DNA of 64,000 nt, taken from a virus. Taxonomy: Duplodnaviria > Caudoviricetes. Below, piece after piece: positions 1 through 64,000 of the stretch; position 1 is the stretch's first letter, and every line of letters begins with the position of its first letter. Below the pieces are notes generated by a model that worked only from the letters and a program-made list of their open reading frames with translations, made no database searches and was not told the origin of the DNA. The stretch lies in the IMG/VR virus record IMGVR_UViG_3300032254_000001, positions 280,484 through 344,483 of that record. The stretch is one strand, 5' to 3'. The position numbers were made by a program, and so were the translations under genes.

Positions 1-1512
1 GAGTCGATTATTTAAATAAGCTAAATTCTGCTCAATAATCTTTTTACGTATGAAGCTGTCTTTGCTTGTTAACAGCTTTAATAGGAATGCTTGATGTTCT
101 TGTAAATCAACTAGTCTGTTCATTTCATCGTAGTCAACATCCTGCATGCCTTTGTCTTTCATATCATTTATTTGATCAATGTACGGATCTTCATCAGCTA
201 ATGCTGTTTCTAACTGTGATGATAACGTTTCAAGTGAACTCTTGTGTCCATGTGCTTCGTCGATCGTCTTATAAAATGTTGTATTGCCTTTGTATCGCTC
301 AGGACTAAATGTACGAGGCTCAACCTTCATACCTTGTACTTCTGGCGGAGAGCCTAGTTCAGCAAGTGTTAACTTATGCTCTTCTATACGACCCTCATTT
401 AGTATCAACTGTTCTGAACATTCTAATAGTTCTTTTTCTTTAGCTGCAATATTTTCTTCTTGCTTTGAATCGTGTAATTCCTGACCGCATGAATGACACT
501 TGTGATCTGCTAATAAGTCAATATCTTTCTGGATTGACTGCGAACGTCTTTCTTGTGTTGTGCTATCGCTTGTAATCTGTTTAATCCAGCGATTGCACTC
601 TAATACAGCTGAATTAAACTTATCAACGGCAGCTTTATCTTTGTCTGATTGTAGCTTTAGTTCAGCATTGAACTTGTCTACTTCGGCTTGTCCCTTAGCA
701 TTTACTTTATCAGTTTCGACACGCTTGTCGGCATTATTTTTGTGTTTGGTAATCTCATCTTCGATGTCAAGTTCCATTAACTTTTCAATAGCAGCAACAT
801 GGTCGCCGACAGTTTCATCCTTCTTACGTTGCCACATACGCTGTCTACGCTCAAGCCCTTCGATCTGCTCTTCGATGTGTTCGTTAGCTTTGATAACTGC
901 ACTTAAGCGGAACTCTTCTTCTTTAATTTGGTCTTTAGCTGTTTTATTAATTGCTTTAAGTGCTTCTGCCTTCTCAGTAAGTACTGTAATACCAAGCAAT
1001 TCTTCAATGATGTTCTTTTGTTCACCTGCCTTCATTGACAAGAACGGTGTTGTATATGTGTTTAATGCTATTGCATGTTTAAACATGTCGTGGCTAATGC
1101 CTAGTAGACTCGCAATCTCTTTCTGAGTCTCACGACCATCACCTTGCGCTTCATCATCTGCTTTTTGTTCTTTATTATCTTTATAGAACTTTAATACATT
1201 TGGTTTACGTCCACGCTCAATTCTGTATTGAGTTTGATCGATGTCAAATTCAACACTAACAAGCATGTTCGCTGCATTTGTTTTGTTAATAAGATTATTA
1301 ACTTTAATGTCTGACAATGCGCTACCGTATAGTCCATAGCTGAGCGCATTTATTAATGTGGTTTTACCTGTACCGTTCCTGGAACCATTGCTGCCTAAGT
1401 CGAGGTTCTCGCCGAGGACTAGGGTTAAGTCGTCGCGGTTAAAATCGACAGCCTGTGTGGCATTGCCGATTGACATGAAATTTTTTACGGTTAAATTCTT
1501 TATTCTGATCAT
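1..1512 (-). CDS. gp46: Recombination endonuclease ATPase subunit (T4 gp46 / SbcC-Rad50 family), runs off left edge
   Basis: Translated by hand (absent from ORF track): MIRIKNLTVKNFMSIGNATQAVDF...SRNGTGKTTLINALSYGLYG (Walker A)...IERGRKPN, coiled-coil, and DSFIRKKIIEQNLAYLNNRL at the edge; adjacent to gp47. Confidence 0.93.
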   Translation of the reverse strand, partial: MIRIKNLTVKNFMSIGNATQAVDFNRDDLTLVLGENLDLGSNGSRNGTGKTTLINALSYGLYGSALSDIKVNNLINKTNAANMLVSVEFDIDQTQYRIERGRKPNVLKFYKDNKEQKADDEAQGDGRETQKEIASLLGISHDMFKHAIALNTYTTPFLSMKAGEQKNIIEELLGITVLTEKAEALKAINKTAKDQIKEEEFRLSAVIKANEHIEEQIEGLERRQRMWQRKKDETVGDHVAAIEKLMELDIEDEITKHKNNADKRVETDKVNAKGQAEVDKFNAELKLQSDKDKAAVDKFNSAVLECNRWIKQITSDSTTQERRSQSIQKDIDLLADHKCHSCGQELHDSKQEENIAAKEKELLECSEQLILNEGRIEEHKLTLAELGSPPEVQGMKVEPRTFSPERYKGNTTFYKTIDEAHGHKSSLETLSSQLETALADEDPYIDQINDMKDKGMQDVDYDEMNRLVDLQEHQAFLLKLLTSKDSFIRKKIIEQNLAYLNNRL

Positions 1513-1518
1513 TTAGCT

Positions 1519-1547
1519 ATTATACTACCATTGTTGTGTTATATCAA
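1519..1547 (-). promoter_or_regulatory. sigma70-type promoter of gp46, probably leaderless
   Basis: Minus strand TTGATA(1547-1542)-17 nt-TATAAT(1524-1519), then 6 nt to the ATG at 1512. Confidence 0.6.
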
Positions 1548-1561
1548 TTTATTTGAATCAT

Positions 1562-2095
1562 TTACCCTAAGGTTTCAATGAGTTGCGTGATTTCTTTGTC
1601 TTCCAATTCAGTTAGTGTTTGGAAGTTGTGATCTAATATATCTTTATTTTGATTTAGTAAAACCTGCACTTCTGATATATCCAGACCGCAGAATTTTATT
1701 ATTTCTTTTTCTATCATTAAAAATCTTTTTACAGGATCTAATTCTAGATCATATGACTCATCAATAAAATGGTCAAACGTTTTAAACCCGTTGTCATGCA
1801 ACATAGCTAATGTTTTAGGTGCACCTACTACAATAAAGAAACGCTTTGCTGCTATTGGTCTTACTGTTTTTTCAGTAATAAACGGATACGGATAATCAAA
1901 TACTGTTTCAGTTACAATATCCAAACCGATCTTTTTATAAAATTCTGACTGGTACCAGCTGTCGTCCCATCCTGGAGGCTTATCAGCAATTAATGGATCC
2001 TTGATCTTTTCAAATCTATTATTAACATCTAGACCCTTGCCTACAAGCCTATCGTATATCCGTGTCTGCGTCATTGTTTTAAGGAATTCATTCAT
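1562..2095 (-). CDS. C-terminal half of a TEK-motif (GT10-like) putative glycosyltransferase
   Basis: VTETVFDYPYPFITEKTVRPIAAKRFFIVVG...GFKTFDHFIDESYD; same motif as 34635 and 39550 ORFs. Confidence 0.5.
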   Translation of the reverse strand: MNEFLKTMTQTRIYDRLVGKGLDVNNRFEKIKDPLIADKPPGWDDSWYQSEFYKKIGLDIVTETVFDYPYPFITEKTVRPIAAKRFFIVVGAPKTLAMLHDNGFKTFDHFIDESYDLELDPVKRFLMIEKEIIKFCGLDISEVQVLLNQNKDILDHNFQTLTELEDKEITQLIETLG

Positions 2096-2628
2096 GATGA
2101 AACTGCAATCTTATTTAATAGGTTGTTGTCAGTGATGGAATTATACATTGCAATTCGATGCGACCTTGGAACCCCGCCCATCATACAAATAGCATTCTTC
2201 TCTACACGATCTGCGTCAATGTTGTAGTTTTCGTATCCGTTTGCATTTATTGTTAGATTAGTAATAAACGTTTCGATTACTGTAGGCATGGATTCAGTTT
2301 CGTGATTTGTCATTGCTGATATTTCTTCAGTGATACCAAAATTATTAGTAACTAGCACAACGACGCCCATTGATATATCGACTGTTCTAAAACATTCTAT
2401 TAGGTTGTATATGTTAAGCCCATTCTTTAATATAGCCGGATTGTAATAATCTGTATCGAAGTGTTCGATTAAAATACGCTGATTTGGTAATATTGGTTGC
2501 TCTATTTTCTGGAGCTTGTCTATTAATACGTTAAAGTCTCTATCGAACTTTGTAAATTTATCAGCTAGTACTATATCGAATCTGTTGTACAATACATCTT
2601 TATACCGTTGTGATAAAAAGGATTTCAT
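2092..2628 (-). CDS. N-terminal half of the same putative glycosyltransferase
   Basis: Ends NAICMMGGVPRSHRIAMYNSI..., resembling KFINYNRKPKPARVSLVNAM of 39550; ATGA overlap with 1562..2095. Confidence 0.4.
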   Translation of the reverse strand: MKSFLSQRYKDVLYNRFDIVLADKFTKFDRDFNVLIDKLQKIEQPILPNQRILIEHFDTDYYNPAILKNGLNIYNLIECFRTVDISMGVVVLVTNNFGITEEISAMTNHETESMPTVIETFITNLTINANGYENYNIDADRVEKNAICMMGGVPRSHRIAMYNSITDNNLLNKIAVSS

Positions 2629-3638
2629 AAGCTATTGTAGATTTCCATTAACAAACCAATTTTATAAAAGTCACTTTCGATTGCTGCAATTTGCTCGCCA
2701 ATTATAGTGTCTACACTATTAAACGATACTTCAGCATCATTGTCCTGCTCAAATTCTTGATCCTTCATTGGAATCAAACTAATCTCACGCAAGTTGTAAT
2801 CTGTTATAAAGGTTTCTTTAATAAAGTTAGCTTCTTCGTAGCTAACGTCAATGTCTAAGTTAACCTTAACATACATATTAGGACCAAGTAGATCTGGAGC
2901 ATTGTCTAGTAGATTGCTTAAGTTTAATACTTTATATAACGGTTGATCTGGCCATGCATGGAATGTAGGGTCTTTATCCCACTCCAATACCATAGCACCA
3001 CGCTGGTCATCTCCTGCATCTGCAAAGTTATGTGGGAAGCAATTGCCTACATAGGTAACGTTACCACGCTCTTGTCGCATATGAAAGTGACCACTAAACA
3101 CTTGGTCTACATTAGCCATTTGCTCAGACTTAACAGTACCGTGGTCAGGCATTTCTACCAACGCATTCATTTTAAAATGCGGGAGCTCGAAATGTCCGAA
3201 CATGTACTTGGCTTTGATCTTTGTTAACTTTTTATAATCGTCTCCAACAAGCCACGGAACAATCGCAACATCATCTTGTTTAAACCAGTCATTACAAATC
3301 GTAATGTTAGGCAAGTGCTTTGCCCACTCAATCCCGTGTATGTCCCGCTTATCTCTATAGTAGAGGTCGTGATTTCCAGGGATAAAATAAAAATTTTCGA
3401 ATGCATCATTTAGTTTCTCCAAACTTCTCAAACTATAGTTCAGAGTTTGGAGATTAATGGACGCCCTGTGGTGATGCCAATCGCCAAGAAACAGTCCAGT
3501 TTCGCAGCCTTGTTCTTTGGCCGTTGCTATGGCCCAATCGACGAATGCTTCGCAATCTTTATTATGTTGTTGACTATTTGATTTTAATCCAAAATGTATA
3601 TCTGTAAATACTAATGCCTTATTAAAAAGCTGACCCAT
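2625..3638 (-). CDS. gp47: Recombination endonuclease nuclease subunit (T4 gp47 / SbcD-Mre11)
   Basis: Metallophosphoesterase motifs TDIHFG, LGDWHH, PGNHD, FGHFE, SGHFH; syntenic with gp46 and gp55. Confidence 0.93.
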   Translation of the reverse strand: MGQLFNKALVFTDIHFGLKSNSQQHNKDCEAFVDWAIATAKEQGCETGLFLGDWHHHRASINLQTLNYSLRSLEKLNDAFENFYFIPGNHDLYYRDKRDIHGIEWAKHLPNITICNDWFKQDDVAIVPWLVGDDYKKLTKIKAKYMFGHFELPHFKMNALVEMPDHGTVKSEQMANVDQVFSGHFHMRQERGNVTYVGNCFPHNFADAGDDQRGAMVLEWDKDPTFHAWPDQPLYKVLNLSNLLDNAPDLLGPNMYVKVNLDIDVSYEEANFIKETFITDYNLREISLIPMKDQEFEQDNDAEVSFNSVDTIIGEQIAAIESDFYKIGLLMEIYNSL

Positions 3639-3657
3639 TTTTATTATTATCCTGTTC

Positions 3658-4500
3658 TTACGTATACTTCCACAGCTCTGCGGCTGTATTAGGGAATGTA
3701 TCCCCTATTTCGTTGCATCTTAGATCGAGTTGTAGTTTCTCGCGAAGATAATATTGAATATACGCTTCGTCTATTATACTACAATTGTCTGGTAATGCAC
3801 AATCAATGCGGTTAACAAAGTTCGAAAGGAACTCAGTAACTACGTTATTCTTATTAAGATTACTTTGTAGTGCTAACATACTCTCGTGGTTATCTATTAT
3901 AGTACTAATAGGTGCGGTTAGCTCTGTGTCTAAAAATTCAACTGTACTGGTTAACAAATCTTCAAAGTTGTAAAGTAAATCATACAGATCGATTGTTTTA
4001 ATGTTCTCTGATTCGAAATGATATATGTCTGGTGCATCGTAAAATAGTTTATAACTTAGTATTTCTCGTTGTTGAGAGATTTCAGTTACATCATTTAACT
4101 CAGATATACCAAACCAATCTTTTCTTTTGTTGCGTGTTTTTTGCAACCAATTGTTTGCTGCTACTAGTTGCATATCCTGTGTGTATTTTATTGCTATAAT
4201 TTTATTACACTTTGATACAGCTTCTGTCATTAATGCATCTTCATCCATGCCCGTAGCTGGATCACCGTAGTGTATGCAAAAGAACGGATGGTGTGCATGT
4301 GTTGTGCTGTTAACCCACTTAGACCAAAACGGCCCAGGACGAGGTCTCTCAAATTGAGAATGTGATCCGCCATCAGCATTAAACGGCAGCCCGGGGTGGT
4401 TGTGTAACCCCCGAGCTGTAAAGTTGTTTAATACCCAGTGTATATAATGGCCGTAACTACCGAGATTAAAAAAGATAGGAACACGATCTTTTAATAGCAC
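3658..4500 (-). CDS. Hypothetical protein (280 aa)
   Basis: Long ORF packed between gp47 and gp55; N-terminal IFFNLGSYGHY strand-loop motif, function not assignable. Confidence 0.6.
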   Translation of the reverse strand: MLLKDRVPIFFNLGSYGHYIHWVLNNFTARGLHNHPGLPFNADGGSHSQFERPRPGPFWSKWVNSTTHAHHPFFCIHYGDPATGMDEDALMTEAVSKCNKIIAIKYTQDMQLVAANNWLQKTRNKRKDWFGISELNDVTEISQQREILSYKLFYDAPDIYHFESENIKTIDLYDLLYNFEDLLTSTVEFLDTELTAPISTIIDNHESMLALQSNLNKNNVVTEFLSNFVNRIDCALPDNCSIIDEAYIQYYLREKLQLDLRCNEIGDTFPNTAAELWKYT

Positions 4501-5478
4501 TTATGAATCGTCAGTTTTCTTTTTGTTGGGGTTACACAAGTTATAATCGTATGCAAAGTCTTCTTTCTTGCCTTCGTTTGCAAACTGTCTAGTCCAACTA
4601 GGTGTTAGTCCGTTAGCTTCGAGAATATCATCACGTATATTTTGCATCTTCTTCTCAATGTTTAGTACACGAGTAAAGCTGTTAGTCACTGCGGCAGTGT
4701 AGTACGCAAATGGGTTCTGTGATTTAAGTTCATTAAACTGTAGCCCAATCTGTGATAGCTGCAATAACGCTTGTCCTTGCATCTCATCGTTATACGTATA
4801 CCCACGCCAGTTACTACGTGTGCCATAACGTTCGCATAGCTTTATGTACATCATAGCTAAGTTATTTGTAGTTCTGCCATGATCTTTGGTAAACTTGCCT
4901 TCTTCGATATCGCCCTTCCAGTGTGATTTACCTACTATTTCTGCAGATAGCTCACCATCTGTGTCTGTTACACGGTAATGGAAGAATGGAGGGAAGTTAA
5001 CACGCATTGGTATCATTTCAACATCTGGATCAGTTGGTGATAATGATTGATCATCGTCAGTTTCGATTAGTTCGTCAAATACTGCGTTTGCTTTTGCTTG
5101 TTTCGCTGCTTTAGCTAATGCCGCTTTTGATTTCTTCTTAGGCACTAGCGGAATGTGCTCATTGGTCATAACACGGAATACAACATCATGCAGTTCAACG
5201 TCTGCTACATCTGTCGGTATTTCTAACTTAGTGAGTCGTGTTGCTCGTGCTTGTCTAGCTAAATCAACGACGGGTACGTCTTTGAATGTAGGGTTACCGT
5301 TTTCGTCTTTGCCGACATCAACGTTCTGTGTTCCCCAAATTTCTTCTAGTGATTCTACTATGAAGTCTTGCTGATTGTCCTCAACTTTATCTTTAAAGGA
5401 ACAATATGATATTTTGCTTAGGTGTATTTCTTTAAGCATATCCTTATTATTTAAGTAATTCTTTTTTCTCTTAGCCAT
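4501..5478 (-). CDS. gp55: Late-transcription sigma factor (T4 gp55-like)
   Basis: NYLNNKDMLKEI...NWRGYTYNDEMQGQALLQL...QFNELKSQNPFAYYT...NSFTRVLNIEKK; start reassigned to ATG 5478 after GAGG SD. Confidence 0.88.
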   Translation of the reverse strand: MAKRKKNYLNNKDMLKEIHLSKISYCSFKDKVEDNQQDFIVESLEEIWGTQNVDVGKDENGNPTFKDVPVVDLARQARATRLTKLEIPTDVADVELHDVVFRVMTNEHIPLVPKKKSKAALAKAAKQAKANAVFDELIETDDDQSLSPTDPDVEMIPMRVNFPPFFHYRVTDTDGELSAEIVGKSHWKGDIEEGKFTKDHGRTTNNLAMMYIKLCERYGTRSNWRGYTYNDEMQGQALLQLSQIGLQFNELKSQNPFAYYTAAVTNSFTRVLNIEKKMQNIRDDILEANGLTPSWTRQFANEGKKEDFAYDYNLCNPNKKKTDDS

Positions 5479-5504
5479 AAAATCCTCGTTGCTGTAGTGC
5501 ATAC

Positions 5505-5532
5505 AGTATAACATGATGTGCGTATTTGTCAA
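5505..5532 (-). promoter_or_regulatory. sigma70-type promoter for gp55
   Basis: TTGACA(5532-5527)-16 nt-TATACT(5510-5505), with extended -10 TG. Confidence 0.6.
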
Positions 5533-5565
5533 CCTAAGTTATTATATTGGGTTATAATGACTATC

Positions 5566-5573
5566 CATAAATA
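5566..5573 (+). promoter_or_regulatory. Late promoter motif CATAAATA
   Basis: T4 late consensus is TATAAATA; identical 8-mer precedes 11562 and 28931. Confidence 0.65.
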
Positions 5574-5597
5574 CAACATTAGAATAGGAATATATTT

Positions 5598-6722
5598 ATG
5601 GCAACAGTTAGACAGACAAATTCTACGTTAACAACTATTGAGTTTGACGAAGACGGCAATGAATCGTATTTCATCGACGGGAAACAGGTACAACGCGATG
5701 AGTATGTACAGTCTGGCGCTGATAATGTTGAGCTGACAGAAGGTGAATTAACAGCCCAGTACCAAGCTGAACTTAAATCTAACGGTTGGACTGACGAGCA
5801 GATTGAAGAGTACCAGGGTTATGAAGACGACGACGAGTTTGATCCAAACGATCCTGATAACTTAGTTGTAGACCCAGTAGGCAGCGGCCCTATTACACAG
5901 GGCGAACTTGATCTTAGACAAGATGAAGAACGCTTTGATGAAGAATTAGAACGAAGAACAGCTGAAGGGCAATCTATTGCTGATAAGGAAAATGACTGGC
6001 GTGTACGTTTACACTTAGCACCATCAGCAGATTACTTGTATGCATCAAAAGATCCAGGTATATTAGCTCCATTAATGGAAACAAACGGTCTTATATTTCC
6101 GTACACTCCGCAAATTGCTATTCAGTACAATGCAGATTACGAAAACTATGATTTAGTTCATAGTAACTACCGAGGCTATTTTTATAAAGGAAGCCAAGTA
6201 CAAAACATTCTTGTAACAGCAACATTCACAGCTAATGACGCACAAGAAGCAAATTATATGCTAGCAGCAATGCATTTTTTACGTAGTGCTACTAAGATGT
6301 TTTACGGCCAGGACATAGAACGCGGCATGCCACCACCAGTTGTATTTTTAACTGGACTAGGTGAGTATCAATTTGATGGGCATCCGTGTGCTGTTACTAT
6401 GATGAATTACAATTTACCTAACGATGTTGATTATATTTCATGTGGTAAGCCTAGTGGTGTAAAGCCGTTGCCAACACCACGCGATAATCTTTCACCTTCT
6501 ATTCCATCGACACGATTAGAAGCTGCAAACTTAGAGAAAGGTGCCAGAGAGGAAGTTGTTGAACGAGCTGAGACTGACACGTATCTAAAGGCAACATATG
6601 TGCCTACAAAAATTGATTTTAACTTTACTATGATTCCAATTCAAACACGTGATCAAGTTAGTAAAGAATTTAGTCTGAAGGACTACGCATCAGGTAAATT
6701 ACTTAAGAAGGGGTTCTGGTAA
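5598..6722 (+). CDS. Putative tail-tube initiator / baseplate tube-cap protein with acidic N-terminal extension
   Basis: DWRVRL...GLIFPYTPQI...HSNY...HFLRSATKMFYGQD...PPPVVFL; first gene of baseplate module. Confidence 0.55.
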   Translation: MATVRQTNSTLTTIEFDEDGNESYFIDGKQVQRDEYVQSGADNVELTEGELTAQYQAELKSNGWTDEQIEEYQGYEDDDEFDPNDPDNLVVDPVGSGPITQGELDLRQDEERFDEELERRTAEGQSIADKENDWRVRLHLAPSADYLYASKDPGILAPLMETNGLIFPYTPQIAIQYNADYENYDLVHSNYRGYFYKGSQVQNILVTATFTANDAQEANYMLAAMHFLRSATKMFYGQDIERGMPPPVVFLTGLGEYQFDGHPCAVTMMNYNLPNDVDYISCGKPSGVKPLPTPRDNLSPSIPSTRLEAANLEKGAREEVVERAETDTYLKATYVPTKIDFNFTMIPIQTRDQVSKEFSLKDYASGKLLKKGFW

Positions 6723-7027
6723 TGGCAATAACACAATATCCAAAGAAGAGTGCGTATGCATTAACGGTCACACATGATCACTATCTAGACTTGATGGTTA
6801 ACAGAGACATACCAAAATTAGATAGTGATGTGGAATTTACAATTACACAGACGTACAATTTACGCCCGGATCTACTAGCGTTTGACTTGTACGACGATTC
6901 AGAGTTATGGTGGGTATTTGCCCAACGTAACCCAGACGTATTGAAAAATCCTTTACTTGATTTTAGCACAGGCACAACAATACGTTTACCTAACATAGAC
7001 ACATTGCGAGATACACTGGGCTTCTAA
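6722..7027 (+). CDS. LysM-like baseplate wedge protein (gp53-like)
   Basis: YNLRPDLLAFDLYDDSELWWVFAQRN...IRLP. Confidence 0.75.
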   Translation: MAITQYPKKSAYALTVTHDHYLDLMVNRDIPKLDSDVEFTITQTYNLRPDLLAFDLYDDSELWWVFAQRNPDVLKNPLLDFSTGTTIRLPNIDTLRDTLGF

Positions 7028-8931
7028 TGGCAGAGTTAACTGGACCAATTCCAAATCCTTTCCGCGCATTCAATACAATGACGTATAGTATGTCATTGTA
7101 TTTGCAAGATCCTAAAGAATACGCAAGCATGATGGCCACTGGTAAAAAGGATGTAAGCAAATTAGAACTACTAGTACAAAGTGGTGGCATAAGTAGCGAC
7201 ACAACTAAAACCGGTGGCAACTTTGGTGCGACACGAAACAAGTTTTTCACACGTGACTTTTACTTAGACGACATTCAGCTTTCTAGCTATATTGCAGGAA
7301 CATCAACAGGCGGCCCGCAAAACAGTTTCGAAATGAATTTTACAGTAACAGAACCGATGGGCTTAACGTTCATGGATCGTTTATATAATGCTGCAACTGA
7401 TTTTGCTGAGAGGAAAGGGTATCAAAACTTTAACCCAATTAACCAAATCTACTTAGCTGTTATTCGTTTTTACGGATACGATGAAAATGGTAAGCAGGTT
7501 ATAAACGGAAAGTTCAATGACGGTTCGGACGATCAGTCGTACATTGAGAAGTGGATACCTATAATGATACGTAGTGTTCAGTTCAGAGTTGAGACGGCAA
7601 AAGTAGTGTACTCATGTGAGTGTGTTTGCCCACAGACTCAAGTAGGGCACGGTCAGGTTCACGGTACGATTCCGTTTGATATTGCACTACAGGGCGAAAC
7701 ATTAAAGGACTTACTTGACGGTACAGTAAAACGTACACTAGCAGGCGGAGTTGTTACAACAGGCTTGATGTCTGCTTTAAACAGCCACCAGCTCAAGTTA
7801 GCAGCAGATAACAAGTACCAGTTCGCAGACAAATATGCAATTGAGTTTGAAGCAGGAGCCGGAATTGAGGACGAAACAGTAACAGCACTTGGAACATCAG
7901 TAGTGATGAAGAGTGGTACTGCTAGTGGTGCGAATCCAGCAGCAGAGTCTAAGATGAAATCAGGCAGTGCTAAAAATGTTAAATCAGTTCAAACAACGGC
8001 AACCAATGCAGGTATGAAAATAGTAAAATTCATAGACCTTGCTATTAGAAATAGTTCATTTATGACTAAGCAGTACAAGAAAATGAACGAAGCTAACAAA
8101 GATAAGACAACAAAATTCCGCACACCTAAGCCGTTTAAGTGGTTTAAGATTCGTCCTCGTATTGAGATAATAGATTTCGATTCTAAACGTCAGGCATGGG
8201 CGTATAAGATTACTTACGTTGTAACGCTTTACAATGTTAGTACAGTTAATACAAATGACTTTGAAAGTGCTGACTGTTTTAAAACACACAAAGAATATGA
8301 TTTCTGGTTTACAGGTAAGAACACAGAAGTACTAGATTTTAAACAAGATTATAATTCATTCTATTACACTACATTTAGTGATAAGCATAAAGAAAATCCT
8401 AATGAGAACCCAGAAGCACAAACTAACTTACGAGCAATGAGAACGTACAGGGCTAACTCTATTGAGTCTAATGCAGGAAGTGAAAACAAAGAAAATGAAC
8501 AGGCTGCTAATGCAGCAAGCATATTATATGCGCCGCAGGATATTGCTAATGTTAGTATTGACATAGTTGGAGACCCAGACTGGTTAGGGCAGAGCGAACT
8601 GTTTTATGCTGCAACTCCTGAGCCTAAGGATCCTGTACTTGATGATGGATCTATTAACTACGATACAGCAGAAGTGTTCTTCTCGGTGAATTTTAATACT
8701 GTAGTTGATTACGATCTCGATACTGGTATTGCTGATGTAACACAAAAGAACGTAAGTAAAAATTTAAATGGTAGCGAGCCTGGTGGCGTGTCTCAGTACA
8801 GTTTTGTCTATAGGGCAAACACAATAGTATCACAGTTCGCAGGCGGACAGTTTGTACAGAAATTAGAAGGCACATTAGTATTCATACCAGAACGATGCAT
8901 AACAGGCCAAGCGCCGGAAGATAAAGGTTAA
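7027..8931 (+). CDS. Putative baseplate hub protein
   Basis: 634 aa, between gp53-like and gp5-like genes; F.VTEPMG and IVGDPDWL motifs typical of hub proteins. Confidence 0.55.
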   Translation: MAELTGPIPNPFRAFNTMTYSMSLYLQDPKEYASMMATGKKDVSKLELLVQSGGISSDTTKTGGNFGATRNKFFTRDFYLDDIQLSSYIAGTSTGGPQNSFEMNFTVTEPMGLTFMDRLYNAATDFAERKGYQNFNPINQIYLAVIRFYGYDENGKQVINGKFNDGSDDQSYIEKWIPIMIRSVQFRVETAKVVYSCECVCPQTQVGHGQVHGTIPFDIALQGETLKDLLDGTVKRTLAGGVVTTGLMSALNSHQLKLAADNKYQFADKYAIEFEAGAGIEDETVTALGTSVVMKSGTASGANPAAESKMKSGSAKNVKSVQTTATNAGMKIVKFIDLAIRNSSFMTKQYKKMNEANKDKTTKFRTPKPFKWFKIRPRIEIIDFDSKRQAWAYKITYVVTLYNVSTVNTNDFESADCFKTHKEYDFWFTGKNTEVLDFKQDYNSFYYTTFSDKHKENPNENPEAQTNLRAMRTYRANSIESNAGSENKENEQAANAASILYAPQDIANVSIDIVGDPDWLGQSELFYAATPEPKDPVLDDGSINYDTAEVFFSVNFNTVVDYDLDTGIADVTQKNVSKNLNGSEPGGVSQYSFVYRANTIVSQFAGGQFVQKLEGTLVFIPERCITGQAPEDKG

Positions 8932-8933
8932 TT

Positions 8934-10373
8934 ATGGCACAAGAAGATTACACAGATGGCTTCGGCCTAGCTAAGAATTTCAAACAAGACCGCGGCGGCG
9001 TTGGTGGATATTCGGGACCGTTTGAGGCTGAAATCATGTCTGTTGTGGACCCTACACATAGTGGAAGACTTGAAGTTTGGATTTCAGCGTTTGGTGATGA
9101 AAACACCAAAGACGAGCCATCGTCATGGACCACAGCACGATACCTTTCTCCGTACTATGGCATAACACAACATAAGATGATCGATGCCCCAGACCCAGAC
9201 TTTGAAGCTAATGCACACTCGTACGGTATGTGGGCGAATGTTCCTGACCCAGGTGGTAAAGTTCTAGTAGTGTTCTCAAACGGTGAACGCGATAAGTGTT
9301 ACTACATAGGATTTATTCCTGAGCCTCAGATGAACCAAATGGTTCCTGCAATTGGTGCAAAGGAAGATGTACATTATAACAATGCAGCACAGTCTGAGAA
9401 GTGTGCTCATGCTGCTCGTAACCCAGTTATCGAAATGGATAAACGAGAAGCGTCAATGAATGATCCTGAGTTTGGTAAAATACCTAAGCCTATTCATTCT
9501 GTTGTTGCTGGACAGATGTGGAAGCAAGGTATTATAATAGACCCATACCGTGGCCCAATTTCATCAAGTGCGCAACGAGAAAGCCCAAGCTATGTATACG
9601 GTGTTAGTACTCCGGGTCGCCCTATATATACTAACGGTATGTTTGATCACGAAGCGGAGTCAAAACTTGCGTCTGGTGAAGAAACAGATACTAGCATTGT
9701 TGGCAGACGCGGCGGACACACATTTGTTATGGACGATGGTGAAACTAACGGCGACAACAATTTAATACGTATTCGTACATCAACTGGTCATCAGATAACA
9801 ATGACAGACGATGGTAAATCTATATACATTGTACATGCTAATGGTAACTCATGGTGGGAGCTAGGCAACGAAGGCACCATCGACATGTATGCTGCAAACA
9901 GTATTAATATGCGAACAGGTGGCGAAATTAATATGCATGCCGACAAGAATATTAATATGAATGCAACAGAAAATATTAATATATACAGCAAGAAAAATAC
10001 TACAGTAGAAGCTGAGGAAGCACTAAATTTAACAGGTAAGAAGAGTCTTACTGCATACAGTAAGTCTAAGCTTGGAGTTAAAGCAGACGGTACATTAACA
10101 GTAGAAGCAGGCGGTTCAGCATCGTGGAAGTCAGCAGGACACACAGAAATTAAAGGTGCCACCATTGGTTTAAACAATGGCGGAGCAGGCTCAGTTACTG
10201 CACCACCAGCGTTACCTCAAGTTAATTTCCCAGACGCAACAAAGAACGACACCGAAGGCTTTAAATTAGTACCAGGTAAGTTTAAGAGTATTGTTACTCG
10301 TGCGCCAACACACGAACCTTGGGACGGTCACAATGCAGGAGTATCGAACGTGAAACCGTTTGATAAATCATAA
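8934..10373 (+). CDS. gp5: Baseplate central spike (gp5/VgrG-like OB fold + beta-helix)
   Basis: DPTHSGRLEVWI...YGMWANVPDPGGKVLVVF; GGHTFVMDDG...IRIRTSTGHQITM; beta-helix repeats; terminal PTHEPWDGH; no lysozyme domain recognised. Confidence 0.8.
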   Translation: MAQEDYTDGFGLAKNFKQDRGGVGGYSGPFEAEIMSVVDPTHSGRLEVWISAFGDENTKDEPSSWTTARYLSPYYGITQHKMIDAPDPDFEANAHSYGMWANVPDPGGKVLVVFSNGERDKCYYIGFIPEPQMNQMVPAIGAKEDVHYNNAAQSEKCAHAARNPVIEMDKREASMNDPEFGKIPKPIHSVVAGQMWKQGIIIDPYRGPISSSAQRESPSYVYGVSTPGRPIYTNGMFDHEAESKLASGEETDTSIVGRRGGHTFVMDDGETNGDNNLIRIRTSTGHQITMTDDGKSIYIVHANGNSWWELGNEGTIDMYAANSINMRTGGEINMHADKNINMNATENINIYSKKNTTVEAEEALNLTGKKSLTAYSKSKLGVKADGTLTVEAGGSASWKSAGHTEIKGATIGLNNGGAGSVTAPPALPQVNFPDATKNDTEGFKLVPGKFKSIVTRAPTHEPWDGHNAGVSNVKPFDKS

Positions 10374-11134
10374 TGACACTGTGTATACAAGATGTAATAA
10401 CAGAAGGCACAAACGCCCCTAGTGTACCAGCTATATCTGGTTTCACACCAGATGAAGTTATAGGAATAATGGCAGTTATCTCAGTTGAAGTTAATCAATC
10501 AGCTGATGAAGTAACTGATGACGGCCTCGGGCTTTACGGAATTGACTTAGCAGACTTGCAAGGTGCAGGTATTGTAAAGAAAGGAATTGCTACTACAGGC
10601 GACCTTGCTACAATTTTAGCTGACTCATCTATATACACAGGTAAGTTTAGTGTTAACGGTATAACTGATATATTAGTTAACTCGGGCTTGCAACGCGATG
10701 TTATTGCAACATCTTTATCTAGTGACTTAGTTGCATTGTTTAGCCAAGGTTTAATACCAGCTGATGCATCGTCTGCAGAACTTGCAGGCATTGCAGGTAC
10801 CGCAGCTGAGTTTGGTTTAGATGATGCTAGGGACTGGTTAAACGGTGATGCATCGGACGATCTAACTGCATTAATGGATGCATCTAGTGCTGACTTTGAA
10901 TATGCAGTTAATCTAGTTAATACCAAAGCATCTGATATATTAGGGCAGGTACAGGGCATTGGCATACCACCAGTTAGCTTACCAGAGCTAAGTATTGGTA
11001 CAATTGATACAGTTGATATCGACGGTGAAGTTGACAAGTTAATAGGTAGCGTTCGTATTCCGTCAGCTGGTGGCATACCTGTACCTGAGATTCCAAATAT
11101 ACCACCAGCACTCAATCCAGAGGATTTAATATAA
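10373..11134 (+). CDS. Baseplate-associated protein, possibly degenerate hydrolase
   Basis: Coupled to gp5 and gp25 by TAATG overlaps; GLGLYG...LQGAGIVKKG...YTGK segment; Pro-rich C-terminus. Confidence 0.4.
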   Translation: MTLCIQDVITEGTNAPSVPAISGFTPDEVIGIMAVISVEVNQSADEVTDDGLGLYGIDLADLQGAGIVKKGIATTGDLATILADSSIYTGKFSVNGITDILVNSGLQRDVIATSLSSDLVALFSQGLIPADASSAELAGIAGTAAEFGLDDARDWLNGDASDDLTALMDASSADFEYAVNLVNTKASDILGQVQGIGIPPVSLPELSIGTIDTVDIDGEVDKLIGSVRIPSAGGIPVPEIPNIPPALNPEDLI

Positions 11135-11508
11135 TGCCAAATTTTAGAGGCTTTAGCACAATTAACAAAGATAAGAAGTTCACACTTACGGACCGTGATC
11201 TTATTAAGCGCGATTTACTTAATGCGTTTGAGCTCAGAGCAGGCTCTGTAGTAGGACGCCCAGAAGTGGGTACTACAATTTGGGATTATATCTTTGACCC
11301 TAACGATACACTTACTGCTAACAGGATAGAAGCTGAAATACGTCGCATTATAGGGCTAGATGAGCGTCTAGAGTTGCATGATGTTGTAGTAACCAACGCG
11401 GTTAATACAATTAGAGCACATGTTTCGGTTAGCATAGCAACTGAGAAAAGCTCAGAAGATTTCTATATAACATTTGTTGAGGCAACCCAAACAGCCACCA
11501 TCTCTTAA
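11134..11508 (+). CDS. gp25: Baseplate wedge subunit gp25-like
   Basis: FRGFST...LIKRDLLNAF...GSVVGRPEVGTTIWDYIFDP...DERLEL. Confidence 0.88.
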   Translation: MPNFRGFSTINKDKKFTLTDRDLIKRDLLNAFELRAGSVVGRPEVGTTIWDYIFDPNDTLTANRIEAEIRRIIGLDERLELHDVVVTNAVNTIRAHVSVSIATEKSSEDFYITFVEATQTATIS

Positions 11509-11529
11509 AGTACGCCGTTAATACTTCTC

Positions 11530-11537
11530 CATAAATA
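11530..11537 (+). promoter_or_regulatory. Late promoter motif CATAAATA
   Basis: In short intergenic gap before gp6. Confidence 0.65.
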
Positions 11538-11561
11538 CAGGAACATTAAGAGAATTATAAC

Positions 11562-14500
11562 ATGGCAAAGACCTCTAGACAAACAGCAATATTCGGAACA
11601 GAAGACTGGAAGCGTATTTACAAAACATACGAAGAAGCAGACCTTCAGAGTTATAACTTTGAAACAATTCGTAAGACATTTGTAGATTACTTAAGACAGC
11701 ATCATCCGGAAACGTTTAACGACTTTACTGAAAACTCAGAATACATCGCATTGCTTAATGTAATGTCATTTATGGGGCAATCACTAGCATTCCGTAGTGA
11801 TTTAAACACACGTGAAAACTTCCTTGATACTGCTGAACGTACTGATAGCGTTAATAACCTAGCTAAGTTAGTTGGATATACTCCAAAGCGTAACGAAGCA
11901 GCTCGTGGTTACTTAAAGGTACTAGCGGCAGCAACAACAGAAAACATCACTGATTATAATAAAAACAATCTTAGTAACATTGCAGTACGCTGGAATGACA
12001 AAACAAATGATGACTGGCAAGAACAGCTTACTACTGTTTTAAATGCAGCACTAGTAGATAGTCAGAAGATTGGTCAGCCAGGACACAAAGCTAATTTAAT
12101 TGGCATTGAAACGTCTGAATACGAAATTAATATGGAATCTGGCTTCTTGCCAGTAGTACCGTTCTCTGCAACTGTTAACGGCAGTGTAATGGATTTTGAA
12201 ATCATTAACGGTACATCAATTGGTAAGTCTAATATATACGAACCAGCACCAAGTGCTAACGGTCAGCTTAACTTACTATACAGAAACGATAACCAAGGCT
12301 TTGCTAGCACAAACACTGGATACTTTTTCTACTTTAAGCAAGGTACATTAAAAACACAAGATTTCACTTTAAGTGAACGCATTGCTAACAGATCAATTGA
12401 CATTGATGTGCCAGGCGTTAACGATAATGATATTTGGTTATACAAAACAAATACAACTAATACATCAGGCACTGAAGAGTGGACAGAAGTTGATAACATA
12501 TATGCTACAAACAATACACAGCTAGACGTTGAAGATAGAAAATTCTTCAGTGTAACAAGCAGAGTAGACGATCAGATTACATTTAACTTCGGCGATGGCG
12601 TGTTTAGTGAAATCCCAACTGGCGATTACCGTGCATATGTACGTGAAAGCAACGGCCAGGAATACATTGTAAATCCTGAAGAGATTCAAAACATTGATGT
12701 TAACGTAAGTTATATTAGCAAAACAGGTCGTAACGAAACACTTACTCTTACAATTGGATTAACACAACCAGTTTCAAATGCTAAGGCACGTGAAGAACTT
12801 GATGATATCAAGCGAAGAGCACCAGCACGTTTTTACACACAAAACAGAATGGTTAACGGTGAAGATTACAATAATTTCCCTTACACTTCTTACAGCAGCA
12901 TTACAAAAAGTAAAGCTATTAACAGAACAAACATTGGCGCAAGTCGCTACTTAGATCTTGTTGACCCAACTGGCAAATATAGTAGCATTAATGCATATGC
13001 TAGCGATGGTTTAATTTATAAAGACTCTAGCTTAACATCATTCAACTTTACATTCAATGACAGAAATGACATTGACTCAGTATTTAGAAATCAGCTTGAG
13101 CCATTACTAGGTGAGCGCGGCACAATTCAGTTCTATTACGAGAACTTTACTCGTGTTGACATGTCACCAATTGACTTACTATGGAATCAAAATACAACTA
13201 TAACAAACGAGACGTCTGGTTACTTTAAAGACTCTGCGTTACCAGTGGGCAATGCACAACCAATCGGTCCGTATGTTAGCGATAATAAGCAGTACCTATT
13301 ACCACATTCATTGGTTAAATTTGTTGCACCAACAGGCTTGCACTTCAATGAAAACAATAGATTAATTGCAGGCACAGAGTTAAGTGCAGGCGACAAGACT
13401 GAAATATGGACTACTATAACAAGTGTTGAGAACGAAGGTACAGCTGGTGGCGAAATTGCAGCATTACCAGCTACCACTGTTGGTCCAGTTAAATTAAATA
13501 ATTTTGTACCAACTGGTGCAGAACCAGCTGAAGTTATACCACTATTTAATTCAGACTTGCCAGTAGCAATCGAGCAGGAAATGCTAGCACAGGTAGAATT
13601 ACTACGTGCATTTGGCATTGGCTTTGATCACTTAACTAATAGCTGGTACATTATCAGTGCTGATAACTTAAACGCAGACGGTGAGTTTAGTCTACTAAAC
13701 GCAGGCTCAACTTCTAACACGAATGCAGATGCTAGCTGGATGGTTAAGTTTATACCAACACCAGAAGGATACACAGTGTCTTCAAGAACATTACACTATT
13801 TCTTCTCAAGCATATTAGAAACAAGATTCTTTTATGATAACAGTCGCAGAATATTTGATCCTAGAACAGGACAGATAGTTAATGATTTTATTAGAGTATT
13901 AAAAACAAACAGCAAACCAGACGGTACAAATCAGCCATTGTCGGGCGATGTGTTTATGGATATCATCGACCAAAGTGTTGAACCAGACGGTTATGTAAAT
14001 GACTACAATGTAGAAGTTAGTTTTACTGACTTTGATAACGATGGCATTGCTGATGATCCAGATTACTTTAAGTTACTAGTTGATGAGACAGGCGAGAATC
14101 TAAACAAAAATGTTTACTTCCAGTCAACGGTTGACTTTGACAACTTAGAAAGATTTTTACCAGTATCGTCTAGCTTAATTAACGACGAATACGATACAGA
14201 AGGTGCTATTGCATTAGTTAAAACAGAGTACAGCGCAGGGCAGATATTTTATGCAACTACCGACGCTAAATTCTTTGAATTAATAGTTGATGGCGATACT
14301 TCTAGAGAGCTAGAAGAACGATTTGACTTTAGTGCAAAACTAGGACGTGGCGATTTACACTTCCAGTACAGACATAACAGTCCAGAAACTAGACGCATTA
14401 ATCCAAGTGTAACAAACATCATTGATGTTTATGTTGTTACATCAGATTACTACGAATCGTACATAAGATACATACAGGACGTAACTGGATCAGTAACTGA

Positions 14501-14975
14501 ACCAGCGATTCCAACAACAGACGAGTTATCAGTACAGTACGAAGAGTTACAGGATAGCAAAATGATTAGTGATAACATGGTACTAAACAGTGTTAGCTTT
14601 AAGCCATTATTTGGAGCTAAAGCAGATGCGAAATTGCAAGCATACATTAAGGTAGTTAAACTTAGTAATTCAAATACAAGTGATAGTGAAATTAAGAGTA
14701 AAGTAATATCATCTATTAATAACTATTTTGATATTGGCAATTGGGACTTCGGAGATACATTTTATTTCTCAGAAATGGCAGCGTACATACATTCAGAATT
14801 AGGTAGCATTTTGGGATCGGTTGTTATTACACCGAAAGACCCATCAATGGCGTTTGGTGATTTATACGAAATTAAGTCAGCACCGTACGAGATCTTTACT
14901 AGTGCGGCAACGGTTGATGATGTAAATATAATTGATGCATTAACAGCAAGCAACTTACAGAACAGGGCAGGTTAA
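11562..14975 (+). CDS. gp6: Baseplate wedge subunit gp6-like (1137 aa)
   Basis: DFTENSEYIALL...ENFLDTAERTDSVNNLAKLVGYTPKR...FGDGVFSEIP...IKRRAPARFYTQNRMVNGEDY...WDFGDTFYFSE. Confidence 0.85.
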   Translation: MAKTSRQTAIFGTEDWKRIYKTYEEADLQSYNFETIRKTFVDYLRQHHPETFNDFTENSEYIALLNVMSFMGQSLAFRSDLNTRENFLDTAERTDSVNNLAKLVGYTPKRNEAARGYLKVLAAATTENITDYNKNNLSNIAVRWNDKTNDDWQEQLTTVLNAALVDSQKIGQPGHKANLIGIETSEYEINMESGFLPVVPFSATVNGSVMDFEIINGTSIGKSNIYEPAPSANGQLNLLYRNDNQGFASTNTGYFFYFKQGTLKTQDFTLSERIANRSIDIDVPGVNDNDIWLYKTNTTNTSGTEEWTEVDNIYATNNTQLDVEDRKFFSVTSRVDDQITFNFGDGVFSEIPTGDYRAYVRESNGQEYIVNPEEIQNIDVNVSYISKTGRNETLTLTIGLTQPVSNAKAREELDDIKRRAPARFYTQNRMVNGEDYNNFPYTSYSSITKSKAINRTNIGASRYLDLVDPTGKYSSINAYASDGLIYKDSSLTSFNFTFNDRNDIDSVFRNQLEPLLGERGTIQFYYENFTRVDMSPIDLLWNQNTTITNETSGYFKDSALPVGNAQPIGPYVSDNKQYLLPHSLVKFVAPTGLHFNENNRLIAGTELSAGDKTEIWTTITSVENEGTAGGEIAALPATTVGPVKLNNFVPTGAEPAEVIPLFNSDLPVAIEQEMLAQVELLRAFGIGFDHLTNSWYIISADNLNADGEFSLLNAGSTSNTNADASWMVKFIPTPEGYTVSSRTLHYFFSSILETRFFYDNSRRIFDPRTGQIVNDFIRVLKTNSKPDGTNQPLSGDVFMDIIDQSVEPDGYVNDYNVEVSFTDFDNDGIADDPDYFKLLVDETGENLNKNVYFQSTVDFDNLERFLPVSSSLINDEYDTEGAIALVKTEYSAGQIFYATTDAKFFELIVDGDTSRELEERFDFSAKLGRGDLHFQYRHNSPETRRINPSVTNIIDVYVVTSDYYESYIRYIQDVTGSVTEPAIPTTDELSVQYEELQDSKMISDNMVLNSVSFKPLFGAKADAKLQAYIKVVKLSNSNTSDSEIKSKVISSINNYFDIGNWDFGDTFYFSEMAAYIHSELGSILGSVVITPKDPSMAFGDLYEIKSAPYEIFTSAATVDDVNIIDALTASNLQNRAG

Positions 14976-14978
14976 CAG

Positions 14979-17900
14979 ATGGCACGAATTCGTAGTATAG
15001 ATTTTCTACCAGAGATTTTTCAAACTCCAACCAACGAAAAGTTTTTAAACTCGACACTTGATCAATTAATTCAAGAACCGAAGTTAAAGCAAACACAAGG
15101 TTATATCGGTGCTAGAACAGCACCCGGTAAGTTAGAGACTGACGGTTATATAACAGAGATAACTGATAGAAGATCAAATTATCAACTTGAGCCAGGCGTT
15201 ATTTTCAAAGATGAAAACGGTGGCACAGTTGATGCATTAACGTACATGGGTCTACTAGACGGACTTGACACTTCAGGTTCGAACGTAGAAAATCACGATC
15301 GTCTATTCAAATCAGAGACATACAGTTGGTCTCCATTTATTGAGTTTGATAAGTTTGTAAACTACAGCCAGTACTTTTGGTTACCTTCTGGACCAGACAG
15401 CGTTGACGTTGCCGCGTCTAGTGTTTTATTAACAAACGACTTTGATATAACTGCAAACGACGAAACATATTCAATTGATGGATTTACCATCGAGAACCCT
15501 GTAATTACAGTGTTACGTGGTGGTGCATATGATTTTAATGTTAACCAGAATGGTAGTCCATTTTATATCCAAACACATCCGGGCACTGATGGTACAGTGC
15601 CGTGGGCAGACAATATAAGCAGTCGTGAAATTATCGGCGTTACAAATAATGGCGACGATAACGGTACAATTACATTTAATGTGCCACAAAGCGATGCGCA
15701 GAGCTTCTACTATAATTTACCAGATATTGGTAATGTTGATTTAGCAACAACCGTCCGAATGGATTCAATTGCTGACCAGTTACTAAGTGACGTGGTCACT
15801 GTGTCTGGTATACAAAGTATCGATAATATGACTATTGTTTTCTTAGACGATACACCAGGTGATGCAGTTGACCTAGGTTGGGTTAACGGTGGCGTGCCTT
15901 TAACAGCACAAGAAGACAGATACCAAATATTTAGAATTTTCCTTGAAGATGTGCTTGGTGAGATATACATTAGATTAATTCCAATACAGCCAATTACTAT
16001 TTTTGAGAAGTTCACTATACTATACGGTGCAGATTACAGTAACATAAGTTTCTTTAAAGACTCAGATGGTTACTTTGATCAAGTACCACTAGATACAGCT
16101 TCACTTGATACTTTATATTACCAAGACGCTGTTAACCCAGATCGTTTTGGCATCATTAACGTAGTTGATCAGGAATCATCTGCAACACTAGATGTCGATG
16201 CTATACTTGGAAGAACAGATTACACAAGTCCAAACGGTGTAATATTTACTAACGGACTTAAAGTAAAGTTCCGTGGCGAAGTATCACCTGCAGAGTACTC
16301 AGACGAAGAGTACTATGTTGAAGGTGTTGGTACATCAATACGCCTTGTATTAACATCGGACTTACAAGTTCCTGAAACGTATGCTAAGAGTTTCACATCA
16401 CCGTGGGATATCTCAGGATGGGATACAGAAGGACTAGACGGAACATTAAATGCTCCACTTGACTTAGATTACATTACTATTAACAGATCTAGCTTAGATA
16501 AAAATGCTTGGTCTAGAAGTAACAGATGGTTCCACCTTGACGTTATTAAAGCGACAGCTGAATATAACAACACGGTAGTGAACGTTGATAACAATAATAG
16601 AGCTACACGCCCAATTATTGAATTTGATGCAGACTTACGTTTATTCAACTACGGTACAAACGGTAAGCAACTTGTTAACATCATTGACTTTGTTATAACT
16701 GACGCATTATCAACTATTAATGGTTCGTTAGGTTACACGGTTGACGGATACAAATTGTCAGAAGGCAGTCGTGTTATATTTGCTAACGACGCAGATCCAT
16801 CTATTAGAGATAAAATTTTCGTAGTTGAATTAATTGATCCAACTAACTCAGGAACCGACACACTGAACCTTGTTGAGGCAGCTGATGCAGACAGTGAAGA
16901 AAATGACATTGTTATAGTAGCTACAGGTATTGAACAGCAGGGTAAGGTATTCACGTACGATGGCACATCATGGGTTGAATCACAAGCTAAGACATCAGTT
17001 AATCAGCCTCCATTATTTGATATATTTGATCGCGATGGATATTCACTAAGTGAATTTACTGCTTACCCAAGTACTACATTTACAGGATCTAAGTTATTCA
17101 GTTATAGTGAAGGAACAGGGTCAAGTGACCCAGTACTTGGATTCCCATTAAGCTATTTGAATATTGATAACTTAGGTGACATTGTTTTTGAGAATAACAT
17201 GTACACTGATACCTTCTTATATGTAGAAGATAATGTATCTAACGAAAACAGTCCAATAAGCGAAGGCTTTGCTAGGAAGTACAACACTCGTACTGAATAC
17301 ACAAATGAAATTGGCTGGGTAACATCAATAGAAAACTCACGCCAGGCACAAGTTATTGAAATGGCATATGCAGGCGAGCCAATTGAATTAGACATTCTTC
17401 CAGAATCTGATTTATTAATCCCAGCGGTTAGGATCACAGCTGATGGTACCTTTATTACGCCAGGTGAATACACTGTAGTAGATAACATCATTACATTTAT
17501 TAGTGATATTGCAGACGGTGCAGCATTAGAAATTAAAGTAATTAGTAACGAGATTAGTGCTAGTGGCTATTACGAAGTGCCAACTAACTTGTCAAGCAAC
17601 ATGTTCAATAAAAACACATCGTTATTAACACTTGGTACGATTCGTAACCACTATAATAACTTGTCGCAAAATGTACTAGACATAACAGGTGACATCAATG
17701 GCGCGAATAACTTACGTGACTTAGGCGACATAAGCAAGTACGGTAATCTTATTGTACAGCAGTCATCACCGCTTGCACTTGCAGCGATGTTCATGCGTAA
17801 CAAAGAGTATAACTTCTTTGGTTCAGTTAAGTTTGCATCACGCCAGTACGATAAATTCAAAAGCCAATTAATTGACTGGGTTGAAAAGCATGATGTATAT

Positions 17901-20900
17901 GATCTTACAGTAAGTGAGATACTCGATGCAGCATTTAAAGACATAAACACAGGCAAGAATTTTGAAAGTGCGTTTTATTGGTCAGACATGTTACCTACAG
18001 GGTCAGATTACGAGACTACTGAGTACACGGTAACAGCAATTAGCACAAATACATTTGCAACGCTTAAGTCATACGACTTCTTAAATGCTAACACTCTAGC
18101 ATTATTAGTATACCACAATGGCACGTTGTTAATAAAAGACACAGACTACACAGTAGCAACAGACGGTGCGCGTATTGAAATATTAATCGACACTGACGTA
18201 GATGATGTTATAACCATAAACGAATACAATACAACACTTGGATCAAATGTACCAAGTACACCGACTAAGTTAGGATTGTATCCAAAATATAAACCAACTA
18301 TTTTTACTGACAATACTTACGTTAACCCAATTGATGTTATCCGCGGCCACGATGGTAGCATTACTACATCATTTGGTAAAAACAGCGAAGGCGGAAACGA
18401 TATTCGCGATTTAGTATTACTTGAGTTTGAAAAACGTGTTTATAATAACATCAAAGTAAATGATATTATACCAATTGAACCTTCGGACATTCTTCCGGGT
18501 GCATTCCGTGACACGGATTATGAAGGCTCTGAAGTAATAGACGTACTTTCACCGAGCTTATTATCGTGGTTAGGATGGAATCGAATTGATTTCAAAACAC
18601 AAGACTATAATAAAGCAGAAGAAAAGACATGGAACTACAGTTCAAGTACTTCTAAGATAGATGGCGCACAGATTACACAAGGTAACTGGCGTGGTATTTA
18701 CACGTACTTCTATGACACAGATGCTCCACATGAACGTCCATGGGAAATGGTTGGATTAACTGAGCGCCCGGATTGGTGGGAGCAACGTTATGGACCAGCA
18801 CCGTACACAAGTGGTAACTTAGTACTTTGGGACGACATGGAAGCCGGCTTAATTAACGAGCCAGGCAATGAACGTGCAATTGACAAATATAAGCGTCCGG
18901 GTCTTACATCAATATTACCTGTAAACAGTGAAGGCATTTTAGTTATGCCACTTGAATCTGTTATAGCAGGTTACTCAGCGTATGACTTTAAGAAGACATG
19001 GAAGATTGGCGACATCGCTCCTGCTGAAGCAGCTTGGAGGAAGTCAAGTGCGTATCCGTTTGCAATGCAGACACTTTATGCATTAACTAAGCCAGCTCAG
19101 TACTTTGCATTAATGGCAGATAGAGACCGTTATGTTTACGATACAGATTTTGAGCAATACTTATACGACAGCCGTCACAGACTTGATGCACATAACATTG
19201 AAATACTAGACGAGAATTTAGTTAAGCATAGCTACATAAACTGGATAATCGATTATAACAAGTACTTCGGTTACGAAAGCTTAGGCAAATTAAAAACAGA
19301 TTTATCAAATCTTGATGTAAATCTATGTCACCATATGGCATCGTTTACTGATAAGAATAACTTAAAGATATTCACAGACAAGAGCAGCCCAGATAGCACA
19401 AATAATAGTCTATTGCTGCCAGATGAGAGCTTTAACTTATTACTATATAAGAATCAGCCTGCAGAAGAAATTACATATTCGTCAATCATTGTACAAAAGG
19501 TTGATACTGGATACTCTGTAATTGGTAACAGTTTCACAGATCCGTACTTTAAGATACAAGCATCAATTGACACCGGACGATTTGACACAATTAAAGTTGG
19601 TAGAACTGAAACAACTTCAACAACCGTGCGTGTTCCATTGGACTTTAGAGATGAAGTGCAATACATTCCGTACGGTCACATATACACTAGCAAGCAGGCA
19701 GTAGCTGAGTTCATTGCAAGCTACAATCAATACCTAGTACGCTCTGGATTGAAGTTTGATACATATGAAAATACTCAACCAGTTGATTGGACACAGATGG
19801 TACAGGAATTTGTATACTGGTCTGACCAAGGATGGGATGTTAATAGTATTATTAACCTTAACCCGGCAGCATCAACGTTAGAGTTTGAACGTGAACTGCA
19901 TATTGTTGACGACTTAAACAATTTAGAATTAACAGAGCAACCGCTTAATCAAAACAGAGAGCCACTTGACATTAGTGACTATGCCGTTGATCGTATTGAC
20001 AATAACTTTAAGATAAGAATGCTTGATGACAATGTTATTAGCTACTTGAAATTCAACTTAACTAGCTTCGAACACTTGTTAGTACTAGATAACACTAGTA
20101 TCTTTAATGATTTAATCTATGATCCAGTAACTGGTGTTAGACAGCATCGTGTTAAACTATTTGGTTTCACAACTTACGAGTGGAACGGACAATTAGATGC
20201 ACAAGGCTTCTTATACAATGAAGATAATGTTACGGAATGGGTTACAACTGGTTCATATAACAAAGGCAACATTGTTAAGTTTAAGAATTCATACTGGAGC
20301 GCATCTGAGAAGGTACAGCCATCAGAAACGTTTGACTTTAGTCAATGGATAAAGACTGATTACAATAGCATTAACAAAGGTTTACTGCCTAACATAGCTA
20401 CAAAGGCAGACCAACAGTTACAATACTACAATAATAAGACAGCTAACTTAGAAACTGATATCGACTTATTCGCTTATGGCTTAACAGGTTTCCGTTCACG
20501 TGATTACTTACAATCACTAGACTTAGACGACATTAGCCAAGTAAACATATACAGCGACATGATCGAGAATAAGGGAACGTCTAAGAGCCTGAACTTATTT
20601 AAAGATGTTGAATTAAACAACGAAGCAGTTGATTACACTATTTTTGAAAACTGGGCTATTAAACGTGCTCAGTACGGTGCTACTAGTAGCCGCTCATTCA
20701 TAGAATTAAAACTAGACCAGGATGAGCTTACATCAAGCCCAGGTCTAATAGAGATTGTTGACTCAGTAGCTGATGAATCAGTAGCTGATTTATTAATTCC
20801 AGTATCGCAAATCTTTAAGCAAAGCGAGAAGAACACAGACAAAAACATATTGCCTGTAGTAGTTCAGAAGAATACTGATACTTCATTGCCATCTGCAGGC

Positions 20901-23900
20901 TTTGTAGATGAAGACGATGTAGATATTGCAGTCTTTAATATATCGGAAATAGATGTTACTGAAGACATAAGCGAAGGTACATTAATATGGGTAGCAAACG
21001 ATACACCAACTGATTGGAATGTATACCGCATAGTTAAACTAGACCCATTGGTAGTTAGTGCAACTGACAACCTTAACGGTACGTTAACTCTTACAACTAA
21101 CATCGCACATAATTTAGTAGTAGACGACACGGTTGTCGTTGCTGACTTCAGTGACGTAGTTGACGGCACTCACAAAGTATTAGGATACTACGACGATGTT
21201 AACATTGTTATTGCAGGCGAGTTAGATGTAAATCAAACTTGTATATTAGACAAGCATGGTTCGTTGTTACAATTTGAATCAGCGCGTGTTGATGTTCCTA
21301 GTGACATAGCAGGTTCTGTATTTGATAACATTATTTTCTCAACTGATAAAGTTTGGGTTTCGAATGATAACGATAAGACAGCAACATACGTTAAAACAAG
21401 TCCGTTCACATTAACTAGAGATGAAGTTAATCCAAATGGTACAGCGGCTGAGTTCGGCTATAGTGTGTCACAAGGCTATGCTAACACAGGCTTATTAGTT
21501 GGTGATCCAGTTAATGACATTGTACACCTGTACAAGAAAGAAGGCAGAGCTGACTACATACAAAGCGCGGCATTAACATTAAGCAATAACCCAAACATTT
21601 TACGTTACGGTAATGATGTAACATTAATAGAATCATGGGGTGCGGTAACTGCACCGGGCGATGCTAGCACACCGGGTATAGTAGCAATTATAAAACGTGA
21701 TAGAGTCTTAGACTATATTGTTGAAACGCAGATACTTGTTAGCCCGACACCGGTTGTCAACGATGGCTTCGGCACAAGTGTCGCAATGAGCAAAGACGAG
21801 AATTGGGTGTACGTTGGTGAACCAGCAAGCAACCAAGTTCATGCATACCAGAAAAAAGATTACCAAGCGCAATCTGCTACATATGCAACTGATGGAGTTT
21901 CACAAGAGTACGACATATCAAATGATATTATAGTTGATGCAGCAAGTGAAGTTATTGTAATGTTAGATGATGTGTTAGTGCCTGTGGGCGATTACACATA
22001 CAGCAGTCCAAATATTGTATTAAATGATTTACCAGACGACGGCAGTGTTGTTAGCATTGCACGAAGAGATGCAGTAGCTTACGACGGTGATACCATTGAA
22101 GACACATTCTCAGTAGCTGATCTTTATGCACTTGATGGAATAGACTCTGTAGTAGTTGCGGTAAGCGGTGCTATACAGCGTCCAGTATTAGACTATACAT
22201 TAACAGGTACTGACATTGTATTTACAACACCACCAGCAGCTGGCACCACTAATGTTGTAATTTCGCTAGCTACTACGTTTAGATATGTTGATACAATAGA
22301 CGACAGCATTGATGGAATTACATTAGCTGGCACTGATCGTTTTGGTGCTGAACTTGAAGTAACTGAGAACAGTAGTCACATTGTTATTACTGCACCGGGC
22401 ACAGACTCAGATGCAGGCAATGCATATATCCTTAATAGGGTTGTTGAGCGTTTTGTAGTTACTCCAGATAATGTATCAGGCTTAACAGTTGGGCCAACTA
22501 TTAGAACACCACTTGGTTCAGTGAACAACAATGGTACACAGTTAATTCCATCTGGTCCAACACTAAACCCAGATTATGAAATTACTGGTAATGATGTAAC
22601 ATTCCTTAATGCAGGTACTATTCAAACTGGTGACTTCTTAGATGTTGATACAACCGAGTTTAAATTAATTCAAGTTGTTGCCGCAGCTACACCAACAGCG
22701 GGTGCAACATTTGGTAACTCTGTAACTATATGTAAAACAAAATGTTCTGTTTACTTTGGTGCACCTGACGACTTAAGTGGTGCTGGTAGTGTTACACGAT
22801 ACATTAACGGTCCACGAATAACTAGCTACATTACAAGTACAGTGATAGATCCAACTATACCTGCTAGCAGTTCAATTAGAATTAATAACGTCGAAGTACC
22901 TATTAGTGGCACATCGCAGGATGTTGCTGACACTATTAATGCAACAACACTTCCAAACGTTTCTGCATCAGCACCAGGCGGTTACTTAACAATCGAATTG
23001 AATAATAAAGAAATACAATCAATTGCTAACAGATTGGATATACTACCGGGTGAAAATGTATCACTTGAAACATTAGGATTGGATCCGTACTACATCGGAC
23101 AAACACTTACAAGTCCAGTTGAAGCTACACAGGATCAATATTTTGGTAGTTCGTTGCACATCGATCTTAATATAAATCAATTAGTTGTTGGTGCACCAGG
23201 CGGCAATGTATTGCACGATAACACAGCAACAGCAGACACCACTAAAACAACGTCTGACAGTGGCACGACAGCAGATGCAGCTACTACAGTCGTAGGCGGT
23301 GGTGCTGTTTATACATACGATTTATTAACAGACGGCTCTATCTTTACACCAGGTAAATTAGTATTCGGACAACAGCTATACGATACTAATATTACAACAG
23401 GTGATAGTTTTGGTAATGCGGTTAGTTTAGTAGACGGTATACTAGTTGTTGGATCGGTTGATTACGATACAGACATAGGCCGTGTTGTTATATTTGGTAA
23501 CGAATCAAATGCATTTTCATGGCAGGCAACTAACGTTCAGAACGATACAGTTGATGTTGAATTAATTAATTCATCGTACATTTATGATTCTGCAACGCTT
23601 GGTGTGTCTCGTTACTTAGATTACATTGATCCGTTAAACGGCAAGATTTTAGGCGCAGCAAATCAGAATATTGATTATACTACAGCATACGATCCAACAG
23701 TGTACAATGATACGAACGTAGGATTACTTTGGGGACGTGAACAAGTTGGAAAGATTTGGTGGAACATTACATCAATTCGTTTCTTAGACTACAACCTAGG
23801 TGATGCTAAACATGCTAGCAGAGTGTGGGGTAAAATATTCCCAGGCAGCTCTGTTGATGTTTATCAGTGGGTTGAGAGCACCGTGCCACCAGAAGAATAC

Positions 23901-26900
23901 ACAGGCACAGGCACTGTATACGATACAACTAAATTTGTTACTATTGCAGAAATTGATAGATCAGGCATTATACAAAATAGTTACTTCTTCTGGGTTAACA
24001 AAGTTGAGACTATCAGCACCAACTCTGAAAAGACATTAAGTGCAAGTGCAATTGCATCGTACATTGAATCACCTGCAAGTTCAGGTATATCGTATGCGGC
24101 CTTTGTTGCACAGAATACAATTAGTTTATATAACTGCAAGGATATAATTCAAAACGCAGAAACCGTATTGTACATTGAATACGATAAGATTAAAAATGAT
24201 AACAACGTATTTGTTGAATACGATCTCTACCGTGAAAGTCATCCAACAGATGTACTGTCAGATGGACTGTATAAGAAATTCCAAGACAGCCTATGTGGTG
24301 TTGACACACTAGGTAACTTAGTACCTGACACAGGGTTAAGCACCGCAGATAGATATGGTATTGATTTCCGTCCACGTAAGTCAATGTTTATTGATAGGTA
24401 TGCAGCATTAGCAAGTTACATGAAAAAAGTAAACGGTATACTTGCCAAGCACACAATTGCAGAAGCACAATCATATCCACTACTTGATAGCGAAGAACCA
24501 ATTCCAACAGAAGCATCGGGTGAATGGGATCAGCGTATATTCAATGAAGAAGAATTATCGTTCCAGGACTTAGCGATTGTTCCTGAAGGCTACACATATC
24601 TATTAGAAACAGATACAGCTAACGGTGGCCTGTGGGCTATATACGAAGTAACAGCGGCTAAGACACTACAGCTTAAGCGTGTACAGAGCTACGACACTAA
24701 ACGTTTTTGGAGTCGCGAACACTGGTACGCAGAAGGCTTCAGCCCATTTGCTAAAGTAGATTATGTTGTTAACGAACTTAGCGATCTAACTACATTAAAC
24801 GGTGTTGAAAATAATGCCGTTGCTAAGGTAGTTAGTAACAGTACAAGTGAATGGGAAATCCATCAATTTATCGACAGCGAGTGGGTTAGAGTAGCACTAG
24901 AGAATGGTACTATGCAATTCGACGAACGTCTTTGGAACTATGAACTAGGACGTTATGGTTGGGACGTTGAGGTGTTCGACGCACAGAACTCAGACGAAGA
25001 ACCTGTTATTGAACTACGTCAAATCATTAGATCAATCAACGAAGAATTATTAGTTGGCAACTTATCAGTTGAGCGAAGCACTGCAACATTGTCTGTGTTT
25101 AGCTACATACTAGCAGAACAGCCACATGTTGATTGGTTATACAAAACAAGTTTAATTGACGTAACACAAAAAGTACGTAGCTTGTCGCAGTACGCGGTTT
25201 ATCAGAAAGATAACCAGGATTACCTAAGCGACTATATTAAAGAGTCTAAGCCTTACCACACTAAAGTTAAAGACTTCTTACTAAGCTACAACGGCATCGA
25301 CTATGTAAACGGTAATGTTTCAGACTTTGATTGTCCGTCTACTTACGACTCCGATCACGATCAGTTTATTAGTCCTATCTTAGACGATGGTGCAACTCTT
25401 GTAACTGATCCAAGCAACAAGTTAGCTACAGATGAGATATGGCAGACAGCTCCGTGGGACCAGTGGTACGATAATTACCGCTTAACTATCGACAGTGTAT
25501 TAATTACTAATCCTGGTACAGGTTATACATCTGCACCAACTGTTACAGTAACAGGTACAAGTGTAGTGCCAGCAACGTTATCAGCTAGAGTTGGTAGCGG
25601 TGGTACAATAGCTGAAATCATTATCGACGATCCAGGCAGCGGTTACTTAGACACTCCTGTTATTACATTCAGCGGCGGTAACGGCACAGACGTTACCGCA
25701 TTAGCCGTAATGGATAACAAGCTAGTAAGATCAATGGATGTAACTGTTAAGTACGACAGATATTGGGATTCAGATGAAGAAGGCCGTATCACCGAGCTTG
25801 GAGTTGTTACATGGGAAGCAGACGAAGCTTATACCGCTGGTCAACTTGTAAAAGTTATTAATGCAGTATACAGAATTGTAGACGAAGATCCAGCAGCAAC
25901 ATTTAACCCTGCGTTACATGAGTTAGTTGATATTGAATCACTTAGTGGTTTAGATCGTACCACTGGATACTATGTATCAGACGTTAACAAGCCTGGCTTA
26001 GATTTATCATTGCTTATTAAAGGCATTGCATACCCAGGTGTTGAAGTTGACGGTGTCGGCTTTGATCAAAACACAGGTATTGATATATCACCATTTGATA
26101 CAAGTCCATTTGATAACTTTGATATCGGCCCAGAGGGCTTCCCCACTTACAGTGACGAGATAATCGATACTATATACGAAAGCTCATTCTTAGATACATA
26201 TTTAGGAACACGCCCAACTGATATTAACGTAGGCGGCGGTGCATTCATAGACACTTATCATTCACATGCTCCTGAAGAGTTAGTGCCAGGTGCAATATTT
26301 GATACGCTTGATATTAAAGTGTTTGGCCGTCCTGGTTCGGATTACTTAAGTGACGGTCATGCGTTTGACATACAGGGCCAAGTATATAAAGCAAATGGTC
26401 CAATTCAATCGTTCTCGTTTGAGGATCTAGCAGCACATCCAATTAAGGTATTAGTTGCAAATGTTACGACTGGTACATCAATGTACGAAGGCATAGACTT
26501 TACAGTTGATTGGCCAAACCAGAATGTTCTAATTACGTCTGGTGTAGTAGCGGGCGACGATGTTAAGCTATTTGTATACGAAATAGGCGGCGGTAATCAA
26601 TTACACAGAGGCGTATTACGAGGCACTGATATTGCAGCAGATACATTTAATGTACCAGTACGCAATAGTGAAATTTACGAATCAATTATATTTGTAAACG
26701 GAGTAGAGACTGCGGTAACTACAGCACACATTGACAACCAAACAGCGGCAGTGACATTACCGTCTGCTCCAGTTAACACTGACTTTATTACAGTAACTAT
26801 ATTTGGTACATCTGTTCCGCAGCGTGAGGAGAGCTATCCTGTTACTCAAACATTTGTTGCAGGCACTGACACTCCAGATGCAGGTGCAGAACTTGAAGGT

Positions 26901-28100
26901 AAGAACAGACACAATGCAATCGTTGAAGTTAACGGATTAAGATTGCGTCCAGCAGAAGTTGCAAGACACACAGCAGACGGCGTTGGAGCAGATTTCTTCA
27001 TGCCATTAACAGGTGGATACTTATTTGACAATGTAGCAGACAACGAAGTTGACGTGTACGTTAACAATGAATTACTTACACAAACACTTGATTTTTCAGT
27101 TAGCCCTCCATCGCCAAGTCCATCATTATTTGGAACAGCGGTGTTTGGCACAGACGTATTTACTAGCCCATCAGGAAATACACCACGCTTTGTTACATTA
27201 TTCACAACTCCAAGCGATGGAGACATAGTTGAAGTTTATGTTAGACATGCTGCTGATTATTGGTGGACTGGCGATGTAGTTGATTTTAATGTTGCTCCTA
27301 CACCGGGCGATCTTATTGCAGTTACAACATTCAAGGATGTTAGCGAGCTAGGTATCTTTACACAAGTATTTGAAGGCCCAACACTTATACAAGAACAGCA
27401 ACAAGATTTATTTGATGGACTTGGATTTGACACAGCGGCATTTGATCTAGAGTTAGGTGTTAATAGCAGTATAAACCTATTTACATCCGACAGAGATATT
27501 ATTGCAAATGCAGGCCGCTTATGGGTAACAGTAAACGGAGAACGTCTACATTCGGGTACAGGATATGAGGTAGTCAATGACAACCAAATACTTCTTACTA
27601 TTCCTGTGATACAACCAACTGATGTAGTAGCGGTAACAACCATTACAGATAACGTTATAACAAACGGTGCGAACTTTAGACTGTTTAAAGATATGCGTGA
27701 TAGTGTTGGCATGTATAAAATGTCAGCTAGTACATCAACATACTTGACGCAGGATTTAGCAGAGACAGATGATATCATACATGTAGCAGATGCAAGTGTA
27801 CTTGGGCAGCCAAGTCTAGCAATTGCAAAATTTGGTATCTTAATTGTTAACGGCGAGCGTATTACATACAGAGAACGTGACTTAGTAGCTAACACAGTTA
27901 GTGGTTTACGTCGTGGTACAGCTGGTACTGGTGTGCCAGAGTTACATACTGCTACAGATGTGGTAACGGACGTTAGTGCTAAGAGTTTCGTCCAATGGGA
28001 TTATGATACAATATGGTACGAGCAGGGCTCAACAACGGCAAGCAACGGTATTCCGCTGCAAGACCAGACAACAAGCCCAGCATTGTTCATTAAAAAGTAG
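14979..28100 (+). CDS. Giant baseplate/virion structural protein (gp7 position), 4373 aa
   Basis: Follows gp6; FG-GAP-like motifs (FGYSVS, FGTSVA, FGNSVT, FGNAVS), repeated V.V.G...DYT beta-sandwich units, NPGTGYTSAPTVT repeats. Confidence 0.75.
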   Translation: MARIRSIDFLPEIFQTPTNEKFLNSTLDQLIQEPKLKQTQGYIGARTAPGKLETDGYITEITDRRSNYQLEPGVIFKDENGGTVDALTYMGLLDGLDTSGSNVENHDRLFKSETYSWSPFIEFDKFVNYSQYFWLPSGPDSVDVAASSVLLTNDFDITANDETYSIDGFTIENPVITVLRGGAYDFNVNQNGSPFYIQTHPGTDGTVPWADNISSREIIGVTNNGDDNGTITFNVPQSDAQSFYYNLPDIGNVDLATTVRMDSIADQLLSDVVTVSGIQSIDNMTIVFLDDTPGDAVDLGWVNGGVPLTAQEDRYQIFRIFLEDVLGEIYIRLIPIQPITIFEKFTILYGADYSNISFFKDSDGYFDQVPLDTASLDTLYYQDAVNPDRFGIINVVDQESSATLDVDAILGRTDYTSPNGVIFTNGLKVKFRGEVSPAEYSDEEYYVEGVGTSIRLVLTSDLQVPETYAKSFTSPWDISGWDTEGLDGTLNAPLDLDYITINRSSLDKNAWSRSNRWFHLDVIKATAEYNNTVVNVDNNNRATRPIIEFDADLRLFNYGTNGKQLVNIIDFVITDALSTINGSLGYTVDGYKLSEGSRVIFANDADPSIRDKIFVVELIDPTNSGTDTLNLVEAADADSEENDIVIVATGIEQQGKVFTYDGTSWVESQAKTSVNQPPLFDIFDRDGYSLSEFTAYPSTTFTGSKLFSYSEGTGSSDPVLGFPLSYLNIDNLGDIVFENNMYTDTFLYVEDNVSNENSPISEGFARKYNTRTEYTNEIGWVTSIENSRQAQVIEMAYAGEPIELDILPESDLLIPAVRITADGTFITPGEYTVVDNIITFISDIADGAALEIKVISNEISASGYYEVPTNLSSNMFNKNTSLLTLGTIRNHYNNLSQNVLDITGDINGANNLRDLGDISKYGNLIVQQSSPLALAAMFMRNKEYNFFGSVKFASRQYDKFKSQLIDWVEKHDVYDLTVSEILDAAFKDINTGKNFESAFYWSDMLPTGSDYETTEYTVTAISTNTFATLKSYDFLNANTLALLVYHNGTLLIKDTDYTVATDGARIEILIDTDVDDVITINEYNTTLGSNVPSTPTKLGLYPKYKPTIFTDNTYVNPIDVIRGHDGSITTSFGKNSEGGNDIRDLVLLEFEKRVYNNIKVNDIIPIEPSDILPGAFRDTDYEGSEVIDVLSPSLLSWLGWNRIDFKTQDYNKAEEKTWNYSSSTSKIDGAQITQGNWRGIYTYFYDTDAPHERPWEMVGLTERPDWWEQRYGPAPYTSGNLVLWDDMEAGLINEPGNERAIDKYKRPGLTSILPVNSEGILVMPLESVIAGYSAYDFKKTWKIGDIAPAEAAWRKSSAYPFAMQTLYALTKPAQYFALMADRDRYVYDTDFEQYLYDSRHRLDAHNIEILDENLVKHSYINWIIDYNKYFGYESLGKLKTDLSNLDVNLCHHMASFTDKNNLKIFTDKSSPDSTNNSLLLPDESFNLLLYKNQPAEEITYSSIIVQKVDTGYSVIGNSFTDPYFKIQASIDTGRFDTIKVGRTETTSTTVRVPLDFRDEVQYIPYGHIYTSKQAVAEFIASYNQYLVRSGLKFDTYENTQPVDWTQMVQEFVYWSDQGWDVNSIINLNPAASTLEFERELHIVDDLNNLELTEQPLNQNREPLDISDYAVDRIDNNFKIRMLDDNVISYLKFNLTSFEHLLVLDNTSIFNDLIYDPVTGVRQHRVKLFGFTTYEWNGQLDAQGFLYNEDNVTEWVTTGSYNKGNIVKFKNSYWSASEKVQPSETFDFSQWIKTDYNSINKGLLPNIATKADQQLQYYNNKTANLETDIDLFAYGLTGFRSRDYLQSLDLDDISQVNIYSDMIENKGTSKSLNLFKDVELNNEAVDYTIFENWAIKRAQYGATSSRSFIELKLDQDELTSSPGLIEIVDSVADESVADLLIPVSQIFKQSEKNTDKNILPVVVQKNTDTSLPSAGFVDEDDVDIAVFNISEIDVTEDISEGTLIWVANDTPTDWNVYRIVKLDPLVVSATDNLNGTLTLTTNIAHNLVVDDTVVVADFSDVVDGTHKVLGYYDDVNIVIAGELDVNQTCILDKHGSLLQFESARVDVPSDIAGSVFDNIIFSTDKVWVSNDNDKTATYVKTSPFTLTRDEVNPNGTAAEFGYSVSQGYANTGLLVGDPVNDIVHLYKKEGRADYIQSAALTLSNNPNILRYGNDVTLIESWGAVTAPGDASTPGIVAIIKRDRVLDYIVETQILVSPTPVVNDGFGTSVAMSKDENWVYVGEPASNQVHAYQKKDYQAQSATYATDGVSQEYDISNDIIVDAASEVIVMLDDVLVPVGDYTYSSPNIVLNDLPDDGSVVSIARRDAVAYDGDTIEDTFSVADLYALDGIDSVVVAVSGAIQRPVLDYTLTGTDIVFTTPPAAGTTNVVISLATTFRYVDTIDDSIDGITLAGTDRFGAELEVTENSSHIVITAPGTDSDAGNAYILNRVVERFVVTPDNVSGLTVGPTIRTPLGSVNNNGTQLIPSGPTLNPDYEITGNDVTFLNAGTIQTGDFLDVDTTEFKLIQVVAAATPTAGATFGNSVTICKTKCSVYFGAPDDLSGAGSVTRYINGPRITSYITSTVIDPTIPASSSIRINNVEVPISGTSQDVADTINATTLPNVSASAPGGYLTIELNNKEIQSIANRLDILPGENVSLETLGLDPYYIGQTLTSPVEATQDQYFGSSLHIDLNINQLVVGAPGGNVLHDNTATADTTKTTSDSGTTADAATTVVGGGAVYTYDLLTDGSIFTPGKLVFGQQLYDTNITTGDSFGNAVSLVDGILVVGSVDYDTDIGRVVIFGNESNAFSWQATNVQNDTVDVELINSSYIYDSATLGVSRYLDYIDPLNGKILGAANQNIDYTTAYDPTVYNDTNVGLLWGREQVGKIWWNITSIRFLDYNLGDAKHASRVWGKIFPGSSVDVYQWVESTVPPEEYTGTGTVYDTTKFVTIAEIDRSGIIQNSYFFWVNKVETISTNSEKTLSASAIASYIESPASSGISYAAFVAQNTISLYNCKDIIQNAETVLYIEYDKIKNDNNVFVEYDLYRESHPTDVLSDGLYKKFQDSLCGVDTLGNLVPDTGLSTADRYGIDFRPRKSMFIDRYAALASYMKKVNGILAKHTIAEAQSYPLLDSEEPIPTEASGEWDQRIFNEEELSFQDLAIVPEGYTYLLETDTANGGLWAIYEVTAAKTLQLKRVQSYDTKRFWSREHWYAEGFSPFAKVDYVVNELSDLTTLNGVENNAVAKVVSNSTSEWEIHQFIDSEWVRVALENGTMQFDERLWNYELGRYGWDVEVFDAQNSDEEPVIELRQIIRSINEELLVGNLSVERSTATLSVFSYILAEQPHVDWLYKTSLIDVTQKVRSLSQYAVYQKDNQDYLSDYIKESKPYHTKVKDFLLSYNGIDYVNGNVSDFDCPSTYDSDHDQFISPILDDGATLVTDPSNKLATDEIWQTAPWDQWYDNYRLTIDSVLITNPGTGYTSAPTVTVTGTSVVPATLSARVGSGGTIAEIIIDDPGSGYLDTPVITFSGGNGTDVTALAVMDNKLVRSMDVTVKYDRYWDSDEEGRITELGVVTWEADEAYTAGQLVKVINAVYRIVDEDPAATFNPALHELVDIESLSGLDRTTGYYVSDVNKPGLDLSLLIKGIAYPGVEVDGVGFDQNTGIDISPFDTSPFDNFDIGPEGFPTYSDEIIDTIYESSFLDTYLGTRPTDINVGGGAFIDTYHSHAPEELVPGAIFDTLDIKVFGRPGSDYLSDGHAFDIQGQVYKANGPIQSFSFEDLAAHPIKVLVANVTTGTSMYEGIDFTVDWPNQNVLITSGVVAGDDVKLFVYEIGGGNQLHRGVLRGTDIAADTFNVPVRNSEIYESIIFVNGVETAVTTAHIDNQTAAVTLPSAPVNTDFITVTIFGTSVPQREESYPVTQTFVAGTDTPDAGAELEGKNRHNAIVEVNGLRLRPAEVARHTADGVGADFFMPLTGGYLFDNVADNEVDVYVNNELLTQTLDFSVSPPSPSPSLFGTAVFGTDVFTSPSGNTPRFVTLFTTPSDGDIVEVYVRHAADYWWTGDVVDFNVAPTPGDLIAVTTFKDVSELGIFTQVFEGPTLIQEQQQDLFDGLGFDTAAFDLELGVNSSINLFTSDRDIIANAGRLWVTVNGERLHSGTGYEVVNDNQILLTIPVIQPTDVVAVTTITDNVITNGANFRLFKDMRDSVGMYKMSASTSTYLTQDLAETDDIIHVADASVLGQPSLAIAKFGILIVNGERITYRERDLVANTVSGLRRGTAGTGVPELHTATDVVTDVSAKSFVQWDYDTIWYEQGSTTASNGIPLQDQTTSPALFIKK

Positions 28101-28131
28101 GGCTTTTAAAAGTAGGTAAATAATAGCTATT

Positions 28132-28266
28132 ATGCAGAGTGATGAAACAGAAAACAAAGAAAACGAGAAGAAGCCGGACGACGAAGGCCAAATCTTAGTG
28201 GATGAACATATTAAGATTTTTGATCCAAATTCTGGCGAAGTGCTAGTTAACAAGAGAGAGACATAA
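28132..28266 (+). CDS. 44-aa mini-protein paralogous to the N-terminus of the next gene
   Basis: MQSDETENKENEKKPDDEGQILVDEHIKIFDPNSGEVLVNKRET*; TAATG overlap with 28266; TAAATA at 28117-28122. Confidence 0.7.
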   Translation: MQSDETENKENEKKPDDEGQILVDEHIKIFDPNSGEVLVNKRET

Positions 28267-28871
28267 TGTTTGACAAAGGTAACTTAAAAATAACAGGGCA
28301 CATCAAAGTATTTGACCCAGTCACGAAGGAAGTCTTTGAAGACAAAAAGAATGCTATTCATTATGAAAACTTCTCTGAGTCTTTAGCGTATTCTTTAGCG
28401 AACAAAGATAGTGGACAAATTTACCAAATGTCGTTTGGTAACGGTGGAACCAGCGTTGATCCAACAGGTGTAATTACATACTTGCCTGCTAACTCAACAG
28501 GTCAAAATGCCGATTTATACAACGAAACATATTCTAAAGTGGTTGATGATAATTCAACTGCTAATACAGATACAGCAAGAAACAACCTAACAGTTATGCA
28601 TACAAGTGGTAAAGTTTACACTGACATACTAGTTAGCTGTTTACTTGACTACGGTGAGCCAAACGGCCAGCAAGCATTTGATAATAGCACCCAACTTGAC
28701 GGTGATTTTGTGTTTGATGAACTAGGCCTTAAAAGCTGGTACGGTAGTGCTGAAGAATTGAAACTTATTACTCACGTAGTATTTCATCCAATTCAGAAGG
28801 CGTTAAACCGTCAAATACAAATAGACTATACAGTTCGTATTCAAACTCTTACAAACTTGAGTACTACCTAA
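28266..28871 (+). CDS. Virion structural protein (baseplate wedge / fibre-attachment type)
   Basis: NAIHYEN...MSFGNGGT...FDELGL...THVVFHPIQKALNR; between baseplate and fibre genes. Confidence 0.55.
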   Translation: MFDKGNLKITGHIKVFDPVTKEVFEDKKNAIHYENFSESLAYSLANKDSGQIYQMSFGNGGTSVDPTGVITYLPANSTGQNADLYNETYSKVVDDNSTANTDTARNNLTVMHTSGKVYTDILVSCLLDYGEPNGQQAFDNSTQLDGDFVFDELGLKSWYGSAEELKLITHVVFHPIQKALNRQIQIDYTVRIQTLTNLSTT

Positions 28872-28893
28872 TGAAAATTTATAGTGACAATAG

Positions 28894-28901
28894 CATAAAT
28901 A
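28894..28901 (+). promoter_or_regulatory. Late promoter motif CATAAATA
   Basis: In intergenic gap before tail fibre gene. Confidence 0.65.
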
Positions 28902-28930
28902 CAAACAATATATTACAGGAAGCATAAATC

Positions 28931-30391
28931 ATGGCGTATACCATAAATCTTACAAACGGTTCTATCTTTGCAACAGTTTCAGATGGAACAATCAATACCG
29001 ACAGTAGCGTTACTGTTATTGGTAAAAACTACGCTGGTTATGGCGAATTCTTAGGTGAAAACTTTTTAAGAATGCTTGAAAACAGCGCAAACCCAACAGC
29101 ACCAGCTAACCCTCTTAGAGGCCAGTTATGGTACGATTCAAGCGCGAGCTTGCTTAAGGTTTATAACGGTTCATCATTTAAGGACTTAGGCTCAACTACT
29201 TCACAATCATCAGCACCAGCATCAAACGTAGTTGGCGACATGTGGTTTGACACATTAAATTCACAATTAAATATTTGGGACGGAACTCAATTTATTTTAG
29301 TTGGTGGTAGTGCAGGTGTTGGTATTGGTGCTTCGGGTTCAATCGTTGACACTATTACAGACAGCATTGCAGTAGACCACGTTGTAGTTAAGATGTTCGT
29401 TGATGACGATCTTGTAGCTATAATGAGTAAAGATGCAGCGTTTACACCAGCAACACCAATTACAGGATTTGCTTCAACAATTTCCCCTGGCATGCAATTG
29501 GCTTTAACAATAGCAGGACAGGTTCCACTCTTTGTGGGCGACGCCACTAATGCTCAAACACTTGACGGCATTGATAGCACTGGATTTTTAAGTGCTGTCG
29601 GAGACGACAATACAAGTGGACAGATAGGCATTATCAACGATAACGGATTAACGGTTGGTGCAGACGGGGATGCAAAACTTAAGGTTGTTGCAGACGATGT
29701 AATACTTGGTAACATTACACTTAACGGTGATGTAGTTCTTCAAGTTAATGACGGTGGTGTAACAACTTCAGTTATTACTTGTGATGGAGCTAGCGGTCGT
29801 GCTAGAGTTGCTGCACCACTTGCATCAACTGATGTAGCTAATAAAGATTATGTTGATACTTCAGCAGTTAGACTAGACGGTAGCAACGATATCACTGGTG
29901 TAATAAATCCAGCAACAGATGGTCTTATTGATTTAGGTGAAGCTCTTAAACAGTTTGCTACTATACATGCTGTTACATTTAGCGGACAAGCTACTACAGC
30001 TCAGTACGCAGATTTGGCAGAACGCTTCCACGCAGATACAGCAATGGCGCCTGGTACAGTAGTACAGTTAGGCGGTATAGCAGAAATAACAAAAGCGGAC
30101 AACGATTTATCTGATGATGTCTTCGGTGTTATAAGTACTAATGCTGCATTTTTAATGAATGCAGATGCAGGCCAAGACGAAACTCATCCTCCAGTAGCGA
30201 TGAGTGGTAGGGTGCCAGTTAGGGTAATTGGTAAGATTGTTAAAGGCGAACGTTTAGTTTCTGCAGGTAACGGTCTTGCTAGAGCGGCGTTACTATCCGA
30301 AATGACTTCATTTAATGTGATTGGTAGAGCTTTAGAAAACAAAACAACAGATGGTGAAGGCGTAATTGAAGCGTTCGTTACTGTCAACTAA
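28931..30391 (+). CDS. Tail fibre protein with C-terminal autocleaving chaperone-like domain
   Basis: N-terminal GKNYAGYGE...PANPLRGQLWYD; C-terminal AQYADLAERF...GVISTNAAFLMN...PVAMSGRVPVRV. Confidence 0.75.
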   Translation: MAYTINLTNGSIFATVSDGTINTDSSVTVIGKNYAGYGEFLGENFLRMLENSANPTAPANPLRGQLWYDSSASLLKVYNGSSFKDLGSTTSQSSAPASNVVGDMWFDTLNSQLNIWDGTQFILVGGSAGVGIGASGSIVDTITDSIAVDHVVVKMFVDDDLVAIMSKDAAFTPATPITGFASTISPGMQLALTIAGQVPLFVGDATNAQTLDGIDSTGFLSAVGDDNTSGQIGIINDNGLTVGADGDAKLKVVADDVILGNITLNGDVVLQVNDGGVTTSVITCDGASGRARVAAPLASTDVANKDYVDTSAVRLDGSNDITGVINPATDGLIDLGEALKQFATIHAVTFSGQATTAQYADLAERFHADTAMAPGTVVQLGGIAEITKADNDLSDDVFGVISTNAAFLMNADAGQDETHPPVAMSGRVPVRVIGKIVKGERLVSAGNGLARAALLSEMTSFNVIGRALENKTTDGEGVIEAFVTVN

Positions 30392-30414
30392 ATAACAAAA
30401 CAGGAAATTTAATC

Positions 30415-31329
30415 ATGGCTTATACAGCAGGCAATACCATCTTAGATGACGAATACAATAACTTCGCAGCATCAGTGAACTCTATCCTAAGCACCGGTTC
30501 TGGAGATTCAGGGTATGGGCAGGGTGCAGTTTCGACAGTAGCCGCAGGCACTGTAATTTCAGCAACACAGTGGGCATCATTGTTGAATAAGATTACAACA
30601 GCGGCTAACCACCAGGGTACATCAATCACAGCAATTACTAACCCAGTGTCGACTGATACAATCACAGCTGAAGCAGCACTAGCTGGCAACATTACAGCTA
30701 TTGATAATGCTAGATTTAATGCAGCAGCAAGTGGCACACCAATAACAGCTGGCGGCGTATCGTCAAGAACAGCTACATGGAACAACACAATTGATTCTGT
30801 GCAACGTGTTACTTTTGCGTCACTCGAAGCAATGCGTTTCTTTTTCAATGCAGGCGGTCGTATTACAGTAACGTATTCACGCACAGGCGGAACAGCATCA
30901 AACAAAAACACAGGTTGGTCAAACTTATGCACAGCATGTGGTACACTTAATATGACAGGCGCAGCGGCAGCAAAAACAATTGCAGCGGTTTCGTACACTG
31001 GCTTTTCAAAGAAAGGCGGCAGTGGCACACCGCAGACATTAGCAACGACTATTGGTGAAAATGCATTAACTACATCTAACCAGACAGTCTTCCGTCAATA
31101 TGATGCTACGGCACAATATACAGCTAACTACATCCAGTTTGGCGCCCGAGTTGGATCTGGTACTCCGGAACTTATACTCACATCTACTGCTGTGGATGAC
31201 GCAAATGCAAACACAGATGAAAATATCGACGGTACGTTTAGTAGTACTGTTACTATTATCCCACCAAGTACTACACAACTTACAAGTACATGGGGAACAC
31301 CAACGTTATCAACAACAAACGCATATTAA
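30415..31329 (+). CDS. Short fibre / virion structural protein
   Basis: MAY start, GSGDSGYGQ, FFNAGGRI; Thr/Ala/Gly rich; TAAATA at 30389-30394. Confidence 0.6.
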   Translation: MAYTAGNTILDDEYNNFAASVNSILSTGSGDSGYGQGAVSTVAAGTVISATQWASLLNKITTAANHQGTSITAITNPVSTDTITAEAALAGNITAIDNARFNAAASGTPITAGGVSSRTATWNNTIDSVQRVTFASLEAMRFFFNAGGRITVTYSRTGGTASNKNTGWSNLCTACGTLNMTGAAAAKTIAAVSYTGFSKKGGSGTPQTLATTIGENALTTSNQTVFRQYDATAQYTANYIQFGARVGSGTPELILTSTAVDDANANTDENIDGTFSSTVTIIPPSTTQLTSTWGTPTLSTTNAY

Positions 31330-31354
31330 TATTTAAATATTAATCGTTATTACA

Positions 31355-31380
31355 ATAAGGGGCTTCGGCCCTTTATTTTT
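31355..31380 (+). terminator. Rho-independent terminator closing the structural operon
   Basis: ATAAGGGGC-TTCG-GCCCTTTAT hairpin (C-UUCG-G loop) followed by T tract. Confidence 0.85.
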
Positions 31381-31395
31381 GGTTGTTCAAACTCG

Positions 31396-31424
31396 TTTAC
31401 ATATTACTTTTAATCTGTTATACT
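31396..31424 (+). promoter_or_regulatory. sigma70-type promoter heading the modification operon
   Basis: TTTACA(31396-31401)-17 nt-TATACT(31419-31424), extended TG; GAGG SD before 31441. Confidence 0.65.
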
Positions 31425-31440
31425 ACAACAGAGGTAATAT

Positions 31441-31758
31441 ATGCAAACTAATCAAATTGAAGCTGAAGTCGCGAATGTTAGAAAGAAATTCGATCACGAC
31501 TCTGCAAAACAAGTCCTAAAAGAAAAATACGAAGCCAAAATGCTATTTGCAGCTTTTGGAGGTATGTGGAAAGCCGGTCCGGAATTACTATCCCTTTTAA
31601 CTGCCGTAGGCACAACACCCGAAATAGTGCTAGTAGACGAATACGGAAATCCTTGTAAAGTTACATCGCTTGAGCTATACAACATGGTAGCTACACGCTG
31701 GCAAGAACAAATGAATGCCTGGTACGCAGAGTTTACAGAGATGCAATCAAAACGATGA
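31441..31758 (+). CDS. Hypothetical protein, first gene of the operon
   Basis: ORF with SD; ATGA overlap to 31755. Confidence 0.65.
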   Translation: MQTNQIEAEVANVRKKFDHDSAKQVLKEKYEAKMLFAAFGGMWKAGPELLSLLTAVGTTPEIVLVDEYGNPCKVTSLELYNMVATRWQEQMNAWYAEFTEMQSKR

Positions 31759-32570
31759 GTAGAGGCGTTTTAATATTTGCGTTTAACAATGCTAAACTTA
31801 ACTATTTTAAGCAAGCTGATTGGTTAGCTGATAGGGTAGAAAAGTTTTTAGGACTGCCTACTACTATAGTCACAGACGAAAAGAGTTCGGGTGATACTAG
31901 ACACGATGTGATATTCAAGCGAGCAATCAATATGGGTACGCGCAATCTTGATATATCTAGAGAAGACTTTACTGACGACTGGTTCAACGCTAATAGGTTC
32001 CAAGCGTACGACATATCACCGTACGATGAGACTATAGTAATAGACAGTGACTACATTGTAAACAGTGATCAACTTAACTTATTATTTGACTCTCCGCATG
32101 ATTTCCTGTGCCATAGACATGTTTACGATGTAGCTAATAAAGATAGTCTAGAAGCGTACAAAACATTTGGTGATACAAAGTTTCCGCATTATTGGGCAAC
32201 GGTATTATTTTTCCGTGAATCAGATATAGCAGAATCAATGTTTAACTTAATTGAAATGGTGAAACAGAACTACGTGTTCTACAGTAAATTATATAAGTTT
32301 CCATCATCGCCGTTCCGTAATGATCATGCGGTTAGTATAGCGTTATCAATTGCATACGGTCACAGGATTAATTCAATACCAACCATTCCGTGGAAGTTAC
32401 CTACAGCGGTAACTGATATTGATGTAAAGCAATTAAGCGAAACAGAGTTTGAATTACACTTTACTAAATGGTCTAGGAATAAGCAGAAAGAAATGAAATC
32501 AGTTATTAACGGTCACGATTTTCACTGCTTAAATAAAATAGCAATGGAGAAAATGATAGATGCAAAGTAA
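31755..32570 (+). CDS. Putative GT-A (GT8-like) glycosyltransferase
   Basis: RGVLIFAF...YDISPYDETIVIDSDY (DxD)...FRNDHAVSIA. Confidence 0.65.
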   Translation: MSRGVLIFAFNNAKLNYFKQADWLADRVEKFLGLPTTIVTDEKSSGDTRHDVIFKRAINMGTRNLDISREDFTDDWFNANRFQAYDISPYDETIVIDSDYIVNSDQLNLLFDSPHDFLCHRHVYDVANKDSLEAYKTFGDTKFPHYWATVLFFRESDIAESMFNLIEMVKQNYVFYSKLYKFPSSPFRNDHAVSIALSIAYGHRINSIPTIPWKLPTAVTDIDVKQLSETEFELHFTKWSRNKQKEMKSVINGHDFHCLNKIAMEKMIDAK

Positions 32571-33390
32571 AGAAGACCGCGGCTATTTGATTTGGGCCAT
32601 CGGTGATGACTATATTGATTGTGCCATTGCATGTGCAAGAAGTATTAAACTACATACACCAAGTGCTAAAATATGTTTATTAACAGATGAAGCAGGATCA
32701 CTTTCAGTCTACGGACACGATGGTAATCATTGGGTATTCGAACATATTGTAAAGTTTCCGTTTCCAGTTAACTACGATAATATATTAGCTAATGACTGGC
32801 AAGTGTTTTTCGCTACACCGTTTAAAGAAACAATAAAAATTGAAGCCGACATGATTGTGCCACATAGTATCGAACACTGGTGGACAATGTTAAGACATAA
32901 GGATGTTGTGTTAACAACAGGCGCTCGTAACTACATGAACGAAAAAACCGACGAGCGATTCTATAGACAAATATTTGACGAAAACAATTTACCTGATGTC
33001 TACAATGCAATTACATACTGGCACGAAAGTGATTTAGCTAATGATTTTGGATCGCTTGTGAAGTACCTGTTTAACAGATGGGATATTGCACAGGCTAGAC
33101 TTAAACTAGGACTAACTGATCCTGGCACCACAGATGTAGTGTATGCAGTAGCCGCAGTGATACTTGGGGTTGAGAACGTTACATTACCAAATACAAGTTA
33201 CCCTACGTTAATACACATGAAGGGTAGAATAAATTGGTTAGTTGGAGAAGATTGGACTAAAGAAATGGTATGGGAACTAGATGAGAGTAACATACGCATC
33301 AATACAATCGACCAGCAATATCCATTTCATTATTATACAAAGGAATTTAGTAAGGTACTAAATGAACATTATGACAATATTTTTGGGTGA
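32560..33390 (+). CDS. Putative GT-A (GT8-like) glycosyltransferase, paralogue of 31755
   Basis: RGYLIWA...YIDCAIACARSIK...TPFKETIKIEADM (ExD variant). Confidence 0.6.
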   Translation: MQSKEDRGYLIWAIGDDYIDCAIACARSIKLHTPSAKICLLTDEAGSLSVYGHDGNHWVFEHIVKFPFPVNYDNILANDWQVFFATPFKETIKIEADMIVPHSIEHWWTMLRHKDVVLTTGARNYMNEKTDERFYRQIFDENNLPDVYNAITYWHESDLANDFGSLVKYLFNRWDIAQARLKLGLTDPGTTDVVYAVAAVILGVENVTLPNTSYPTLIHMKGRINWLVGEDWTKEMVWELDESNIRINTIDQQYPFHYYTKEFSKVLNEHYDNIFG

Positions 33391-33716
33391 AGCAAATGAC
33401 TAATTTCTTTGAATCATTGGAATTACTTGAAGAACAACCTAAGCAAAAGATCGAGTTTAGGTTGTACTACGATCCAAAGACAAACGAACCGTTGTTTTAC
33501 ACAATGGAAGATGAGCCCGGGGATTATATTTCAATTACCCCGGAAGAGTTTTCAGAAATGCGACTTGACGTATTTGTTAAGGATGGCAAAATTGAAAAGA
33601 AACGTGCAATTTCAATAGGTAAACTGGTACCTTCTGATGAAGGTTACCGAACAACAAAAAACGATATATCAATTATCGGCAACGAACAGTACTGGGATTT
33701 AAAAACATATGAGTAA
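33387..33716 (+). CDS. Hypothetical protein
   Basis: GTG start overlapping upstream stop; EFRLYYD motif. Confidence 0.6.
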   Translation: MKQMTNFFESLELLEEQPKQKIEFRLYYDPKTNEPLFYTMEDEPGDYISITPEEFSEMRLDVFVKDGKIEKKRAISIGKLVPSDEGYRTTKNDISIIGNEQYWDLKTYE

Positions 33717-34635
33717 TCAAATAGACATAGCAGATTTAGATGTAATTTTTCTTAGTTACGATGAACCACAAAAAGAAGAGTTCTGGGTTAAGATTAAAAA
33801 CATGGTGCCGTGGGCCGTCAGGGTAGACGGTGTTAAAGGTAGCGATGCGGCACACAAAGCCGCAGCTGATGCAAGTGAAACAGATCGCTTTGTATTAATA
33901 GATGGCGACAACATGCCGGACTTAGACTTCTTTAATCTAACACTTGACCTTAAAGACAACGAGTACGAAAATGCAGTTTTCCGTTGGAGAGCACGTAACC
34001 ACATCAATGGATTAATGTACGGCAACGGTGGATTAAGTTGTTGGACAAAAGAGTTTGTGTACAATATGAAAACACACGAAGCAAGTGAGGGCAATGACGA
34101 CACGGATGTAGAGTTTTGTTTTGATCCAATGTATTGGGCTATGCATGACTGCTACAGTACAACATATCCAAATGGTAGCAAGTTCCATGCATGGCGCGCT
34201 GGGTTCAGAGAAGGTGTAAAGATGTGCTTAGACCGAGGCAAGAAGCCTACTATCGGAGAGTTCAAAGATAGTGTACACAAGCGCAACATGGATAATTTAA
34301 GTATCTGGCACAACATAGGCAGCGATGCAGAATTTGGATGCTGGGCAATACTTGGTGCGCGTATGGGTACGCAAATGACAATGTTAACTGACTGGGATTA
34401 TAAAGAAGTACAGAGCTTTGATAGCTTAGAAAAGATTTATAACACAATGGTACATGATGTTCCGTCGCAAGTGCAAAAAGTTGGACAAGAACTTAAAACT
34501 CAACTAGACTTGCCAATTATAACTCCTAACGCAGACCACAGCACATTCTTTAAACATCACTATCATGCTAGCTGGCACAACAAAGGTATAATGGTACGTG
34601 AGATAGATGTTATACGTAACCTAGAGGGCTGGTAG
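33709..34635 (+). CDS. Putative GT-A (GT2-like) glycosyltransferase
   Basis: DVIFLSYDEP...RVDGVKGSDAAHKAAA...FVLIDGDN (DxD)...YGNGG...AWRAGFREGVKM. Confidence 0.65.
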   Translation: MSNQIDIADLDVIFLSYDEPQKEEFWVKIKNMVPWAVRVDGVKGSDAAHKAAADASETDRFVLIDGDNMPDLDFFNLTLDLKDNEYENAVFRWRARNHINGLMYGNGGLSCWTKEFVYNMKTHEASEGNDDTDVEFCFDPMYWAMHDCYSTTYPNGSKFHAWRAGFREGVKMCLDRGKKPTIGEFKDSVHKRNMDNLSIWHNIGSDAEFGCWAILGARMGTQMTMLTDWDYKEVQSFDSLEKIYNTMVHDVPSQVQKVGQELKTQLDLPIITPNADHSTFFKHHYHASWHNKGIMVREIDVIRNLEGW

Positions 34636-35672
34636 TGCAAATAGACATAGAAGAATTTGTTTGCAACGATGAGCTTTCAGATGTTGGTCGCTTATCTGCG
34701 ATCATAATAGAAACTATGCGACACCACGGCACTATTACATTGCACACAGAAGAATTAATCTCCGGAGAAGAGATTGGCTTGTTTGATTTGCTAGATAGTC
34801 TGTGTAGTTACTACAACTGGGATCCAACACAAATACAACTATCGTATCAAAATTATAGAGAATTAGAAAACGAAACTCGCTATACAGTTAAAAGGATTGT
34901 CCATTCAGGTGAGCAGATATGGCCAGGTACACTCAACGATACTAAGAATGTACTTCAGTTACGTGATTGGAACAAAGAAGAAATGTTCGGTATGTTCACA
35001 GGCCGTATGAATTTTACAAGACTATATGCACACGATAAACTAAGAAAGTTCAGGTACAAAGACCAGTGCTTGTCAAGTATGAACCAAGCTCCTAGCGACT
35101 TTAGAGTTAATCAACGTGTGCTATTGCAGTACTTAAAAGAGTCTGGCACAAGCTGGGACGAAATAAAAGATATCGAACCGTATAGTGATATTAGCGAAGT
35201 GATAACTCCGCCGATAACATTAGCCCGTCAGCAGTTCATAGGTTGGGAAGATATATACGAAAAGATTGGAATTGAGATTGTATGCGAAACTGCTGAGTCA
35301 CAGAACATTGTAGCATTTACAGAAAAATTAATACGCCCAATGGCGTATAAGCGACCATTTTTATTAATTGGCAGTCCAGGACTAGCACACGAGTTAGCTG
35401 ATGAGAATTCGTTTATAATGCAGAAACTTAAAACATTGCCTATCCCTGTAGGACCAATACGTTTCTTTCAAAATGTAATACCGCTTAATTACGATAACCT
35501 AGCAGGGGCTGAGCGAGTTGATGCTGTATTTGAAATACTCGACGGTCTAATAGAATCAGGTATGATTGATACGATACTTGATGATTGCAAAGACGACATA
35601 GAGTGGAACCACAAGATTGCATACGATTGGTTAAAGAATGGTTACAACCCTGAGGGATTATTAAATGAGTAA
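34635..35672 (+). CDS. TEK-motif (GT10-like) putative glycosyltransferase
   Basis: IVCETAES...FTEKLIRPMAYKRPFLLIG. Confidence 0.45.
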   Translation: MQIDIEEFVCNDELSDVGRLSAIIIETMRHHGTITLHTEELISGEEIGLFDLLDSLCSYYNWDPTQIQLSYQNYRELENETRYTVKRIVHSGEQIWPGTLNDTKNVLQLRDWNKEEMFGMFTGRMNFTRLYAHDKLRKFRYKDQCLSSMNQAPSDFRVNQRVLLQYLKESGTSWDEIKDIEPYSDISEVITPPITLARQQFIGWEDIYEKIGIEIVCETAESQNIVAFTEKLIRPMAYKRPFLLIGSPGLAHELADENSFIMQKLKTLPIPVGPIRFFQNVIPLNYDNLAGAERVDAVFEILDGLIESGMIDTILDDCKDDIEWNHKIAYDWLKNGYNPEGLLNE

Positions 35673-37065
35673 AGGCGACGAAGTAGATAAAGATTTTAAA
35701 AGTAAGTTTCTCTCAGACGCAGAAATAATGAAGGAAAAACTAGATGAAGTTAGCCCTTCGATGTGTCTTGCTAAGTGGAAACAAGTGTCATTGCATTTAC
35801 CAACAGGGTTAAACAACTCATGTTACCATCCGCCATTGCATCAAATTAGTATAGAAGATATTAAAAACAATCCTTCTGGCTTACACAACACAGCACAGAA
35901 AGCCATTGCACGTCAGCAAATGATCGACGGTGTTAGACCAGACGAGTGTAGCTATTGCTGGGCAATGGAAGATAACGGAGAACTGAGTGATCGTCACTAT
36001 CGCAGTGGCGAACCGTGGGCCGCAAAGGACCTAAGTGCTATTGTTGCGAACCCAGACGCAAACGTCACTCCTTCATATGTTGAAGTGAACTTCAACCATG
36101 CGTGTAACTTAGCATGTTCGTATTGTTCCCCTCAGTTCTCCTCTTCATGGTTGCAGGAGGTTAAGAAGTACGGCGCATACCCTACAACACAACCTCATAA
36201 CGATCCTGCATATTTTACAGGCACTAGACGTCCTATTCCAAACAGAGAAGAGAATCCATACGTAGATGCATTTTGGGAATGGTGGCCTGAGCTGTATAAA
36301 GACTTACAACATTTTAGAATGACTGGCGGTGAACCGCTTATGGATAAGAATACGTACAGGGTATTTGACTATGTACTTGAGCATCCAAAAAGTGATTTGC
36401 ATTTAAACGTTACAAGTAACTTGTCTGTAGATCAAAAGCTTTGGGACAAGTACATGGGCTATGTTAAGCAATTAACAACAGGCAAGATAGAACACTTCAT
36501 GCAGTACGTATCGGTAGACACATGGGGCAGACAGGCTGAGTACATACGACACGGATTAGATTTTAATCTATTAATAGAACGTGTAGAACAGTTTTTAACA
36601 GAGATACCTAGCTATAGTAGTGTCACATTTATTATCACAATGAACAATCTGTCTATACATAATTTAAGACAGCTAATGATGTGTATATTGCATTTAAGAA
36701 GGAAGTACAGCAAAGACTTCCAGCGTGTATGGTTCGATACTCCTGTACTACGCACACCTGAATGGCAAAGTATGCAAGTACTTCCAGATCATTTTGTTAG
36801 CAAGTTAGAAGATGCAAAAGCTTACATGGAAGATAATATAGAAACAGAAGAGTCTCGCTTCCATGGCTTTAAGGATTACGAAATACAACGTATGAGCAGA
36901 GACATTGCGTGGATGAAGCAAGGTACAAACAACGTGGAGCAAAAGAAAGCAGACTTCTATCGCTTCTTTAGCGAAGCAGATAAACGCCATGACACTAACT
37001 TCTTAGAAGTATTCCCAGAGCTTAAAGCTTTTTGGGAGGAATGTCAGTACTATGCTAAACGATAA
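35665..37065 (+). CDS. N-terminal twitch radical SAM protein 1
   Basis: CLAKW..SCYHP..CSYCW ahead of CNLACSYC (CxxxCxxC); TGGEP. Confidence 0.9.
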   Translation: MSKGDEVDKDFKSKFLSDAEIMKEKLDEVSPSMCLAKWKQVSLHLPTGLNNSCYHPPLHQISIEDIKNNPSGLHNTAQKAIARQQMIDGVRPDECSYCWAMEDNGELSDRHYRSGEPWAAKDLSAIVANPDANVTPSYVEVNFNHACNLACSYCSPQFSSSWLQEVKKYGAYPTTQPHNDPAYFTGTRRPIPNREENPYVDAFWEWWPELYKDLQHFRMTGGEPLMDKNTYRVFDYVLEHPKSDLHLNVTSNLSVDQKLWDKYMGYVKQLTTGKIEHFMQYVSVDTWGRQAEYIRHGLDFNLLIERVEQFLTEIPSYSSVTFIITMNNLSIHNLRQLMMCILHLRRKYSKDFQRVWFDTPVLRTPEWQSMQVLPDHFVSKLEDAKAYMEDNIETEESRFHGFKDYEIQRMSRDIAWMKQGTNNVEQKKADFYRFFSEADKRHDTNFLEVFPELKAFWEECQYYAKR

Positions 37066-38191
37066 AAACAAACACGCATTCTGTCCAGCGCATTGGGATG
37101 ATATTCATTATGCTCCGTCACAAGGTTACTTGTACGGTTGCTGTAAAGCTACGCCTATTCCAATTGAAGACGTAAACGAATTAGATCAGCGTAAACAAAA
37201 TGCATTAGACGGTGTTAGGAACCCAAGCTGTAATTACTGCTGGAAGACAGAGGATGCAGGCAATGAAAGCCTACGTCATAACAAGCTAAGGGAGTGGGAC
37301 GGCACATCAAATTGTCGTAAATTAACGCTAGTACTTGGTAACCTTTGTAATCTACAATGCACTTACTGTAATGAAAAGTACAGTTCAAAGTGGCAAACAG
37401 ATAAGAAAAGATTCGGTGAAATTAAAATGCAGTACGACACTGACATTTATTATGCTGGCAAGACTTGTGTTAACAAAGAGTCGCAAGTGTACATAGACTT
37501 CTACAATAAAACAAAGCCAAAGTCTTTAACAGTGTCAGGCGGTGAGCCACTTATAGGCAACGTGTTTAAAGACATCTTAACAGAGTGCGACTTGTCACAG
37601 CTACAAGACATAAGTGTTTCTACTAACCTAAACTATACAAAGCGTGATACAATTGACAAGCTACTAGAGTTCAAAGATAGCCATAATATAACACTTAATG
37701 CCAGTTTGGACACTGTAGATAGCAATGTGCAAGAGTACTTACGTTTTGGTTTCAATATGGATAGATTTAAAAGTAATCTCTATGATCTATTAGATAACAC
37801 ACCAGTTCGGATAAATTTCATTACACTTGTTACGGCTCAATCGGTAAAAGGTATTTACAATCTGTGCAAATTCGTGTATCATTTAAAGACAGTATATCCT
37901 AATAGGGTTAACTGGTACGCATCAACCTGCGTTACACCAGCGACACATACATTCGATATACTAACCGAAACAGAAAGAGCACAAGCTTTGGATGAAGCAA
38001 GGAAAGTACAGCAAGAGATACAGGACCAGTTAGAGTTAATTAATATTAACAAAGTAATTGCAACATTAGAGAATGCAAAGTACAATGAAGAACTTCGCAA
38101 CGACCAATCAAATTTCTTTAAGCAGTTTAATGAAAGGCAAGACATACAAACACCGCAGGAACTAGGATTTTTAATAGATGCTAACAGATAA
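37052..38191 (+). CDS. N-terminal twitch radical SAM protein 2
   Basis: FCPAHW..GCCK..CNYCW; CNLQCTYC; SGGEP. Confidence 0.9.
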   Translation: MLNDKNKHAFCPAHWDDIHYAPSQGYLYGCCKATPIPIEDVNELDQRKQNALDGVRNPSCNYCWKTEDAGNESLRHNKLREWDGTSNCRKLTLVLGNLCNLQCTYCNEKYSSKWQTDKKRFGEIKMQYDTDIYYAGKTCVNKESQVYIDFYNKTKPKSLTVSGGEPLIGNVFKDILTECDLSQLQDISVSTNLNYTKRDTIDKLLEFKDSHNITLNASLDTVDSNVQEYLRFGFNMDRFKSNLYDLLDNTPVRINFITLVTAQSVKGIYNLCKFVYHLKTVYPNRVNWYASTCVTPATHTFDILTETERAQALDEARKVQQEIQDQLELININKVIATLENAKYNEELRNDQSNFFKQFNERQDIQTPQELGFLIDANR

Positions 38192-39290
38192 GAATAAGCA
38201 CACATTTTGTCCTGCTAAATGGCAGGAGGTTGTTTTTCATCCGTCACGGAATCTTGTTTTTGCTTGCTGTAAATCAGAAAACTATGATGGCGGAACACTT
38301 GACGAACAAAGAGATAATTTACTAAATGGCGTTAAGGATCCAAGCTGTAATTACTGCTGGGACGCAGAAGAAAAAGGCGGTCGTAGTTTAAGGCACGAGA
38401 AGCTTGAAAACTGGGACGGCACAATAGAATTAAAACTACTTGATATCTTTATAAACAACGTATGTAATCTACAATGTACATACTGTTCTCCGGCTGCAAG
38501 TAGTAAGTGGTCAACTGACATTGAAAAGAATGGTCAGTACCCTATGTATCCATTGTACAATACAGTCGCAGATAAAATTACTAACGAACAGCTGGTAGAA
38601 TATATTAACGATTATAGTCCAGCAAACAAGATTACACTAATTGGCGGCGAGTTACTTATTAACCCGCAAACAAACTTAATCCTTAATAATATTCCAGCTG
38701 GTATTCGTATTGAAGTCCCATCAAATATGTGCTATGACAAGTACGATGTATTAGACAAGCTGTCAGCACTAACAGAAACAAATGATGTTTGGGTTAAGCC
38801 GAGTATTGATACCATAAATAATAATGTTAAGCAGTACATACGACGCGGCTTCGACCCAGAGCTAGCGCAAACAAATATTCAATACATCTTAGAACATACT
38901 AACATAAATTTATGTTTCATGACATTAATATCACCGTACACTGTATGGGATCTAGTAGAAACGCAACGATACATTCAAGACTTAGAAGCACGTTACCCTA
39001 ATAGAGTTATATGGAAGCTTTCGTATTTGCACTCTCCAGAGAACCAGTCTTTTGTTATTCTAACTGATAAAGAAAGAGCTCAAGCAATTGAAGTAACTAA
39101 AGCAGCACAGTTAGAATCTACAGAGAAAAATAAAAAGCTCGTAGCAGTTGTATTAAATGCTTTAAGCTGTTCAGAATTTAATCCGGCACTACGCCAAGAA
39201 CAACAAACTTTCTTTAAGGAATTTAATAGAAGACACAATGTAATAACTCCTAATGAGTTACAATTTATAATAGAGGAAACACCATGTTAG
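38178..39290 (+). CDS. N-terminal twitch radical SAM protein 3
   Basis: FCPAKW..ACCK..CNYCW; CNLQCTYC; IGGEL. Confidence 0.9.
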   Translation: MLTDKNKHTFCPAKWQEVVFHPSRNLVFACCKSENYDGGTLDEQRDNLLNGVKDPSCNYCWDAEEKGGRSLRHEKLENWDGTIELKLLDIFINNVCNLQCTYCSPAASSKWSTDIEKNGQYPMYPLYNTVADKITNEQLVEYINDYSPANKITLIGGELLINPQTNLILNNIPAGIRIEVPSNMCYDKYDVLDKLSALTETNDVWVKPSIDTINNNVKQYIRRGFDPELAQTNIQYILEHTNINLCFMTLISPYTVWDLVETQRYIQDLEARYPNRVIWKLSYLHSPENQSFVILTDKERAQAIEVTKAAQLESTEKNKKLVAVVLNALSCSEFNPALRQEQQTFFKEFNRRHNVITPNELQFIIEETPC

Positions 39291-39553
39291 ACGATAGAGA
39301 AGATACACCAGGCGACTTAGTACACGACGGCAACGAAGCGCAATGGAGACAGAAGTTTTGTGATGAAACAGGCCATAGTATGGAATGCGTTGGCGAAACC
39401 GTAACTGGCATGGCCGAGATAGCCGCTGCCGCTGCTAATGCAGCAGATGCAGAATTGTACTTAGAGGATATCATTAACCAGATGGGCGTGGAACTGTTTG
39501 AAAAGCATCTACGTAACATCCTAGCCGCTAAGGATTGTGAGTGCAATAAGTGA
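39284..39553 (+). CDS. Small acidic Cys-containing hypothetical protein
   Basis: 89 aa, GAGG SD, overlaps both neighbours; EIAAAAANAA run; ends DCECNK. Confidence 0.6.
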   Translation: MLDDREDTPGDLVHDGNEAQWRQKFCDETGHSMECVGETVTGMAEIAAAAANAADAELYLEDIINQMGVELFEKHLRNILAAKDCECNK

Positions 39554-40575
39554 GTACAATCTTTATAGGCGACTTCCATCCTGAGTCTTGGCTCACAGGG
39601 AAGTACGAGCAAGATGCGATTGCCACTATATTCAAAAATATAAACAGCAAGTACGCTGGGCAAACGAATCTCCTTATTAACGGCACTTGGTTCGGCCCAC
39701 AGTTTACACACAACAGAGTATGGACAGACATTATCACGTTAACAGAGTCTGGCTTTAGAGTTGATAATGTGTTTTACTTAAACATTATTGATGCTGCGGT
39801 TATGGGACCACTAGACAGAGTACTGCCAGTACTTGGAGATCCTAATGTATTTTTAATGGGTAACTTCCCGGAAAGCGATCATTCGTTTTACGTGTTCTCT
39901 TACATGGTAGCAAATGAATTTAAACAGTACACAGATGATGAAGTACTGCCAGTAGACTTTAAGTACAAGTTTATAAACTACAACCGAAAACCTAAGCCTG
40001 CTAGAGTAAGCTTAGTTAATGCAATGTTTGACGCAAAGCTACACGAGCATGGTATCATTACACTAGGTGGCACTGAAACAAACGAGGCTTTAACTGTAGA
40101 GGAAGAAGTTGACCACTTAGATAACAGTGGCGAGAACGACGATTTAGAAATACCAAATGACATTATGTCCTTAGGTGATATAAAGCTTTGGAATAAGCAT
40201 TTCCTGAATGTAGTTTCGGAGACTGAAACTAACCAAGACTCAAATGTGTTTATATCCGAAAAGATATTTAAACCAATGATTGGCTTACGTCCGTTTATAG
40301 TACACGGCAACGTTAACACATATAAATGGTTACGTGATAACGGATTCAAAACGTTTAACCACTTGTTTCCAGCTGATCTCGAAGATCCTAAGACAATGGA
40401 AGATGCTGTTATTACTGCATTGCAATGGCTGTCTGAGCAAACTGACGAAGCTTTAGCTCAAATATATAAAGACATTTTGCCTGATTTAATGTATAATAAA
40501 CAACGGTTCTTTGAATTTGCCAAGGAACAAGAACAAAAAATGAAGGATACTGTATCCTGGAGAAACAATTTGTGA
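39550..40575 (+). CDS. TEK-motif (GT10-like) putative glycosyltransferase
   Basis: KFINYNRKPK...VVSETE...FISEKIFKPMIGLRPFIVHG...GFKTF. Confidence 0.5.
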   Translation: MSTIFIGDFHPESWLTGKYEQDAIATIFKNINSKYAGQTNLLINGTWFGPQFTHNRVWTDIITLTESGFRVDNVFYLNIIDAAVMGPLDRVLPVLGDPNVFLMGNFPESDHSFYVFSYMVANEFKQYTDDEVLPVDFKYKFINYNRKPKPARVSLVNAMFDAKLHEHGIITLGGTETNEALTVEEEVDHLDNSGENDDLEIPNDIMSLGDIKLWNKHFLNVVSETETNQDSNVFISEKIFKPMIGLRPFIVHGNVNTYKWLRDNGFKTFNHLFPADLEDPKTMEDAVITALQWLSEQTDEALAQIYKDILPDLMYNKQRFFEFAKEQEQKMKDTVSWRNNL

Positions 40576-41924
40576 GCTTAAGAAAACCCGGGCGCGAAAC
40601 TGATAAAGAAGTACTAGACTACATTAATTCGTTTAGTCCTTCAATGTGCATGGCAAAATGGTATAACGCTACTATATGGTTAGGCAGCGGTATGTCTACT
40701 AGTTGCCATCATCCACCAGCACATAAAATTTCAATTGATGAAATAGCTAAGAACCCAAGCGCAATACATAACACACCTGAAAAGAAAAACGACCGCGAAC
40801 TGATGCTTAAGGGCGAACGTCCTGCAGGCTGTCAGTACTGTTGGAAAATTGAAGACATGGAACGCGATGCAATAAGTGATCGTGTATACAAGTCTGTAAT
40901 CTATAATGATGAGGAAGTTGAACATGCAGTATCTCTCCCAGTATTGGAAAACGTCAATCTCAAAACCCTTGAAATTGCTTTTGATCGCACATGTAACCTT
41001 AGTTGTAGTTATTGCAATCCTGCTTTTAGCACATCTTGGGTAAAAGATATTAAGAACAATGGTCCGTACATAGAGTTACAAAGTGACGGCCGCAACCACT
41101 TTACACATACACACGATTCGGCAGAACCGTTTGGTCCAAAGGAAGTAAACCCTTATGTAGAAGCATTCTTTGAGTGGTGGGAAACCGACCTTAAAGATAG
41201 TCTACAGGAGTTACGTTTAACAGGTGGCGAACCACTAATGAGTGGCCACACCTGGCGTTTGTTTGACAAGTTTATACAAGATAAACCAGATATGCAGTTT
41301 GCTCTTAATAGCAATTTGTGTGCCAAGGATAACTTAATTGATAAGTTAATCGAAACCACACATAGCATATCTAACTTCCAATTGTACACAAGTAATGAAA
41401 GTGTTGGTGAACAAGCTGAATACATACGCGATGGACTGGACTTCCTGCAATGGAATAATAACATATATAAGATACTAACAGAGGGCAATGTTAAAGGCTT
41501 GCATATGATGTGTACTGTTAATGCACTGTGCCTTGACACGTTACCTGAGTTCTTAGATACGTTATTAGAAATGAAAAATGTACACGGAAAAGACTTCCCA
41601 ACATTCTCATTAAACATATTAAGATTTCCATCTTTCCAAAGTCCATTGGTACTGTCAGATGAAATTAGAATGGAATATGCAACAGAGCTCCAGTACTGGT
41701 TAACTGAAAATAGATACAATGAAAACTTGCATCAAATGGAAATTAATCAGTTACAACGTCTAATAGATTATTTAGATGTAGTTAAGACACCACACGATGG
41801 AACGTTTGATATGCCATCGTTACATAATGATTTTAAAAAGTTCTACGCTCAGTACGATGCACGTCGTGGCAAGGACTTTTGTAAAACATTTCCAAGACTA
41901 GCGGATTGGTACAATGGGCTTTAA
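40572..41924 (+). CDS. N-terminal twitch radical SAM protein 4
   Basis: CMAKW..SCHHP..CQYCW; CNLSCSYC; TGGEP. Confidence 0.9.
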   Translation: MSLRKPGRETDKEVLDYINSFSPSMCMAKWYNATIWLGSGMSTSCHHPPAHKISIDEIAKNPSAIHNTPEKKNDRELMLKGERPAGCQYCWKIEDMERDAISDRVYKSVIYNDEEVEHAVSLPVLENVNLKTLEIAFDRTCNLSCSYCNPAFSTSWVKDIKNNGPYIELQSDGRNHFTHTHDSAEPFGPKEVNPYVEAFFEWWETDLKDSLQELRLTGGEPLMSGHTWRLFDKFIQDKPDMQFALNSNLCAKDNLIDKLIETTHSISNFQLYTSNESVGEQAEYIRDGLDFLQWNNNIYKILTEGNVKGLHMMCTVNALCLDTLPEFLDTLLEMKNVHGKDFPTFSLNILRFPSFQSPLVLSDEIRMEYATELQYWLTENRYNENLHQMEINQLQRLIDYLDVVKTPHDGTFDMPSLHNDFKKFYAQYDARRGKDFCKTFPRLADWYNGL

Positions 41925-42192
41925 ACGAGTTACTCCTGGTGTCACAGTACGCGAAGTTGATGTATCGTTTGTTATGCCGCCTGAACCGACGGTTAGTTTT
42001 GACGTAATAGACGACAGAACAATTGAAATTCGGAACTGGCCGTGGTGGTATTCTACTAGAGTTGCTAACAAGGTAAATGATTGGATGGATGCACACACTG
42101 AAAACGGGCGAAGCTTAATTGTTGACGACCGCATTATTTTTGACAAACCTGAGGAACTAACAATGTTTGTTTTAGCATGGAGTGGTAAATGA
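41914..42192 (+). CDS. Small protein of the W..[TC].G..F...F.L family (see 53827-56193)
   Basis: C-terminal DWMDAHTENGR...IIFDKPEELTMFVLAW. Confidence 0.55.
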   Translation: MGFKRVTPGVTVREVDVSFVMPPEPTVSFDVIDDRTIEIRNWPWWYSTRVANKVNDWMDAHTENGRSLIVDDRIIFDKPEELTMFVLAWSGK

Positions 42193-43484
42193 GTTACGAT
42201 TATAACAGTTGGGAACCTGTAAAAATTTCCGTAGACGACTTAAATGAAGTTGAGACATACCTGCTTAAAAACAGTAAAACATTCTGTATGTATCCGTGGA
42301 TACATTTACATGCATACCCTACAGGCGAAACGTATCCTTGTTGCCATGCTGATATGCACCAGTCCGTAGGTAGTACACGTAAGGACGCTATGAAAGATAT
42401 TTGGAATAGCGATGGCATGAAAACAATGCGCCGTAATATGTTAAGTGGTGTTAAGTGCGGGGAGTGTACAGGTTGTTATGAACAAGAGAAAAGCGGTTTC
42501 TTTAGTGGCCGCAAGAGTGCTAACAAGCACCACGGACACCATATAACTAAAGTAGAAGAAACACATGCCGACGGGCAGTTAGACGAATTTCAAATGTCGT
42601 ACTGGGATATAAGATTTAGTAATTTATGTAATCTTAGTTGTCGCAGTTGCGGACACATTTTCAGCAGTAGTTGGTACAAGGACCAAGTTGCGTTGAGCGG
42701 TACCCAGTGGGGTGCAGACAATAAAGCATTGCAGATAGCAGGTCGCTCCAAAACAGATATGTTTGAACAGCTTATGGAACATATCGACTACGTTGAACAA
42801 ATATACTTTGCAGGCGGTGAGCCTCTGACAATGGAAGAGCACTATAAGATTCTTGACGAATTAGAACGTAGGGAGATGTTTCATGTTCGCCTGATATACA
42901 ATACTAATTTCACACAGACCAAACTTAAAGATAGGGATGTCTTTGACTACTGGCGTAAGTTTGATTCTGTTAGTGTTGGAGCGAGTCTCGATGCAATGGG
43001 TGACCGAGCAGAGTATATAAGGAAAGGAACCAAATGGAGTGTAGTGGAAGAGAATAGACGTAGGATGTTAGAAATATGTCCGAACGTAGACTTTTATATA
43101 AGTCCAACAGTAAGCATTATGAATGCGTTACACGTAGTTGACTTCCACCGCGATTGGGTAGAGAAAGGATTCCTTAGGGCACAGGACCTGAACATTAATA
43201 TTCTTCAGGATCCTATGCACTACAGAATAGATATAGCTCCGGAAGAGTATAAGCAGTTAATTCGATTTGCGTATAAGGATCACTTGTACTGGCTTAAAGA
43301 TCGCGATTCGTTGAACCGTGCATCAACAGGCATACGTAGTGCATTACACTTCTTAGATGCAACAGACAATTCACACTTAGTAGATACTTTCTGGGCTAAG
43401 ACAAAAGAGCTGGATGGAATACGTAACGAAAACTTACTTGATTTTATTCCTGAACTAGAGGCATTAAATGGAACTACCAAATAA
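42189..43484 (+). CDS. N-terminal twitch radical SAM protein 5
   Basis: FCMYPW..PCCH..ECTGC; DIRFSNLCNLSCRSC; AGGEP. Confidence 0.9.
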   Translation: MSYDYNSWEPVKISVDDLNEVETYLLKNSKTFCMYPWIHLHAYPTGETYPCCHADMHQSVGSTRKDAMKDIWNSDGMKTMRRNMLSGVKCGECTGCYEQEKSGFFSGRKSANKHHGHHITKVEETHADGQLDEFQMSYWDIRFSNLCNLSCRSCGHIFSSSWYKDQVALSGTQWGADNKALQIAGRSKTDMFEQLMEHIDYVEQIYFAGGEPLTMEEHYKILDELERREMFHVRLIYNTNFTQTKLKDRDVFDYWRKFDSVSVGASLDAMGDRAEYIRKGTKWSVVEENRRRMLEICPNVDFYISPTVSIMNALHVVDFHRDWVEKGFLRAQDLNINILQDPMHYRIDIAPEEYKQLIRFAYKDHLYWLKDRDSLNRASTGIRSALHFLDATDNSHLVDTFWAKTKELDGIRNENLLDFIPELEALNGTTK

Positions 43485-44661
43485 ATCATTCTGTGTACTT
43501 CCGTGGATTAGTATAGAAGCAAGTCCAATTGGAACCGTGCGTCCTTGTTGTCTTGCTGACGATGAGATCCTTAAAGACAACGGTGAGAAGTACAACCTAA
43601 ACACTGACGGCATGCTAGGCATACAAGACAGCAAGTACATGGAGAAATTGCGCGAAGAATTCTTAGCAGGCAAACGTCCAGAGACTTGTCGTAAGTGTTG
43701 GGCAGAAGAAGATGTTGGCCGTACTAGTAAGCGAATGAATACTATTAAACGTCTAGGGTCTATGTTAAGTGATATTACCGAATGGGATAACAAGTCTATA
43801 GACTTACGTTTTGTAGATTTAAAGCTTGGTAACATATGTAATCTAAAATGCAGGATCTGCGGTAGTTGGAGCTCTAGTAAGTTTGCAGGTGAAGAGATAA
43901 AGTTCGCAGTAGACGGTACCTTCCATAGAGAAATGAATAAGAAAGGTGCGTGGCCACGCACAGCTGACAAGTTTTGGGATGAGCTTAACTGTGCATCTGG
44001 AGACATACGTTACTTGGAATTCACTGGCGGTGAACCGTTTATGATACGTGAGCATTTTGAGTTCCTAGAGGTTTTGGTACATAACGGACTTGCAAATCAA
44101 ATTGAAATCCATTATAATACCAATGGTACACAATGGCCTGCGAAATACGTGCATCTTTGGAAAGAGTTCAAACATGTAGAAATTGCGTTCAGTATAGATA
44201 ACACAGGCGCACGTTTTGAGTACGAGCGTACCAATGCTAAGTGGGACGAAGTAAACGAAAATATCCAAAAGTTCATTGGCTTACGAGCTGAAAGCAAGAA
44301 CATTTCGTTGCAGCTATGCACAACGATTAACTTGTACAATGTTCTTTATTTGCCTGAAGTATTTCATTGGGAACACTTTAAAGACTTTGATTTTGTATTT
44401 TGGAATATGTTACATGATGCACCTGAAAACTGCATTAAGTCTTTACCACGTGGTGCCAAGGATGTAATTGCTGTTCAGTTATTAGGAATAGCAGACGTAG
44501 ATGCAAAGACACGTGAAGAATTTAAAAACGTTGTTAACTTTATGCGGTCGGGCGAAGGCGTTGACCCGTATGAAAACATTGAACGATTAGACAGCAGGCG
44601 TGAAGTGTCATTAAAGGATACACACCCAGAACTATATGAGTTATTATTCCATGACAAGTGA
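43468..44661 (+). CDS. N-terminal twitch radical SAM protein 6
   Basis: FCVLPW..PCCL..TCRKC; GNICNLKCRIC; TGGEP. Confidence 0.9.
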   Translation: MELPNKSFCVLPWISIEASPIGTVRPCCLADDEILKDNGEKYNLNTDGMLGIQDSKYMEKLREEFLAGKRPETCRKCWAEEDVGRTSKRMNTIKRLGSMLSDITEWDNKSIDLRFVDLKLGNICNLKCRICGSWSSSKFAGEEIKFAVDGTFHREMNKKGAWPRTADKFWDELNCASGDIRYLEFTGGEPFMIREHFEFLEVLVHNGLANQIEIHYNTNGTQWPAKYVHLWKEFKHVEIAFSIDNTGARFEYERTNAKWDEVNENIQKFIGLRAESKNISLQLCTTINLYNVLYLPEVFHWEHFKDFDFVFWNMLHDAPENCIKSLPRGAKDVIAVQLLGIADVDAKTREEFKNVVNFMRSGEGVDPYENIERLDSRREVSLKDTHPELYELLFHDK

Positions 44662-44857
44662 CGAAGAAGCAGTAGCAGCAATACACAAAAGTCTTGAAGA
44701 ACGACTAAAAGAAAAAGAACAAGCCGAGTGCGACTTTTTCAACAAAGCCTCAGATGAGGTAAAAGAACAGTACTTCAAACGTTGGCGCGAAGTTAACGAC
44801 CCAGGCACAGAACCGAGATTTATAAGAGAATATGCAGAAGCCAGACGAAAAGCCTGA
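44651..44857 (+). CDS. Small charged hypothetical protein (68 aa)
   Basis: MTSDEEAVAAIHKS...; overlaps both flanking rSAM genes. Confidence 0.5.
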   Translation: MTSDEEAVAAIHKSLEERLKEKEQAECDFFNKASDEVKEQYFKRWREVNDPGTEPRFIREYAEARRKA

Positions 44858-46160
44858 TACGCTTTGCCTAGCACCGTGGCTACACACGTACCTTTCTCCA
44901 CAAACAGAAAGGCGTATGTGTTGCGCGAGTCGTGAACCAGCACAATCATTTGAGCAGTACATAGACACCAGTAAAGGCACTAGCACATACAATCCGATGA
45001 CGCTTGATGAGCACATGAACAGTGATCACATGAAGTCTGTACGCAGGCGCATGATGGCAGGTGAAACATTAAGTGAATGTGATGTGTGCAATAACAAACT
45101 ATTGAACACAGATGTATACAGAAGTTACTTCTGGAACATGTTTCAGCATCACTACGATGAGATATGGGATAAGACAGAGGAAGACGGAACCACAACATGT
45201 AAGCCAATAAGTTGGGATTACAGATTCAGTAACCTGTGCAATTTTAAATGTCGTATGTGTGGCGACATGTTATCGTCAAGTTGGGAAAGTGAACAACGTT
45301 CTAACGATATGATAGACTGGGGCAATCCGCAGAATAACTGGATGCAAAAAGATGTCCGTAAACAAATAAGCAAATTCCAAGACACTGAAATAGAAAAAGA
45401 ATTTAGCGATGCAGTAGAAGATCATCGCATAGAAGAAATCTACTGGGTTGGCGGCGAGCCACTAATGTTCGAACAGCACTGGAAATACATGAAACGTATT
45501 GTAGAGCTAGGCGATGGGCATAAAGTGTATGCACGTTACAACACAAACCTGTCTCAAATAGTGTATAAAGGCATACACTTGTACACAGATATCTTACCGC
45601 ATGTACGTGATTGGCAGATATGTGCAAGCATAGACGGCACAGGAGCAATAGGTGAATACATTAGAACTGGATTAAAATGGCCAGTATTCTTAGCAAATTA
45701 TAAGGAAGGACTTGCAATTTCGCGCCATCCTAGGCAGATGAGACTGGACTTTACACTGACATTACCGGGCCTTTTTGAGCTGAAAAACATGTTTGACCTT
45801 AGTAAGGAGTTAAATACTACGTTACTTGCTAAAGTTACATTTGCATTCGGTTCGAACGTTTTAATGTCGCCTTTAGCATTGCCAAAAAGTATATTACATA
45901 GAATAGTAAATGACTTTTTAGTATATGCGAATGAGGAGGGATATGACCAAAATCAGCAGCCATTGATTGACGTTATGACCAATATTTTAAGCAGGCCTAC
46001 TTTTGAAGAAGAATGGCCAAGCGACTACAAGCAAGGAGCGATTGACGGCAAACGCCGCATAGAGAAAGTTGAAAGCATTCGACTTGCTTCGTTGACGCTG
46101 GAAGAGATTTTACTAACAGAGGATGCAGAAGCATATGAGTGGTACCGAGCAATACCTTGA
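44832..46160 (+). CDS. N-terminal twitch radical SAM protein 7
   Basis: LCLAPW..MCCA..ECDVC; DYRFSNLCNFKCRMC; VGGEP. Confidence 0.9.
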   Translation: MQKPDEKPDTLCLAPWLHTYLSPQTERRMCCASREPAQSFEQYIDTSKGTSTYNPMTLDEHMNSDHMKSVRRRMMAGETLSECDVCNNKLLNTDVYRSYFWNMFQHHYDEIWDKTEEDGTTTCKPISWDYRFSNLCNFKCRMCGDMLSSSWESEQRSNDMIDWGNPQNNWMQKDVRKQISKFQDTEIEKEFSDAVEDHRIEEIYWVGGEPLMFEQHWKYMKRIVELGDGHKVYARYNTNLSQIVYKGIHLYTDILPHVRDWQICASIDGTGAIGEYIRTGLKWPVFLANYKEGLAISRHPRQMRLDFTLTLPGLFELKNMFDLSKELNTTLLAKVTFAFGSNVLMSPLALPKSILHRIVNDFLVYANEEGYDQNQQPLIDVMTNILSRPTFEEEWPSDYKQGAIDGKRRIEKVESIRLASLTLEEILLTEDAEAYEWYRAIP

Positions 46161-47223
46161 CACGATTGTGATGTCATTGAGAAACAGTTCTACTGGGGAT
46201 ATACTTCCAGTATATATCAATGTATTTGATGATTCATTGAGTGAGAAATGGTACAACGCCCTTAATGAAATCATTAAGAATAAGTTGCACCTGGAAAAGA
46301 ATTATCAATTTTTAGGGATTCCTGGTTACGAACGAAACGGAACGTACATCACTGACCAAATAAACAAATCGATCGACGCAATTAATAAAGCTGATATTGG
46401 ATATCAGATAGACGACTTCTTCTCTCTTGAAAATACTATGCTCGACATAGATGGAGAAGTAGGAGAGGGTCTGCCTGGCCGCGAGCTAGTACATGACAAG
46501 TTCAATAAGTTACATCGTTACTTCGAAGACTTACAAGGTACTAGCGGTAACATGTCACCTTACTATAATAAAGCTGATGCTGATACACGCTGGCACATAC
46601 GCCAGTTGAACTTACTGTGCCACGAATACGAGTCGTGGGCATTAAGCTATCGCAAAGAAGCACACGCTCCTGAATGGATGCGCCCATCGCAATTAATGTG
46701 TTATTTAAAAGCACCGCGCTTCACACTTACAGAAGATGACTTTGAAAGCTTTGGCATTGAAACAATTGCACGACCACTAGGCGGTGTCTTTGTTGGTGTT
46801 AACAAAGCAGTAGGCAAGCATCATTGGGAAGTGTTCCAAGATGAAGATGGTAGTAGAATAGATGAGTTAACAACGTCTGCAATGCGTTCACAAACAGAAG
46901 CAGCAGGCGACTTTGATATCGAGTGGGCAAACGATCCAGGTGCATATCAATTTATGAAAGATAGAATAACTAAGTTCAGAATTTGGTTAACGGAAAATGG
47001 ATTCGACCCTGAAGACAAAGCATTAACAATAGGCCACCCGCAGGTAGCACAGGTAGATCTAAAGCGAACATTTGGCACAGAAGATTACACAGTAATTTGG
47101 GATCAATTGTTTGATTACTTAGATGTTGTTAGTATAGAAACTAAGGATGCCTACGTAGAATATAAATACCACTGGAGCGATTCAGATTACAAGGAGCAAC
47201 AAATCAAATGTTTAAATGGTTAA
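46135..47223 (+). CDS. Hypothetical protein (~362 aa)
   Basis: Long ORF in operon; start uncertain (46123 or 46135); LNLLCHEYES motif; no family recognised. Confidence 0.6.
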   Translation: MSGTEQYLDTIVMSLRNSSTGDILPVYINVFDDSLSEKWYNALNEIIKNKLHLEKNYQFLGIPGYERNGTYITDQINKSIDAINKADIGYQIDDFFSLENTMLDIDGEVGEGLPGRELVHDKFNKLHRYFEDLQGTSGNMSPYYNKADADTRWHIRQLNLLCHEYESWALSYRKEAHAPEWMRPSQLMCYLKAPRFTLTEDDFESFGIETIARPLGGVFVGVNKAVGKHHWEVFQDEDGSRIDELTTSAMRSQTEAAGDFDIEWANDPGAYQFMKDRITKFRIWLTENGFDPEDKALTIGHPQVAQVDLKRTFGTEDYTVIWDQLFDYLDVVSIETKDAYVEYKYHWSDSDYKEQQIKCLNG

Positions 47224-47312
47224 GGAAAAAATGGTTAGATTGGAAGTTACACCGCCGTTACAAAAAGAAACTTAAAGAATTAAAAAAGCGCGATCCGTTC
47301 ATATACAAATAA
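47208..47312 (+). CDS. 34-aa basic peptide
   Basis: MFKWLRKKWLDWKLHRRYKKKLKELKKRDPFIYK*; AAGGAG upstream; fills the gap before the carbamoyltransferase. Confidence 0.7.
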   Translation: MFKWLRKKWLDWKLHRRYKKKLKELKKRDPFIYK

Positions 47313-47324
47313 AAAGGTAGTACA

Positions 47325-48848
47325 ATGACAACACGAAATATACTAGGGTTCAGCGCCGGGTTCCATGACGCAGGCATGTCAGTAGTAGATGGCAACAACG
47401 GTAAGATATTGTTTGCTAGTCATAGCGAACGTTTTAGCAAACGCAAACACGATCCGGATCTGTGTAGATCGATAATAAACGAAGCACTAAGTCACGGTAC
47501 AGTTGCTAAAGTTGCGTACTACGAGAATCATTGGTTAAAGAAAGCTAGGCAGTTATTTGCAGGCCAGCCAACAGACGATTGGCATTGGACACTGCGAAGC
47601 GAAATAAGTCATCACTTTCCGCATCCTGATCACCAAGTACTGCTAGACAACGTAAAGTTAAAAGGTTACGGACACCACAAGTCACATGCCGCAGCAGGCT
47701 TCCAGACTAGTCCATTTGATCAAGCTACCGTTGTCGTTATTGATGCCATTGGTGAGTTTGATACTATTACTATATGGAATGCATACTACGATCATGCTGG
47801 CAATGCGAAGTACAAATTAAAGCATCGCCAACTATATCCACATAGCATTGGATTATTCTATAGCGCAATTACACACAATGTTGGCCTACGTCCACTAGAC
47901 GAAGAGTACATTTTAATGGGCATGGCTGCATACGGCGATGCTAGTAAAACAGTAGATACTATTAAAGATAGATTAATTGAGTCTACTAACCCACCTAAGT
48001 TTAAAGAGAACTTGCACATTGGATATAATGAAAGCTTAACCAACGAGGATGTTACTGACTTTGATGTAGCAGCAGGCGCACAAGAACTAGTAGAAGAAAT
48101 GATTGAAAATGTTATGAAGAAGTCTAAGCACTATGATTATTCTAATAACCTAGTGTTCATGGGCGGTGTTGCTTTAAACTGTTCTGCTAACAGACACTTA
48201 GGCAAGTACTACAATGACATTTGGATTATGCCTAACCCAGGCGATGCAGGTAGCTCATTAGGTGCTGCGGCATTAGCATACGGTAAGAAGCTGCAATGGA
48301 ATGATGCTTACTTAGGCTATAATATAGAAGGTGAATACCCTGTACAAGAATTAGTTAATTCACTTAAGAAAGCTAAGATTGCAGGTGTTGCAAATGGCAA
48401 GGCTGAGTTCGGTCCACGCGCATTAGGTAATCGTTCATTGCTAGCTGACCCACGCGGTAAGGCTATTAAGGATATAGTAAACGATATAAAGCGTAGACAA
48501 AAGTTCCGTCCGTTCGCACCAGTGGTACTTGCAGAACATGCAAGTACTTACTTTGATATGCCAAATGGATTTGAACGAAGCGACTACATGCAAGTCACCG
48601 CACATTGTAAGAAGCCAGAAGAGTTCCCTGCTATAATACACAAAGACGGAACAAGCAGAGTGCAAACAGTACCTGCAAATGGTTCAGGTATTAGAAGACT
48701 TCTTGAAGCATGGTACAAGGAAACTGGTTGTCCAATGTTACTTAACACATCATTAAATATCAGAGGCGAGCCAATGGTAAACGATGAAAGCGATGCAAAA
48801 CGCTTTGAAGAAGAGTACGGTATAAAAGTACTTACATCTGTGTTATAA
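47325..48848 (+). CDS. Carbamoyltransferase (NodU/CmcH/TobZ family)
   Basis: FHDAG, SERFSKRKHD, HHKSHAA, GGVALNC, GDAGSSLGAA, EFGPRALGNRS, FRPFAP, DGTSRVQTV, LNTSLN. Confidence 0.93.
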   Translation: MTTRNILGFSAGFHDAGMSVVDGNNGKILFASHSERFSKRKHDPDLCRSIINEALSHGTVAKVAYYENHWLKKARQLFAGQPTDDWHWTLRSEISHHFPHPDHQVLLDNVKLKGYGHHKSHAAAGFQTSPFDQATVVVIDAIGEFDTITIWNAYYDHAGNAKYKLKHRQLYPHSIGLFYSAITHNVGLRPLDEEYILMGMAAYGDASKTVDTIKDRLIESTNPPKFKENLHIGYNESLTNEDVTDFDVAAGAQELVEEMIENVMKKSKHYDYSNNLVFMGGVALNCSANRHLGKYYNDIWIMPNPGDAGSSLGAAALAYGKKLQWNDAYLGYNIEGEYPVQELVNSLKKAKIAGVANGKAEFGPRALGNRSLLADPRGKAIKDIVNDIKRRQKFRPFAPVVLAEHASTYFDMPNGFERSDYMQVTAHCKKPEEFPAIIHKDGTSRVQTVPANGSGIRRLLEAWYKETGCPMLLNTSLNIRGEPMVNDESDAKRFEEEYGIKVLTSVL

Positions 48849-48854
48849 TTAACT

Positions 48855-50492
48855 ATGTTCGATGTATTCTACATATCACTAAAGCCCGCTGATTTTCCCT
48901 GGGCAATAAAAGTTAAAGACAGAGAAGAGGCACGTGAACTATCGCGTACTCGTTTCTGCTGGATACTTGATGGTCATAACGATTACACAAAATTTGATTT
49001 AATGTGGGAACCATCACGTTTTGAAGCAAATCAAGTACACGTTTGGCCAAGTCAATGGCAAGATCACGGCGGCACTGAATTTATTCCAAAAGACTGGGAT
49101 GGTTCCGTAAACTACCAATCACAGAGCGTACTCCGCGACACCCATCCATACATTGTGTACTTAGAACACGGCAATGACGATCAGTTTTATAATTCTGATG
49201 TCGCTATGTACTCACGAGCTAGGTTCATTAATGATTACTTAGGAACATTGAAGCGCGTAGTAAGTAAACACAAAGACGAAGACTTCATATGGGTAACGAG
49301 TTCTGTGTGTGATTACCGTACCTTTCATTTTTCTTGGCATCCGTCGGAATGGCAGAATGATATGTTGCATGTCTTTGCAAGCGACGAACAAAAGTTTGGT
49401 GATACATTTTACATTAATGTTAAAAACTTTTTAGCGCAATGTGATAACTTAGAACTACTTGAATGGTACGATACTATATGCTTCCATGACCATTCAATAC
49501 CAAGGCATCCAATGCCAGAGATACTACACGATTGTGATTCACAAGTAGATGCAATTAAAGAACAGGTATTTGGTGCTATCAAAGGATCATCGCCGACGGC
49601 TCCGTTAGTCCTCTATACAACACGAGCAGTTGAACTAGAGCAAGAGCCTGTGCCTACTATAAACTTATGGCGCCCGAAAACAAGAACAATTACTCCGCTA
49701 ACAGCATCCGGAAACACATGTATCGTTCCTAAGGATGCACTTATAGCAATTCAACACGAAGCGTACGACTATCCGCACATTAATAAAGATTACATGGACA
49801 GGTTCCTAGACACTCCATTGGACATTGTGTTTATGAGCAACGGAGAAGAATGTGCCGAAGCTAACTACAAACATCTATGTGATGTAGTCCCACCCGGGCA
49901 CATCGTACATCATGTTCAAGGTGTTGAAGGTAGGATAGCATCAGCTAGAGCAGCCGCAGCAATTTCTGGCACTGACTGGTTCTTTTCAATTAATGCTAAA
50001 CTTAAAGTTGACAAACAGTTCAACTGGAACTGGCAACCAGACCGCCTGCAACAGGCAAAGCATTATATCTTCCATGCATACAATCCGTATACGAAAGATA
50101 CATATGGACACATGGCAGCAATCGCCTGGAACAAGAAACTAGTTAATACTGATACTGAATGGGGCTTAGACTTTACAATGAGTCACAAGCACGAGGTTGT
50201 TCCTGTCCTGTCAGGTGAAGCGGTATACGGTCCTAAAGAGTGGGATCTATGGCGTACAGCATTTCGCGAAGTAATCAAGTTAATGCAAGCTACTGATGCC
50301 GAGTCTAAAACGCGCCTACAGCATTGGGTAACCGCTGATGATGAATGGACTGCTATTGGTGCAGCTGATGCAAGGCACTTCTGCAATAACATAGCAATGG
50401 GCGATCAAGAGAAGCTTAAACTAAGCTTTGACTGGGAATGGCTAGGCCAGTACTTTGTTATAAAGTACGCAGAGTGGTCTAAGCCCGTATAA
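48855..50492 (+). CDS. Multi-module GT-A-like protein; C-terminal module paralogous to 33709
   Basis: DIVFMSNGEE...VQGVEGRIASARAAA...LWRTAFREVIKL; two shorter related modules upstream. Confidence 0.55.
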   Translation: MFDVFYISLKPADFPWAIKVKDREEARELSRTRFCWILDGHNDYTKFDLMWEPSRFEANQVHVWPSQWQDHGGTEFIPKDWDGSVNYQSQSVLRDTHPYIVYLEHGNDDQFYNSDVAMYSRARFINDYLGTLKRVVSKHKDEDFIWVTSSVCDYRTFHFSWHPSEWQNDMLHVFASDEQKFGDTFYINVKNFLAQCDNLELLEWYDTICFHDHSIPRHPMPEILHDCDSQVDAIKEQVFGAIKGSSPTAPLVLYTTRAVELEQEPVPTINLWRPKTRTITPLTASGNTCIVPKDALIAIQHEAYDYPHINKDYMDRFLDTPLDIVFMSNGEECAEANYKHLCDVVPPGHIVHHVQGVEGRIASARAAAAISGTDWFFSINAKLKVDKQFNWNWQPDRLQQAKHYIFHAYNPYTKDTYGHMAAIAWNKKLVNTDTEWGLDFTMSHKHEVVPVLSGEAVYGPKEWDLWRTAFREVIKLMQATDAESKTRLQHWVTADDEWTAIGAADARHFCNNIAMGDQEKLKLSFDWEWLGQYFVIKYAEWSKPV

Positions 50493-50671
50493 CCCTGCAT
50501 TGTGTAACAGTACGCTGGATCTGTGTATTGTATGCAAATTATTTTCCACTATTCCTAGCTAAATCAAGCACTTAACCGTTAATAAGAGCAATTCGCATAT
50601 AGCAGAACGCCCTTATAAATCAATGACTTACAAGGGCGTCTAATGTTTCTATGTGTTGCGGAATATTGCAG

Positions 50672-50986
50672 TTATTTCACAATAATACCTGATTCTAGTA
50701 CACGTTTAACAATAACACCGTCATCTACTTCGTTTACACGTACAATGTAGGTTTGGTGTCTGTATCCATCAACGTCAATAGTAACTAGCTTCATCGTTTC
50801 GGGATCGGTTACAGTCCATTCGGAAATCACAGCATCATCAATTTGACGCATGTAGCAACATTTAAGTGATCTTGTTCCTTCGTCAATCTCAGAATCTAAG
50901 TCAAATTCAACCTTGCTGTAATTTGCCTTAAGTTCGTTGATGATACCGTGTGGTACTTCGTGTTCTTTAAGTGGTGGTGTTAACAT
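50672..50986 (-). CDS. Hypothetical protein
   Basis: 104-aa ORF downstream of thyA, with SD. Confidence 0.55.
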   Translation of the reverse strand: MLTPPLKEHEVPHGIINELKANYSKVEFDLDSEIDEGTRSLKCCYMRQIDDAVISEWTVTDPETMKLVTIDVDGYRHQTYIVRVNEVDDGVIVKRVLESGIIVK

Positions 50987-50995
50987 TTTGTTTCC

Positions 50996-52000
50996 TTATA
51001 CTGCCATGGGAGCTTTAATAGCTTCATGTGGGTTGTAGTTTAATAGTTCAAAGTCTTCCATAGTGAAGTTATCGATATCCATTATCTCTGTGTTCATTTG
51101 TAACGTTGGTAATTCCAATGGAGTTCGTTGAAGCTGTTCTTCAACTTGATCGAAATGATTATTATAAATGTGTGCATCGCCTAATGTGTGAATAAACTCA
51201 CCAACAGCTAATCCACAAACCTGTGCTATCATATGTGTTAACAGCGAATAGCTTGCAATGTTAAATGGCACGCCGAGGAACATGTCACAACTACGTTGAT
51301 ACATCTGACAACTTAGTGCATTGGTTGGGATATTGTATGCAGCAAATAGGGATTCTTTATTAATGTAACCACCGCCTGTAGTAGGCACAGTAGGATACTT
51401 CTTTGTAAAGATTTCTTCGCGTTCTTCTAATGAAAGCGGAGCAACATAAAACTGAGCAAGCAAATGACAAGGTGGTAGTGCCATTTGATCTAATTCACCT
51501 GGGTTCCAAGCTGTTAGTAAATGTCTGCGATCGAATGGATCGTTTTTAATACCATCTATAAGATTTGCAATTTGATCTGTTTCTTTTAACTTGCCAGTGG
51601 ATACATCATCATTGCCTTCATCGTGTGCAAGACTATGGAATGTTTGCCAGTGGCGCCATTGCACACCGTACACACGACCTAAGTCTCCTGGGAATTTAGC
51701 TTTATGCTTCCAGTAACCTGCTTCGGCGTTTGCAGTCCAGATAGTTTTCTTGTCTGCATCAACTGAACCGTGTCGTATCTCACATAGTCTTCGTTCGTCA
51801 CCGCTACCTTCAAGGAACCAAAGTAGTTCACTAACAACAGCCTTCCATGCTAACTTTTTAGTTGTCATTCCAGGAAAACCTTTGCGTAAATCGTAGCGAG
51901 TCTGTACACCAAATACACCACGTGTACCTGTACCAGTACGGTCGTCTCTATTAGTACCGTATTTTAAAATGTATTCTAGTGTGTCTAAATATGATCTCAT
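50996..52000 (-). CDS. thyA: Thymidylate synthase
   Basis: DRTGTGT, GDLGRVYGVQWR, ALPPCH, YQRSCDMFLGVPFNIASY, GDAHIY; start reassigned to 52000 (ATGA overlap with dfr). Confidence 0.96.
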   Translation of the reverse strand: MRSYLDTLEYILKYGTNRDDRTGTGTRGVFGVQTRYDLRKGFPGMTTKKLAWKAVVSELLWFLEGSGDERRLCEIRHGSVDADKKTIWTANAEAGYWKHKAKFPGDLGRVYGVQWRHWQTFHSLAHDEGNDDVSTGKLKETDQIANLIDGIKNDPFDRRHLLTAWNPGELDQMALPPCHLLAQFYVAPLSLEEREEIFTKKYPTVPTTGGGYINKESLFAAYNIPTNALSCQMYQRSCDMFLGVPFNIASYSLLTHMIAQVCGLAVGEFIHTLGDAHIYNNHFDQVEEQLQRTPLELPTLQMNTEIMDIDNFTMEDFELLNYNPHEAIKAPMAV

Positions 52001-52458
52001 TCTTTCCTTCTCCAAATCTCGTAAGTGTGTGTCATGCATAGCTGCGAACGTGTGCAATAGAAATCCTTGCGCAATGTATCTAAGTCTATGCTTACATCAC
52101 AATCGTATTCGCTAAACAAATGCGATAGGTGTATTTCGGTGATACCTTCCCAAAGATTTTCAACTAAGCCAGCGCCACCAATGAGCCAGTCAACGTGAGT
52201 TAAGTCGGCTACAGTTAGTTCTTTGATTTGGTCAACATCGTTAGGCAAGTCTAGTTCTGAATTGCTTGCTACTATGTTTTTTCTGTTTGGTAATGGCTTT
52301 GGCATACCGGATGATTCCCATGTGCCTCTGCCCATTAATATTGTTGTGTTAAGCGTGAGTTCCTTAAACCTAGCAAGATCTTTGTCTTGCTTAGGCCATG
52401 GCATTGAACCTTCGTTACCAATGCCTCCATTTCTCTCACATGCTAAGATTGCTTTCAT
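51997..52458 (-). CDS. dfr: Dihydrofolate reductase
   Basis: GGIGNEGSMPWP..DLARFK..LMGRGTWES..PLPNRKN..IGGA. Confidence 0.93.
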   Translation of the reverse strand: MKAILACERNGGIGNEGSMPWPKQDKDLARFKELTLNTTILMGRGTWESSGMPKPLPNRKNIVASNSELDLPNDVDQIKELTVADLTHVDWLIGGAGLVENLWEGITEIHLSHLFSEYDCDVSIDLDTLRKDFYCTRSQLCMTHTYEIWRRKE

Positions 52459-52781
52459 GATGTGCCTTCTAAGAACATATTAGTTTGTTGTTGTACTACT
52501 TCTGCGACATGTTGCACGTCTAAATAAAAATGCACAGTTTTAATATTATTGTGATTTTCCTTTAGTACTTGATCAACTATCTCTTCAAGTTCATGATCAT
52601 CCCATCCATGTGTACGAAGTTTTTGTATGTTGATGTCCTGTTCATCATCACCGTCTACCGATACATTAAAAATAATATTAACATTACGAACAAACCTAAT
52701 AGGTATATCCGTTTTGTCAATTGTGTTTATTAATGCTTCCCAACTATCTAACTTATCCTCGTCACTGATTACGAGCTTCAT
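52455..52781 (-). CDS. Hypothetical protein
   Basis: Acidic 108-aa ORF coupled to dfr. Confidence 0.6.
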   Translation of the reverse strand: MKLVISDEDKLDSWEALINTIDKTDIPIRFVRNVNIIFNVSVDGDDEQDINIQKLRTHGWDDHELEEIVDQVLKENHNNIKTVHFYLDVQHVAEVVQQQTNMFLEGTS

Positions 52782-53444
52782 TTAGCTCGTAGTCTTAGAC
52801 TTTTTAGGCGCAGCTTTCTTCTTAGGAGCAGCCTTTTTCTTAACGGTACGCTTTGGCTTTAATGCAGGGTTTAATTTAAAAGCTTCCTTCTCTAGTCGCT
52901 TACCTTCAGCAACCAGTGACGCACCTTCTGCAGACATTTGCTTAGATTGATCAAGCATCTGTGTTGCTAGTGTAGCATCGTCGATAACATCACCGGCATC
53001 AGCAATAACTTCTTCGTTGCGGCGTTGCTCAGCTGGGTCAACTAAGCCTGCATTCGCATCTAAGTCTTCCATCTGTTTAGTAGCATCTTCGCCAGCAGCC
53101 ATACCATCAAATATCTTGTTAAGTTCATCTAAACGTACATGTGATGTAGCGTTAGGTGTAACAATGATTTGATTAGTTTGAACTTTCTTGATCTTACCTT
53201 CTTTGTGCAATGTTTGCAACATAGGGCGACCATCTGGCAGTAAACTTCTGAACATTGCGTCTGACAATTGTTCTGAACTTTGACCTACATCACCTTCGAT
53301 AATTTTCATTACCGAATCGTGAAAGGCAGTTGACAATGTATCTGGGTAGATAACTAATGCCATATGCTCTTCGCCTGGTACAGTTCGATAAACAACAGCA
53401 ACCTTACGATCGCCATGTTTACCTACGTGTTTGATAAACCCCAT
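52782..53444 (-). CDS. Hypothetical protein with histone-H1-like basic tail
   Basis: Ends KPKRTVKKKAAPKKKAAPKKSKTTS. Confidence 0.65.
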   Translation of the reverse strand: MGFIKHVGKHGDRKVAVVYRTVPGEEHMALVIYPDTLSTAFHDSVMKIIEGDVGQSSEQLSDAMFRSLLPDGRPMLQTLHKEGKIKKVQTNQIIVTPNATSHVRLDELNKIFDGMAAGEDATKQMEDLDANAGLVDPAEQRRNEEVIADAGDVIDDATLATQMLDQSKQMSAEGASLVAEGKRLEKEAFKLNPALKPKRTVKKKAAPKKKAAPKKSKTTS

Positions 53445-53445
53445 A

Positions 53446-53745
53446 TTATTCTCCTGCGGTTACTGGTGCTTCGTCTTCGAATGATTCAGCAGTATCTGCT
53501 TCTGCGGCTGCTTCGTCTTCAGCTGGAGCTGGTGTGATAGCAGTAATGAAGTTAGCTAACTTAGTGTAGGTAGCACCAACCACTGTGAATTCATTAGTTT
53601 TGAATGCACCGCGCTGACTTGCAACGTCAATGATGTTACGTAGATTTGCAAGATCTTGTACGGTTAATGAAGCAGGTGCTTCTGTTGCTTCAACTTCTTC
53701 TACTGCATCAACAGTTGCTTCTTCTGTGTTTGTGTCATTGATCAT
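53446..53745 (-). CDS. Small acidic hypothetical protein
   Basis: LTVQDLANLRNIIDVASQRGAFK core; GAGGA SD; TTAAATA at 53789-53783. Confidence 0.65.
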   Translation of the reverse strand: MINDTNTEEATVDAVEEVEATEAPASLTVQDLANLRNIIDVASQRGAFKTNEFTVVGATYTKLANFITAITPAPAEDEAAAEADTAESFEDEAPVTAGE

Positions 53746-53826
53746 TTAATTTTTCCTCGTATGTAAATTCTGATTCTAGCAGTATTTAATCACCGGGGCA
53801 ATGACACAAGAATTTCAGTAACCGTT

Positions 53827-54096
53827 TTAACGGAAGAACATAGTGTACATGGTAGCTTCGGCAGGACTCTCAAAGCCAATTTGGTATTCCTCATTGACTA
53901 TCCATGTATTAACTTTCTCTGTATCGATTATTGCTTCAATAGCAAATCGTCCAGTCGTATTTTGTTCAATCCAGCTTAGGACTTGGGCACGATCATGATG
54001 ATGTCGGAACTTAACCCGAACAAAGTGCTCTGGGATAAACGACAGCATTTTGGTATTATGCCAGTCCATCGGATTAATTGATTCTAATAAATTCAT
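53827..54096 (-). CDS. Small paralogue array member 1
   Basis: WIEQNTTGRF...GFESPAEATMYTM. Confidence 0.65.
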   Translation of the reverse strand: MNLLESINPMDWHNTKMLSFIPEHFVRVKFRHHHDRAQVLSWIEQNTTGRFAIEAIIDTEKVNTWIVNEEYQIGFESPAEATMYTMFFR

Positions 54097-54137
54097 AATC
54101 TACTCATTGTGTTTAATGTATTTTAACATAGTTTAGC

Positions 54138-54401
54138 TTATATGCCAAACTTTAGTTTGAATATAAGAGCATCAGTTTCGAGTTTAAACATTACTGATTG
54201 CATAAGGATAATATACGGACCTTCGCAATGCACTTCGCACCATCTAAATATATTATCTATTCTCTCGGCAATCTCCTGGTCAGTGTAATAAGATTCTAGC
54301 GGATCCATTAAATTAACATCAAATGATCCATCCTGGAATTTCATAATGTCAATAGTACGTAAGGTAGTTGGACCTACAAATGAATACTTTTCGTCTAACA
54401 T
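54138..54401 (-). CDS. Small paralogue array member 2
   Basis: WCEVHCEGPY...FKLETDALIFKL. Confidence 0.65.
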   Translation of the reverse strand: MLDEKYSFVGPTTLRTIDIMKFQDGSFDVNLMDPLESYYTDQEIAERIDNIFRWCEVHCEGPYIILMQSVMFKLETDALIFKLKFGI

Positions 54402-54629
54402 CTATTTGCCCAACGCAAATGCAGTCGCATCATGCGGCTTATAAAATACAATTGAATTACTGCTCATGAAGTATTTGCCAGTTGTGTACTTTCCAATTCG
54501 CAGTAAAGTATCTTCTAACGAATGCTTTCTAATGTCATGCTTAACCCAAGCTACGTCAAAGTCGCGTATGTTCTGCGGTAGCATAGCTACACGACGATTC
54601 CGTGCTTCTTGTCTTAAGTTACGAGTCAT
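54402..54629 (-). CDS. Small paralogue array member 3
   Basis: IGKYTTGKYF...FYKPHDATAFAL; start reassigned to 54629. Confidence 0.6.
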   Translation of the reverse strand: MTRNLRQEARNRRVAMLPQNIRDFDVAWVKHDIRKHSLEDTLLRIGKYTTGKYFMSSNSIVFYKPHDATAFALGK

Positions 54630-54882
54630 AGTTTTTGTACCATAATGAAAACACAACAAAGTCTTTCTCATCTTCGAATGCAACTAGCTTTGGACCTAAA
54701 TAAAATCTACCGCTAGTGTAGTCGGCAATCCAAACATGCAAATGCCTAACATGAATTTCCAATGGGTCCTCAGTGTTGTACCATTGTTTATACCAATCTA
54801 CAACCTGATCTCTATGTATTTCTTTGCGGTCCCGTGTGCGTATAATAGCACCTAAGATTGGTATAAGAGTTTTACGAACCAC
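54619..54882 (-). CDS. Small paralogue array member 4
   Basis: WIADYTSGRFY...FEDEKDFVVFSL. Confidence 0.65.
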   Translation of the reverse strand: MVRKTLIPILGAIIRTRDRKEIHRDQVVDWYKQWYNTEDPLEIHVRHLHVWIADYTSGRFYLGPKLVAFEDEKDFVVFSLWYKNYDS

Positions 54883-55087
54883 GCTGGAAACCTAAATTGA
54901 AGTACGTAGCTTCCTGCGGAATCTCAAACCCAACATAGATTGGGGTTACTACATATTCGCCTTCGCAATTTGTATCAAGCCATTGAATAACTTCTTCACG
55001 GCACTTGCCACGATCGCCTAATTCAACAAGCGTCATTTCAATGCTGTCATCACAGTAGCACCACATTCTTGCGTCCGGGTGAATCAT
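54872..55087 (-). CDS. Small paralogue array member 5
   Basis: WLDTNCEGEY...FEIPQEATYFNL; start 55087 gives ATGA overlap. Confidence 0.65.
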   Translation of the reverse strand: MIHPDARMWCYCDDSIEMTLVELGDRGKCREEVIQWLDTNCEGEYVVTPIYVGFEIPQEATYFNLGFQRGS

Positions 55088-55329
55088 GGTTTCCATCCTA
55101 ATTTAAACATTACTGCATCTGCATCATCTGCGAATGCTATATGGGAACCACCAACATAAAACTTACCACTAGTATGTCGATCGATCCAGGTTAAAATTTT
55201 GTTGTAGTCGCTGTCTTTAGCAAGTGTGTATGACATAAAAGTTAACTCACCGCTGGGCCATGTTAACCTGCGAGCACTCAGGCGTCTGTTTAATGCTTCA
55301 GTTGATTTCTGCTTTGTTTCGTACGTCAT
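55084..55329 (-). CDS. Small paralogue array member 6
   Basis: WIDRHTSGKFY...FADDADAVMFKL. Confidence 0.65.
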   Translation of the reverse strand: MTYETKQKSTEALNRRLSARRLTWPSGELTFMSYTLAKDSDYNKILTWIDRHTSGKFYVGGSHIAFADDADAVMFKLGWKP

Positions 55330-55549
55330 ATAATGTATACGCCATTGCATCTTTATCGTTACAAAAATATAAAATATTAGGACCTAAGTAAAACTCGCCT
55401 TCTGTGTATGCAGCAAGCCAATCTAGTACTCTATTGCGTAGTCTGTAATCTAATGGAAATTGGAAAATGTTCCCTTCACGTGCGGCTTTAACAGGCCACA
55501 GCAATCTGCGTTCACGTAAGCTATCTCGTTGTGCTTTGGTTAATCCCAT
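55298..55549 (-). CDS. Small paralogue array member 7
   Basis: WLAAYTEGEFY...FCNDKDAMAYTL. Confidence 0.65.
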   Translation of the reverse strand: MGLTKAQRDSLRERRLLWPVKAAREGNIFQFPLDYRLRNRVLDWLAAYTEGEFYLGPNILYFCNDKDAMAYTLYDVRNKAEIN

Positions 55550-55788
55550 TGGCTCATCATTGCAATAAGACTAACTATAGCACCGCATAAACAAACAGCA
55601 ATGCCAACGACTGATAAGGCCTGTGTGTAGCCGAGTGCTTTTTTCCACTCAAACATTTCAGGGGTACCACCACCTTTTTGCAATGTTGTTATAAGTTTAG
55701 CGAATACTTCGTTAACTTTAAATAACGAAAATATAGCAAACGCCCCTGCGGCAGCAAATAATACTACAAGAATAACGAAGATGCTCAT
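55540..55788 (-). CDS. Small membrane protein (two hydrophobic segments)
   Basis: IFVILVVLFAAAGAFAIFSLF and LSVVGIAVCLCGAIVSLIAMM. Confidence 0.6.
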   Translation of the reverse strand: MSIFVILVVLFAAAGAFAIFSLFKVNEVFAKLITTLQKGGGTPEMFEWKKALGYTQALSVVGIAVCLCGAIVSLIAMMSQWD

Positions 55789-55979
55789 ACGTAGTTGCCT
55801 TCGTCTTGCTCTTTGTGTACTGCAATACGTTTCTTCTTAGCTTCAGGAGCTGCATTGTAAAGTTCAATATACTCTTCGAGGGTTTTGTCCTCTCCGAATA
55901 TTTGGGCTGCAATTTCAATAAACTGTTCTGCGGTTAGGGTGTTGTTAATAACACCTTCTGTTCGTACAGTAATGTTCAT
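55785..55979 (-). CDS. Hypothetical protein
   Basis: 64-aa ORF overlapping neighbour. Confidence 0.5.
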   Translation of the reverse strand: MNITVRTEGVINNTLTAEQFIEIAAQIFGEDKTLEEYIELYNAAPEAKKKRIAVHKEQDEGNYV

Positions 55980-55980
55980 A

Positions 55981-56193
55981 CTATACCCCTCTAAATGTTA
56001 AGTTAAAAAATGTTGCGTCTGTTGTGTGTTGAAAGTAAAGCTTTGCAGGAGTAATATATAATTGTCCTGTACAATGTGTTCTAAACCAAGTTCTTAAATC
56101 ACCTATTTCAAAACAATTGTAACCTACAACAGTCCAAGCAGTAGCATTAAGGCGCCCTGCTGTATGGACTGATGTAAAGGCTTCACCTTTCAT
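55981..56193 (-). CDS. Small paralogue array member 8
   Basis: WFRTHCTGQLY...FQHTTDATFFNL. Confidence 0.6.
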   Translation of the reverse strand: MKGEAFTSVHTAGRLNATAWTVVGYNCFEIGDLRTWFRTHCTGQLYITPAKLYFQHTTDATFFNLTFRGV

Positions 56194-57488
56194 TAGTTCT
56201 TCTTGTGCTCATCGTAGTAAGCAGTGGTACCAAACGGTGCTTCGATTGAAGTTGAACCGTGTATAACCCAAAGCGTATCAACGTAGTCTGGATCACCCCA
56301 GCTACCAAATGGGTAACCATCTGTGAATACAATTAAACGTTCTGGTGACACTTCGTTGGTCTTCATGTAGTTGAAGATTGGTTCGAAGTCAGTACCGCCA
56401 AATCCGCCCATTTCATATTCAGCGATGCTGTTAATGTCATCACTGTTAAACTGTTCTGGATTGTGAACTTGTGTATCAAAGCAGAACAAGTGGATCTTGT
56501 ACGCTGTGAACGACTCCATACAACCTTGCACTTCACTAAGGAAGTCACGTAACATAGTCTGGCTAATTGAACCCGAAGTATCAATTGCTACTGCAATATC
56601 AATTTCTTCACCTGGGTTCATACCAGGCATGATTGCATCCATGTGCCAGCTACGACGGCTTGGACGCATCCAAGTATAGTCATCTTTGATTGCACTTGTA
56701 AGAGTTAAGTTTAACAGTTCACGCCAGTCCATCTGTGGTTCTGTTAAATCTTTAAGCATCTTCTTAACGTTGCCTGGAATGTTACCTGCGTTAGGTTCAT
56801 TGCTTGCCGCGTTAATTACTGCTTCTTTAAATTCATCGCGTATTTCGTCACGGTCTGCTTGTGACAATTTAGGACGACCTTTGCCCTTGCCTTCACCCTC
56901 ACCGTCTTCGCCATCACCATCGCCTTCGTCACCTTCACCATCAAGGTGTTCGTCAAGCATTTTATCGATGAGGTCTTGCATGTCGATGTACTCAACATTC
57001 TCTTTCAGTAAGTCATAAACTTCTTCTGAAGGCATGCCCTTGTACTTACGATCATATAGGATTTCAATAGTTGTAATTTTGCGACCAATGTTGTGATCAA
57101 CTAAGTCAGTGTTCACACAGTAATCGTTCGCAATGTTCCACAGTTGAGGTTCGCGGTTGTCACGACGACCAAAGTGGTCATATACACAATGCAGCACTTC
57201 GTGACCAAAGCCGAACTCAATTTCTTTCTGGTCCAGCATGTTAACGAAGCGTGAATTGTAGTAAAAATGTCGACCATCTGTAGCAAGTGTAGGAAGCCAT
57301 TCATCAGCATTAACTAGCTTCAAGCGAGTAGCAAGATTACCAAAGAACGCTTGCTTTAAAAGCAGCGATACACGAGCACCGATTAGCTTCTCCTTTGCCT
57401 CATAATCCACATTAGGATCAGTAGGACCAAGCAGGTCGCCGTGCTTCTTTTTATCGTCTTTGTTAGTTGTAGCATTATCTGTTGACAT
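56193..57488 (-). CDS. Metallopeptidase-like (HExxH) + VWA domain protein
   Basis: TLATDG..HEVLH..WNIANDY; MIDAS DTSGS, GGTDF, FTDG. Confidence 0.88.
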   Translation of the reverse strand: MSTDNATTNKDDKKKHGDLLGPTDPNVDYEAKEKLIGARVSLLLKQAFFGNLATRLKLVNADEWLPTLATDGRHFYYNSRFVNMLDQKEIEFGFGHEVLHCVYDHFGRRDNREPQLWNIANDYCVNTDLVDHNIGRKITTIEILYDRKYKGMPSEEVYDLLKENVEYIDMQDLIDKMLDEHLDGEGDEGDGDGEDGEGEGKGKGRPKLSQADRDEIRDEFKEAVINAASNEPNAGNIPGNVKKMLKDLTEPQMDWRELLNLTLTSAIKDDYTWMRPSRRSWHMDAIMPGMNPGEEIDIAVAIDTSGSISQTMLRDFLSEVQGCMESFTAYKIHLFCFDTQVHNPEQFNSDDINSIAEYEMGGFGGTDFEPIFNYMKTNEVSPERLIVFTDGYPFGSWGDPDYVDTLWVIHGSTSIEAPFGTTAYYDEHKKN

Positions 57489-57511
57489 GGTGTTTTTCCT
57501 GTTTATTAACT

Positions 57512-57556
57512 CTATGTACTAATTATATGATGATCTGCCCTAAAGGTCAACCTTTA
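57512..57556 (-). promoter_or_regulatory. Early sigma70 promoter with palindromic -35
   Basis: TTGACC(57550-57545)-17-TATAAT(57527-57522); TAAAGGT-CA-ACCTTTA at 57541-57556. Confidence 0.8.
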
Positions 57557-57844
57557 TTTGGCATAATCATGGTTGTAAGTTGTTGATTTTGCAACACCTT
57601 CTTCACTTAATAGCGCGTATTCGCCATTATTAAGCTTAACAGGCATGGCCTTTTTGGTGGTAAATGCCCGCATTTTGCGCAAATATGCCTCATTTTCCAT
57701 GAAATCATATAGTACTGCTGGGTAGGTTAGCTGGTTGCGCTTGATGTGATTTAGTATGTTTACTAGGTGACCATCGGTTAAATCCTTGATTAGGATCTGA
57801 TCCCCGGCTTCTGTTTCCCACATTGTTCGATTTCTATCGTACAT
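57554..57844 (-). CDS. Hypothetical protein
   Basis: WETEAG..ILIKDLTDGHLVNIL. Confidence 0.55.
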   Translation of the reverse strand: MYDRNRTMWETEAGDQILIKDLTDGHLVNILNHIKRNQLTYPAVLYDFMENEAYLRKMRAFTTKKAMPVKLNNGEYALLSEEGVAKSTTYNHDYAK

Positions 57845-57888
57845 TAACAGCTCGCTATCTGATTATCTATTAGAAATGGTTTCACCTG

Positions 57889-57913
57889 GAAAGCCGGGTC
57901 TAGCCCGGCTTTC
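57889..57913 (-). terminator. Hairpin after AAA gene, probable terminator
   Basis: GAAAGCCGGG-TCTAG-CCCGGCTTTC, 10-bp stem, short U tract. Confidence 0.65.
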
Positions 57914-57932
57914 GCTTGGTTGGTGCTAGTGA

Positions 57933-59078
57933 TTACTCACTAGCGTTAATGATGTACTTACCGTAACGCTTGTGGAACTCATCGAAGTTCTTAAGCTTAG
58001 TAGGCAACATTGGAAGGTTGTAAGTAGTAAGGGCTACTCGAGCACCCATAACAACCAACTCAGTTTCGAAGTTGTCCATCATAAAGCGGAAGAAGTTATC
58101 CGCCATCTTGTGGAAGTCGTTGTCTTTAACGCCGTTTGTGATAGCGTCCTTCAACTCATAACACATGGATACCACCAGCGAGTACATTGCTGATACTTCT
58201 TTAACTTCTAACGTGCTAACCTTACCTTCGAGTATGTCTGATGGGTTAGGCATTTTGCTTGCTACCTTACGGTGAGCAACAAACTTCACAGCCAGGCCTT
58301 CGCCAACTGTACCAGCAACTAAGTCAGTCACAGTCTTATTGTCCAGACCTTCGTCATCAATCAGGTCACTTACAAATACCCACGAACGAGGTGTTGCAAA
58401 TGCACGGCTTGAGCTCTTAGGTTCGAAGTCATACAGATCCTGTTTAGCAAAGTTCAAGTAACCAACAACATCTTTGTGGACGCCGTTTTGTACTGCCCAT
58501 TCAAACCAGTCGTCGAATGAAACTTTCATTTCAAAGTGAACGAAACGGTTAGCTAACGGAGTTGGCATGCGGAACGTAACACCTTTATCGCTTTCACGGT
58601 TACCGGCTGCTAACATTACAACATTGTCTGGAAGACGGTACTTACCAATACGACGGTTCAGGATTAGCTGGTATGCCGCAGCAAGAACTGATGGTGGAGC
58701 ACTGTTCATTTCATCAAGGAACAATACTACAATTGGAAGGTCTTTAATTTTAGCACCTGTTTGTGCTTCAACTTCAAACTGGCCTGCTTCAATTGCATCA
58801 ACTACAAGCTGTTCAGCCTGTGGTAAATCAACTGGTTGCGCCCAGTCCATAATTGCGTCGTCTTTATTGTAAAAAGGAATACCACGGATATCCGTTGGTT
58901 CCATTTGACCAAGACGTAAATCATACATGGCACCGCCTAAGTCTTTAGTAATACCTTCAACTAGTTCTGATTTACCAATACCTGGTGGACCCCAAATGAA
59001 CGCTGGACGTTTAACTGCGAAACAACGCATAATTGAACGGCGTACTTCTTTGGATGTAAGTTGACGATGATCTGACAT
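57933..59078 (-). CDS. MoxR-like AAA+ ATPase
   Basis: Walker A WGPPGIGKS, Walker B LFLDEMN, AAGNRESD, PLANRF. Confidence 0.9.
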   Translation of the reverse strand: MSDHRQLTSKEVRRSIMRCFAVKRPAFIWGPPGIGKSELVEGITKDLGGAMYDLRLGQMEPTDIRGIPFYNKDDAIMDWAQPVDLPQAEQLVVDAIEAGQFEVEAQTGAKIKDLPIVVLFLDEMNSAPPSVLAAAYQLILNRRIGKYRLPDNVVMLAAGNRESDKGVTFRMPTPLANRFVHFEMKVSFDDWFEWAVQNGVHKDVVGYLNFAKQDLYDFEPKSSSRAFATPRSWVFVSDLIDDEGLDNKTVTDLVAGTVGEGLAVKFVAHRKVASKMPNPSDILEGKVSTLEVKEVSAMYSLVVSMCYELKDAITNGVKDNDFHKMADNFFRFMMDNFETELVVMGARVALTTYNLPMLPTKLKNFDEFHKRYGKYIINASE

Positions 59079-59124
59079 ATTGTAACTCCTGGCTTATTGT
59101 ATTAAATTGGGTTGTTTTGTTAAC

Positions 59125-59165
59125 CTATGTACTAATTATAACATCATTAGAACAAAGGTCTACCT
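59125..59165 (-). promoter_or_regulatory. Early sigma70 promoter of AAA gene
   Basis: TAGACC-16-TATAAT with TG extension; TATAATTAGTACATAG identical to 57512-57527. Confidence 0.7.
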
Positions 59166-59180
59166 ATTTTTTAAATTATT

Positions 59181-59486
59181 TTAAAAGTATTTCACTCTAG
59201 TACGGTCTGTATTAGCAAACCTTAATGTATACAGCTCCTCAGCGGTTGTGTAATTGCCAATTTGGCTATTGCCATCCTGGTTGATACCAACAGTAGTACC
59301 ATGCAAAGAATCTTCCATATCACGCGCATCAAGGTATTGGAAACCACTGTAATTACCGCTTTCATGTAGTACTGATTCAACCAGCACTTGTAATGCATTG
59401 CGGGCAGCAACGTCCTCATCTGGCAGGTTTTTAAGCATGCCATTTACCTTGTTTTTTAACGCTTCTACTTCAAATGTCTTACGCAT
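59181..59486 (-). CDS. Hypothetical early protein
   Basis: ESVLHESGNYSGFQYL; own promoter. Confidence 0.6.
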   Translation of the reverse strand: MRKTFEVEALKNKVNGMLKNLPDEDVAARNALQVLVESVLHESGNYSGFQYLDARDMEDSLHGTTVGINQDGNSQIGNYTTAEELYTLRFANTDRTRVKYF

Positions 59487-59523
59487 ATTATGTACCTTTG
59501 CTCGTTATCTAACTGTTATATGT

Positions 59524-59558
59524 ATTATATGATTATCTAGCTAAAAGGTCAACCTTTT
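59524..59558 (-). promoter_or_regulatory. Early sigma70 promoter with palindromic -35
   Basis: TTGACC(59552-59547)-17-TATAAT(59529-59524); AAAAGGT-CA-ACCTTTT at 59543-59558. Confidence 0.8.
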
Positions 59559-59741
59559 TATTAACTAATTTGCTAATAATCTGCCGCAGAATAGCCCACT
59601 CTTTGTAAGTGCTTGTTTTATATAGATTTATTTTTTTAGCAGGGCTGCTAAGTTGTTGATTTATATAGGGGAAATAAATGCAAATTATCTGCGGTCTTTT
59701 ACGCTGTACACGTATACTAGCCGCAGATCATGTGCTTAATG

Positions 59742-59879
59742 CTACTTAGGTGGTACTTTATTGCTAAAATTGCGTACTTTAGCCATAATCCATTCTTGGA
59801 TCCACTTAGCATATGCTGGTTGTGGGAGATTCCACCCTGCAAACATACCAATAATTATGATGAATATTGTATCTAACAT
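59742..59879 (-). CDS. 45-aa single-pass membrane protein
   Basis: MLDTIFIIIIGMFAGWNLPQPAYAKWIQEWIMAKVRNFSNKVPPK*; AAGGAG SD; CTAAATA at 59910-59904. Confidence 0.75.
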   Translation of the reverse strand: MLDTIFIIIIGMFAGWNLPQPAYAKWIQEWIMAKVRNFSNKVPPK

Positions 59880-59911
59880 ATCAAACTCCTTTTAGGTCAT
59901 GAATATTTAGT

Positions 59912-59943
59912 CAAAAAAATAGCCCCGATAAACAGGGCTATTT
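59912..59943 (-). terminator. Rho-independent terminator
   Basis: AAATAGCCC-9 nt-GGGCTATTT stem followed by U tract on minus strand. Confidence 0.7.
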
Positions 59944-59998
59944 CAAATATAGCTTATCGCTAATATTAGAAGTTTAGTCTAATACCAACAATATTGCG

Positions 59999-60223
59999 TT
60001 AGTCGTCGTTGGAAATAATTCTTATCATTTCGTATTTGACTATTTCAATTGATTGATAGCAGCCTTCGAATGTTTTAAGCAGATTAGCTTTTGCAGATTC
60101 AATGCTGACACCTTTATTTACCAGAGTTGTTACACTTCCTGGACCTTTGCTAGTTTCAAAGTAGAATTTAACTTCTCTTACATTGTCAATAGAAATGCTT
60201 GTGTCTGTATTCCAGGGTTTCAT
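59999..60223 (-). CDS. Hypothetical protein
   Basis: Part of tightly packed minus-strand small-gene run. Confidence 0.5.
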   Translation of the reverse strand: MKPWNTDTSISIDNVREVKFYFETSKGPGSVTTLVNKGVSIESAKANLLKTFEGCYQSIEIVKYEMIRIISNDD

Positions 60224-60226
60224 AAA

Positions 60227-60469
60227 TCAATATCCTAATTCTGCGGTTAACAGCTCTAAGTCTGTCTTGCCTTCTCCGCGCAATATAAACAGTTTAACAT
60301 CTTCTATGTAACATCGCAACTCCACTTCTATCTCTTCTGGAGACATTTCATTGTACATATGTTCAACGATTTCATCACCTACTTCGCATTTTCCTACACA
60401 GAACAGTTCGCAATCTTGATTGCATCTGCCAGACTGACCATTGTCAAAACATAAGCCGTGTACACTCAT
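60227..60469 (-). CDS. Cys-containing hypothetical protein
   Basis: C..GRCNQDCELFCVGKC; ATGA overlap. Confidence 0.55.
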   Translation of the reverse strand: MSVHGLCFDNGQSGRCNQDCELFCVGKCEVGDEIVEHMYNEMSPEEIEVELRCYIEDVKLFILRGEGKTDLELLTAELGY

Positions 60470-60669
60470 TTCTTATCCAGTGTTCGTTGAACTTGTAACA
60501 TTGCCCAGTCTAGCTTGTCAGCTGGCATACCATCAACAACAGTTTCTATCGTGTCGTTAATGCCAAAACTACCATACATGCGAGCAAACAAATTTCGCTG
60601 AGCATCTGTGCATTTTGCGAGATCACTCCTAAGAGACTCTCTTGCCATTTTTTCAAGTTTTTCATTCAT
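60466..60669 (-). CDS. Hypothetical protein
   Basis: AGGAG SD; KLDWAMLQVQRT. Confidence 0.6.
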   Translation of the reverse strand: MNEKLEKMARESLRSDLAKCTDAQRNLFARMYGSFGINDTIETVVDGMPADKLDWAMLQVQRTLDKK

Positions 60670-60684
60670 GCTCCTGCCTTGTAA

Positions 60685-60996
60685 TTACGTACCTAGGTAC
60701 ATTTCGTTATCGTCGGATCGACGTTTGTGTATACTGTAAGCGAGTGCAGTTGCTAGCACCGCTTCTTCAAACGTGTCACGTTCACGGTAGTACTCACAGC
60801 GATGACTTAAATTATCTTCGGTGTTTTGTACATAAATTTCTGCGGCATAGCGATGGCTGCCGTAACATGGAGGGGAGATTCCGATGTGTAACTTTTTCAT
60901 TAATGCTATAAGTTGATCAGAATTGTTCTCCGGGTCAAAGCCGTCTTTGTTGACCCTGGCGATTGATGCTATTATTTCTAAGTCTTCACTATTCAC
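60685..60996 (-). CDS. Hypothetical protein
   Basis: GTG start overlapping upstream stop. Confidence 0.5.
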   Translation of the reverse strand: MNSEDLEIIASIARVNKDGFDPENNSDQLIALMKKLHIGISPPCYGSHRYAAEIYVQNTEDNLSHRCEYYRERDTFEEAVLATALAYSIHKRRSDDNEMYLGT

Positions 60997-61246
60997 TTTT
61001 TAGTGTTCCCCAAACCTTATCTTCTTCCCCCTTAGTTATGAATTCTGTACGCTTGCCTTTAAAAATTCGTTCTATTAGACTTGGGCGAATATAGCGACCA
61101 ACTATTTTTTTACTGTGCGTTATGAGGTAGTCATTGTGTCCACACTTAGGACAGACGCCGTCTGTGTCGAAGATATCGCTGTGCCCTAATTGTTCTTCAG
61201 TTTTGGGGCATACTTTAATATGCGAGTATTCTGTGTCAGCTTTCAT
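60989..61246 (-). CDS. Putative Zn-ribbon protein
   Basis: VCPK...VCPKCGH; start 61246 gives TAATG overlap. Confidence 0.5.
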   Translation of the reverse strand: MKADTEYSHIKVCPKTEEQLGHSDIFDTDGVCPKCGHNDYLITHSKKIVGRYIRPSLIERIFKGKRTEFITKGEEDKVWGTLKSE

Positions 61247-61467
61247 TAGTCTTCCCAAGTAAATCCACATTTTATACATTGTGTAAGGTTTGAACCCATA
61301 TAATGTCCTGCCAGTTCAAGTTCACTGTGATCACATTCGATAGCCTCACGCAACCTATCAACTAATTCACTAGCAGAGTCAAGTGTCTCCCTGGCTTGTT
61401 GCTCCTGTTTGATAGCGTTAGCTAATGCTCTTTCAACTTCCTTTAAACCATGTTCAGTAATCGGCAT
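61246..61467 (-). CDS. Coiled-coil protein with C-terminal Zn-ribbon-like motif
   Basis: MPITEHG...ECDH...CIKCG. Confidence 0.5.
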   Translation of the reverse strand: MPITEHGLKEVERALANAIKQEQQARETLDSASELVDRLREAIECDHSELELAGHYMGSNLTQCIKCGFTWED

Positions 61468-61468
61468 T

Positions 61469-61735
61469 TCAGTCGGTAAGTGTTCCAAGCTCTTTTGATT
61501 CAAGTAAAAACTTTTCCACTTTCTCTTTTTTGGCAGCGATGATATGAGGCATCTTATATACAACGATGCCTTCGTTTGCTAACATGTCTAACATAGCAAG
61601 TATCTCGTTGTACTCAGCTTGCAATCTGTCACGCTTTTCAGCAGTAAGGCCGAAGCGCAATATCTTACAAGTTTCTTTGTGTACCTCGGAGCATTCCTCT
61701 CCGAGTATTGTTAATAGGTGTTCTTTACGATTCAT
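61469..61735 (-). CDS. MazG-like NTP pyrophosphohydrolase fold protein
   Basis: LGEECSEVHKETCKILRFG...LQAEYNEILAM. Confidence 0.55.
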   Translation of the reverse strand: MNRKEHLLTILGEECSEVHKETCKILRFGLTAEKRDRLQAEYNEILAMLDMLANEGIVVYKMPHIIAAKKEKVEKFLLESKELGTLTD

Positions 61736-61949
61736 TTATATTCCTGGGTTTAAGGTACCCGAGTTGATAAGTTAGTGTTAATAATCCTAGGCCTACTATC
61801 CATAGTAAACCAAAAAATGATAGTGCATGACTGTCCGAGTACACTAATGTCACGCCTGGAAATAGCATTGCGAACAATGTGCATATACCATCGAACGTAG
61901 GCATGTGTTCGATGTCTCTCATTGCACTATGTATTCGACTCTTAATCAT
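61725..61949 (-). CDS. Small membrane protein
   Basis: Two hydrophobic segments. Confidence 0.5.
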   Translation of the reverse strand: MIKSRIHSAMRDIEHMPTFDGICTLFAMLFPGVTLVYSDSHALSFFGLLWIVGLGLLTLTYQLGYLKPRNINES

Positions 61950-62286
61950 CGTTGAACATTCTCTTGACTGCTTCGTCAATTACTTCGTCCATGCTTGCAC
62001 CACCGTTGTAATACATAACAGTATAATTTATAGAGCCGTCTTCGTTTTGATCTGCAACTGAAAACCCAAACGGATCTAGCTCAGTATCTTCGATTTTGTA
62101 TATGACTTCGTCATGTACGTAAACTTCGCGGTAGCCATCGTCACGTAAACATTCTTCGTACGACGAATGAAAGTCGGACATTTTATATCCAAGTTTCTTA
62201 CAAGCATCTTCGCATCGTTCCTCAAGGGTGACACCCGAAAGGACCATTGGTACTAGTTTGCCTGTGTGTGCTTCTGTGTCGCTCAT
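61942..62286 (-). CDS. Hypothetical protein
   Basis: MSDTEAHTGKL...YYNGGASMDE. Confidence 0.55.
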   Translation of the reverse strand: MSDTEAHTGKLVPMVLSGVTLEERCEDACKKLGYKMSDFHSSYEECLRDDGYREVYVHDEVIYKIEDTELDPFGFSVADQNEDGSINYTVMYYNGGASMDEVIDEAVKRMFNDD

Positions 62287-62690
62287 GCTTTAGTCCTCTT
62301 CATAGCCAGGTAAGTCCTGTCCTTGTCAGTTAGTGAAATACGATCGTTAACAATAAGTGGTGAGTTAGTAACTGCGGCCCAACATGCAAGATGCTCTTCT
62401 TTGCCGTTTGCTGCATGGGCGCATTGATCGCGTGTTGAGCTAATGTAGGTGGTTGCTATAAGCAACTCATCTTCGAGCTCTTGTGTTTCTGTATCAAAGG
62501 TTGTAATACCCTCAGTCATATAAAAGAACTCACCAGCTGGGTAAAAGTTCTGGGTATCCTCATCTAGTATGAACATAGCGTACTCGTCCTCCACCCACTT
62601 AACTACATGGGGGAATTCGTCAGTATCCTTAACACAATGTGGATATTCGTCTAAATTGTTGGATATGTGTAGAACCCTAAATTTGCCCAT
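62283..62690 (-). CDS. Hypothetical protein
   Basis: First gene after early promoter at 62750. Confidence 0.55.
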   Translation of the reverse strand: MGKFRVLHISNNLDEYPHCVKDTDEFPHVVKWVEDEYAMFILDEDTQNFYPAGEFFYMTEGITTFDTETQELEDELLIATTYISSTRDQCAHAANGKEEHLACWAAVTNSPLIVNDRISLTDKDRTYLAMKRTKA

Positions 62691-62721
62691 ACTGCTCAGT
62701 ACCTTGTGATGTAATACATGT

Positions 62722-62813
62722 ATTATACGTGATATTCTGGGCTAGGTCAAGCTAAATTAGGTGGTAAAATAGCTCAAATAAAGGTTGACCTTACGCCCAA
62801 AACCCATTATAAT
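62722..62813. promoter_or_regulatory. Divergent pair of sigma70 promoters
   Basis: Minus: TTGACC(62750-62745)-17-TATAAT(62727-62722). Plus: TTGACC(62785-62790)-17-TATAAT(62808-62813) inside AAGGT-TG-ACCTT. Confidence 0.8.
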
Positions 62814-62847
62814 GTGTATATTAGTAAAGAGTAATGAGTACAGTAAT

Positions 62848-63180
62848 ATGAATGTTGAACTAATATATGCAGATATTGAGGAAATTGTAGTACTGCCTGT
62901 TGGCGGTGCTGCTCTTGAAGCTTATCCGCATGTTCTTAATAAGCTGAACTTATTCTGGGGTTACCCAGAGTTCCATAGCTATGTTAAGACGCTAATGCAG
63001 TCTGACAAAGCCCGCCAGGGCTTTCCAGTAGACGTATTGGTTGAGTTGGTATTCTTGTACGAACTGTACAAAGATAACTACAAGATCATTAACCGCAGTG
63101 CTATGTCTGAACTTGAAGAAATGGCATTTAAGGATACGTTAGGCGTAAACGATATCTGGGCTGGTTATTCTCCAGCATAG
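62848..63180 (+). CDS. Hypothetical protein
   Basis: YPHVLNKLNLFWGYPEF...RQGFPVDVLVEL; start set downstream of promoter. Confidence 0.55.
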   Translation: MNVELIYADIEEIVVLPVGGAALEAYPHVLNKLNLFWGYPEFHSYVKTLMQSDKARQGFPVDVLVELVFLYELYKDNYKIINRSAMSELEEMAFKDTLGVNDIWAGYSPA

Positions 63181-63203
63181 TTCACATACAATTAAATACG
63201 TAT

Positions 63204-64000
63204 GTGAGCGATGAATACTTCCCGATAACAACCAAAACAGCATGTAAATCCAAATGGGCCTGGAGCACCATTTGGTTCTACGACGGCACTACCGCAAGCT
63301 GCCACAGATGCGATAGGCACGAAATAGACATAGATGATTTCGATAACTTCCACAATACACCACCTAAAATAGAACAGCGTGAAGCAATGCTTAACGGCGA
63401 ATGGCCTGCTAGCGGCGGCTGTCACTATTGCCAGAAAACGGAAGATGCTGGCGGAACCAGTGATAGACAATTCCAGTTACAGATCCCAAACCAAACGCCC
63501 ATTGAGGTGATTGCAGACCAAACAGTAACATCATGCACTCCAACTATATTAGAAATATTTCTATCCAATACATGTAACCTCGCTTGCACATATTGTAGAC
63601 CGGCTAACAGTTCTAAAATTGAAGCTGAGTTTAACAAGCATGGTCCATTTAGTGTAGGCGATGTACACTTCAGAAGTAACTACGAAACAATAACAAAGAA
63701 GATTGACACAGAGCAACTCCTTAAGGATAAGTTCTGGGATTGGATGGCTAGGAATTCGGATGCATTACGTCGCTTCCATGTACTTGGTGGTGAGCCATTG
63801 TTTATGAAGGACTTCCAAAAATGTTTGGATCACTGGTGGGATCATCCTAATCCTCTAGTAGAGATAAACGTTGTGTCAAACTTAATGGTATCCGAAGAAC
63901 GCTTTAAAGAATACATAGATTACATTAAGAAGCTTTACGACAACGGAAAGATCAAACGCTTTGATATGACAGCCAGCATTGATTGTTGGGGACCTGAGCA
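63204..64000 (+). CDS. N-terminal twitch radical SAM protein 8 (truncated by window edge)
   Basis: Hand translation from GTG: ACKSKW..SCHRC..GCHYCQ..CNLACTYC..LGGEP, open to the end of the window. Confidence 0.88.
   Translation, partial: MSDEYFPITTKTACKSKWAWSTIWFYDGTTASCHRCDRHEIDIDDFDNFHNTPPKIEQREAMLNGEWPASGGCHYCQKTEDAGGTSDRQFQLQIPNQTPIEVIADQTVTSCTPTILEIFLSNTCNLACTYCRPANSSKIEAEFNKHGPFSVGDVHFRSNYETITKKIDTEQLLKDKFWDWMARNSDALRRFHVLGGEPLFMKDFQKCLDHWWDHPNPLVEINVVSNLMVSEERFKEYIDYIKKLYDNGKIKRFDMTASIDCWGPE

What the first reader, a model, noticed from the sequence alone, without database searches (positions are those of the whole stretch)
31441..50492. 19-kb translationally coupled operon: glycosyltransferases + seven radical SAM enzymes + carbamoyltransferase
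Seen: 21 co-oriented genes, nearly all overlapping (largest gaps 12 and 6 nt), directly after the fibre genes. They include two GT8-like, two GT2-like and two GT10-like ORFs, seven twitch rSAMs and a NodU-type carbamoyltransferase. Known: twitch rSAMs such as BtrN oxidise sugar hydroxyls, and NodU/TobZ enzymes O-carbamoylate sugars. Inference: a phage-encoded pathway that builds and tailors a complex glycan on virion proteins, DNA or the host surface. I know of no characterised pathway with this gene set.
Basis: partly seen in the sequence, partly recalled or inferred. Interest (0 to 1): 0.88.

Follow-up and report, generated by a model that had tools for sequence, protein, structure and literature searches.

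The report
Phage radical-SAM glycan-tailoring operon
An uncultured 344-kb T4-like jumbo phage carries a 19-kb, separately promoted operon of sugar transferases, seven unusual radical SAM enzymes and a carbamoyltransferase; the same cassette is conserved in at least 80 other viral contigs, and none of its reactions has been characterised.

Summary
The gene train is real: 21 co-oriented ORFs, of which 20 have support; only g16 has no homologue. Seven are radical SAM enzymes with the auxiliary Fe-S "twitch" domain at the N-terminus (NCBIfam NF033640). One gene is a full NodU/TobZ/NovN-type O-carbamoyltransferase.

The glycosyltransferase labels hold only in part:
- g02 and g03 are paralogous GT-A proteins with GT8/GT77-like folds.
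- g05 has a GT-A N-domain with an invariant DGD motif.
- g21 carries a g05-like domain that lacks this motif.
- The "GT10-like" pair (g06, g11) is unproven.
- g18 has a cyclophilin-like barrel and is not a glycosyltransferase.

New here:
- The cassette is syntenic in 80 IMG/VR contigs. Its core is five ancient radical SAM orthogroups plus g01, g03, g05, g18 and g20.
- A conserved terminator and sigma-70-like promoter precede g01, so it is a transcription unit separate from the fibre genes.
- All 21 products are soluble, with no lipid-carrier or export parts.

Best reading (about 0.5): a cytoplasmic pathway that builds and radically tailors a carbamoylated glycan on a soluble acceptor. The acceptor is unknown.

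This scan noted the same cassette type earlier in other genomes. The literature mentions it only in passing.

The parts
31354..31377 (+). Intrinsic terminator (10-bp stem, TTCG loop, T-run) that ends the fibre-gene transcript
   Evidence: Best terminator-like site in the region, sequence. A hairpin plus T-tail occurs before g01 in 27 of 45 distinct related upstream regions, against 0-2 before internal genes.
31396..31424 (+). Sigma-70-like promoter TTTACA-17-TATACT with TG extension, 16 nt before the g01 ATG
   Evidence: Top-ranked promoter match (10/12) in the region. A match of 9/12 or better in the same place occurs in 28 of 45 related loci, and 22 also have the hairpin; no internal gene has both. 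It is a consensus match only; its activity is inferred.
31441..31758 (+). g01, conserved 105-aa soluble protein of unknown function (core gene)
   Evidence: Homologues lie at the head of the cassette in 54-55 loci at about 50% identity. The protein is conserved along its whole length, unlike a leader-core precursor peptide. No Pfam, PHROG or NCBIfam match.
31755..32570 (+). g02, GT-A-type transferase, paralogue of g03, with invariant D97-x-D99
   Evidence: hhalign against the g03 family gives 98.9%, E 2e-17. DAD is invariant. Weak match to phrog_1903.
32560..33390 (+). g03, GT-A-type transferase with a GT8/GT77-like fold (core gene); E95-x-D97 and H219 are invariant
   Evidence: The Atlas model (pTM 0.90) matches clusters carrying PF03407, PF01501 or PF11051 at TM 0.63-0.71. 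No direct Pfam or PDB sequence hit.
33387..33716 (+). g04, conserved 109-aa soluble protein of unknown function
   Evidence: Present in 67 loci at about 38-61% identity. No family match.
33709..34635 (+). g05, GT-A-fold N-domain (residues 4-129) with invariant D65-G66-D67, followed by a helical C-domain (core gene, about 68% identical across loci)
   Evidence: AlphaFold2 model with pLDDT 68. The Foldseek top hit is PBCV-1 A64R (probability 0.97, E 0.013). All 50 VIA-align rows are GT-A or nucleotidyltransferase folds, Z 5.3-6.7.
34635..35672 (+). g06, member of the variable-copy ET...F-TEK family (possible GT10-like transferase, unproven)
   Evidence: Aligns with the g11 family. Homologues are variably present between g05 and g07 in related loci.
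35665..37065 (+). g07, N-twitch radical SAM enzyme, core orthogroup 1
   Evidence: NF033640 at E 6e-96. Monophyletic orthogroup with one copy per locus.
37052..38191 (+). g08, accessory N-twitch radical SAM enzyme
   Evidence: NF033640 at E 2e-44, just below the family cut-off. Orthologues found only in L010 and L017.
38178..39290 (+). g09, accessory N-twitch radical SAM enzyme, tandem paralogue of g08 (37% identical)
39284..39553 (+). g10, 89-aa acidic protein with 4 Cys, accessory
   Evidence: Homologue found only in L041 (43% identity).
39550..40575 (+). g11, ET...F-TEK family protein (possible GT10-like transferase, unproven)
   Evidence: The family has 11,625 clusters at 50% identity and no Pfam or PDB hit. 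hhalign against six bacterial GT10 proteins pairs the motifs in register (P 0.002, probability 12%).
40572..41924 (+). g12, N-twitch radical SAM enzyme, core orthogroup 2 (36% identical to g07)
   Evidence: NF033640 at E 7e-92. The clade has 100/99 support.
41914..42192 (+). g13, 92-aa protein, weakly conserved
   Evidence: Weak hits in the same position in L009 and L010 (25-27% identity, E 2e-4 and 3e-3).
42189..43484 (+). g14, N-twitch radical SAM enzyme, core orthogroup 3, the most conserved gene of the cassette
   Evidence: NF033640 at E 4e-120. Pfam SPASM at residues 33-96 precedes Radical_SAM at 142-299. It is 63-80% identical in all 80 loci.
43468..44661 (+). g15, N-twitch radical SAM enzyme, core orthogroup 4
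   Evidence: NF033640 at E 7e-98. Tree.
44636..44857 (+). g16, 73-aa ORF with no homologue; possibly not a gene
   Evidence: No tblastn hit even at relaxed settings. In L010 and L017, g15 abuts g17 directly.
44832..46160 (+). g17, N-twitch radical SAM enzyme, core orthogroup 5
   Evidence: NF033640 at E 9e-85. The clade has 100/100 support.
46123..47223 (+). g18, cyclophilin-like beta-barrel with an inserted helical bundle; unknown function, not a glycosyltransferase (core gene)
   Evidence: AlphaFold2 model with pLDDT 82, pTM 0.84. VIA-align Z 8-9 to cyclophilins over 140-150 residues. Uncharacterised cellular AFDB clusters at TM 0.73, E 1e-17. No Foldseek PDB hit.
47208..47312 (+). g19, 34-aa very basic peptide
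   Evidence: Conserved between g18 and g20 in L010 (85%), L017 and L041.
47325..48848 (+). g20, NodU/CmcH/TobZ-family O-carbamoyltransferase (core gene)
   Evidence: PF02543 at E 8e-34 and PF16861 at E 2e-49. NovN at E 7e-44, GdmN, and TobZ at about 1e-30; the HHxxHA, GGVALN and FRPFAP blocks align.
48855..50492 (+). g21, two N-terminal W-rich repeats plus a g05-like domain (residues 312-505) that lacks the DxD motif
   Evidence: hhalign against the g05 family gives 98.3%, E 2e-14; AKLKV aligns with DGDNMP. Present in 17 loci.
50608..50641 (.). Hairpin ACGCCCTT...AAGGGCGT between the convergent g21 and the minus-strand gene; likely end of the operon
   Evidence: Read directly from the sequence. 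The consensus scan did not list it.

Best explanation
The operon is one transcription unit of soluble cytoplasmic enzymes that assembles a short glycan and then tailors it heavily.

Proposed steps:
- The GT-A transferases g02, g03 and g05 add sugars from nucleotide sugars to a soluble acceptor. The variable g06/g11-type proteins may also take part.
- The five conserved N-twitch radical SAM enzymes each carry out a different hydrogen-abstraction-initiated step on that glycan or its precursors, such as oxidation, epimerisation, deoxygenation or C-C/C-methyl chemistry. This phage has two extra paralogues. The N-terminal four-Cys cluster is the proposed electron conduit.
- g20 makes carbamoyl-AMP from carbamoyl phosphate and ATP and O-carbamoylates a hydroxyl.

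Because no lipid-carrier, flippase or export protein is present, the acceptor is probably a protein made in the infected cell. A virion or fibre protein is the leading candidate.

What is shown: enzyme families and folds, gene order, co-inheritance and solubility.

What is inferred: sugar as the radical SAM substrate, the order of steps, the timing of expression and the acceptor.
For: - Domain calls.
- GT-A folds with conserved acidic motifs.
- Nearest solved relatives of g20 are NovN, GdmN and TobZ.
- The cassette is syntenic at 50-70% identity in 80 viral contigs. All 43 loci with full flanks carry the five radical SAM orthologues, and 27 carry all ten core genes.
- The five orthogroups are each monophyletic and their internal branching agrees.
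- The terminator-promoter pair is found only before g01. Nineteen of 20 gene junctions overlap.
- No hydrophobic segment in any product.
- Variable accessory genes are inserted between fixed core genes, as in glycan loci.
- The genome also encodes a GalE-type UDP-hexose 4-epimerase, a second SDR and a DegT-like gene, and an A-type Fe-S carrier.
Against: - No radical SAM enzyme of this family has a known reaction. The nearest solved sequence relatives are peptide maturases (TvgB, SkfB), followed by viperin and MoaA.
- No Pfam glycosyltransferase family matches anywhere in the genome, even at E 10. The fold scores for g05 are modest (Z below 7), and nucleotidyltransferases score the same.
- The cassette holds no sugar-nucleotide synthesis gene; the nearest lie 185 kb away.
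- A sigma-70-type promoter rather than a late box does not fit simple co-expression with virion proteins.
- The functions of g01, g04, g18 and g19 are unknown.
Confidence: 0.5

Rival explanations
1. Protein or peptide maturation. The radical SAM enzymes act on amino-acid side chains (cross-links, epimerisation, methylation) of a phage structural protein or of the small cassette proteins g01, g04, g10, g13 or g19. The GT-A enzymes then glycosylate that protein, as SunS-type transferases do for glycocins.
For: - The best solved sequence relatives of the family profile are RiPP maturases: TvgB (8vpo, E 2e-8), SkfB and YydG.
- SunS appears among the fold hits of g05.
- The cassette holds several small conserved proteins.
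- It lies next to the fibre genes.
Against: - g01 and g04 are conserved along their whole length, with no leader/variable-core pattern.
- No RiPP recognition element, protease or exporter was detected.
- The PDB matches cover only the generic radical SAM core.
Confidence: 0.2
2. Host-surface remodelling. The enzymes alter cytoplasmic precursors of host lipopolysaccharide, capsule or S-layer glycan to block superinfection, as proposed for glycosyltransferases in pelagimyophage hypervariable regions.
For: - The literature proposes this for GT8-rich, radical-SAM-containing regions next to tail fibres (PMC7029224).
- A sigma-70-type promoter fits early expression.
- The accessory gene content is variable.
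Against: - All 21 proteins are soluble. There is no polyprenyl-phosphate transferase, flippase, polymerase or ligase.
- The core is strongly conserved rather than hypervariable.
Confidence: 0.12
3. DNA hypermodification. The transferases and radical SAM enzymes decorate phage DNA bases with a tailored, carbamoylated sugar or side chain to evade restriction.
For: - The enzymes are soluble and have a sigma-70-type promoter, like T4 early DNA-modifying genes.
- By recall, radical SAM enzymes occur in known thymidine hypermodification clusters.
- A ThyA-family gene converges on the cassette.
Against: - The ThyA keeps the dUMP-specific PFNIASY Asn and scores above the thymidylate synthase equivalog cut-off.
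- No hydroxymethylase, base kinase or DpdA was detected in the cassette.
- ThyA adjacency holds only in the three closest loci.
Confidence: 0.08
4. Free small molecule. The cassette makes a diffusible, carbamoylated pseudo-oligosaccharide or nucleoside-like metabolite (in the style of aminoglycosides or polyoxins) that acts on the host or on competing phages.
For: - The enzyme mix resembles antibiotic pathways: a twitch radical SAM enzyme as in BtrN, and carbamoyltransferases as in TobZ and NovN (BtrN by recall).
- No acceptor protein is evident.
Against: - No scaffold-forming enzyme (cyclase, aminotransferase, NDP-sugar synthase) and no exporter was detected in the cassette.
- GT-A transferases are unusual for aminoglycoside pathways (recall).
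Confidence: 0.1

Closest known systems
NCBIfam NF033640 (N_Twi_rSAM, twitch domain-containing radical SAM protein)
   Same: All seven enzymes match along the full length. Five score above the 170-bit cut-off. The domain order is the same: Cys-rich twitch domain first, then the CxxxCxxC core.
   Different: The family is a catalogue entry with no assigned reaction. g08 and g09 score just below the cut-off (about 150 bits). Here the family occurs as a fixed set of five orthogroups inside a conserved phage cassette.
Twitch/SPASM radical SAM enzymes such as BtrN, anSME, MoaA, SkfB and TvgB
   Same: Radical SAM core plus one auxiliary cluster bound by four Cys. Pfam SPASM matches g14 and g15. There are weak core matches to TvgB, SkfB, viperin, MoaA, BlsE and anSME.
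   Different: The auxiliary domain is N-terminal rather than C-terminal. Sequence similarity is limited to the generic core, so no substrate can be transferred from these enzymes.
O-carbamoyltransferases TobZ, NovN and GdmN (NodU/CmcH family)
   Same: g20 has both the Kae1-like and YrdC-like domains, with the conserved blocks aligned.
   Different: It scores far below the NodU equivalog cut-off (131 against 1000 bits). It is about 70-180 residues shorter than the solved enzymes, and its acceptor is unknown.
Viral GT-A glycosyltransferases that glycosylate virion proteins (PBCV-1 A64R; STIV A197)
   Same: They are the best Foldseek (A64R) and VIA-align (A197) matches of the g05 N-domain. All are soluble GT-A folds with a DxD-type motif.
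   Different: Scores are modest (E 0.013; Z 6.7) and identity is 12-15%. g05 has an added helical C-domain with no match.
Hypervariable region next to tail fibres in pelagimyophages, and T4-like environmental genomes with up to 12 radical SAM genes
   Same: Large T4-like aquatic phages with glycosyltransferases and radical SAM cassettes beside the fibre genes, and a phage Fe-S carrier (PMC7029224, PMC5332604).
   Different: Those papers only mention the genes. Here the cassette is a defined, conserved, separately promoted unit. No cultured phage in the collection has a close homologue; the best is 23% identity in Vibrio phage K566.

Membership tests
NF033640 N-terminal-twitch radical SAM | Full-length match above the curated cut-off (170 bits) | tested here: met
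   g07, g12, g14, g15 and g17 score 285-402 bits. g08 and g09 score 152-153 bits, below the cut-off but over the full length.
NF033640 N-terminal-twitch radical SAM | CxxxCxxC SAM-cluster motif preceded by a four-Cys auxiliary domain | tested here: met
   C34, C53, C95 and C98, then C147, C151 and C154, are invariant in all seven. Pfam SPASM at residues 33-96 precedes Radical_SAM at 142-299 in g14.
Sugar-acting twitch radical SAM enzymes (BtrN-like) | Specific sequence or structural kinship to BtrN, or a demonstrated sugar substrate | tested here: not met
   BtrN is not among the PDB profile hits at E up to 1; the best are TvgB, SkfB, viperin and MoaA. The substrate cannot be tested with these tools.
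NodU/CmcH/TobZ carbamoyltransferase | Kae1-like N-domain plus YrdC-like C-domain above the Pfam cut-offs | tested here: met
   PF02543 scores 118 bits (cut-off 24) and PF16861 scores 168 bits (cut-off 27).
Glycosyltransferase family 8 (g02, g03) | Match to the family profile PF01501 | tested here: not met
   No match in the genome even at E 10, and none in 23 family members.
Glycosyltransferase family 8 (g02, g03) | GT-A fold with a DxD-type motif and a C-terminal His | tested here: met
   Atlas structural neighbours carry PF03407, PF01501 or PF11051 at TM 0.63-0.71. D97-x-D99 is invariant in g02. E95-x-D97 and H219 are invariant in g03.
Glycosyltransferase family 2 (g05, g21) | Match to PF00535, or a GT-A fold with DxD | tested here: inconclusive
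   PF00535 finds nothing. The g05 N-domain has a GT-A/nucleotidyltransferase fold at Z 5.3-6.7 (A64R probability 0.97) and an invariant DGD. g21 is homologous but lacks the motif.
Glycosyltransferase family 10 (g06, g11) | Match to PF00852, or significant profile similarity to GT10 proteins | tested here: inconclusive
   PF00852 finds nothing at E 10. hhalign against six bacterial GT10 proteins pairs the ET..F-TEK and EN..YVTEK motifs in register, but with P 0.002 and probability 12%.
Lipid-carrier (Wzx/Wzy or ABC) envelope glycan pathway | Polyprenyl-phosphate transferase, flippase, polymerase or other membrane proteins | tested here: not met
   The highest 19-residue Kyte-Doolittle mean is 1.53, and no such Pfam family matches.
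RiPP gene cluster | Precursor peptide with a conserved leader and variable core, plus a recognition element, protease or exporter | tested here: not met
   g01 and g04 are conserved throughout. No RRE, protease or transporter family was detected.

The most novel reading that the evidence does not exclude
The N-terminal-twitch radical SAM enzymes are a new class of carbohydrate-tailoring radical enzymes. With the phage's own GT-A transferases and a carbamoyltransferase, they would build a previously unknown, heavily modified glycan on tail-fibre or other virion proteins of a widespread lineage of uncultured jumbo phages. That would amount to a viral protein-glycosylation system with five sequential radical steps.
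Probability: 0.25. Interest if true: 0.9.

Novelty: new variant of a known kind. Interest (0 to 1): 0.72.

Why it matters
Radical SAM enzymes with an N-terminal twitch domain number in the thousands in viral metagenomes, and none has a known reaction. This work turns a scatter of radical SAM genes near tail fibres into a testable unit. It defines a fixed ten-gene core, its own promoter and terminator, five orthogroups that should each have one reaction, and soluble enzymes that can be expressed together.

If the product is a virion glycan, phage protein glycosylation would extend well beyond the mycobacteriophage and chlorovirus cases and would add new radical sugar chemistry. If the target is DNA, the host envelope or a metabolite, the pathway would be equally uncharacterised.

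Two further large families have no annotation and become candidates for new enzyme activities: the g06/g11 family (11,625 clusters at 50% identity) and the g18 cyclophilin-like family.

Tried and rejected
- Nucleotide search of the phage collection found nothing.
- A protein search there found only 23-26% identical radical SAM enzymes, in Vibrio phages K566 and K567, Ralstonia phage RsoM2USA and one marine virus. K566 carries four distant N-twitch radical SAM genes and no other cassette gene.
- PDB profile searches for the g03, g05, g18 and g06/g11 families were empty or noise.
- Pfam scans of every member of the g03, g06/g11 and g21 alignments, and of ten long fusion proteins of the g06/g11 family, found nothing.
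- A Foldseek PDB search for g18 gave no hit. Atlas fold searches added nothing.
- Bacterial homologues of g14 (37-40% identity, in Bacteroidia and Elusimicrobia MAGs) stand alone among unrelated genes and give no context clue.
- The family alignment of the seven paralogues was too diverged for a genome-collection scan.
- No RNA runs hold the region; only two DNA runs from microbial mat metagenomes do. Transcript ends could therefore not be tested.
- The moraphage paper (PMC12619734) does not mention radical SAM genes, so I did not equate it with this lineage.
- Literature searches for N-terminal twitch or NF033640 returned nothing.
- The idea that the adjacent ThyA-family gene is a hydroxymethylase was rejected.
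- I ran no complex prediction, because I make no binding claim.

Full report
**Setting**

The window is the last 64 kb of a 344,483-bp IMG/VR virus record with direct terminal repeats. The only runs that hold it are microbial mat metagenomes. Upstream of the finding lie a baseplate hub, a baseplate wedge protein (phrog_10646, E 4e-278), a 4373-aa ORF and a tail-fibre-like protein. The phage is therefore a T4-like jumbo phage, and the finding does follow the fibre module.

**Observation**

Twenty-one + strand ORFs (g01-g21) fill 31441-50492.
- g19 (34 aa, very basic) is conserved at the same place in L010, L017 and L041.
- g13 and g10 have weak or single homologues.
- g16 has none, and close relatives join g15 directly to g17.

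Twenty genes are therefore supported.

**Radical SAM enzymes**

g07, g08, g09, g12, g14, g15 and g17 match Pfam Radical_SAM. All match NCBIfam NF033640 (N_Twi_rSAM) over the full length, and five score above its cut-off. The Pfam SPASM match in g14 and g15 lies before the radical SAM core. Four upstream Cys and the CxxxCxxC motif are invariant in all seven. The genome has two more members: one at 191 kb, and one that runs across the record ends (window 63204-63998).

A maximum-likelihood tree was built from 78 such proteins, taken from this window and 12 related loci. g07, g12, g14, g15 and g17 form five well-supported orthogroups with one copy per locus and matching internal branching. g08 and g09 form a separate accessory clade shared only with L010 and L017.

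The nearest solved sequences to the family profile are TvgB (8vpo), SkfB, viperin, MoaA, YydG, BlsE and anSME. All match through the generic core, so the substrate cannot be read from homology.

**Carbamoyltransferase**

g20 has both Carbam_trans domains and aligns with NovN (E 7e-44), GdmN and TobZ, including the HHxxHA and FRPFAP blocks.

**Glycosyltransferase claims**

- **g02 and g03.** They are paralogues (hhalign 98.9%). The Atlas model of g03 (pTM 0.90) has structural neighbours carrying PF03407, PF01501 or PF11051 at TM 0.63-0.71. g02 keeps D-x-D; g03 keeps E-x-D and a C-terminal His.
- **g05.** It was modelled from 23 orthologues (pLDDT 68). It has a GT-A/nucleotidyltransferase N-domain: PBCV-1 A64R at probability 0.97, and Z 5.3-6.7 against 50 chains that all belong to that superfamily. 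Its DGD motif is invariant.
- **g21.** It carries a g05-like domain without that motif.
- **g06 and g11.** They belong to a huge uncharacterised family (11,625 clusters at 50% identity). The family has no Pfam or PDB match, even in long fusion proteins. Its ET...F-TEK motif aligns in register with the EN...YVTEK motif of six bacterial GT10 proteins, but the score is weak (P 0.013, improving to 0.002 with a deeper profile).
- **Pfam GT2, GT8 and GT10 profiles.** They find nothing in the genome even at E 10.
- **g18.** Its model (pLDDT 82) is a cyclophilin-like barrel with a helical insert. Its only clear relatives are uncharacterised cellular proteins.

**Conservation**

A scan of IMG/VR with g14 found 134 relatives, and 80 loci from about 70 metagenome ids were kept. 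They share the order g01-g02-g03-g04-g05-(g06/g11 types)-g07-(g11)-g12-g14-g15-g17-g18-g20-(g21) at 50-70% identity. Among the 43 loci with full flanks:
- all carry the five radical SAM orthologues;
- 39 carry at least nine of the ten core genes;
- 27 carry all ten.

The three fibre-side genes upstream are syntenic too, so the cassette is a long-standing feature of one uncultured phage lineage. No cultured phage has a close homologue.

**Transcription signals**

The 111-nt spacer before g01 holds the best terminator-like hairpin in the region and the best sigma-70-like promoter (TTTACA-17-TATACT). The same pair recurs before g01 in related loci. Of 45 distinct upstream regions, 28 have a promoter match, 27 have a perfect hairpin with a T-tail, and 22 have both. 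No internal gene has both. The TATAAATA late box was not found in any of the 40 upstream regions searched. The cassette is thus a transcription unit of its own, probably read by unmodified host polymerase. This is inferred from consensus matches, not shown.

**Other constraints**

- None of the 21 proteins has a hydrophobic segment.
- g01 and g04 are conserved along their whole length and do not look like precursor peptides.
- The convergent downstream gene is a true thymidylate synthase.
- Elsewhere the genome encodes a GalE-type epimerase, a second SDR, a DegT-like gene and an A-type Fe-S carrier.

**Interpretation**

The most economical reading is a cytoplasmic glycan assembly and tailoring pathway ending in O-carbamoylation, acting on a soluble acceptor. 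A phage protein is the leading candidate. The rivals remain open: peptide maturation, host-envelope precursors, DNA, or a free metabolite.

The literature mentions such genes only in passing (PMC7029224, PMC5332604). Searches for the family name found no paper. This scan had noted the same cassette type in other genomes. One follow-up there reached the same family assignment, also with no known reaction.

Noticed in passing
window 34635-35672 and 39550-40575; genome 159.7-160.3 kb, 198.1-198.5 kb and 282.2-282.5 kb: The g06/g11 family has five copies in this genome. It comprises 11,625 clusters at 50% identity in public data, with no Pfam or PDB match. It has a conserved ET...F-TEK-x2-KPI-x3-RPF motif.
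   Followed up: partly
window 63204-63998 (continues at genome 3-584): An eighth N-twitch radical SAM gene runs off the end of the record and resumes at its start. A ninth lies at genome 191.3-192.3 kb on the minus strand.
   Followed up: partly
upstream of g01 in L042, L048, L052, L067 and others: In many related loci the -10 box ends only 5-10 nt before the ATG of g01. The mRNA would then be leaderless or nearly so. The 3' arm of the terminator overlaps the -35 element.
   Followed up: partly
window 14979-28100: A single 4373-aa ORF follows the baseplate wedge gene. Its only Pfam signal is an FG-GAP repeat. It is presumably a giant fibre or VrlC-like structural protein.
   Followed up: no
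window 50996-52057 (minus strand): A thymidylate synthase of 353 aa carries two insertions relative to the family models, but keeps the PCH and PFNIASY motifs.
   Followed up: partly
genome 95.5-98.1 kb (L099 2036-4560, minus strand): A small sugar-nucleotide cluster: a GalE-type UDP-hexose 4-epimerase (E 5e-76 to 4twr), a 212-aa DegT-like ORF and a second SDR epimerase/dehydratase. It lies near the DpdA-type cluster noted by another reader.
   Followed up: partly
genome 255301-255600 (minus strand): An A-type Fe-S carrier (PF01521, E 1e-14) is present. No IscU or flavodoxin was found. This fits the published link between phage Fe-S carriers and many radical SAM genes.
   Followed up: partly
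L092 (Vibrio phage K566, record 161.5-168.3 kb): This cultured 255-kb vibriophage has four distant N-twitch radical SAM genes in one small cluster, one of them annotated only as hypothetical. It could serve as a tractable model for the enzyme family.
   Followed up: partly

Follow-up and report, generated by a model that had tools for sequence, protein, structure and literature searches.

A conserved jumbo-phage operon encodes an array of predicted radical SAM enzymes with an N-terminal twitch-type domain and may serve in glycan tailoring

We analysed a window of 64,000 nucleotides (the whole stretch IMGVR_UViG_3300032254_000001:280484-344483) from a complete 344-kb T4-like jumbo-phage genome, and found that seven plus-strand ORFs at 35665-46160 (r1 to r7) belong to the N_Twi_rSAM family or are divergent relatives of it, and that they stand in a predicted operon whose core is conserved among related phages. 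The ORFs are predicted to encode active radical SAM enzymes, in which a twitch-type domain lies before the SAM-cleaving partial barrel and not after it. Because variable GT-B glycosyltransferases, a NodU-type carbamoyltransferase and conserved proteins of unknown function are encoded in the same operon, the reading that we favour, with about even confidence, is that the array carries out the radical tailoring of a sugar or of a phage-made glycan.

The preliminary description had reported seven ORFs with a cysteine cluster ahead of an intact CxxxCxxC motif and had suggested a likeness to the N_Twi_rSAM family. We recovered exactly these ORFs, and the likeness is real, as all seven match the HMM of the family (NF033640) end to end, over nearly the whole of its 398 positions: r1 (35665-37065) with 321.9 bits, r2 (37052-38191) with 152.2, r3 (38178-39290) with 152.9, r4 (40572-41924) with 308.5, r5 (42189-43484) with 401.7, r6 (43468-44661) with 328.3 and r7 (44832-46160) with 285.2. 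Judged by the curated cut-off of 170 bits for the whole-protein score, r1, r4, r5, r6 and r7 are members, each spanning about positions 1-397 of the model; r2 and r3 (E 1e-44) fall below the cut-off, align over model positions 2-383 and are divergent relatives with the same architecture. The next-best family HMMs reached only 15-35 bits against cut-offs of 130-850, and none of the ORFs was assigned to a housekeeping radical SAM family.

The array shares with NF033640 a four-cysteine twitch domain, followed by CxxxCxxC, a GGE motif and a helical C-terminal region. Pfam searches placed a SPASM-type domain at residues 33-96 of r5 (E 1.3e-9), followed by Radical_SAM at 142-299, and a SPASM domain at residues 9-78 of r6 (E 2.6e-4), likewise ahead of Radical_SAM. 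Four N-terminal cysteines (C33, C51, C93 and C96 in r5 numbering, C-x17-C-x41-CxxC), the CxxxCxxC cysteines (C147, C151, C154) and GGE are invariant in an alignment of eight paralogs, which left out a further copy, r8, that nonetheless has CxxxCxxC and GGE. Among the 337 unique copies of at least 300 aa from the window and 80 related loci, the CxxxCxxC cysteines and GGE are kept in every one and all seven cysteines in 330, so that the cluster and SAM-binding residues are retained throughout, as had been claimed for the SAM-cluster cysteines. The N-terminal domain presumably binds an auxiliary [4Fe-4S] cluster, and we take its cysteine spacing to be that of the BtrN twitch cluster.

We modelled the fold of r5, the copy closest to the bacterial members, and compared it with solved radical SAM enzymes. 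Its core (residues ~134-396) superposes over 210-230 residues on BlsE (7vob, Z 13.0), SuiB (5v1q-t, 12.7), anSME (4k36-39, 12.6), CteB (5wgg, 12.6), DesII (8hzv, 12.3) and SkfB (6efn, 12.2), with viperin and MoaA at Z 11.4-11.6. These six enzymes carry a C-terminal SPASM/twitch domain, whereas the domain order of r5 is reversed, and in sequential structural alignments no solved chain aligned with its N-terminal 130 residues. A PDB sequence search gave no sequence-level relative (best E 0.35). The best structural matches, counted as tied within 1 Z, include sugar-acting (BlsE, DesII), peptide-acting (SuiB, anSME, CteB, SkfB) and nucleotide-acting enzymes (viperin, MoaA). As these neighbours cover the core only, they do not identify the substrate of r5, and as the substrates of the six enzymes with C-terminal domains differ from one another, none of them predicts it.

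The count of seven copies was correct for the array but not for the genome, which holds nine. The eighth, r8 (plus strand, 63204 to the window end at 64000; 419 aa), runs over a 127-bp terminal repeat and continues in the first part of the genome record, and the ninth, the N_Twi-type gene r9, lies on the minus strand at genome positions 191307-192395. A tree separated r1, r2, r3, r4 and r8 (subfamily A) from r5, r6, r7 and r9 together with bacterial and Vibrio-phage members (subfamily B) on a branch with 99% SH-aLRT, at which the tool warned that long branches meet; this agrees with the proposal of two subfamilies, each contiguous within the array. The paralogs are 16-37% identical (r2 and r3, 37.5%), and r1, r4, r5, r6 and r7 each form an ortholog clade of their own (support at least 98) across about 80 related phage contigs. 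Hence, the copies are old and diverged, and the idea of an expansion in the sense of a recent local burst has to be given up. The accessory genes r2, with orthologs in two of 80 loci, and r3, with none found in the 80 related loci, are the sole lineage-specific additions among the seven. Purifying selection on each of the five core genes is strong (dN/dS 0.064-0.099), with no sign of relaxed selection, which fits the earlier suggestion that each catalyses a distinct active step. Metagenomic relatives of the r5 ortholog at about 65% identity or above number in the thousands, and in three related complete phages the family reaches at least 10 to 16 copies. The low-oxygen host niche suggested in the preliminary description was not supported: the window comes from a microbial-mat metagenome, but a close relative with 16 copies turned up in no fewer than 24 studies of freshwater or lake water. 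Radical SAM enzymes also function in the cytoplasm of aerobes.

From the gene arrangement, we predict that the array belongs to one phage operon on the plus strand, from 31441 to about 50492. A single transcription unit is suggested because the gene ends overlap by 4-38 nt over 31755-47223, where the 171-nt gap before r7 is the sole break, and because a terminator and a promoter-like site closely precede the first gene. The intrinsic-terminator-like hairpin (31354-31377, plus strand; 10-bp stem and T run) closes the upstream tail-fibre genes. The sigma-70-like promoter (31396-31424, plus strand; TTTACA-17-TATACT, extended -10 TG), in the gap ahead of the first gene, is a consensus match only; promoter-like sites in the region are not above chance in number, and it is the position alone that argues for this one. 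The first gene encodes the conserved small protein p105 (31441-31758), detected by tblastn in 55 of 80 related loci and without a Pfam or NCBIfam match, and is followed by those of the paralogous proteins p271 (31755-32570), itself conserved, and p276 (32560-33390; hhalign probability 98.9%), of the conserved small protein p109 (33387-33716; 67 of 80 loci) and of p308 (33709-34635), a core protein of very high conservation (mean column identity 75%, dN/dS 0.077) with a DxD-like LIDGDN motif. The glycosyltransferase T345 (34635-35672) precedes r1. Between r3 and r4 lie p89 (39284-39553), a small non-conserved ORF found in one of 80 loci, and the glycosyltransferase T341 (39550-40575), and between r4 and r5 lies p92 (41914-42192), an isolated member of a family of small proteins whose other genes form an array at 53827-56193. 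Downstream of r7 come the conserved core protein p366 (46123-47223), which recurs in related loci, the carbamoyltransferase (47325-48848) and p545 (48855-50492; 6 of 80 loci), whose C-terminal half is homologous to p308 (hhalign probability 98.3%). A thymidylate-synthase-family gene adjoins the end of the operon. About 80 related jumbo-phage contigs share the gene order p271-p276-p308-r1-r4-r5-r6-r7-p366-carbamoyltransferase, with genes of the T341/T345 family (T34x) inserted in variable number.

We then looked at the other enzymes of the operon. The AF2 model of T341 (pLDDT 88.7) has two Rossmann-like domains in GT-B topology, and all 50 of its top 50 Foldseek matches in the PDB are GT-B enzymes; the same fold is assigned to its paralog T345 (family HMM, 202 bits). 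The structural matches of T341 range from Z 9.3 to 11.4 over 250-290 residues, and those tied at 11.4-10.2 are T4 beta-glucosyltransferase (BGT), the DNA glycosyltransferase of phage HY126, GT10 fucosyltransferases, WsaF and T4 alpha-glucosyltransferase (AGT). The T34x family has five copies in the genome. Its likeness to GT10 consists of a weak Atlas lead (0.79) and the tied structural match, along with an E-T...TEK-like motif in T341/T345 that we take to resemble the GT10 motif; PF00852 (Glyco_transf_10) was absent from all 13 members tested at E up to 5. The Atlas cluster of p308 is automatically named 'Glycosyltransferase 2-like', a lead only towards a putative GT-A glycosyltransferase, to which Pfam and PDB sequence searches gave no support. 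Likewise, p271 is a GT-A-like candidate by its DxD-like DAD motif and had no Pfam or PDB sequence match; the searches did not confirm a GT-A reading of p271, p276 or p308. The carbamoyltransferase, of NodU/CmcH type (PHROG 1601), contains PF02543 Carbam_trans_N (118 bits) and PF16861 Carbam_trans_C (167.7 bits). Assignment to the NodU equivalog is ruled out (131 bits against an equivalog cut-off of 1000). The sugar-metabolism genes elsewhere in the genome are those of a UDP-glucose 4-epimerase of GalE type (E 5e-76 to 4twr) and of a second NDP-sugar SDR, along with a weakly matching, DegT-like piece of an aminotransferase; neither a nucleotidyltransferase (PF00483) nor a GT2 enzyme (PF00535) was found in the genome.

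In the reading that we favour, the 5'-deoxyadenosyl radical formed by r1, r4, r5, r6 and r7 would abstract a hydrogen from a carbon of a sugar, which may be part of a nucleotide-sugar or have been transferred beforehand, and the twitch cluster may take up the handling of the electron of this intermediate, much as in BtrN and other twitch enzymes that act on sugars. Each core enzyme would catalyse a different tailoring step, for example, an oxidation, epimerisation, deoxygenation or rearrangement; further variety in the product would come from the variable glycosyltransferases and from the accessory r2 and r3, and the carbamoyltransferase would cap a glycan whose acceptor could be a virion protein, the host envelope or another molecule. 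The conserved radical SAM/GT-B/carbamoyltransferase operon, the GalE-type and NDP-sugar SDR genes, an A-type Fe-S carrier encoded by the phage (PF01521, genome 255301-255600), the presence of BlsE and DesII among the tied best matches of r5 and the glycan-type neighbours of the bacterial homologs are consistent with this reading. In the Bacteroidota, the family is rare (4-5 of 401 genomes) and occurs in tandems of two to four beside a methyltransferase-GT2 fusion, a GT11-like protein, GDSL/SGNH proteins and methyltransferases. Against it stand the spread of the tied matches of r5 over three substrate types, the absence of PF00483 and PF00535 matches from the genome, the unconfirmed GT-A reading, and r9 and many copies of the 16-copy relative G004, which are not beside sugar genes, as well as the DNA glucosyl- and arabinosyltransferases among the tied best matches of T341. 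We put forward only tentatively, with well below even confidence, the narrower proposal that this widespread freshwater and mat jumbo-phage lineage makes a glycan of its own, in which no fewer than five radical SAM reactions in succession precede a carbamoylation, and attaches it to the virion or to the infected cell.

The tied matches of r5 to anSME, SuiB, CteB and SkfB, together with the tail-fibre genes directly upstream of the operon, would also suit a modification of proteins or peptides, in which cross-links or oxidised residues are installed on the tail fibres, on a 4373-aa giant protein or on small tagged proteins, and the glycosyltransferases act on the same proteins. We consider this unlikely: the small ORFs beside the radical SAM genes (p89, p92 and p73) are missing from nearly all of the 80 related loci in which the radical SAM genes persist; the p92 family, present in one of 80 loci and with a single weak match in the 16-copy relative, is not linked to the array in relatives; the bacterial contexts are rich in glycosyltransferases and methyltransferases, without obvious precursor genes; and HMM and Pfam searches of the radical SAM ORFs detected no RRE-type or other peptide-binding domain. 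A RiPP-type radical SAM maturase system was rejected, with no conserved adjacent precursor or tagged substrate gene and no RRE domain.

The match of T341 to T4 beta-glucosyltransferase (Z 11.4), the HY126 enzyme (11.3) and T4 alpha-glucosyltransferase (10.2) raises the alternative of DNA hypermodification, whereby the GT-B enzymes would glycosylate a modified base, as in T4, RB69 or HY126, and the radical SAM enzymes and carbamoyltransferase would tailor the DNA-linked sugar. The glycodiverse cytosines of T4-like phages (PMC13326640) and the position of the thymidylate-synthase-family gene count in its favour; however, GT10 fucosyltransferases and WsaF lie within 1 Z of the DNA enzymes. In thymidylate-synthase homologs, D169N is diagnostic of 5-hydroxy-dCMP synthases (5hoC) and N177D of dCMP hydroxymethylase (5hmC) (PMC13326640), but the single PF00303 gene of this genome keeps the canonical signature MALPPCH and the equivalents of Asp169 and Asn177, and its best PDB relatives are true thymidylate synthases (E 1e-81). 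As this canonical enzyme is the sole PF00303 product, there is no visible route to a hydroxylated pyrimidine acceptor, and we regard DNA hypermodification as improbable. Slightly more improbable still is a nucleotide or small-molecule chemistry apart from glycans, on viperin-, MoaA- or QueE-like substrates, in counter-defence or host takeover. This would account for the copies scattered through replication and accessory regions, such as r9, which directly follows the genes of a DnaB-like helicase and a primase and has a SegE-type homing endonuclease nearby, and the many G004 copies without glycosyltransferase neighbours (ten of its 16 have no adjacent T34x gene), and it agrees with the structural matches to viperins and MoaA and with consistent weak secondary HMM matches to prokaryotic viperin, MoaA and QueE. 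The latter, however, amount to 15-35 bits where the cut-offs are 131-650 and stem from the core that these enzymes share, genes of glycan type neighbour the bacterial homologs, and the five core genes are fixed in the glycosyltransferase/carbamoyltransferase operon at about 80 loci.

No reaction is known for any member of NF033640, and the literature searched contained no paper on the family; for a family catalogued in this way, the conserved operon context provides a first testable hypothesis. The array is not peculiar to one genome, given the thousands of r5 relatives and the multicopy relatives described above. If the narrower proposal is true, it would give the N_Twi_rSAM family its first function and reveal a virus-run multi-step radical sugar-tailoring pathway, in which the copy number (about 9 to 16 per genome) would track glycan diversification in an arms race with the host. 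Should the enzymes tailor a phage-made glycan, they would open up new radical chemistry on carbohydrates and add a new level at which the phage surface or the host envelope can vary; should they act on proteins, DNA or nucleotides, this would likewise be without a reported precedent in phages. The cultured Vibrio phage K566, which has four copies, makes experiments possible.

The copy number of the family, nine in this genome and at least 10 to 16 in the three complete relatives, contrasts with none to four in the bacterial genomes searched. Bacterial homologs from Bacteroidia and Elusimicrobia MAGs share 37-40% identity with r5 and fall into subfamily B, whereas subfamily A had no bacterial member in the sample tested. 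In the cultured 255-kb Vibrio phages K566 and K567, four N_Twi-type genes are clustered; they are very divergent (23% identity to r5 over 95% of its length) and lie on long branches, and no homologs of T34x, p308 or p366 were detected beside them. Chloroviruses and mycobacteriophages glycosylate their virions with their own enzymes and have GT-B transferases and nucleotide-sugar enzymes in common with this phage. We know of no radical SAM enzymes in these systems or in those of T4 and RB69/HY126. Virus-encoded GT-B transferases and nucleotide-sugar enzymes are also shared with T4 BGT/AGT and the RB69/HY126 arabinosylation clusters (PMC13326640), and, as in such phage and virus glycosylation systems, the number of transferases varies between relatives. 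A T4-like environmental viral genome with 12 radical SAM genes and an A-type Fe-S carrier has been reported (Nishimura et al. 2017, PMC5332604), with the count and a discussion of Fe-S metabolism, and without naming a family, architecture, operon or function. That genome and this phage have in common their T4-like nature, many radical SAM genes and an A-type carrier of their own.

The seven radical SAM ORFs of the array (r1-r7) were found on the plus strand at window positions 35665-46160, as the preliminary description had placed them, and the likeness to the N_Twi_rSAM family that it had proposed was borne out, all seven matching the NCBIfam model NF033640 across almost its entire length. 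The 170-bit cut-off of this model is exceeded by five of the ORFs, while r2 and r3 score 152-153 bits. The runner-up families (MoaA, viperin, QueE and assorted SPASM maturases) scored 15-35 bits where their cut-offs are 130-850, and no housekeeping radical SAM enzyme can therefore be placed among r1-r7; the HMM search thus did not yield the housekeeping assignment that had been named as the outcome contradicting the earlier view. The inverted architecture is also real, as r5 and r6 have the Pfam SPASM-type domain ahead of Radical_SAM. Invariant across eight aligned paralogs are four N-terminal cysteines, the CxxxCxxC motif, GGE and a few other residues; all seven cysteines are kept in 330 of 337 unique sequences, and GGE in every one of them. 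The family has been catalogued only by name; no publication dealing with it, or with phage arrays of such enzymes, turned up in the literature searched.

The count of seven holds for the array but not for the genome, since a genome-wide family search added two N_Twi_rSAM genes. One of these, r8 (419 aa), extends over window positions 63204-64000 and genome positions 1-590. The source record is 344,483 bp long, with a 127-bp direct terminal repeat, and the window is its final 64 kb; r8 spans this repeat, and its ORF is whole only when the record is taken as circular or concatemeric. The other, r9 (genome 191307-192395, minus strand), lies directly after DnaB-like helicase and Toprim primase genes, with a SegE-type GIY-YIG gene nearby.

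An IQ-TREE phylogeny of 59 sequences, two of them bacterial and four from Vibrio phage K566, separated r1, r2, r3, r4, r8 and their orthologs from r5, r6, r7, r9, the two bacterial and the four K566 copies with 99% SH-aLRT support, at a split where long branches meet. This agrees with the earlier sorting by motif into two subfamilies, each contiguous in the array. Since the bacterial members cluster with r5, the r5 side (subfamily B) is the canonical form; the r1 side (subfamily A) has no bacterial member within the small sample in the tree.

The idea of a local, recent expansion is contradicted by paralog pairwise identities of only 16-37% and by the five core copies being syntenic, with their own clades, in related loci. 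A scan of IMG/VR with r5 gave 134 such loci, 80 of which were compared gene by gene. Their fixed order comprises tail-fibre-like genes, the conserved operon proteins p271, p276 and p308, then r1, r4, r5, r6, r7, p366 and a carbamoyltransferase, and members of a GT-B glycosyltransferase family (T34x) are inserted in varying numbers within it. Each of r1, r4, r5, r6 and r7 forms a separate clade (support at least 98); r2 has orthologs in two of the 80 loci and r3 in none. Using our own Nei-Gojobori (NG86) script, restricted to pairs with dS <1.5 because most pairs are synonymous-saturated, we obtained dN/dS values of 0.064 (r1), 0.095 (r4), 0.074 (r5), 0.086 (r6) and 0.099 (r7), similar to p308 (0.077), below the carbamoyltransferase (0.137) and showing no relaxed selection on these five copies. 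Given such low values and the retained cysteines and GGE, the paralogs are old, each is maintained in its own right, and each is presumably an active enzyme; as far as sequences can tell, the preliminary description is largely right on activity.

Three related complete phages (328-349 kb) each hold from at least 10 to 16 family copies above the cut-off; our own profile search of one of them, G004, gave 16. Metagenomic relatives of r5 number in the thousands (7793 of 8000 scored candidates), and the best 120 are all at ~65% identity or more. About one third of the r5 orthologs (in L003, L011, L035 and ~30 other loci) and a few r6 orthologs are extended at the N-terminus by a further domain of 120-140 aa. 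In this genome the domain has a single homolog, encoded by an ORF of its own (window 2092-2628, minus strand) that adjoins a half-length T34x-like ORF (window 1562-2095, minus strand). A glycosyltransferase half-domain was ruled out for the extension of the r5 orthologs (hhalign probability of 0.8% against T34x).

Throughout 31755-47223 the genes overlap by 4-38 nt, with the exception of a 171-nt gap ahead of r7, and directly upstream of the first operon gene a strong hairpin of terminator type (31354-31377) is followed by a match to a sigma-70-like promoter (31396-31424). The 64 kb contain a single copy of the T4 late-promoter octamer TATAAATA (47161, before the carbamoyltransferase gene) versus 6.3 copies expected by chance; being rarer than chance, it is uninformative on timing here. 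It is scarce although the window holds structural genes, and the late-promoter consensus of this phage probably differs from that of T4. A single 4373-aa ORF (window 14979-28100, plus strand) lies between baseplate-like and tail-fibre-like genes.

Two members of the T34x family, which is five-strong in this genome, are part of the operon: T345 (34635-35672) and T341 (39550-40575). The AlphaFold2 model of T341 (72 sequences) has a pLDDT of 88.7, its best 50 Foldseek matches in the PDB are all GT-B glycosyltransferases, and VIA-align gave tied Z values of 10.2-11.4 for T4 beta-glucosyltransferase, the phage HY126 glycosyltransferase, GT10 fucosyltransferases, WsaF and T4 alpha-glucosyltransferase, which makes the predicted GT-B fold secure. 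A NodU/CmcH-type carbamoyltransferase is encoded at 47325-48848. Among the other operon proteins, p271 and p276 are mutually paralogous and homology links p308 to the C-terminal half of p545, with DxD-like motifs in both groups. Pfam, NCBIfam, PHROGs and profile-against-PDB searches returned nothing usable for p271, p276, p308, T34x, p366 or p545, and sequence and profile searches gave no match confirming a GT-A nature of p271, p276 and p308. The Atlas matches of p366 (LXG and others) look like noise. A nucleotide-sugar gene set (genome 95520-98040, minus strand; L121 and L122) encodes a GalE-type UDP-glucose 4-epimerase, a weak DegT-like aminotransferase piece (212 aa) and a second NDP-sugar epimerase/dehydratase-family (short-chain dehydrogenase) protein; Pfam matches to NTP_transferase and GT2 are lacking in the genome. 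We see an about even chance that this is a phage glycan-tailoring operon, in which the five conserved N-terminal-twitch radical SAM enzymes would perform a distinct radical step each.

The substrate is not settled by the r5 model (pLDDT 93.8), as its structural matches mix sugar-, peptide- and nucleotide-acting enzymes: residues ~134-396 align with radical SAM cores at tied Z values (BlsE 13.0, SuiB 12.7, anSME 12.6, CteB 12.6, DesII 12.3, SkfB 12.2, viperins ~11.5, MoaA 11.5). The N-terminal 130 residues are covered by no structural match, as expected for a permuted order under sequential alignment, and a phmmer search of r5 against the PDB gave nothing significant. As to peptide or protein modification, the position of the operon after the tail-fibre genes makes virion proteins possible targets; however, the small ORFs beside the radical SAM genes (p89, p92 and p73) are not conserved in relatives, and the p92 family was found in 1 of 80 loci, with one weak match in the relative carrying 16 radical SAM copies. 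This small-protein family has about nine members sharing a C-terminal module of ~40 aa, eight in tandem (window 53827-56193, minus strand) and p92 (41914-42192, plus strand) between r4 and r5, and is nearly absent from related phages. In Bacteroidota, the N_Twi_rSAM family occurs in only 4-5 of 401 genomes, as tandems of two to four, with neighbours that include a methyltransferase-GT2 fusion, a GT11-like protein, GDSL/SGNH proteins, methyltransferases and Fe/2OG oxygenases; this context, from a small sample, points to glycan or small-molecule tailoring over peptide precursors. With r5 as the sole query, two bacterial loci came up, whose neighbours (CHAT, RDD, Nramp and an enolase-superfamily gene) were not informative. 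An Elusimicrobia MAG (G002, contig C5, 40-68 kb) has dense radical SAM-like matches, about ten of them weak and one a full 720-aa N_Twi_rSAM.

Under DNA hypermodification, the glycosylated acceptor would be a base, as in T4-like phages with glycosylated 5-hydroxycytosine, where the acceptor base comes from thymidylate-synthase homologs with D169N (PMC13326640). The sole member of the thymidylate-synthase family in this genome, however, keeps the canonical Asp169 and Asn177 equivalents and has true thymidylate synthases as its best relatives (E 1e-81), and hence the known route to the acceptor base is absent. Compared with enzymes of solved structure, this one (window 50996-52057, minus strand, 353 aa) has ~40 aa inserted between residues ~206 and ~245. 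Nucleotide chemistry is hinted at only by the weak secondary HMM matches of the radical SAM enzymes and by scattered copies, such as r9 by the helicase and primase genes and those of G004.

The low-oxygen host niche proposed from the many Fe-S enzymes did not hold up: the window DNA is present in microbial-mat metagenome runs (and in no RNA run), and the 16-copy relative is widespread in lake water, being present in runs of at least 24 freshwater/lake-water studies. The oxygen regime of a host habitat is not readable from an enzyme count alone.

The major capsid protein is of T4 type (62-67% identity to Vibrio phage 2.275.O, Pseudomonas phage PA5oct, Sinorhizobium phage Phosso and Salmonella phages PHA46 and SE_PL), which, in a record of this size, indicates a T4-like jumbo phage. 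The 10.5-kb array region had no megablast match among 50,697 phage records, and tblastn of r5 found four of these records only (23-26% identity); at this sensitivity, the array was not detected in the capsid-related cultured phages 2.275.O, PA5oct and Phosso. Vibrio phage K566 (cultured, 255 kb; L108, record 161548-168284) has four clustered N_Twi-type radical SAM genes amid hypothetical genes, one of the four carrying only a hypothetical annotation itself. The present phage also encodes an A-type Fe-S carrier (genome 255301-255600, minus strand; PF01521, 53 bits), and IscU was not found in its genome. With many radical SAM genes and an A-type carrier, it recalls a T4-like environmental genome reported to hold 12 radical SAM genes together with such a carrier (PMC5332604).
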